Counted from the stretch's first letter, positions 1 through 35,458 are shown. The stretch is DNA of 35,458 bases from Trichoplax sp. H2 (GCA_003344405.1 NOWV01000015.1:868001-903458), one strand, 5' to 3'. Program-made: numbers and translations. Notes: generated by a model from the letters alone, not told the origin.

Positions 1-36
1 ATCGAATTGGCAATGACCTAGTCCATTTCGTTGTCA

Positions 37-159
37 TTAAACGTAAGTTAATTTAAGATGGTGTAATCTTTCTTGTTCCAATAGTCCATTGATGGAATCT
101 GCAACGATTGCATGATCATTGCTATCATTAACCGCCTGAGATATCCAATTAGTGTGGCC
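37..159 (-). pseudogene. Diverged tandem duplicate of the last ~40 codons of G1 (gene fragment)
   Basis: 37-159 aligns without gaps to 191-313 (offset 154). Minus-strand translation GHTNWISQAVNDSNDHAIVADSINGLLEQERLHHLKLTYV* vs G1 GNAYSISRAVDHRDSGAIVADFINEPLEQERLCHPKLTYVQV*. No start codon; not in frame with G1. Confidence 0.8.
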
Positions 160-184
160 TATACCCGGATAGACTGGTATTTAG

Positions 185-2092
185 TTATACTTGCACATAA
201 GTCAGTTTTGGATGGCATAATCTTTCTTGCTCCAGTGGTTCATTAATGAAATCTGCCACGATTGCACCAGAATCTCTATGATCAACAGCACGAGATATCG
301 AATAAGCATTGCCCTCATTAATTATCTTAAGTAAATCACTCGAGTAATAAGCAATAGCATCAAACTGATTCATTTTCCATATGCCGTTTGGTGCGGCAGA
401 GTTGTGCCTACATCGTTCCTGGAAAGGAATAGGTAAATAAAATGATTTTCTCCTTATGGATCTTTTTCTAACATTATCCAATAAATCGTCTGGTAATTGT
501 AATTTGATATCATAATGTAAAACTATTGATTCAAGGTCAACGATACGTGATATAACACCTTCTAATCCAGCTAATAAGGTATAATTGCAATAAGGACTAA
601 GTTGGATGATCTCATGTCGGATGAATAAGCTTCGTTTTAGAATCTCTTTAATCGCTGGATGGATTATTTTGCAATCAATTATGTACAATTTAAAGAAACT
701 ATCACGGCTGCTGTTGTAATATTGATTTAGTCGATGGATAAAGTTGGTAAATAACAAATTAAAAGTCGGACCATAATGTCGATGGTCAAGCATTAAGACT
801 ATATTAACATTAGTTGTTGGATCCCATTGTAGATCACTCAATTGACATAATGTTTGTAAATGCGAAGAGTAAAATAAGTACTCAGAGACTCGCCAAATTC
901 GTTGATTTACTTTCGATTGGATGACTAAGTCAACCAAGTAACGTTTCCCTCTTTGTTGATCAATTTTTTCTTCTATCCCGACAATTTTGAGCAACTTATA
1001 TTGATGCTCTGCTTCATGTTGATTCAATTTATACATAAACTGATTGGCAATTTGATGAGCTAATCCTGGATCGAGTAATCGATTACAATGAATAATATGG
1101 TCGCCATATTGAGTCATGACAGTAAATTTTCCATAAATGCTGTACGGCACTTTAAGTAGAAATTGCATTAGTTGACGATATCGACCGCGAAATCTTTTGC
1201 TAGCGATGACATAGCTAGGATTGCCATAAGTTGACGCAGGTAATGCACCAGTAAGAAAATGTCGTGGCAAAAATGGCAAGGTATGATATCGACTTGAATA
1301 GTTGGCAGGATCGTTATTGCTTGCAAAATCAATCGATTTCTGCTTAGCTGGTTCTTGTTTCTGTGGTAAATATTTCGAGGAAGATTTATCTATCGTAGAC
1401 GGTAAAAGGTAATTGTTTGGATCTGGCATAGAGATAGAATTTCCCTGGATAGGTAGGTAACTACTCTCAGTTTTATTACGAAATTGATATTTCCAACGGA
1501 GTTGAATTAATCCTTCAGGTGCAATCATGGTATATAAGACTTGAATATAATATTTACCAGGTGCAGTTAGCTTCATTTTTTGAGATTCTATCGATGGATA
1601 ATGATTAATAGAGTGTTTTTCCTGTTGCTTAGCTGATTCTTTCGATTGATCATGGTATAGAATTCTAGCTGCATTGGAAGGATTTTTGTTTGTGCTAATC
1701 CATAATTCTGCTTTGCCATCGGTTGTCAGTGAAAAAGTATAATCACTAGTCACAGGTGGATGAATAAATCCAATAATCTTCTGACCATAGCTAGTTCCCA
1801 CCCCTTGCCATTGAAATTGTTGGATAGAGAAACAAGTGGTAGGATGTAATGGAAAAGAATGTAATTGACGTAAATCGCTGATATTATTAACGCAATTACT
1901 ATTAAATTCATAATTCCATTGGTGAACACACAAATGGCCTATGCTAGCTCCGGTCAAGTTTCTCCGCTTACATTGGATGCCTACGATGTATTTTAGAATG
2001 GATTTGGATGGATTTTGACGAAAATAGATGAGAACTGTGTTGAGAATCGATATAACAATGGCAATAAATACACAGAGTCCAAGAAATTTCAT
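185..2092 (-). CDS. G1: B4GALNT3/4-like type II membrane protein (TM + PA14 + degenerate GT-A domain), probably catalytically inactive
   Basis: 635-aa ORF with N-terminal hydrophobic anchor, PA14 signature YGQKIIGFIHPP..YTF...AELWIS, and IEEKID..RGKRY block shared with paralogs. DLH replaced by DIK; WGGED and the C-terminal His cluster are absent. Confidence 0.88.
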   Translation of the reverse strand: MKFLGLCVFIAIVISILNTVLIYFRQNPSKSILKYIVGIQCKRRNLTGASIGHLCVHQWNYEFNSNCVNNISDLRQLHSFPLHPTTCFSIQQFQWQGVGTSYGQKIIGFIHPPVTSDYTFSLTTDGKAELWISTNKNPSNAARILYHDQSKESAKQQEKHSINHYPSIESQKMKLTAPGKYYIQVLYTMIAPEGLIQLRWKYQFRNKTESSYLPIQGNSISMPDPNNYLLPSTIDKSSSKYLPQKQEPAKQKSIDFASNNDPANYSSRYHTLPFLPRHFLTGALPASTYGNPSYVIASKRFRGRYRQLMQFLLKVPYSIYGKFTVMTQYGDHIIHCNRLLDPGLAHQIANQFMYKLNQHEAEHQYKLLKIVGIEEKIDQQRGKRYLVDLVIQSKVNQRIWRVSEYLFYSSHLQTLCQLSDLQWDPTTNVNIVLMLDHRHYGPTFNLLFTNFIHRLNQYYNSSRDSFFKLYIIDCKIIHPAIKEILKRSLFIRHEIIQLSPYCNYTLLAGLEGVISRIVDLESIVLHYDIKLQLPDDLLDNVRKRSIRRKSFYLPIPFQERCRHNSAAPNGIWKMNQFDAIAYYSSDLLKIINEGNAYSISRAVDHRDSGAIVADFINEPLEQERLCHPKLTYVQV

Positions 2093-5000
2093 GATTTGGC
2101 CATTTAAGGATCACTGATCAGAATATCTAATCTGATTATTCCGGATAGTGTTTCATATCCACTTTTAATAGGAAATTCAGAAAGATTGTTTTAATTGTAT
2201 TAGTTAGTAATTCCAGTTGAGTTATGTGTCTTTGTGATCTTAGTTGGGCTCTTTAGGGGATATTTGTCCAATTCTGCTACATAGATTTTATAAGGCTACA
2301 ACATCAATCCTAGAAGATGATTTTTAGAAACTATCATTAAATCGTATTAAGAGATATACTTTATTAACATTTTACTGTAGGAATAACCCTTCAAGCCATT
2401 GTTCTCCCCTTAAATGTTCAAAGGGGTTATGGTAACAGCAAAAGCGGAATTGAAAGTTATTTTTTTAGACTATTTCGTTCGCTTCTTCCGTTGGCGCATC
2501 TGCATTAAATCACCAAGTACTGCCTTAAATAAAGGAGAAAGAATATGGCTACCTGTATACTACTGTATCATCACAATCTAATTTTAAGCATGTACAGTAT
2601 ATAAAAAAGTGCATCGAATATTCCTAATTGTATGTTGCGTAGACCATAAATAAGGTTAAAACTGGACATGTACGAGTATACTCGAAATGTGTCGCGATTT
2701 GCCTTTAAAATGTCTATTGATCATTAATGTCACTGAAAGTAGACATAAAGTAGACATGAGAATTATATCTATCGACAAAAAGTAATTTTTTAGCTAGACT
2801 CGTGGCTTAACTGCGTTAAATATGCAGCACATGCATTAATAGTTTAATCGAAAATCGAAATTGCCATTTCTAATTTAATGTAGCATTGACGATTAGCAAA
2901 TGTTTCACTGCTGCAAGAGAAACAACTCTCATTCACTCTTAAAAAGTCGACGAAAAGAAGCTATCTTTAGCCTCTTTGCTTAACTTAGCCTTACTTTACC
3001 AGCCATGAACCCCTTATGGAGACATAATATCTACTGCGGGTAGTGTCTTCGCAGCATCATTTCAAGCACGTATAGGTTGAAAATAGCGTATCTAACATTC
3101 CTAAATGATCTATGCATCGATCGTAAGCTTAAATTCGTACATTTCTATTAAATAGTCTAAGGGATGAGTGACGTTATTTTAAAATCGGTGGAAAGTACCG
3201 TACTGCAATTAACCTATTGAATTAATTTTATTTAGCTTCTCTAGGCCTTCTAAAATTGACGACTTCGACACTATTTAGGATTTAGGTCCATCAATAATAA
3301 TAAAATATAAGCTAATTTGATGCAAGTATATATAGAAAAATCACGTTTATCATTTCTAAATCTTCTATTGTAAGGAATGTAAGCAAGTTTGAGGATGGAC
3401 ATGCTACTAAGGGATTAGAATGGATATCCATTCTCACAAGTAAAAATATTGGATAGAATTATTGAAGCATAAATGTTAGGGCGGCCTTGAGAGCTCTCTT
3501 TAAATCGAATTACAGTTTTTAAACATTCCTCCTTCATAGGGTTCATTTAGCTTTGTTGAATCGATTTCAGCATAAATAGAGCAATAATGTAAAATCATTT
3601 CTAATAATATCATTGCCAGCTAATTTCATGCATCAATCCTAAATCACATGTTGCACTTAGCGTAAACAAGATTAAAATTAATTTCTTGGAAATGGATATT
3701 TGTGTTGACGAGAAAAAAATTAAGCGGGACCATGTTAATGGAGAAATAGACTAGAGAGTTATTGAAATCGCTTGAGATTCTAATAGTAGCTTGTTCTTTA
3801 GTATTGGTAGTGATATTTCGAGGTAAGATTTACGTCTACCGTACCGTAACTGTATGAAATGGATTATCCATTCGATTTAACATGAACTAGAGCTATATCA
3901 GCTATTTTCCCTGTATTTTAGCAATATGAAATGTATCCATGGATAGAGTTATGACATATGGGAATGAAAGCTATAATTTATTGCAGGTACTAATAGTCAT
4001 TAATTGGTAATTAGAGTATAATATAGACCATTAATCTGAAAACAATATAGTTCAAGGAAAGGCCTCTGACATAAAAATGGCAATGTTTTTAATTTACCAT
4101 TAGTTTTAAAAGAAAATGATCAAAAATTTCACGGTGCATAAAATTCAGTTTAGCTTTAGATTTTACCTGATTGAAACTATGGTAGCAGTTATCCTACTGA
4201 TGGACCAAAAGAAATTTTGATTTTTCTTGCAATTAACACTGGCTTGGAAGAACTTTGTGACAAACTGGAAAGAAAGGGAGTCAACTGGAATCGATAGGTG
4301 TTTTGATTCCGTTTCTGGATTCTACAGTCCTTTCCATCCTTACTATTAAACAATTTTAAACTAGTTTACCAAGCTGTCTTGTCAATTTTACCATAATAAT
4401 AGCTGGATTGCATGATAAGAATGTCAGTAACATGCTTCGACTGCCTCTTACTTTATGAATAACAATTGATAGCTTGGAGCAACATTTTCGCTCTATTGTG
4501 ACTTTCATCTTCAACACTATACCAACGTCAATCAATTAATGGCGGTACGGCATATTAATTTTAACTGAGAAAAAATTGCTTCTGTTTTTCAATTTATCGT
4601 CAATACTTAATTTATCCTATCCACTTGTGCAGTAATGCTCTTCTAGCAAGCAGTATCGTCTTGAGGAAGGATGAGCAGTCGCCATTACCAGCCCTAATAG
4701 ATTAATTTAATAATTTCGACATTGTACATTACCAATTATCGTGATTTAGATACCTTCATTTGAGCTACATTATATTGTTCTCTGAATAATGAGAATAATT
4801 CATGGCTAAAAGGTAAAAAATGACGCAACAAGTTACCTTTCTTCTTCTTATGCTCTACCTTTTCAGCTACTGCCATATTGTTGGCATGACTAGCATTCTG
4901 TATAGAATATGGACATGTTGAACGAAATAATCTGTTTGTTAAAGGACAACGGAAATCAATTTAAGACTATCCTTAATAACAAATAAACTAGCTAGTGATT

Positions 5001-8000
5001 GATTGCTAGTAGAATCATCATAATATGTTATCGCATGCTAATGATGTTATTTTGTGATGATAATGCAATTTTACATTTTTACTCGATATTGGGCCATAGC
5101 AAGTGATAATTGAGCCGAAATAACAACAACATCAAAGGTTTGAATTATGGCCATTCTCATTCTTGACTTGGTGAAGCAGAATCAACAGTTATATCTTTCC
5201 ATAATAATTATAATGCTGGTTTTTACTGCAGGTTTTACTTGATATCGGATTGTAGTAAGTGATCGATTAAGCAGAAATGGGCAATAAGTATGAATGAAAA
5301 CATTGATTGATGGTTCGTAAATATTCGTAACTGATCAAATAAAGTAATCGGTTGCTAATAGAAATCATCATAATATTATTACGTTAATTAAATCCTTCCA
5401 TGATGATCTGGTAGTTGTTCATTTTTTGCCTGATACTGGGCTATGAAAAATAATTAGATGAATTGAGATAATAATAAACTATATTGAGAATAACAATCTA
5501 TCGTAGTTTATTCGTAGTTTTATGAAACTGAATGATTAGTTATGAATAGGGATCGCGATAATACTCGTATTTTCCAACACTAATCATACCATTTGGTTGT
5601 AATAGCGTTATTCCAGATTTTCATTTGTTATTGAATTACGATTTGTTTCGTATGGAATGAATTGAATAAAAATGGCAATAAACAATAATAGGAGTACCAG
5701 TTCATCGTATTTATTAGCTGCTCAGTGAAGTGGATTAAAAACAGATTGACATCTATAGCATGCGAATCAACCTACGAAGTAGCATATTCCAGAAGCGTAT
5801 TCGTTGCCTACTAATGCAATTACAGTTTTAAGTAAAATAAGTTCAGAACGGTTAATAAAGTTTCTGAAAATTATAGAAAGTAAATTTGTTTTGTTATCAG
5901 TAGAATGGAATTGGCAGGAGAACGTTAGCAGCAATAATAAAATAATTTAATTACAACTACTTGCGGATACTTGCAGATACACTCATCTCGTGTACATCGC
6001 ATTAGTCAGTTATTGATGAGATTCTATACATATACGTATAGATGATGGTATTAGCGCCTTAATAATTATTATAATTAATTCATTCATTAATTACTTTCTT
6101 CAAAAGTCCAAAGTCCAGAATTTTCACGCTTTGATGTTATAATGCGAAGCATGAATAAATGCTATTAATGAAAGTCATCATTTACTATACGCATAGAATA
6201 CAGATACACTTAACTACCAGATAGTACAGGTAAACAATCCAAATAGTATTGGCAAAATAATTACAGTTGCTTGATGCTTTATAATGTTAGCCTACGTATA
6301 TTAATTATCAAAAGTCTGATGAATCATTCGCACGGAAAGATGTGCAGGTTCAGTTAGTAATAAATAAATGATTTGGGCTATTGCCTTGACTCACATACTG
6401 TAGTAGGTATATCATGAGATCAGCAGAAGCTATATGAATCTTTCGAAAAAATTCTGTTTAAACTAAGTAATAATAGTTAGTAGTTCTCAAATACAATCAC
6501 TATATACGTTTGCCATTTGCAATAAATTTCAATAGTGCGATTGTAGTATGTGACTATATCAGACAGATAATTATAGTGAGAGTATACTGTAATATTGTTA
6601 AGTTACTGCAAATTCTTAGTGTATGGTGTGATATACAATTCTATTTGCAGCTTTGAAATACCTATGTGGTAATAAATGACCGGTAGAATATACGGGAATT
6701 TTATCAGATAATTGTATCTAATTAACTAACGGTAAATAATATTTCTCAAGTAGTTTATCTACCAGGGCTATACTAACATTCAACGTTTTAATTAATTACA
6801 GTCTTCTTCTCTTGCAGATCTACTAACGTTCTTGGATCTGACCAAGTTAACTACATTAACGATGGTCTTTCATAGCCAGTTAGAAAGTAAGGTGTAGATC
6901 GAAAGTATTTATGGGCCATAAAGTGTAACGTCAATATAGGACGTTTAATGGACTGATTTCTGTTACAATAACGCCTGACATTCCAAATTTCCAGCTTTAA
7001 ATTAGATTAGGTTTTATTGCTGGTAAGATAAGGCGCTAACACAGGATAAATTTTTCATATGTTACACTGCCACGAATACAGTTACACAAGCATAAATAAA
7101 TCAACAAAAATTTTCAACTTGCAATGTCAATAACCAATTACTAGTTTTCAAAACATATCTTTTTTGATACACTGATCAGCAGATTAATTAAATAAGACAA
7201 AATAAATTTTTAATACTGAAATAGGCACTGCATTTATCAGTCTGCCAAATATTCGAAAACTATTTCATCATTAATTGGGGAGTTGGTTATACTTTTCAGT
7301 CTGATGTTCTGAATCCATTGTAGGCTAAATTATAATTCATAAGAATATTGCTATAACCATCTTTTCTGTTCCGCTACAGTTGCTAGCCGTCATTATTAAG
7401 ATCAATTAAGCATTTTAGCATTTTTTTAATTTAAAGAGATTGTACTATATTGGTATTTATAAGGTTTGTACGAATATGGAACAATCAGTCATTCAGATTT
7501 GAGTCGTGTCTTGATATAATTGATATATATTGAAATTTTAAACTACAAAAATGAATATTTTAAGAGTGTTAGTGTGCTATAGGTATAAGATAATTTTGAT
7601 GATAAATCGATGCTGTGAAAAAATTGTAAGTTTAACAAAGTCTATGCTCCCGATTAAAGGAAACAAATCAAAAAATTTGCTAAAAGAACTGAACCAACCG
7701 CCTAGGATGATATCACTGGTGTTATCATTAATATAACCAATGTCATTCCGATCTGATCAATTTAATAATAAGCTATTCTGATAAATTCATAGAGTAGTCA
7801 AGAAAATGTTACAGTGACTCTTATGCTTTATCATGAACAAAATGAGAAGTAAAAAAATTGTGAATTGTAGACGAATAGCGGTTGAATACAGTATTAATAA
7901 AAATATTTACAATGATGTCGTAGAAAATGGAATGAAAAGCTATGATGAGGAAATGACCAATACGTATGTAGACGATACAACCAATTTACACTTTCATCCA

Positions 8001-8019
8001 TATGAGAATTATATGTTTT

Positions 8020-10014
8020 TTAATTTTTCCAATTCAATTTACGATGAAAGAAATGGAACATCCCAGGGTGGCAAAGCCTCTCAATTTCCATTTGATGTTT
8101 TAGTATTCTATCAGCCATTTCAGAATCTTCGCCACCCCATTTAAATTTAAATTTTTCAACTTCCATACCACCAAGAGCATCATAATCACCTTTATAATAG
8201 GCCATAATACCGAATCCATCTCTTTCGTAGAATCCGTTAGGATTGGATAAATTATGCCCACAATATAATCGAACAATAATGGGCATGTAAACACTTCTTT
8301 TTCGAATACATCGTTTGCGAATATTATCTAATAAATCATGAGGGAAATTAATATGTAAATCATACTGTAATACTATACTTTCGGGATCATCGATACTGCG
8401 TATAGCAGTATCCATACCGATCGTTTTAGAGAAATTTTGATAATCTTTATACATAGGTATGACTTTATAATTTTGTAAAGGGCTAGCTTTCAATTCTTTT
8501 AATACATCCAAATTTTCATTAGAATCACGGCCAAAATCAGCAATAATGACACTAAAATGTTTATCGCCAGTTTGGAGGTAGAAATTACTTAATTCTTTGA
8601 TAAAATAACGCACCCAACGTGATTGGCCTTTAACAGCCAAGCAAATATGAACATGGGTAATAGGATTCCAGACCACATCACTGATTAAGCAAAGAATTTG
8701 TGAAACTTTACGATGATAAAAGTACTCGGAGATGCGTTGAATTTTTTGGTTGGTATTATCTTTGACTACCAAATCGAATAAGAGTCGGCTACCGCGACGA
8801 GGATCGACTTTCTCTTCAACGCCAACATTTTCTATTAAGGTATATTGGTTGCGATACTTATCATTTAAAGCTGTCATAAATCGTGCAACAAGTGAATTGG
8901 TGCGTTTTGCACTGGCGATACGATTACATGATCGTAAGCGGTCACGATCAAATATTTTATAATCGAATTTACCTTGGACCATGTGTGCAATTTCTTGTAA
9001 TTTATTGACAGCACCATAAGTGCGTAATCTGGTTTTCTTCGTGACAATGTAAGTGGGTCGAAAGTAGCGACATGTCGGTAAAACAATGAGATTACGATGA
9101 GCTATTTTAGGTATAACATGATAGTTACGACTAAAGTTGCTTTCTGGCTTACGAAATACTTTACTAATGCCAATACCTGGTTTGACAAATCGTTGGACCA
9201 TATGACTAGGTGAATGATATTTCGGTGAACGAGGAAAGAGAGATAAGTAATCTGTATGAATGGCTTGAGGCAAAGATTGAAAACGACCATTAAAATATTT
9301 CCACCTTACTTCAACATATCCCTTGGCTAAGCGTTGACCATGTAATACTTCAACAAAATAAGGCCGATTAGCGTATAAATAAAACCAGCCCGATAATTGT
9401 GTCTCAACCCATTGCCATCTTTTCTCAGGGAATTCGACATCCCACGGTCTTTGCCATGGCTCTACCCAAGCGATCCTTTTGGCTTTGCTTGGTTGAGTAC
9501 CATTACTGAGCCATAACTCGGCAAAACTATTGGTAGTTAAGACAAAGGCATAATAACCATCTTTAGGAGGATGAATATAACCAAATATTCGTTGACCATA
9601 AATTTCAAGATCATAGAAATAGCGAAATTGACTTATAGCATGGCAAACTGAGGGTCGATTGGGGAAATATTTCAATTCACGTAAATCATCGACATCTTCT
9701 ATACAATCGGTAAAATTCTCCCACCGATATAAGCATAATTTCCCTCGGCCACGAGTTTTATCATTAGGATCGATATTACAAGGGCAACCATTTACGTTGT
9801 TGATGTTGTGATTATTGGTATTCTTCTGATAATTATTGTTATCGTTATTGATTTGGTTAATTTCCATTGTAAGATCATGAATCGTTTCAGATTGTATACT
9901 AGATCGTGACGTTGAGAAAAATGGTTTACGCTGATAGATTAATAAAATAGCGAAATCGATCACAGCAGCAAGTTGTAATAATAAAATAAATTTAATCACC
10001 GTACGTTTCATCAT
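8020..10014 (-). CDS. G2: beta-1,4-N-acetylgalactosaminyltransferase 3/4-like (TM + Asn-rich stem + PA14 + GT-A), motifs intact
   Basis: 664-aa ORF with TM anchor, PA14 YGQRIFGYIHPP..YYAF...AELWLS, and ADFG, FSKTIG, YDLHINFP, GFGIMAYYKGD, WGGED (8125-8139), FHFFH. Matches the vertebrate B4GALNT3/4 motif pattern as I recall it. Confidence 0.93.
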   Translation of the reverse strand: MMKRTVIKFILLLQLAAVIDFAILLIYQRKPFFSTSRSSIQSETIHDLTMEINQINNDNNNYQKNTNNHNINNVNGCPCNIDPNDKTRGRGKLCLYRWENFTDCIEDVDDLRELKYFPNRPSVCHAISQFRYFYDLEIYGQRIFGYIHPPKDGYYAFVLTTNSFAELWLSNGTQPSKAKRIAWVEPWQRPWDVEFPEKRWQWVETQLSGWFYLYANRPYFVEVLHGQRLAKGYVEVRWKYFNGRFQSLPQAIHTDYLSLFPRSPKYHSPSHMVQRFVKPGIGISKVFRKPESNFSRNYHVIPKIAHRNLIVLPTCRYFRPTYIVTKKTRLRTYGAVNKLQEIAHMVQGKFDYKIFDRDRLRSCNRIASAKRTNSLVARFMTALNDKYRNQYTLIENVGVEEKVDPRRGSRLLFDLVVKDNTNQKIQRISEYFYHRKVSQILCLISDVVWNPITHVHICLAVKGQSRWVRYFIKELSNFYLQTGDKHFSVIIADFGRDSNENLDVLKELKASPLQNYKVIPMYKDYQNFSKTIGMDTAIRSIDDPESIVLQYDLHINFPHDLLDNIRKRCIRKRSVYMPIIVRLYCGHNLSNPNGFYERDGFGIMAYYKGDYDALGGMEVEKFKFKWGGEDSEMADRILKHQMEIERLCHPGMFHFFHRKLNWKN

Positions 10015-11446
10015 GTCGAATTAAAAGGGTAAGGATTGTAGATTGATTTACTAGTTATTTCTTCGATAGTTTATCTTGGAGATGTTTTATTGGTTGGAAA
10101 TTCTAACCATCGATCAGAACAGTCGATCTCCCCTGCACATCTAACGCTACTTAGCCACAATCAATTGGAATGGACGCTAACCAATTGAAATCGATGGTCC
10201 TTGCTCAATTCGATAACTAGTGGTATTCCCTATCGAAATGCGATCAATCACTGGAATGGAGGGAATAACGATGATGGCTACTGACTCAATCAACTCGAAC
10301 CGACAAGATGATTTCAACATGAGAGTAAATCGTCGTCGCTATGGAAAAGTTGCATGATTCTCATTGCAATGGATGTTATTTCTACTTGATCGAGGGTTTA
10401 CTGCAATAGCGATTGCCGTTAAAATTGGATTTATTAAACTGTTAATCAAGCAGAAATTCTAAATGGCTTACATGATCTAGATGGTACGCATTGATTTACC
10501 ATCGCCATCTTGATCTATTCTATACTGTTGTATGATACATTATGCCAACCAAGCGTCTATCCCCTCTACTTCAACGAATCAACTCCAGCCAGTTGATTAA
10601 CAACAAGATAATCAACAGTAATTGCTGATGCCAACTCGATCATCGACTATAGCAATTGTGACAGTTTAATCGCGTTTTAATAGTGATCAATTTCAACAGC
10701 TAGCGATGAAAGAGGCTTCTATATAATTTAACAAATGATTCAATCGATTGATATCAGCCACAGCCATAGACTAACGACGAGAGGATGCCATGATCGCCAC
10801 TGATCGACGACGATTATTGAAGTTGTAGTAAGGTACTGTCCCGTTCACGATCTCTTTGGACTATAGATGCTAGACGAAGAACGGCTTAGTGATTGGCACT
10901 CCAGCCTCCGCCTATTGATGGTATCCATAATGATTGATTGACTCATTCTTCCTCAGAAAATGGCATTATAGTGTAGATAGTAGTCATGCGGAAACATGCC
11001 TCGGGTTAGGCTAGAAATGGAGATACCTTGATCAGAGATTTGCTTTGATAGGGATAATGGCTGCAATACAACGCTATAGGTGGTCGACTGGACTAGTCGT
11101 CGTCTCTCTTCATCAAAGCTAGTATAGTAATGCATAGTGGTGAAAGCCATGTTTTCGTATTATGGCTACGATTTGTATCGATTGTTCAACAATAGCAAGG
11201 TTCCAAAAACTTCTTCTCCAATTAATTAGCAATTATCCAAAGTCAATAAAGACTTCCCTCTTTCTTGAAGATGACAATCTTCACCTATAGATGATAGAAA
11301 TCAGTATTCGACCACCATGCAATCCACCCATTACAATGCTATATTAGAATACAAGAGTCATTCACTGCTGCAAGATGGCGTCAACGCCAGGTCAAGCACA
11401 TCCCGATGTAGTGGCCACACTTTTGTCTTGCGATCTATACCATAAT

Positions 11447-12534
11447 GGACCTCTCCAAATTTCTACTTTAAATTTCCAGTAGTCTATGTTCCTGTAGTCT
11501 ACTTTAAATTTTCAATAGTCTATTGTAGAATAAACACATCTTCACTAGACGCTAAGGACCACTTCAAATTTCTACTTTAAATTTTCAGTAGTCTATGTTC
11601 CTGTAGAATAGACACATCTTCACTAGACGTTATGAACCACTCCAAATTTCTACTTTAAATTTTCAGTAGTCCATGTTCGAGTAGAATAGACGCATCTTCA
11701 CTAGACGCTATGAACCACTCCAAATTTCTACTTTAAATTTTCAATAGTCTATTGTAGAATAAAAACATCTTCACTAGACGCTAAGGACCACTTCAAATTT
11801 CTACTTTAAATTTCCAGTAGTCTATGTTCCTGTAGAATAGACACATCTTCACTACACGCTATGAACCACTCCAAATTTCTGCTTTAAATTTTCAGTAGTC
11901 CATGTTCCTGTAGAATAGACACATCTTCACTAGACGCTATGAACCACTCCAAATTTCTACTTTAAATTTTCAGTAGTCCATGTTCCTGTAGAATAGACGC
12001 ATCTTCACTAGACGCTATGAACCACTCCAAATTTCTACTTTAAATTTTCAATAGTCTATTGTAGAATAAAGACATCTTCACTAGACGCTATGGACCACTC
12101 CAAATTTCTACTTTAAATTTCCAGTAGTCTATGTTCCTGTAGAATAGACACATCTTCACTACACGCTATGAACCACTCCAAATTTCTACTTTAAATTTTC
12201 AATAGTCTATTGTAGAATAAACACATCTTCACTACACGTTATGAACCACTCCAAATTTCTACTTTAAATTTCCAGTAGTCTATTGTAGAATAAACACATC
12301 TTCACTACACGCTATGGACCACTCCAAATTTCTACTTTAAATTTTCAATAGTCTATTGTAGAATAAACACATCTTCACTACACGCTATGAATCACTCCAA
12401 ATTTCTACTTTAAATTTCCAGCAGTCTATTGTAGAATAAACACATCTTCACTAGACGCTAAGGACCGCTTCAAATTTCTACTTTAAATTTCCAGTAGTCT
12501 ATGTTCCTGTAGAATAGACACATCTTCACCAGAC
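11447..12534. repeat. Minisatellite, ~14-15 head-to-tail copies of 78-bp and 73-bp unit variants
   Basis: Long unit ~GAACCACTCCAAATTTCTACTTTAAATTTTCAGTAGTCTATGTTCCTGTAGAATAGACACATCTTCACTAGACGCTAT; short unit lacks GTTCC. Unit starts: 11447 (compound), 11556, 11634, 11712, 11785, 11863, 11941, 12019, 12092, 12170, 12243, 12316, 12389, 12462. Confidence 0.97.
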
Positions 12535-15500
12535 ATGGATGCTCGTCCGATATTAAGCATATCTTCATATGAATGACGATATTGAGTGGCTGTTATTTCT
12601 GCCAAATTACCCGTGTAAATGAATAGGTAATCAATTTCGAGGAAGCTCGGACAACATTATAATCTATCTTGCAGCCTAAGTAAACTTTTGGATAGATACG
12701 ATGGTGGATGAGCTAGAAATGGTTCTTATCATTGACGACTAAGTAAATTACTAGCATAAATGAATGGATAAAAAATCTTCAGTAAGCTGTAAATGCCATA
12801 AAATCGCAATTGACTGTATCTGGTGACTGAGTTGTTTTTGGAGGGATGGGAAAATGAATAAAGTAAGAATGAATAGTATTGTATTAAAAAAATGTGAACG
12901 CAAATTTCATACCATTGCTATGAAATTGAAGTCTTCACTTTTTTAAATACAAAACTACTCATTCTCCCTTTTTAATTAAACAGCCGCGATAGTTGATAGA
13001 CCAGAAATGGTTCAATCTATCTGACAGCTTGAATCATTTTTAGATAGCAACGGTAGTCAATGGACTAGAAATAGTTAAAGCAAACTAGGTCAAGCTGGAG
13101 ATTTCTGTAGGAATAACTCACATGATAGAAAGTTACGGGCGATTGAACTCTCGGCCCATCAAGTCTAATCAGCATCAATAGTGCTGCCATTTTATGCAAT
13201 ACGATAGGCCTAAAGAGAAGTCTGCGGAAGATTTCACGGCGAATGTATTGATAAAATAGAATATACAAAAATAGGATCCAAAGAACTTTAAAACAACCCC
13301 AATTGCTATGTAGAAGACTTACTGGGCGCATATAACTCTGATATTAGCGTATATTAAATTAGAGTACAGAAATATTTTTACAACACGCTATGCCTTATTC
13401 AGGCATTTGATTGATCCTAGTTCATGCCAAGACGGATATCTCTTCGCTGTTGACCATATGCTTTGTGTATTTGTTAAAATGTTCGCTGTGTTACTCTTAT
13501 CCGATGGATTGCAAGTTCCAATGTCCAATTAAATATGGCTGATTCCGTAAAAATGCTGTTGGAATTCATGATTGGAATAAATAAACTAAAACAAATAAAT
13601 AAGTGCGTAAATAATGATATCATAGGCCACAAGAGTAAAACATCAGTTGCCAACATGCCATGTTACAGTGCTGCATATCAATATCAACATAGATTATAAT
13701 TTGCTAATTTACATTTTATGCTCGTAGGTAAGGTCAAGTCAAACAATATCTATAAGGCACATGGACATGATGATACAAGAATCCTTAGTTAAATCTCCCA
13801 TTCTGTGTGCAACTTTCACATTGCTGCCTATCTCGACCTATTTAATTTCAAGTCTTTAAACAAACTGCAATCGCAATCTGAAGATTGAAACCTATTTCAG
13901 TTTCATACATGATATAAACTACCAATTTTGCAACGCTTACTAATTGAATTATAATTACCAACCAATTCAGGTCGACCTGTGAATCATGATATTGTTAAGA
14001 TTCAATCCTTGAGCATGGATGGATACAACATGATGTAGGTCGTTATTTATTATTAAAGGTAAATTATGCACGCCGTCTATGATGGTAAACATCAATTCAA
14101 GGTCGTAATATTCTCAAATGCAGCTTAATATATTTCAAAATTTAAGTTTCACTAACTATTTCAAAAGGCGCATTTGCAATGATATTTCATTGTAGTCCAA
14201 CCCCAAATTAGCTTAAGATTACAAATAATTTATGTAATAATAAAATGAAGCTTACAAGAAACTGTACTTCTTGTTTTATTATTATTATAAAGATAGCTTA
14301 TCACATTCAGTTCACGAAAATCATATCACAGGCTCTGCTAGTAAACTGTATTATGCTGGCAATCATATTGCTAAATGGTCATCTTTTTCAGCAATGAGAA
14401 ATGCCTCAAGTAGAAATGTTTACGATACTGTCATCCAACAACATACGTAAATAAGATATTGTTATAGCTGTGCTACCTTCAATGCACCTACGAGAATATT
14501 TACTAACAGTTTTAATCCATGAGCCTAGTGACGACGCACGATTGGATGTATAGGAAATGACCAACTAATTATAATTTAACAAAGATATTCAATTAATAGA
14601 GATTTATCTTAGGTATGATGAATCATGGCTGAATTGTATTATACTACTAATCCTATCATCAAGCCTATTTCAGAATTAGGGATGTGCTAAATAATAAATA
14701 GAGCAAGTCTCTTCACTGAAATACTTACGACAATGTCATCCAACTCCATGAACTAATACCCTATGGCTCTACCTGCGTCATTCTTAACGTACCTAAATTT
14801 ACTTGCTTGTGACCAACCTTTTATTGTATCTTAACCATATTATTGCAACGAAATTTTAGCTAATGTAGACTTTAGAATTATACTATAGTATTCGGTCGTT
14901 GAAACTAAATTATTTGGTGATTGATAGAGCGAATTTCGCCTCTTTAATTCAGCAACAGGCGTTCTTCGTAAGCATTGGCGTCTGTAGACTACTTTGTCAC
15001 TAATGGTGTGTGATAGTAATTATATCATCAAGCCTTTTTTCACCATTACCGTATGCATATTTACTAAACGAGTTCTTTTAATAAAAATAGTCACAACAGT
15101 ATCATGCAACATATATGAACACAGTACATTGCCATACTTGTGTAACTCTTAATGAACGCATCTAAAATTACTCATTTATAAATAATTTTAATAGGAATAA
15201 GTTATACACTACTCTTATGTGTTACCTGAGCTCCATCAGTTTAGAAATAATAGTCAAGAAGGCTAGCTAATACGTGCATGAATTCAACAGCAATGTGGTT
15301 TAGCTCTTAACCATCGTATTATTATAAATTATGCTGTATAACACTATACAACAAGATTATATACGGTCTTCTTCACCATTTTTACTTCTATACTCTTACC
15401 GTAGAAATTCTTAATAATTCAGGATATCGTGTAATAAGTTCTACATATTCCGCGATTAGAATTACATATATAGTATTTCAAACCAAGGAGATACAATAGA

Positions 15501-15957
15501 CAGCTGGTTAAGTCAAGAAAAGTAACTTAGATTCTAACCTAATGACTAAATTGATTAAAAATCGATCTAACGATATAAAAGCTGCAAGGCTGAAGCTGAG
15601 CAAATGAATGCTGGAGATTCCAGTACATCTAGATTTCGATAGATTGCGGCTATAATATATTAAGTTATCTTTTTGCAGCTGTAATAAGCAAGCAACAGCG
15701 TGAAATAGAGCAATAATTAATTATTGACAGAAATTATAAATTTGGGATGCATATAGTTATGCCTATGATGCCTACATTAGATATTTACAGCAAGTCAAAA
15801 TCATGTATTAGGTAACAAATAGCTCTCTTAGTGAACTTAATTTTAAGGTAAAAATTTTCAAATTGAACACCCACTATACGTAGAACAATGATAGGCAGAT
15901 CTTAGGAAAGCATTAGGATGCCTTTCAATGCTGATAGTGTGGTTCACTGTCATATTG

Positions 15958-17853
15958 CTAATCATGACGATATTGTCGAAATAGTAATGGGTAGCTAGTC
16001 CTTTCGATGTCTAATTCATTTTCTATCAACTTTCTAAGTAGCATAGCAAAAGCTTTTACAGGCTTGTCTTGATGAATAATCCCTTGATAATCACTGATAT
16101 AACAAGAAAGGACATTATAATAATCACGATCAACGTATCCATCCGGTCTTTGGAAGTTGAATCCGCAGTTTAAATTAATAACCAATGGCGCAAAACATTG
16201 TCTACCTTCTATCGTCTTTTTCCGAATCTCTTGCATCAACTGGCTTGAAAAATGGACAGCAGGATCAAAATAGAATAGGATACTATTCGTCAGATTAATA
16301 GGCTGTTGAAGAACCTGTTTTAACGGAGAAATAATATCACTTGACTGGGCAGTATCGTCGATCCAGAAATATTTTTTCTTTAGTCTACTTTTCTGTAATT
16401 TCGCTTTAATCTTAGGAGTACTTGTAAACCCCTTGTCTATAATCGTAAGTGTGAAGTGATCGCTATCTAGGCTTTGGGCATACCATTTCTCGATTTCCAG
16501 GACTGCTCGCAGTACAAGTGAATACTTGTGATCATGATTAATCATCATGATCATATTCACAGGTGCAGTGTTGGACCATTGAAAGTCGGCGTCATAACAC
16601 CACTGATGATTGGTTTTATTTTTGTAAAAGTACTCCGACAACTGGTAATGTTGGCTACCTTGGGCAACTTTTAGTTCGATAAAATATCGACTTCCTGCGG
16701 ATGGATCTAGCTTCTCTTCAACGCGAATAGTCTGTAACAATGTTAGTGGTTTGCCTATCTGGTTATAATAACTCTGATATCTTGTAAAGATGTCTTGAAC
16801 AACACTTTTAGCAGCTCCTTGAGCTAGAGCAGGAATTAATTCAATCTTTCCACGTACAGGAGAAATATAGCTGCGAAATTCATCACCAAATACACGATAT
16901 GCTACCGCCATAACTTGTTGAAAGCGATTTCGAGTTGTCAATAAATAATTAGGAAGGCGATTATGACAGTATTGTAAGCTACTAGAATGAATGATATCAT
17001 CCGATATTACGAATCGTTGGAGATGATAAAATTGAACGATTCGATTAAGTTGGTAATTAATTTGGTAAGGTAGATGAAATGATTTCCAATCAATTTTCCA
17101 CCCTTCAACGTGATGGCTAGCTTGTTTCTGAGCTACCGAATTGGCTATATCATCTTCTTGCAATAATGATATATGACGATGACTGATTACGCCTAAATTT
17201 TTCTCAATTTTTCCATCATAATATTTCCATTTGACTGCTAAAAATGATTTTGTATTACCAGTCACTTGTAAAAGCTCTATCCAATACTGACGACCTTTTT
17301 CCATATAAATCCATGGGCTTTTTGTTGGTAATTTAATCCTCAAGTTCATCCTTTGCGAACCTAGAAAAGTATGAGCAATACGAAATATATTCCGACTGGT
17401 ATTATCTCGACTTAACCATAACTCGCAGCTGGATTTACTGACAAGTTCAAATGTGTATAAAGCGTTGAATGGTGGATGAATAAAACCTACTATTCGGTTA
17501 CCAACGTTAACTGGCGACTGATCAACTTGTAGTCTGTCTACTGACCGACAATGTAAAGGTTGGAAAGGAAATGTCTTTGCTTCCTTCAAATCATCGATAT
17601 GCTCTAGGCATCGATTGTGATTAATCCATTGGTATAAGCATAATTTACCGTCGAAATCTTTAGGTGTTTGTCCCTTGCAATGGCACGAAATTGAGCCTAT
17701 CTTGGACTTTATCCTTAGTGCGCCTAAGTTGGTCTGATTGAAATTATTAATCAATAACTGCATAGGCCGGCGGGTATCACTTCCAAAATCAAAGTAAAAA
17801 ATAACGATAAATATAATGACAATCAGTTGTAAAAATATAAATTCCACCTTCAT
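15958..17853 (-). CDS. G3: B4GALNT3/4-like type II membrane protein (TM + PA14 + degenerate GT-A domain), probably catalytically inactive
   Basis: 631-aa ORF with TM anchor, PA14 GNRIVGFIHPP..YTF...CELWLS, and VEEKLDPSAGSRY block. DLH replaced by DPA; WGGED region missing (~6 aa shorter than G2); His cluster lost. Confidence 0.88.
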   Translation of the reverse strand: MKVEFIFLQLIVIIFIVIFYFDFGSDTRRPMQLLINNFNQTNLGALRIKSKIGSISCHCKGQTPKDFDGKLCLYQWINHNRCLEHIDDLKEAKTFPFQPLHCRSVDRLQVDQSPVNVGNRIVGFIHPPFNALYTFELVSKSSCELWLSRDNTSRNIFRIAHTFLGSQRMNLRIKLPTKSPWIYMEKGRQYWIELLQVTGNTKSFLAVKWKYYDGKIEKNLGVISHRHISLLQEDDIANSVAQKQASHHVEGWKIDWKSFHLPYQINYQLNRIVQFYHLQRFVISDDIIHSSSLQYCHNRLPNYLLTTRNRFQQVMAVAYRVFGDEFRSYISPVRGKIELIPALAQGAAKSVVQDIFTRYQSYYNQIGKPLTLLQTIRVEEKLDPSAGSRYFIELKVAQGSQHYQLSEYFYKNKTNHQWCYDADFQWSNTAPVNMIMMINHDHKYSLVLRAVLEIEKWYAQSLDSDHFTLTIIDKGFTSTPKIKAKLQKSRLKKKYFWIDDTAQSSDIISPLKQVLQQPINLTNSILFYFDPAVHFSSQLMQEIRKKTIEGRQCFAPLVINLNCGFNFQRPDGYVDRDYYNVLSCYISDYQGIIHQDKPVKAFAMLLRKLIENELDIERTSYPLLFRQYRHD

Positions 17854-19818
17854 TATACTGTAGCTTGATATAGATTTTTATAGTATTGGAAGAAAATATG
17901 GTATAATGCATTCCAAGCAATTGGTAATTCTAAAGCCACAAATTTTCACTGTCATCGAAATAATTTCATGAGGAAATAATGATGAAAGTACTAATAATCC
18001 ATTCGGTTATTACTTAGGTAGTTTTTAGGGTAGAGTCGTGAGAACATTAGCGATTGACCAAATTGAATTAAAACCGCATAAATACGGGTAGCAAGACTGA
18101 AATTAATCAAAGATAAATGGCTTTCTTTTAAAACTAGCCGACAAAAGAGCAAGCGATATTGCAAGTATTATAATTAATTTGCTAAAAAAATTTTAAAAGT
18201 TTCTGTCATTCACCAGATCGAATTCGAATCACGTAGATTGTAAAGTTGAAATAAATTTAATGGTAAAATAGTTCCATCTAAATTCGTAGATTTTGCCTGG
18301 ACTATGCTAGCTTAACCGACTAAAAAGTGTTAAAAAAGTTCGCTAAATATTAGTAATGCAAAAGGTTGAATTCAAACTATATCGATGGCAGAGTTAAAAT
18401 AAAGAAAAAGTCCGCAAGTTTTCATTTACATCTACTCTGTCTATCTTAGCAGAAATGGAAGACGCTACGTTTTTTATGGCTAACCGATATAGAAAATTCA
18501 CTACGTGATCACGATTGTCAGCAATATAGTCTTTATTCAGCAAAAATCTAAAACAGAGATTTTCCAAGTGTTCAATGCGTGATTAATAGGGTCAACATCT
18601 GTTGCCTTTATTGACATACAAGCACTTGTTCATAGAATAGAATCGCGTTCTTTTTATAGTTTATTACAGACCACTAGGTTATAGTATTGATTAGGAAAAC
18701 AGAAAAATTTCCACACTCCATAGCAAAAAAAACAGTATAAATTAAAGTCAGATCTAATATCAAGAGTTAATAAGGCTTGTGCTATTCCATCATCACGATT
18801 TTATTAGGGTTTTTTTCGAATGTTGAAATACGCTTATCGCAGCATTTCATCAGAATAGTTATATGATCATACACCGTATACATTGGTGCAGAGAAATTAC
18901 AGATACGATAGATTACCTTGATAATTTTACCAATGGTTTAAATCAATTTGAAAGTAAAAATCTTATAGATTAGCAGTATCAAGGTTCAATCCGCACTTAG
19001 TTACGTCAATTTTGCCATATCTGGAGTTCGTCCATGTCTTGGCAATTGTGTATTATAGAAATTACATTTACTTTTAAATCGATTTAACAGTATATTCTTG
19101 AACAATATCGCACATGCTATCGACAGTTATACTGTGTTCACAATCTTTGAAATCAATTTAGAAGTAAGGTCATATATAACAATATTATCAACATTCAATA
19201 AGATCTTTACACATTAACTCGTCAAATTATTATAGCATTTATCAATATATACTCGTACTTATATTTTCCTTACAAAAAATAACCTCGTAAATACGGCAGA
19301 GAAATCTTACTTTATTCATTTTATAAACCGGATATAGTATAGTTTTTTAATCAGTTAGAGTTCTTTGAAATAAAAATCTTCCTGTAGTAGCAATTTATTA
19401 TAGATAATCGCAGGTAAACTCTATATTCCACGAAATAGACCACACATCGTATCACTTTTTTGAGGGTTCAGATTTCAGAATCACTTACAATATAATCTTC
19501 CTGGACAGCATTAACAAGGCTCAATAAGCTACCTACATACTGCTATGTGCATCAAGGGATATTAATTTGTTATAATCAGACAATTAAAGGTAAACCTTAT
19601 ATCCCATGAAATAGGAAAGTAGGTGGAAATAGTTTATGAAATTGACTTTACCGAAAAATTATTTCTCCTCTCCAAAATGAAAAGACCAGATCATTTGCGA
19701 TAAGTTACATAGACATCTATATCGAAAGTAAAATTGAGATGGATTAGGAAAAATAAATTGAGCAAACCGATATACACAATAAATCCATGGAATATCTTGC
19801 CACAATTTCCTTATATGA

Positions 19819-21792
19819 TCAAATATGAAATAAGAGAGCAACATTAGCAACAAAATCGTCTACGGTACCTTTCTTCCATGGTAATCGTCGATGAAAATGA
19901 TGATATAATTTGGGATGGCAAACGCGCTCAATATCGTAATGATGATAAAGTAATTGATTAAGGAATGCAGAATCTTCACCACCCCATCGATAACGAAACT
20001 GTGATGCATTATAACCGCCAATACGCAGAAAATCCTCTCGATAAAGTGCCATAATACCAAATCCATACTCTTCCCATTCCCCATTTGGATCATTCGGTGA
20101 TGCATTACAGTGTAAGCGTAGCAAAATGGGCATATAGACAGTTTTACCGGGAAAGCAACGCTTACGAACATTGTCAATTAGATCAAGAGGTAAATTTAAG
20201 TGTAAATCATAAGCTACAATAATGCTGCGACGATTATTAATGGCTTGAACGCCAGCATTGATACCAGCACTTCGACTAAATCGTTTATGTTTACGTCCTA
20301 ATTGGACTAACTGAATTTTCTTAAATGAGCTGCTACGCAATAAGGCTGGAATGTCGATGTCGGTACTGCCGAAATCAACCAAGACAACACTAAAATATTC
20401 ATCATGGCTGGTTTGATAGTATTGATTAACTTGATGAAGAAAATATTGAACCCAGTAACCCTGCTGCTGAATCGCTAAAATAATGCTAACACGAATCTGT
20501 TGATTCCATTCAAGTTGATTAATTCGACATAATTGCTTAGATTCCTTGTTTCGATAGAAATAGTCTGCAATTCGCCAAATTGCCTTACTCTTAGAATGTT
20601 GGATTAACATTTCTATAAAGTAACGATTACTTGCTCTAGAATCAATTTTCTCCTCTACATTAATAATTTCAACAATAGAGTAGGTACGATTTAATTTAGA
20701 CCTCAAGTTGGTCATATAATCTGTAATAATGGATAGCGCTAATGGACGACTAAACGGCGAATTACAAGCTACAGCTTTATCGTCATTATAGTATACAAAA
20801 TCGTTTCGACCATAAAACCGATGATTACGCATTAAATACACGAATGTTGGACCTTGTAAATCTACCATTGGTTTAGTAATTCTTTGTATGTTTGTTGGTG
20901 TAGAATAAGGACAATCGGGTAAAATTTGTCTTCGAATTTCAACATCTAGTAATGACTTTAAGGATAGCAAGGATTGGTTATTAACGGTAACATGATGTTT
21001 AACAATATTTAGTTTCTTAACTTGGCTACCAAGTCGGACTATTCGCTTTGGTTGATGGCTATTGGACTTGTAACTACATTGACGTGGTAAGGATAAAAAA
21101 GAACTGTTAATTACCTGAAATGATGTTTGATTTCGACCATCAAAGTATCGCCACTGGATAATTACATTTCCTTTAACTTTAGCCTGTGTATGAAGAATTT
21201 CTATAAAATAATCTTCTTCCCTTTTTAAGGCTACTATATTACTTGATTGATCATCAATTTGCCAACGACTTTTAGTGACAATATGTTTAAGATGAGAAGG
21301 ATTATGATCAGTGCTTAGCCATAATTCAGCAATGCCAGTTGTATAAACGCGAAACTGATAGTACGCCGTTTTAGGTGGCCTTAGTAGGCCAAAAGCGCGT
21401 TCACCATATAGTTCTAATGGGTAAGACCATTGAGTTTGATTAACCCATGTATGCAATGTTGGATGATTCGGAAATGATGAAATTTCTTTTAAATCATCAA
21501 TTTCATGGATACAATCATGCAGATCTTCCCAGCGGTATAAGTAAAGTTTACCATGCTTAGTCATCGATGGATGACTAATGCAATAGTCCGATTGTGCAAT
21601 GGGTGGATGATGAACTAATTTAAGTTTCCATAATCCTTCAAAGTTAGGCTTGAAGCAATCATTTAAATGGAAGTGAATTAATTTATAACTATAGATCATA
21701 ATAAGTAAGAATAAGATTAATGCCATGATGACTAATTGACGATTTAACGCATTAGCCATGATGATAGAAATCACATGTGCTTCCTGCTTCAT
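19819..21792 (-). CDS. G4: beta-1,4-N-acetylgalactosaminyltransferase 3/4-like, motifs intact
   Basis: The ORF track start at 21804 is GTG; first in-frame ATG is 21792 (alternative 21759). TM anchor, PA14 YGERAFGLLRPP, and VDFGS, FSRSAG, YDLHLNLP, WEEYGFG, WGGED, YHHFH. Confidence 0.9.
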   Translation of the reverse strand: MKQEAHVISIIMANALNRQLVIMALILFLLIMIYSYKLIHFHLNDCFKPNFEGLWKLKLVHHPPIAQSDYCISHPSMTKHGKLYLYRWEDLHDCIHEIDDLKEISSFPNHPTLHTWVNQTQWSYPLELYGERAFGLLRPPKTAYYQFRVYTTGIAELWLSTDHNPSHLKHIVTKSRWQIDDQSSNIVALKREEDYFIEILHTQAKVKGNVIIQWRYFDGRNQTSFQVINSSFLSLPRQCSYKSNSHQPKRIVRLGSQVKKLNIVKHHVTVNNQSLLSLKSLLDVEIRRQILPDCPYSTPTNIQRITKPMVDLQGPTFVYLMRNHRFYGRNDFVYYNDDKAVACNSPFSRPLALSIITDYMTNLRSKLNRTYSIVEIINVEEKIDSRASNRYFIEMLIQHSKSKAIWRIADYFYRNKESKQLCRINQLEWNQQIRVSIILAIQQQGYWVQYFLHQVNQYYQTSHDEYFSVVLVDFGSTDIDIPALLRSSSFKKIQLVQLGRKHKRFSRSAGINAGVQAINNRRSIIVAYDLHLNLPLDLIDNVRKRCFPGKTVYMPILLRLHCNASPNDPNGEWEEYGFGIMALYREDFLRIGGYNASQFRYRWGGEDSAFLNQLLYHHYDIERVCHPKLYHHFHRRLPWKKGTVDDFVANVALLFHI

Positions 21793-23624
21793 TTTTACAG
21801 CCACTATACTGTATTAGATGGTTTAGGATCTATTGCATAGTTAGCAATGTAACGAGATCCAGAATCTGAGATTTTGAGCTTTCCTTTCCTTTAGTCTACT
21901 TTATTTGGAAGCCCACGCCAAGCGCGATATCATACACACGTTAACGAAACATAAGAACTGTGACAACAAATCAGCTCTAGTACGAACATAACTTTAATAC
22001 TATATCCTAATGCACGTGAATATTTGTGGCATGTGATCTTAATCTAGTAAAGTAGATAAGGTGTAGATAAACCGTAAATACATATATATATAATAAAATT
22101 AAAAATAGTATTGTACGATATCTAGGATTCCCAACGTTCTATGGCGCATACACTACAAGGTAACAACCAGTAGTTTACAGGATAGGCGATGTTGCGACAA
22201 GCAACACTGGTGCAATGAGTAGGCTTGTAATGTGTCGACAATTAATAAATAAACCATAACCAGATGGCTACCACAAATTGATTCGTATTTGAAAGATCTT
22301 TATACAAGTTAATCCTATTTTTAATGACTTTATATATAATTAAACCATTCTTGGCCATCCAATGAACGACATAGATATTTCTGGAATGGATAGATTTGTT
22401 AAGATTTAGACTTGGTTGAAGATTTAAATGTATCGCGTTTTCTCTGCATTTCTCGAAGGTAATGATAATGGCAAGAGCTAGTTTTAGAAGATTATTATGC
22501 GGCTCTTATCATTTTCATTTGTTCTTCTCAATAATACTGATGTTTTATAATAAGCATAGCAACATTTTTGTACTAGCATGCCATTGATGGAGCATATTGT
22601 GCCATTTCAGCTTCTGTGGCGATTAAATTGCGGTGCAGCTGTTGCCATTTCCACTCCATCATAACGGTAAAATTAGCCAATGCAAGGCCTACCGAAAGAT
22701 CACATGATACCTATCATTACTATTTCTAATTCTTCCTATATATACTACAAGAACAGTTTCTTTTAAAATAACTGGCCATCGATGTTAAAATGATTCTGAA
22801 AGTAGTATATAATCCAAATCAATACATGTAATACTATTACTATTCACTTGATAGCATCATACCTGTTAGTTACGTTATATCCATCACGATCGGATTTTCT
22901 ACCTTCAAAAAATCTTTCTTTCGCACGTATTATTACGAATTACGAGTAAATGGTCTCATGCACACAATTTAAGTAAGGATTTTAGGTAAAACAAAGAAAC
23001 AAATAAGGAAATAAATCGACATCTAATTTCTAAAAATGGATAAAGTATAGATGTAGAATTAATCAACCAAACTTAAGATACAGAACTGAATAAATTGGAT
23101 ACTTTTTTATTGATGTAGAAATAATTCTCAAAGTATTCTGATATACTGTAGTATAAGAAATTAATATATGAGTAATGTTTTGCCCATTTATAGATAGTAT
23201 CAAGCTTGTAAGTTATTGCCTTTAAAGAATTTGGATATTTAACGTTAATCTCTTTCAATATAAAGCTGGATATTAATTGATTATCCTTTCTCAATATCAA
23301 GAATTTTAATACCTTGAGAACATGGAAAATGGATCCAACGCTATTAGTTATCATCTAGCTCCCGAAGACCGATAAGTCGTACGTATAAATGAAGAATAAG
23401 TCGATGATATATACAATTCTATGAATTGCAAATTGTTTACACTAGATCTTGATTTTATTCTGACAAGATACTCGTATTAACCTTTCATCTGCGTAAAATC
23501 TGAAGATAAACATCGTATGGTTTTATCATTTTCGATATAGGCCTGCACCAATATCGATTTATCCGAAAGGAAAAGTTTCATCCATAATAATGTAAAATTA
23601 TTGCGACGTCAATTCATTTAGTAA

Positions 23625-25580
23625 ATGGATTTAACTTTCGGTATAAAAATTAAGCTGGCATTCAATATTTCAAGAACTATTTTGATACTAATACTAATAC
23701 TAGAAATCTTCCTATTATACTATCTATACGATTATAAATCTTACAAGTTTTCTAGTCTAAAAAGATTTATTCAAAATGCAAGTATAAAAATCTCTCGAAG
23801 CAAAGAATGGAAAGATAAATCACCTGATATAAGATCTGTAAATTTAACTTGTCAACTACGCAATTCTAAAACTCCTAATATTAACTACGATAAATATCTG
23901 TATCATTATCGATGGGAAAATTTACAAGATTGCATCTCCGAGATTGATGATATGAGACAACTAGCATCATTTCCGAACAGACCAACTTCTTGCCAGCTTG
24001 TTAATCTAACCCAGTGGTCTAATACAATGGAGTTGTATGGAGAGAGAATATTTGGTCTCATAAGGCCACCTAAAACTGCTTATTATCAGTTTAATGTTAT
24101 TACTACCGGAGAAGCTGAGTTATGGTTAAGTAATAGCTCACATCCAGCCCAGTTAAGGCGTATCATTAGCATTAAGCATCAAGATGATAGTAGACGTGAG
24201 TTAATTTCTACTTCAGTTCCTCTACAGGAAAATCGATCCTACTTGGTTGAATTTTTGCATGCAAATATCGCTATGAGAGGATATGCTGCAATCCAATGGC
24301 GATATTTCGATGGAGCTACTCGTACTCGATTTGAATTCCTCGATAAGCGCTACCTTCGCTTACCATCGTCTCCAATCTATCATAGCAATAGCAGAAGCCA
24401 CCAAATCTATAGGATAAATATTGGCTATCAAGAAGTTCGAAAATTAAATATAACAGTGGCAAATAATAATTATACAACATACACACAGCCATTACTTGAT
24501 GCAGCAATGACACGCAATCTACTACCTAAATGTCATTATGTGGTGCCATCTTATATTAGCCATCATAGAAAACCAGTAAAAGACTGGGAAGGGGATTATC
24601 TTGCACGAGGTATCGTTAGGCATCGATTTTACGGCCGACTAGACTTTATTAGTTTAAATGGCGATAAGGTTCAACGGTGTAGTCCTCAACTGAATAAAGC
24701 GAAAGCCTTGTCCATCGTTAATCGGTATATGCAAGCATTGGATAGAGCATCGAATCGCACTTATAAATTAATTAAAATTATTGAGGTAGAAGAGAAAATA
24801 AATGATGGTCAAGGAAAACGTTATTATATTGAGTTATTACTGAAACGTTATGATTCTCACCTGTTATGGCGTGTATCTGATTACCTCTATTTGTCTAATC
24901 AAAATTCTCAATTATGTAAATTAATAGACATGGAATGGCATCAACGTATTCATGTTTATGTCGTTATTATTGTTCAACAGCAAGGCCAATGGATTAAGTA
25001 CTTTCTTAATCAAGTTAATCGATATTATATTCAGAGTCATGATGAGTATTTCAGTATTATTATAGTCGATTTCGGTAGTACAGATATTAATATTCGCGAT
25101 GAACTCGATCGTAGTCCATTAAAGAAGTTTAAAATAATTCAACTCGGTAAGAAATATCCTAAATTTATTAAAACGATTGGGTTAAATACCGCAATCGAGG
25201 CAATCGATGATCCCAACAGTATTATATTAATATTCGATTTACATTTTAACTTTCCTATGGACATACTTGATAATGCTAGAAAGAGATGTTTTAAGGGTAA
25301 AACCGCTTATACACCTATCATACTACGATTAAATTGTTATGCGACACCAAGTCATCCTAACGGATTCCGAGAAATTTTTGGCTATGGTATATTAGCCATG
25401 TATAAATATGATTTTAAACGTACTGGTGGTTACGATAGTGTTAATTATCGAGAGCAATGGGGAGGCGAAGATGTTCAGATGGTTAATTCTATTTTTACTC
25501 ATAATTTAGATGTAGAACGAGTTTGCCATCCTACTTTATATCATCATTACCATCGTTCTCTACCATGGAAGCTTGTGTAG
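23625..25580 (+). CDS. G5: beta-1,4-N-acetylgalactosaminyltransferase 3/4-like, motifs intact; closest to G4 and head-to-head with it
   Basis: 651-aa ORF with TM anchor, PA14 YGERIFGLIRPPKTAYYQF (near-identical to G4), and VDFGS, FIKTIG, FDLHFNFP, WGGED (25458-25472), YHHYH. Confidence 0.93.
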   Translation: MDLTFGIKIKLAFNISRTILILILILEIFLLYYLYDYKSYKFSSLKRFIQNASIKISRSKEWKDKSPDIRSVNLTCQLRNSKTPNINYDKYLYHYRWENLQDCISEIDDMRQLASFPNRPTSCQLVNLTQWSNTMELYGERIFGLIRPPKTAYYQFNVITTGEAELWLSNSSHPAQLRRIISIKHQDDSRRELISTSVPLQENRSYLVEFLHANIAMRGYAAIQWRYFDGATRTRFEFLDKRYLRLPSSPIYHSNSRSHQIYRINIGYQEVRKLNITVANNNYTTYTQPLLDAAMTRNLLPKCHYVVPSYISHHRKPVKDWEGDYLARGIVRHRFYGRLDFISLNGDKVQRCSPQLNKAKALSIVNRYMQALDRASNRTYKLIKIIEVEEKINDGQGKRYYIELLLKRYDSHLLWRVSDYLYLSNQNSQLCKLIDMEWHQRIHVYVVIIVQQQGQWIKYFLNQVNRYYIQSHDEYFSIIIVDFGSTDINIRDELDRSPLKKFKIIQLGKKYPKFIKTIGLNTAIEAIDDPNSIILIFDLHFNFPMDILDNARKRCFKGKTAYTPIILRLNCYATPSHPNGFREIFGYGILAMYKYDFKRTGGYDSVNYREQWGGEDVQMVNSIFTHNLDVERVCHPTLYHHYHRSLPWKLV

Positions 25581-26952
25581 ATAAATTACTGAGTTACTTA
25601 GCAAGGAAAGAATTGTAATGGAAACATTACAACGATAGAGTACGGCGTGTAGAACAGAATTCTTACATCGTAAAAGACTAGTTTATTACTCTTTATCAGA
25701 ATTACGTATATATCTAGTTATAGATACTAAACTTATAGTACTGGATTACATACGAGTAAGTTCATTCAAGTTTTCTTCGCTCTAATACTCCTGAAACGTA
25801 TAGCTTACATGGTATGTTTAAAATAAAACATTATTAAAGGGTAAAAATTATTCTCGAATGTTGCCATGATAGTTAGATTAACATCCCGATATTCTACTAT
25901 CTTCTAGATAAAGATAGCGATTTAATTTTACTGTGCTGGAACTTCTATAATAAAATGTCTCCAATTAGACGTTACTATTTTCCTAGAATCCTGTCGTAAC
26001 TAATAGGCGGACAATATTATCCTGTATTTTCTTAGTATAGATCTATAACTGTACTAATTCTAATACAGCATCTTATATGAAAATTATAGAACGCCTTAAA
26101 CTTAACTTTACTGGTCTTGAATATTGTCATAACTGATACTTTTAATAGAAAATTATATTGCTTCTATATTTATTTATTAACGATTTTGACGCGTGAATCG
26201 GGTATAAATTATACTTGATATGTTATTTTTCTATTTTTAGTTTATCCGATAAGATCATATAATCGTCATATTGTAACTACGGCGTAGCTGTAAACTATGC
26301 ATTGTGTATTTAATCTATAGATGGTCAATATTCGAATATTATTTTGTCTGCATAAATAGCAGTAGCGTTTTGGTCGATATTCTTTCAAATGCTAAGACCA
26401 ATCTATTGTAAATTGATTAAGAAACTAATCAGGGTGCTTTCATATAAATATATTCGAAGATGCAAAGGTCTTTATTAACTCTACTTCTCTGTTATATGGA
26501 AGCAAACATTATAATTATCAAACAATTGCCAATAAAATATGGTTAAACTTAGTTACACTTAGTTAGTTAGATAAGGAATTAACAAAAACAAAATGAAGGA
26601 GATTTTATCTCGAATAATCTATCTTTCTCTTATCCAAAAAGGAATAGATTTAATTTTAAAATTCTAAAAATTAATCAGCAATGGTATTGTAGTCTTTAAG
26701 GAAGTCAGGCAGATTCAATCACGTAATATATTTAAAAATAAGCTTATTTTTAATATACGAATACGCATAAGCCTATCATGTAGCATTTCTATCGGAGTAC
26801 ACAACTTTACCATTCGATAGTGCATAGATTAAGGATAGATTATTTAGGAACGGATATAGGACCTGATATATTTACATTCTTACTGGTTCGATTTTATAGT
26901 AGTATGAATAATCTACATTAGCATAAATACGTGTAAAGTAAATTGTATGGTA

Positions 26953-28941
26953 TCATGCTTGAATTTCTTTTATTATTTTAGGTTCATTAACATCTTTGTT
27001 TTCTTCCTCTTCTTCTGCTATAACTTTCTTCCAAGGTAGTCGACGATGATAATAATGAAAGAAATATGGATGGAGAAGTCTTTCAATTTCTAATGAATTA
27101 GATATCGTACGATCTGCTATATCAGAATCTTCACCACCCCATTCAAATTGATACCTTTTATCATCCATGCCACCGATATTAACGTAATCCGATTTATAAA
27201 ATGCAGCTATACCGAATCCCCATATTTCAGGATAGCCATTCGGATTTCTTGGTGCAAAGCCACAACCTAATCTTGTTACAATCGGAAAATATGCTGCTTT
27301 TCCTTGCTTACATCGTTTCCTAACATTATCTAACATATCGACTGGAAACGTAAGATGTAAATCATACATTAATAGGATAGCATCATCGTTACGAATCCAT
27401 GTAGCTGCACTATTGATTGCTGCAGTTTTAGAAAATTGAAAGTTTTCAGTTTTAATGTTCATGTAATGGTGTTTTAGCGAGCTTGACTTCAATAACGCTG
27501 GAATGTCAACATCAGTACTATTAAAATCGGTGATAATAAGGGTAAAATGGTCATCATGAGTTTGCTTGTAGTAACGACTTAATTGATTAATAAGATAGCG
27601 TATCCATTCTCCTTGTTGTTTAATTGGAACTATGACATAGACTGGAGTCTTTGGATCCCATGATAAATCTGTCAAATGGCATAATTTAGCTTTTTTAAAT
27701 GACATTGGTTCTGTACTTCGTTGAAAATATTCCGAAACACGATATAATTTATTTTCTGTCGTATCCATTAAGACAGCTTCAAATAGAAAACGACTGCCAC
27801 GTTTTCCATCTACTTTTTCTTCGATATTATGTACTTTAACTAATTCGAAGCGACTCTTAGATCTCTTCTTTAAAACTTTCATAAATGCTTTCGTTAGACT
27901 GTGAGCTACTTTACTGGGTAAGATAGCGTTTGTAGTTACCAAGTTATCACGATAAAATATCCTATAGTTAAAATGGCCATAAGCACGATGAATAATACGT
28001 TGAAGATAGAATGGTGCGGTATACGATTTAATGGCTTTACCCGGTTGTAAGACATAACTTGGAGGTTTATATCTACATTTCGACTTAATATCATCGAGAT
28101 ATTTCTGATCCAACATAGGTAACAAGTGGAATTTCTTAGCAAATGGGACATTTTCTTTTTGCTTCTTATACCATATTTGTAGGCCATGACCAGCTTTACG
28201 AAAACGTTGAACAATATAACCGGGCATGTTGTAGATGTAATTTTTTGTTAAGGACAAATATTGGCTACTAATAATTGTATACTGTGAATTTCGTCGTTGG
28301 CTTTTCTTCCAAGCAACCTGAACAAATCCTTTCTTCTCCGCTTGTGCATGTAATACTTCAATAGAATACTTTTTATTCGCTTCTAAATAGATGTGGATAG
28401 ATTCTTGATTTTTAACTAGTTGAAATTGATTAGGTTTAATTTTTTGCCATGGTTCAACAAAGGCGATTTTTTTCATCTTTTCAGGGCTACTATCAGGACT
28501 TAACCATAATTCAGCGATATCGTCGGCTGCGATAGCGAATTTATAAAATGCACTTTTCGGCGGATGTATATAACCGAAGAGGCGTTGGCCATAATTTTCT
28601 GTGTCTTCAAACAGTTCTAACGAATCAACACTACGACATTTTGTGGGATTGTGCGGAAATAAACTAACTTCTCTCATATCGTCCAAATCATTGATACAAT
28701 ATTTAAAATTAGTCCATTGATATAAGCAGATTTTTTTATCTGTTGTCGTTATGTTTCCCTTAGAATCGCGGTCGCAACGACATTGAACTTCGTATTGGGT
28801 TGCAGGAGCTTTTTTAATCTTTGTATGAGATCGTTGAAATAACCAATACGTACTTACAACGGATAAAATCAAGACTAGAATGATGATAAATTGAATAACA
28901 GCTATAGTCTGCCATTTGCTTAGTTTCTTTAGATTAATCAT
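26953..28941 (-). CDS. G6: beta-1,4-N-acetylgalactosaminyltransferase 3/4-like, most canonical paralog
   Basis: 662-aa ORF with TM anchor, PA14 NYGQRLFGYIHPP..YKFAIAADDIAELWLS (Asp-Asp retained), and TDFNS, FSKTAA, YDLHLTFP, WGGED, FHYYH. Acidic C-terminal tail. Confidence 0.94.
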   Translation of the reverse strand: MINLKKLSKWQTIAVIQFIIILVLILSVVSTYWLFQRSHTKIKKAPATQYEVQCRCDRDSKGNITTTDKKICLYQWTNFKYCINDLDDMREVSLFPHNPTKCRSVDSLELFEDTENYGQRLFGYIHPPKSAFYKFAIAADDIAELWLSPDSSPEKMKKIAFVEPWQKIKPNQFQLVKNQESIHIYLEANKKYSIEVLHAQAEKKGFVQVAWKKSQRRNSQYTIISSQYLSLTKNYIYNMPGYIVQRFRKAGHGLQIWYKKQKENVPFAKKFHLLPMLDQKYLDDIKSKCRYKPPSYVLQPGKAIKSYTAPFYLQRIIHRAYGHFNYRIFYRDNLVTTNAILPSKVAHSLTKAFMKVLKKRSKSRFELVKVHNIEEKVDGKRGSRFLFEAVLMDTTENKLYRVSEYFQRSTEPMSFKKAKLCHLTDLSWDPKTPVYVIVPIKQQGEWIRYLINQLSRYYKQTHDDHFTLIITDFNSTDVDIPALLKSSSLKHHYMNIKTENFQFSKTAAINSAATWIRNDDAILLMYDLHLTFPVDMLDNVRKRCKQGKAAYFPIVTRLGCGFAPRNPNGYPEIWGFGIAAFYKSDYVNIGGMDDKRYQFEWGGEDSDIADRTISNSLEIERLLHPYFFHYYHRRLPWKKVIAEEEEENKDVNEPKIIKEIQA

Positions 28942-29214
28942 TGTAGTTAATGATAAAATGTTTTTACTTTTTTAATAGCAATCGTTAGACCCAACATAAA
29001 GAAGGAGTTAAAATTATAATTTTTTTTATCCCTGGAGGATACTTTTTTCCAAAAGATGAATATAAATGTAGAATATTTCCTATGCTCGTATCTGTGGAGA
29101 GAGATTTAAAATATATCAATAAAAGTTAACGCAGTTACTAGAATTCATTCATTTTAATTTAACATCGTCCTGATCTATTTAAGTTAAAAGCAGTATGATT
29201 GGCATTCAACCAAA

Positions 29215-29508
29215 TCAATATTGTAGTTGATGTTAGGAGTGCTGTAGTAGATTGCTAATATTGAATCAGAGATAATGAATTGGATAGTTTTAGATTAATC
29301 TATCAGTTGGCTCTTAATGCTCGATGCATTGGCTAATTGATATCAAGGATAAAAAAATGTACAGTTCGGTAGCAAGTTCACTTGATTTATTTGTTAGTAT
29401 ATTTGAATAAACGATCGGATCGACGATGAGATAAAGTATTAGGATGGTCTTAAAAATAGTAGCGAAAAGTAGCATTTTGACTGATTTTAAGCGATTCGAA
29501 GCTACCAC
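29215..29508 (-). pseudogene. Possible ancient relic of the N-terminus of a G5-like paralog
   Basis: Minus strand gives hydrophobic IFKTILILYLI (G5: ISRTILILILI) and, ~208 nt downstream in another frame, TPNINYN (G5: TPNINYD, 195 nt downstream). The sequence between does not align clearly. Confidence 0.33.
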
Positions 29509-32039
29509 GTAAAATTTATATTAAAGACATTTGGATTTAGTTGATGGGGAAGATTCAATTTTACGATTAGTTCGATTTACTGAAGCAGCTGGTTACTAAA
29601 GGTGTGTGATGATTACAATAAAACCAGTTATCCATTTTATCGGTGTATAACGTTAAGAGAAAATTTAGTTTATCCTAAATGGACAGAAAAGTATCTGAAT
29701 ACTGTTACCGTACGGTGGAGAACTGATTTGGAAAAAAAATGAAGGAGGGATTGAAGTCGATTCGTTTCTCGTCGTATCTTATAGATTTTTAATGAAACAA
29801 ATAGGTCACACCAAGGTGATACTGGTTGAGTTGTATACTTGAAACAGATTATTTTCTTTACTTTTGAAAATGGAAAAAAGAACTTACCTCGCTTTATTAC
29901 TTGGAAAAATAAATTAACTGCGCTGTTCCGGTTAAGACCAAAGCATACTAATGAAATCAAGTTAAGAAAGCATTGATTACTGATTAGACTATTTTACAAA
30001 TAAAGGTGAACAGGACGGAAAAATTTGTAAAAGGTGGCTAAAATTGATTATTGAAACTTGTTGAACAAAATGTTCCTTTATCAATTATTGTCATTCTTTT
30101 AGTTTAATGAACCCAGACAATTAATCTCTTTACGTCAATGGCGACCATTCCTTATTGTAAGGTTTTATTTGGCTATTAATAGGAACTGTTTAACTTAAGA
30201 GTTATCCATGTCGCAAGCTATTCTAATGGAAATTAGCTCGCATGAATGAAGAAAAACTAATTAATTATACTGTAAAGTTTTCGCGACTGTGTTTTAGGAT
30301 AGGTAGATACTGTAGTTTGTACCATTAGCATCTAAATATTGATGATCACATATAGCTGCTAGAATGAGAATCTTTCATAAAATTACTACAATAATGATGT
30401 GGTTTCTTAATCCCCTCGACAACAACAAAAAATTCACAACTTAATTAGAGCAAACTTCGATCTATCTTATGATTAAATGAGCTTAATGTATTTGCTAGGT
30501 GGTAAAATTAATGATTGTTCGTAGCCGATGATTGATTGTTAGTAAAAACTGGTTGTCAAGCTTTAAATGATGAGAATGAATTGGAAAAGCGAATATAATA
30601 AATAGGATTTTTTATTGATCAGCATATTTAACAACCGGAGCATTGTTGTAAAGGTTATTCGATTATTTCTATTAAACTTTTTCGGAAAGGGATTTAGTAT
30701 TATTCCTAAAGAAATAAAATATTTGTCTATTTAGTTATGATATTGCTTTGATCTTTTATGTCTTAGTATAAAAGGGGGATACTCTGTTATTGCAGGAGGT
30801 ATGGCTACATGAATTACTATCAATTAGATGGCTTCATATTATTGATAACAATTTTATATCCTTTTTAAATTAGTTGACCAGTTGTAAAAGTAAATTTCCG
30901 TCAAGGCTGAAGCTATGGCAAATGCAATATTTTTGCAAATCATGTTGTTTCTGATATAAATTGACGATTGATTAATGAATGATGATACTAATTCAAATGA
31001 AGAGTAGCAAATTATTATTATTACTGTATTATCTTCTGGACTGTAAGTTTATAAAATATATACTCGTATATTGAATTGTCCTACAATTATGGTAGATTGA
31101 ATACTCGTCCATTAAGATCAGAAAGGGGAGGGATAGTACTATAAATAATATTATGCTGGCAATTTAATAGCTGAATGATTGATCTAGACTGAATACTGGT
31201 CTATTAAAGTCTAGAAAGAGGTGGAAGAAGTTGTTTGTCTACTTTATTGTACTTATGAAATAATTTCTGTAGCAATTGTGGAATATACAGTAGATGAATC
31301 CCGAAAATTGGCTAATGTCGAATGATAGAATTATGTTTTTTACCTATATTCATATCATTCTTTGTAATAGAAACGATACTTCTATGATATAATTTTCACC
31401 CTTAGAATCTGCGCGACTGTTGTTAAAATCGAGACTTTTTATCGTAACTAAATGAATAAAATTTATGGACTATAATTTTGTGGCTCTAATATCTCTTTTA
31501 ACCAGTCAAATAATACATTAATATAATGGCAAGGTTCTACTTAACGTTATTACAAATGTCATGTTCATAGTATTTGGAAATACCAGCTTTTACAAACTTC
31601 ACTTCTATCATTCAAGTTATCTTCCTATTCCATATAAGCTCACGAAGCGTGATTCGTATTTAACGATAATGATTTAATTAATACCAAACCGTCAACAACG
31701 TGACGGGTTTTTTGGACTAGTTAAAATAATGTACAAGTACTTGAAAGATTTACTTGGGTCTACTTTAGGGTTGACCAAAAGATAAACGAGTATCCTATCC
31801 TGATATCTTCTCTAGGAAAGGAAGTGAGGATTGTAACTGTTTATATTATCATTGTTTTAGTAAAGGGTGCTAAGAGCAGCTTATATCCCCTACGTAAGGT
31901 GCAGGACTTGATTACAAGTTTTTGTTCGATTTTACACTTCCATAGTGGGAAATTACACTAAGATTTGTGAGAACACACTATAGAAGTGAAAAATCCTTTA
32001 TTCGTATTTCCAAAATGTGTAAAACAGATCTACAGAACC

Positions 32040-32308
32040 TTTATCATTTGGATCGATATTGCAAGGGCAATCATTCAAGCTATTAATCTTGTGATTATTG
32101 GCATTCTTCTGATTATTATTATTTCGTATTGTTAACAACCCCTATTGATTTGGCTATTTTCTAGTGCTAGATCATTAATCGTTTCAGATTGTACACTTGA
32201 TCGAGACATTAAGAAAAATAAGTTCCGCTAGTAGATTAATAAAATATCGAAATCAAGCACAGCGGCTAGTTTTAATAATAAAATAAATTTAATCACCGTA
32301 CGTCTCAT
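32040..32308 (-). pseudogene. Truncated 5' fragment of a G2 duplicate
   Basis: Aligns to 9757-10011. Translates MRRTVIKFILLLKLAAVLDFDILLIY* (G2 MKRTVIKFILLLQLAAVIDFAILLIYQ) with CAG>TAG at 32228-32230. Homology stops at ~32040 (CPCNIDPNDK region). Confidence 0.9.
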
Positions 32309-32833
32309 CTTGCCGAATCGGATGAATAAGGATTGTAGATTAACTTATTTGTTATTTCTCCAATTGTTTATATTGGAAGTGCTTTCCTAGTTAGAAATTA
32401 AACCATCGACAAAACAGTCGATCTCCTGCTCGTCTAATGCTACTAATCTACAATCAAATGGAATAGACGCAAACTAGGTGAAATCAGCTGTCCTTGCTTA
32501 ATTCGATGATTAATCTGATTACCCTATCAAAATATTACCTGTATCAATAATTAATAGCAGGAGACTATTGCGCAGCCATTACAGATTATTACCACTAAAT
32601 CAGCTCGATCCAATAGGTAATGACAGTTTTAAAATGACCGGGGTAGCAGATTCATGACAGTCGAGATAAACTCCACGATAATTTCAATATGATACTGAAT
32701 AGTCGTCGCTATGGAAAAGTTGCATGATTCTCATTCAAATGGATGTTATTGCTACTTGATCGAGCTTTGCTTCAATATCGATTGCTTTTATCGCCGCTAA
32801 AATTAGATAGTATTGATTTATCGAACTGTTGAT
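32309..32833. repeat. Diverged duplicate of the G2 upstream region (~10012-10447)
   Basis: Colinear blocks taaggattgtagatt, aaccatcga..aacagtcgatctcc, gtccttgct.aattcgat, and near-identical gtcgtcgctatggaaaagttgcatgattctcatt..aatggatgttatt.ctacttgatcgag (32702-32764 vs 10332-10394). Confidence 0.85.
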
Positions 32834-32873
32834 AGATATCAAGCTCACCTTGCGACGTCAACTCATTTAGTAG

Positions 32874-34511
32874 ATGGATTTAACTTTCGGTATAAAAATT
32901 AAGCTAGCATTCAATATTTCAATAACTATTTTGATTTTGATAATAATACTAGAAATCTTTCTATTATACTATCTGCGCGATTATAAATCTTACAAGCTTT
33001 CTAGTCTAAAAAGATTCATTCAAAATGTAAGCATAAAAATATCTCGAAGTAAAGAATGGAGAGTGATTCGTACTTCTAATCGTACTGCAATATTTGACAG
33101 CTACTTGATGTAACGTAACACTATCTATACTAATCATATTATTTTATGGTGTACTGTGAGTAATGTAGACTATAAAAGGGCTTGTTGACGAATGCTACGT
33201 GGAATTGTAATTATAGAGGTAGACAGATCTACATCAGTGATTTGGAGTAATAAAGATCTCCACTCTTAGGATGAAAAGGGAGTTTATGTTTACCTATGAG
33301 GACAACCTAACCTCCCTGATATATCCACTGATTGTAACAAAGAGATAAATCATATGATGTAAAATCTGTAAATTTAACCTATCAATTACGTAATCCTAAA
33401 ACTCCTAATATCAAGTACGACAAAATATCTATATCATTAAAATTATCGATGGAGATTGATGATATATATGAGATAACTAGCATCATTTCCGAACAATCAA
33501 CCTTTTACCAGCTTGTTAAATGGCGATACAGCTCGAAGGTGTAGTCCTCAACTGAATAAAGCGAAAGCCTTGGCTATCGTTAATCGGTATATAGATACAT
33601 ACCATATATACCGATACATGCTCGCAAAAAAAACGTTTTCAAACAGCGAATAATAAGGTATACAAAAATTGGATAGAGCATCGAATCGCACTTATAAATT
33701 AATTAAAATTATTGAGGTAGAAGAGAAAATAAATGATGGTCAAGGAAAACGTTATTATATTGAGTTATTACTGAAACGTTATGATTCTCACCTGTTATGG
33801 CGTGTATCTGATTACCTCTATTTGTCTAATCAAAATTCTCAATTATGTAAATTAATAGACATGGAATGGCATCAACGTATTCATGTTTATGTCGTTATTA
33901 TTGTTCAACAGCAAGGCCAATGGATTAAGTACTTTCTCAATCAAGTTAGTCGATATTATATTCAGAGTCATGATGAGTATTTCAGTATTATTATAGTCGA
34001 TTTCGGTAGTACAGATATTAACATTCGCGATGAACTCGATCGTAGTCCATTAAAGAAGTTTAAAATAATTCAACTCGGTAAGAAATATCCTAAATTTATT
34101 AAAACGATTGGGTTAAATACCGCAATCGAGGCAATCGATGATCCCAACAGTATTATATTAATATTCGATTTACATTTTAACTTTCCTATGGACATACTTG
34201 ATAATGCTAGAAAGAGATGTTTTAAGGGTAAAACCGCTTATACACCTATCATACTACGATTAAATTGTTATGCGACACCAAGTCATCCTAACGGATTCCG
34301 AGAAATTTTTGGCTATGGTATATTAGCCATGTATAAATATGATTTCAAACGTACTGGTGGTTACGATAGTGTTAATTATCGAGAGCAATGGGGAGGCGAA
34401 GATGTTCAGATGGTTAATTCTATTTTTACTCATAATTTAGATGTAGAACGAGTTTGCCATCCTACTTTATATCATCATTACCATCGTTCTCTACCATGGA
34501 AGCTTGTGTAG
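32874..34511 (+). pseudogene. Disrupted duplicate of G5 (G7-psi)
   Basis: 32850-33059 matches the G5 start. Lesions: ~280-bp insertion after 33063, frameshifts in 33420-33500, 653-bp deletion at 33516-33519, ~75-bp filler at 33593-33667. 33669-34511 is near-identical to 24738-25580 (offset 8931). Confidence 0.92.
33064..33339 (+). mobile_element. Solo-LTR-like insertion in G7-psi
   Basis: Absent from G5 at the homologous site. Begins TG and ends GTAACA; flanked by gAGAG (33059-33063) and aAGAG (33340-33344). Internal TATAAAAGGG (33171-33180) followed by AATAAA (33249-33254). Confidence 0.55.
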
Positions 34512-35458
34512 ATAAATTACTGAGTTACTTAGCAAGGAAAGAATTGTAATGGAAACATTACAACGATAGAGTACGGCGTGTAGAACAGAATTCTTACACC
34601 GTAAAAGACTAGTTTATTACTCTTTATACAGAATTACGTATATATCTAGTTATAGATACTAAACTTATAGTACTGGATTACATACGAGTATACAGTACAG
34701 TATACAGATTATTTAAGAACGGATATAGGATCTAATATATTTACATTATTACTGGTTCGATTTTATAGTAGTATGAATAATCTACATTAGCATAAATACG
34801 TGTAAATTGCATGGTATCATGCTTGAATTTCTTTTATTATTTTAGGCTCATTAACATCTTTGTTTTCTTTTTCTTTTTTTGCTGTAGATTTCTTCCAAGG
34901 CAGTTGACGATGATAATAATGAAAGAAATATGGATGGAGAAGTCTTTCAATTTCTAATGAATTAGATATCGTACGATCTGCTATATCAGAATCTTCACCA
35001 CCCCATTTAAATCGAAACTTTTGGTCATTCATGCCACCGACGTTAGCGTAATCCGATTTATAAAATGCAGATATACCGAATCCCCACAATTCAGGATAGC
35101 CATTCGGATATCTTGGTGCAAAGCCACAACCTAATCTTGTTACAATCGGAAAATATGCTGCTTTTCCTTGCTTACATCGTTTCCTAACATTATCTAACAT
35201 ATCGACTGGAAACGTAAGATGTAAATCATACATTAATAGGATAGCATCATCGTTACGAATCCATGTAGCTGCGCGGTTAATTCCTATAGTTCTAGAAAAT
35301 TGAAAGTTTTCAGTTTTAATGTTCATGTAATGGTGTTTTAGCGAGCTTGACTTCAATAACGCTGGAATGTCAACATCAGTACTATTGAAATCGGTGATAA
35401 TAAGGGTAAAATGGTCATCATGAGTTTGCTTGTAGTAACGACTTAATTGATTAATAAG
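33669..35458. repeat. Recent segmental duplication of the convergent G5/G6 3' ends (source 24738-27594)
   Basis: 33669-34690 matches 24738-25758; 34706-35458 matches 26837-27594; the 1078 bp at 25759-26836 is absent from this copy. Confidence 0.95.
34817..35458 (-). CDS. G8: G6 paralog, B4GALNT3/4-like catalytic C-terminus (partial; 5' end beyond the window)
   Basis: Frame is open from the window end to TGA at 34817; the listed start at 35356 is an internal TTG. DLH, WGGED and FHYYH are intact. Offset 7864 from G6. Confidence 0.85.
   Translation of the reverse strand, partial: LINQLSRYYKQTHDDHFTLIITDFNSTDVDIPALLKSSSLKHHYMNIKTENFQFSRTIGINRAATWIRNDDAILLMYDLHLTFPVDMLDNVRKRCKQGKAAYFPIVTRLGCGFAPRYPNGYPELWGFGISAFYKSDYANVGGMNDQKFRFKWGGEDSDIADRTISNSLEIERLLHPYFFHYYHRQLPWKKSTAKKEKENKDVNEPKIIKEIQA

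Follow-up and report, generated by a model that had tools for sequence, protein, structure and literature searches.

The window, that is, the whole 35,458-nt stretch of Trichoplax sp. H2 DNA that was analysed, contains B4GALNT3/4-like genes arrayed in tandem, whose products combine a transmembrane (TM) anchor, a PA14 domain, a cystatin-like middle domain and a GT7 domain of the GT-A type. ORF calls found the four minus-strand single-ORF genes of the first-pass annotation (G1–G4) where it had placed them, and the window as a whole holds six full-length copies (G1–G6), with partial copies besides. The features, numbered from the first nucleotide of the window, are as follows.

40–159, minus strand: relic of the 3′ end of G1, matching its aa 594–633 at 60% identity in tblastn
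185–2092, minus strand: G1, 635-aa single-ORF B4GALNT3/4-like paralog, catalytically degenerate
2310–4166, minus strand: 5′UTR intron of G1, with an alternative acceptor giving 2500–4166; upstream non-coding exon from ~4167
8020–10014, minus strand: G2, 664-aa single-ORF paralog with intact motifs (DLH, FSK, WGGED, HFFH)
15958–17853, minus strand: G3, 631-aa single-ORF paralog, the most divergent, catalytically degenerate
19819–21792, minus strand: G4 open frame, 657 aa unspliced, motifs intact
19869–21792, minus strand: G4 main coding exon, then a small exon at 19652–19716 and one more that ends at 19542
23625–25580, plus strand: G5, 651-aa paralog, motifs intact, absent from the first-pass count
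26953–28941, minus strand: G6, 662-aa paralog, motifs intact, nearest to the outgroup forms
32040–32308, minus strand: G2-like N-terminal fragment (tblastn, 73% identity over aa 2–56 and 78% over aa 69–86)
32874–34511, plus strand: truncated G5 copy, PA14 part gone
34820–35458, minus strand: G6-like copy crossing the window end, 90% identical to G6 in amino acids and 94% in nucleotides

The relic at 40–159 adjoins the G1 stop codon on its downstream side, and its translation ends in ...LTYV and then stops. The truncated G5 copy, annotated in one source as a 304-aa product (P0183), is 99% identical to G5 over its 3′ 1036 nt and 91% identical over its 5′ 187 nt. The truncated copies and fragments are real debris of an array in turnover. 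The gene next past G1, outside the window, is P0003 (G0 below) and is likewise degenerate, and the order from G0 through G6 is D-D-A-D-A-A-A, where D denotes a degenerate and A an active-type gene. The first-pass annotation had described an intact–degenerate order G4, G3, G2, G1; the motif states it assigned to these four genes hold, but the four are not the whole array, which also includes G5, G6, G0 and the partial copies.

In the six-way alignment, DLH, FSK/FSR (FIK in G5), WGGED and the C-terminal HxxH are all present in G2, G4, G5 and G6. At the same sites G1 has DIK for DLH, YTLLAG (YTL at FS[KR]) and VDHRDS (DHRDS at WGGED), and its C-terminus comes early, at ...KLTYVQV, with HxxH missing; G3 has DPA for DLH, SDIISP (SDI at FS[KR]), a deletion plus PVKAF at WGGED, and FRQYR in place of HxxH. 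The His of DxH and the W, G, E and D of the WGGED columns, found in 24/24 non-array homologs, are missing in G1 and G3, while the Asp of DxH (D528 in G1, D530 in G3) occurs in every one of the 38–39 aligned sequences. The Pfam profile Glyco_transf_7C matched 4/4 motif-intact copies and gave no match in G1, G3 or P0003, and CHGN scored 31.2 bits in G1 and 26.1 bits in G3, exceeding the cut-off of 23 in each, versus 60–98 bits in G2, G4, G5 and G6. Alignment and Pfam thus bear out the loss of DLH, FS[KR], WGGED and the C-terminal His cluster that had been read from the sequence at first pass.

The meaning of these sites can be taken from chondroitin synthase CHSY3, with whose GT7 domain residues 455–657 of G2 align, DLH falling on DVD, FSK on FSR, WGGED on WGLED and HFFH on HIFH. 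According to the available part of the structural report (PMC12748766), CHSY3 binds its donor through D718/D720, R697, E806/D807 and H831/H834, and these residues are missing from CHPF and CHPF2, whose role is stabilising. FS[KR] corresponds to R697, the E-D of WGGED to E806/D807, and HxxH to H831/H834. Judged by this alignment, G1 and G3 lack all four of the elements (DxH, FS[KR], WGGED and HxxH) predicted to hold the UDP-sugar and the metal. The replacement residues differ among G1, G3 and G0, and the change therefore looks like drift rather than the making of a new shared active site.

The remainder of both proteins is retained, much as the first-pass annotation had it: the open frames of about 630 aa (635 and 631 aa), the TM anchor, PA14, the EEKxD..RY block and the conserved Cys, the last at three invariant columns of the six-way alignment, were all recovered in the alignment or in the structural models. 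The N-terminal hydrophobic helix is modelled at residues 2–25 of G1 and 2–24 of G3. Pfam PA14 scored 33 bits in G1 and 18 bits in G3, the latter under the cut-off of 24, and the invariant residues of the PA14 region are kept in both; residues 43–225 of the G1 model match PA14 lectin domains (Z 14.5–16.5, rmsd 2.2–4.0). The AF2 models have the same domain order in both proteins, with pLDDT of 81.0 for G1 and 77.7 for G3, values obtained with the family alignment, with which a decaying copy would look folded too. The structures that the G1 model resembles most come from CHSY3 and its complex with CHPF. The top one is chain 9q8z_A of the CHSY3–CHPF complex (Z 22.2, rmsd 15.1, 241 aligned), on whose residues 418–731 the model aligns with residues 341–634, and the part 425–635 matches 9o4g_A (CHSY3; Z 19.5, rmsd 2.5, 194 aligned). 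The middle domain of the model, a helix (342–359) plus strands (365–418), lies ahead of the GT-A domain; in the CHSY3–CHPF complex, strand swapping between the middle domains forms a subunit contact (PMC12748766, available part). The former WGGED loop of G1 (residues 595–605) falls below a pLDDT of 50.

A lectin role of G1 and G3, one variant of the first reading, gains nothing from the calcium site of PA14. In the part of the report at hand (PMC13018970), the PA14 domain of vertebrate B4GALNT3/4 binds Ca2+ via D189/D190 and sulfated glycans via N252. At the DD position G1 reads DG and G3 reads KS, and both proteins have lost the catalytic motifs too; DD is also missing in the active G2, G4 and G5. 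Only G0 and G6 keep the Ca2+-binding DD motif, which gives the lectin idea no specific support for either G1 or G3.

Transcription was assessed from RNA contigs, which give no expression level and, for G3, no strand. The first-pass annotation had allowed that G1 and G3 might prove untranscribed; both lie under RNA contigs, G1 in runs X15 (1–2761), X16 (1–2311) and X19 (426–2051), and G3 in X15 (15682–17241 and 17263–17918) and X19 (15994–16394 and 16848–17582), with contigs over the G2 region at 6946–10763. X19 is a declared RNA run, X15 and X16 behave as RNA, and X4 is a DNA run. The interval 4670–6670 served as a silent control, with a depth of 0–1.2 in the RNA runs versus 32–33 in X4. Another interval, 12674–14007, is uncovered in the RNA runs and nearly so in X4, and is thus invalid as a silent control. 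The mRNA of G1 is spliced in its leader, with the joints 2308 to 4166 in X19 and X16 and 2499 to 4167 in X16, the intron ends being CT..AC on the plus strand, that is, GT..AG on the minus strand. Additionally, two joints of G4 were found in X15 (19716 to 19869 and 19542 to 19652, GT..AG on the minus strand); the open frame of G4 enters an intron, and the spliced product has 649 aa and a different tail.

The frames of G1 and G3 run for 631–635 codons without frameshift or stop despite a G+C content of 33%, and the other frames stay open for at most 73 codons over G1 and at most 50 over G3. Retention was scored at columns at least 90% identical in the 24 non-array homologs. At the 30 N-terminal columns, G0 retains 22, G1 21 and G3 20, versus 21–25 in G2, G4, G5 and G6; at the 40 columns of the catalytic domain the values are 19, 14 and 12, versus 32–35 in the same four genes (N-terminal versus catalytic retention, Fisher p=0.007 for G1 and p=0.003 for G3). 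When the catalytic-domain CDS of G2 was substituted neutrally to the retention level of G1 or G3, the frame remained open in 0/2000 runs each, with a mean of 8.6–9.3 stops in 214 codons. More recent constraint is less marked. Among 40 of the 179 variable sites, nonsynonymous and synonymous polymorphisms in G1 number 6 each (pN/pS ~0.26). If the neutral share of nonsynonymous changes is taken as 0.79, P(≤6 of 12) is 0.025, and with a share of 0.72 it is 0.089; the N:S ratio of G1 does not differ significantly from that of G2 (p=0.40), and G3 has 2 variable sites among the same 40. Recent purifying selection on G1 is therefore marginal. In the collections, orthologs of G0, G1 and G3 come from T. 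adhaerens only, at ~99% identity, too close for a firm dN/dS. Compared with the T. adhaerens models, 13 of 1821 residues differ in G0, G1 and G3 together, versus 2 of 943 in the fragments compared for G2, G5 and G6 (Fisher p=0.11), and the 6 differences in the 631 residues of G3 are close to a rough neutral expectation (~0.5–0.6% DNA divergence). The earlier claim of selection rather than decay thus probably holds for the past, by the open frames and the N-terminal retention, but less so for recent times, where constraint is weak for G1 and G3 lies near the neutral estimate. On the observations as a whole, G1 and G3 are probably maintained, transcribed genes rather than decayed pseudogenes.

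Homolog searches started from G1 or from the six-way alignment recovered nothing beyond G1, and in a profile search of 1.84 billion representatives the hits after G1, G3 and P0003 were generic members of the family and bacterial proteins with multiple PA14 domains; neither kind of search found a G1 ortholog beyond Trichoplax, and two metagenome scans found no relatives. G6 has an ortholog-like protein of 78% identity, P0189, in another record. A literature search with the T. adhaerens locus tags and UniProt ids of the genes found nothing. A quick 33-row tree placed G3 basal in the array and joined G1 to G0 (support 97, starred), and a careful 16-row tree grouped G0, G1 and G3 (84/98, not starred). 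AU tests rejected neither a sister relation of G1 and G3 (p=0.44) nor a position of G3 outside the other six genes (p=0.34), and the terminal branches of G1 (1.8) and G3 (2.7), versus 0.6–0.8 in the motif-intact copies, are long and may affect the choice between one and two losses. In the tree groupings G1 goes with G0 and G4 with G5; G1 is not closest to G2, nor G3 to G4.

G1 and G3 are probable lineage-specific pseudo-glycosyltransferases. The reading favoured here, to which we incline somewhat, is that G0, G1 and G3 are catalytically dead paralogs acting without catalysis in a placozoan-specific tandem array; that selection kept these dead enzymes for most of their history is the more secure part and seems quite likely. 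The array encodes GT7 beta-1,4-N-acetylgalactosaminyltransferase-like type II membrane proteins, of which G0, G1 and G3 keep the membrane anchor, PA14, the cystatin-like middle domain and the GT-A shell and have lost the donor and metal elements. Their frames remained intact while catalytic residues were lost to an extent incompatible with neutral drift, and the proteins presumably still enter the secretory pathway. The likeliest mode of action would be the binding of an active paralog via the retained middle and GT-A parts, in the manner in which CHPF stabilises CHSY; next would come binding of the paralogs' glycoprotein substrates, which could tune LacdiNAc-type glycosylation. Heteromer formation with active paralogs as the mechanism is put forward tentatively, by analogy, and would not tie any of the three to the gene next to it.

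The main competing view, rather unlikely in our judgement, is that G1 and G3, as duplicates, have come under relaxed constraint and are on their way to becoming pseudogenes, with promoters that still work and frames that are leftovers devoid of present function. It draws on the longest branches in the family, the higher divergence from T. adhaerens, the near-neutral recent change in G3, the failure to reject neutrality for G1 at the lower nonsynonymous share, the lack of orthologs in the searches past Trichoplax and the turnover of the array. It has to contend, however, with the simulations, none of which kept the catalytic domain open at the observed motif erosion, with invariant residues outside that domain kept at the level of active paralogs (20–22/30 vs 21–25/30), with the undisrupted frames in AT-rich DNA, and with the same state in three separate genes; this counter-evidence bears on the past and not on the last few hundred thousand years. 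Metal-independent GT-A enzymes occur in other families, and G1 and G3 might likewise have altered chemistry (metal-independent transfer or another donor) through substitute residues, as the confidently predicted GT-A shell and the invariant Asp of DxH would permit. Such a change is highly improbable, however, with four donor-binding elements gone and not one, the E-D of WGGED and both HxxH His among them, the WGGED loop deleted in G3 and of low confidence in G1, and replacements that differ among all three genes as under drift.

The alternating layout of enzyme and pseudo-enzyme pairs (G4–G3, G2–G1) proposed at first pass does not survive the full gene order. It would follow if G1 and G3 were obligate non-catalytic subunits of the adjacent enzymes (G1–G2 and G3–G4) in CHPF/CHSY-like heterodimers, and the loss of the four elements that CHPF also lost, the middle domain of G1, of the type that makes the strand-swapped contact, and RNA contigs from the same runs over both G1 and G2 all agree with this. 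We nevertheless hold it to be decidedly unlikely: the array with its partial copies shows no pairs, an alternating four-gene run arises in 15/35 placements of three degenerate genes among seven, and the nearest relatives are G1–G0 and G4–G5. With three degenerate and four intact genes, one-to-one pairing is impossible, and an upstream exon and intron of its own give G1 a separate transcript. A predicted complex of G2 300–664 with G1 280–635 (score 0.04, mark 0.34), run without alignments or controls, speaks neither way on binding.

Dead glycosyltransferases as partners are already known from CHPF with CHSY, where the heterodimer structure has been solved and the heterodimer is needed for activity (PMC12748766, available part). 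The analogy drawn at first pass fits as far as the identity of the lost residues goes: in CHPF and CHPF2, the inactive partners of CHSY1/CHSY3 (GT31 plus GT7), the GT7-type GT-A fold is likewise kept, DxD, R, E-D and HxxH are lost, and a cystatin-like middle domain, the type that G1 also retains for possible partner contact, precedes the GT7 domain. Unlike G0, G1 and G3, CHPF has an extra N-terminal GT31 domain and no PA14, and it is ancient and conserved across animals, whereas the placozoan-specific genes are much younger and fast-evolving. The vertebrate LacdiNAc synthases B4GALNT3 and B4GALNT4, on which the names of the Trichoplax proteins in the sources are based, resemble them in the type II anchor, PA14 and the following CHGN/GT7 domain; members of that family have DLH, WGGED and HxxH, and, unlike G1 and G3, both vertebrate enzymes are active. 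With ordinary tandem-array pseudogenes G1 and G3 share a dynamic array with truncated copies and fragments, and long branches, but they differ in full-length frames, non-catalytic invariants at active-copy level, RNA cover and, for G1, a spliced leader.

In the portions of the literature available to us, no inactive PA14-bearing B4GALNT3/4-type paralog was found. At present the array is a sequence-level case of a lineage-specific gene family with some dead yet maintained members, a common outcome of tandem duplication. If G0, G1 and G3 regulate the active paralogs, it would offer a compact natural system in which to study the origin of pseudo-enzymes from tandem duplicates and their tuning of glycan synthesis in an early-branching animal. 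A bolder and unlikely extension by analogy is that placozoans independently re-invented the CHSY/CHPF division of labour in the B4GALNT3/4-like branch of GT7, with G0, G1 and G3 as required stabilising or specificity subunits for the four active paralogs; an animal with very few cell types would then vary its LacdiNAc-type glycosylation programmes by combining dead and active paralogs in different ways.

G1 and G3, two of the six full-length B4GALNT3/4-like paralogs in the window (G1–G6), are membrane-anchored proteins with dead active sites that are transcribed and were maintained for a long time. Each of the six genes is a single ORF of 631–664 codons in DNA of low G+C content (about 29–39%). 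All six proteins matched the Pfam CHGN domain (PF05679), and the PA14 match exceeded the cut-off for G1 and G6, with lower scores for G2 and G3. Partial copies were located by tblastn with the six full-length proteins as queries.

Family members in the window (coordinates, strand, description)
40–159, minus strand, relic of the 3′ end of G1 (120 nt), immediately beyond the stop codon of that gene
185–2092, minus strand, G1, single ORF
8020–10014, minus strand, G2, single ORF
15958–17853, minus strand, G3, single ORF
19819–21792, minus strand, G4, single ORF in the genomic sequence
23625–25580, plus strand, G5, single ORF
26953–28941, minus strand, G6, single ORF
32040–32308, minus strand, G2-like N-terminal fragment (tblastn)
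32874–34511, plus strand, truncated G5 copy without the PA14-coding middle (tblastn)
34820–35458, minus strand, second G6-type gene, 94% nucleotide and 90% amino acid identity to G6 (tblastn)

The second G6-type gene crosses the window end, so the array extends past it. On the other side, a seventh full-length member, G0 (P0003, 625 aa; its source names Trichoplax sp. H2), is taken as the neighbour of G1 outside the window, since its contig equals that of G1 in length and the T. adhaerens locus tag of its ortholog immediately precedes that of the G1 ortholog; G1 and G3 themselves cluster with T. adhaerens proteins in exact look-ups. The truncated G5 copy, annotated in the source as a 304-aa protein (P0183), is 99% identical to G5 over its 3′ 1036 nt, 3′UTR included, and 91% identical over its first 187 nt, which suggests that it arose very recently, by duplication or by gene conversion. 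The relic of G1 already ends in the shortened ...LTYV, and the C-terminal truncation of G1 is thus older than this small duplication.

The loss of catalytic motifs from G1 and G3 reported in the first-pass annotation was borne out by a six-way protein alignment. G2, G4, G5 and G6 carry YDLH, FSK or FSR (FIK in G5), WGGED and a C-terminal H-x-x-H; the corresponding segments are YDIK, YTLLAG and VDHRDS in G1, which ends ahead of the His pair, and FDPA, SDIISP and FRQYR in G3, from which WGGED is deleted. G0 is degenerate in a different way, with an inserted residue in YDNLH, LQGED, GSSKAS replacing DFGSTD and no His pair. Accordingly divided, the Glyco_transf_7C domain (PF02709) was matched by 4/4 intact and 0/3 degenerate copies. 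A catalytic-domain match was shared by 76 proteins, comprising the best matches, members of the clusters and the copies in the window itself. Of these, G0, G1 and G3, the T. adhaerens orthologs of the three and a single 74-aa fragment were the only ones without both D[LVIMT]H and WGxED; WGxED was absent from four truncated entries. The only His-only loss among the 76 was found in the non-placozoan P0055 (657 aa), which has DLT for DLH together with WGGED and the C-terminal His pair; another animal lineage may here have lost the metal site in part, independently. Another homolog, P0016 (858 aa), has full PA14 and CHGN domains with intact motifs; its source assigns it to Pigoraptor, a unicellular holozoan, and if this is right, the PA14-GT7 architecture is older than animals.

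What these motifs do can be read from human CHSY3, with whose GT7 domain, present in two solved complexes, residues 455–657 of G2 align. Counting along the alignment, with the offset set by the DVD motif, places DLH at D718/D720, FSK at R697, the E-D of WGGED at E806/D807 and HFFH at H831/H834. In the sections of PMC12748766 dealing with this domain, exactly these residues bind the donor, with conservation in CHSY1/3 and none in CHPF/CHPF2; activity is ascribed there to CHSY1/3 only, with CHPF/CHPF2 stabilising the complex. G1 and G3 have therefore lost what CHPF lost and, like CHPF/CHPF2 as described in that source, are without the GT7 donor-binding residues, from which we infer that they probably perform no glycosyl transfer.

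The loss is restricted to the catalytic domain. Invariant columns were defined by at least 90% identity across 24 non-array homologs. Of the 30 such columns from the N-terminus through the middle domain, G0, G1 and G3 retained 22, 21 and 20, and the intact copies 21–25; of the 40 columns of the catalytic domain, they retained 19, 14 and 12 versus 32–35 (Fisher test of this contrast in retention: p = 0.007, G1; p = 0.003, G3). Neutral simulations were started from the G2 catalytic-domain coding sequence, with point substitutions, an AT-rich equilibrium, kappa 2 and, conservatively, no indels, and were stopped at the invariant-residue retention of G1 or G3. They accumulated a mean of 8.6–9.3 stops per 214 codons, and the frame was open in 0/2000 runs; the alternative frames over G1 and G3 are closed within 73 and 50 codons, respectively. 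Selection thus held the frames open during the replacement of the catalytic residues.

Transcription was followed over window positions 1–20000 by mapping contigs of four public runs, a DNA run (X4), a declared RNA run (X19) and two runs labelled 'RNA?' that behave as RNA (X15 and X16); contig cover is no reliable measure of expression level. X4 covered the region evenly at a depth of ~32, and the other three runs gave discrete blocks, with a depth of 0–1.2 at 4670–6670 versus 32–33 in X4. RNA contigs lie over G1 (1–2761 in X15, 1–2311 in X16 and 426–2051 in X19), G2 (6946–10763) and G3 (15682–17241 and 17263–17918 in X15; 15994–16394 and 16848–17582 in X19). Upstream of G1, the joints 2308->4166 (X19, X16) and 2499->4167 (X16) have GT..AG borders on the minus strand, so the G1 mRNA is spliced, minus-strand and provided with its own upstream exon. 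The G3 contigs contain no splice joint, and their cover is thus strandless. For G4, the X15 RNA contigs revealed two short minus-strand 3′ introns with GT..AG borders (19717–19868 and 19543–19651); the spliced product has 649 aa and a tail differing from that of the genomic ORF, whose ...GTVDDFVANVALLFHI is intron read-through.

The first-pass annotation had also seen in the locus alternating pairs of active enzyme and pseudo-enzyme (G4–G3, G2–G1), which did not survive the inclusion of G0, G5 and G6. With D for degenerate and A for motif-intact, the genes read D D A D A A A, and two partial copies of intact type come next; an alternating run of four genes arises in 15/35 of the ways in which three degenerate genes can be placed among seven; and the trees do not unite adjacent genes, since G4 and G5 are sisters there (100/100) and G1 falls with G0. 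Such pairing is thus no feature of the locus.

The seven array genes form one clade (95* in a quick tree, 100/100 in a careful one), so the expansion is placozoan-specific. G3 was basal and G1 joined to G0 in the quick tree of 33 rows, and G0, G1 and G3 were grouped (84/98) in the careful tree of 16 rows; for one versus two losses of catalysis, neither arrangement was rejected by AU tests (p = 0.44, 0.34), with long-branch attraction a live concern. In G0 the DxH motif retains its His and WGGED its G-E-D, and the residues of G1 and G3 at these places are unrelated, a pattern that fits separate motif erosion in each of the three copies, whatever the tree. G6 has a relative in another record (P0189, 665 aa, 78% identity); a counterpart of G1 or G3 to it was found neither by a G1 search nor by a G1+G3 profile over all representative proteins nor in metagenome contigs, which may reflect either absence or thin sampling.

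The AF2 models of G1 and G3, made from 38–39 family sequences and unable alone to prove that a divergent copy folds, reached mean pLDDT values of 81.0 and 77.7. Both predict a TM helix, a PA14 sandwich, a helix-plus-sheet middle domain (342–418 in G1) and a GT-A domain; the former WGGED loop of G1 (595–605) has pLDDT <50. Foldseek placed four chains of two CHSY3-CHPF complexes on top (E 2e-14 to 2e-13), followed by PA14 lectin domains. By VIA-align, the G1 model matched 9q8z_A over model residues 341–634 (Z 22.2, rmsd 15.1, 241 aligned), 9o4g_A (Z 19.5, rmsd 2.5, 194 aligned) and PA14 domains (Z ~14.5–16.5). In human B4GALNT3, according to the portion of PMC13018970 concerned with this site, Ca2+ is held by D189/D190, Q251, N252 and E254, with N252 key to sulfated-glycan binding. 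In place of the human DD, G1 has DG and G3 KS; G0 and G6 have DD, G2 NS, and G4 and G5 TG. The dead copies have thus not specifically kept the canonical PA14 site, which three active copies are also without.

As to what the dead copies do now, the available orthologs of G1 and G3 are only those of T. adhaerens, at ~99% identity. Amino acid differences from the T. adhaerens models number 4/625 in G0, 6/631 in G3 and 3/~565 in G1 (excluding 11 mismatches at the N-terminus, which is mis-modelled in the T. adhaerens entry), and 0/205, 0–1/216, 1/309 and 1/213 in fragments of G2, G5 and G6; pooled, 13/1821 versus 2/943 (Fisher p = 0.11). Among 40 of 179 variable sites, the nonsynonymous:synonymous counts are 6:6 for G1, 3:9 for G2 and 1:1 for G3; on these sites G1 departs from neutrality with P = 0.025 at a nonsynonymous share of 0.79 and 0.089 at a share of 0.72, and its ratio does not differ significantly from that of G2 (p = 0.40). 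The counts faintly suggest recent constraint on G1, relaxed relative to G2, and G3 could be near neutral at present. That the dead copies have no present function is ranked third among the readings considered. Ahead of it, we consider that they would act non-catalytically in the secretory pathway, by analogy with CHPF first of all in heteromers with active paralogs, joined via the middle domain and GT-A shell that they have kept, or, ranked second, by competing for or presenting glycoprotein acceptors. The best literature matches contained no inactive B4GALNT3/4-type paralog and no publication combining a B4GALNT term with a placozoan term, and a literature search for the T. adhaerens identifiers of the array orthologs found no publication.

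Some further observations concern the DNA between the genes. An X15 RNA contig at 6608–6955, which abuts the G2 transcript block at its 3′ end, contains an 86-nt GT..AG intron on the plus strand (6731–6816) and may represent a small plus-strand transcript or antisense RNA. A high-copy repeat lies at ~14190–15340 (X4 depth 1204 in the bin 14675–15341 versus ~32 elsewhere), with numerous X4 loose ends at 14191–15013. X4 joins 12782 to 15799, so ~3 kb of the window is missing in the X4 genome. Finally, the 190-nt stretch 15491–15682, just 3′ of G3, is skipped by RNA-like X15 and DNA X4 alike and is an indel between genomes rather than an intron.
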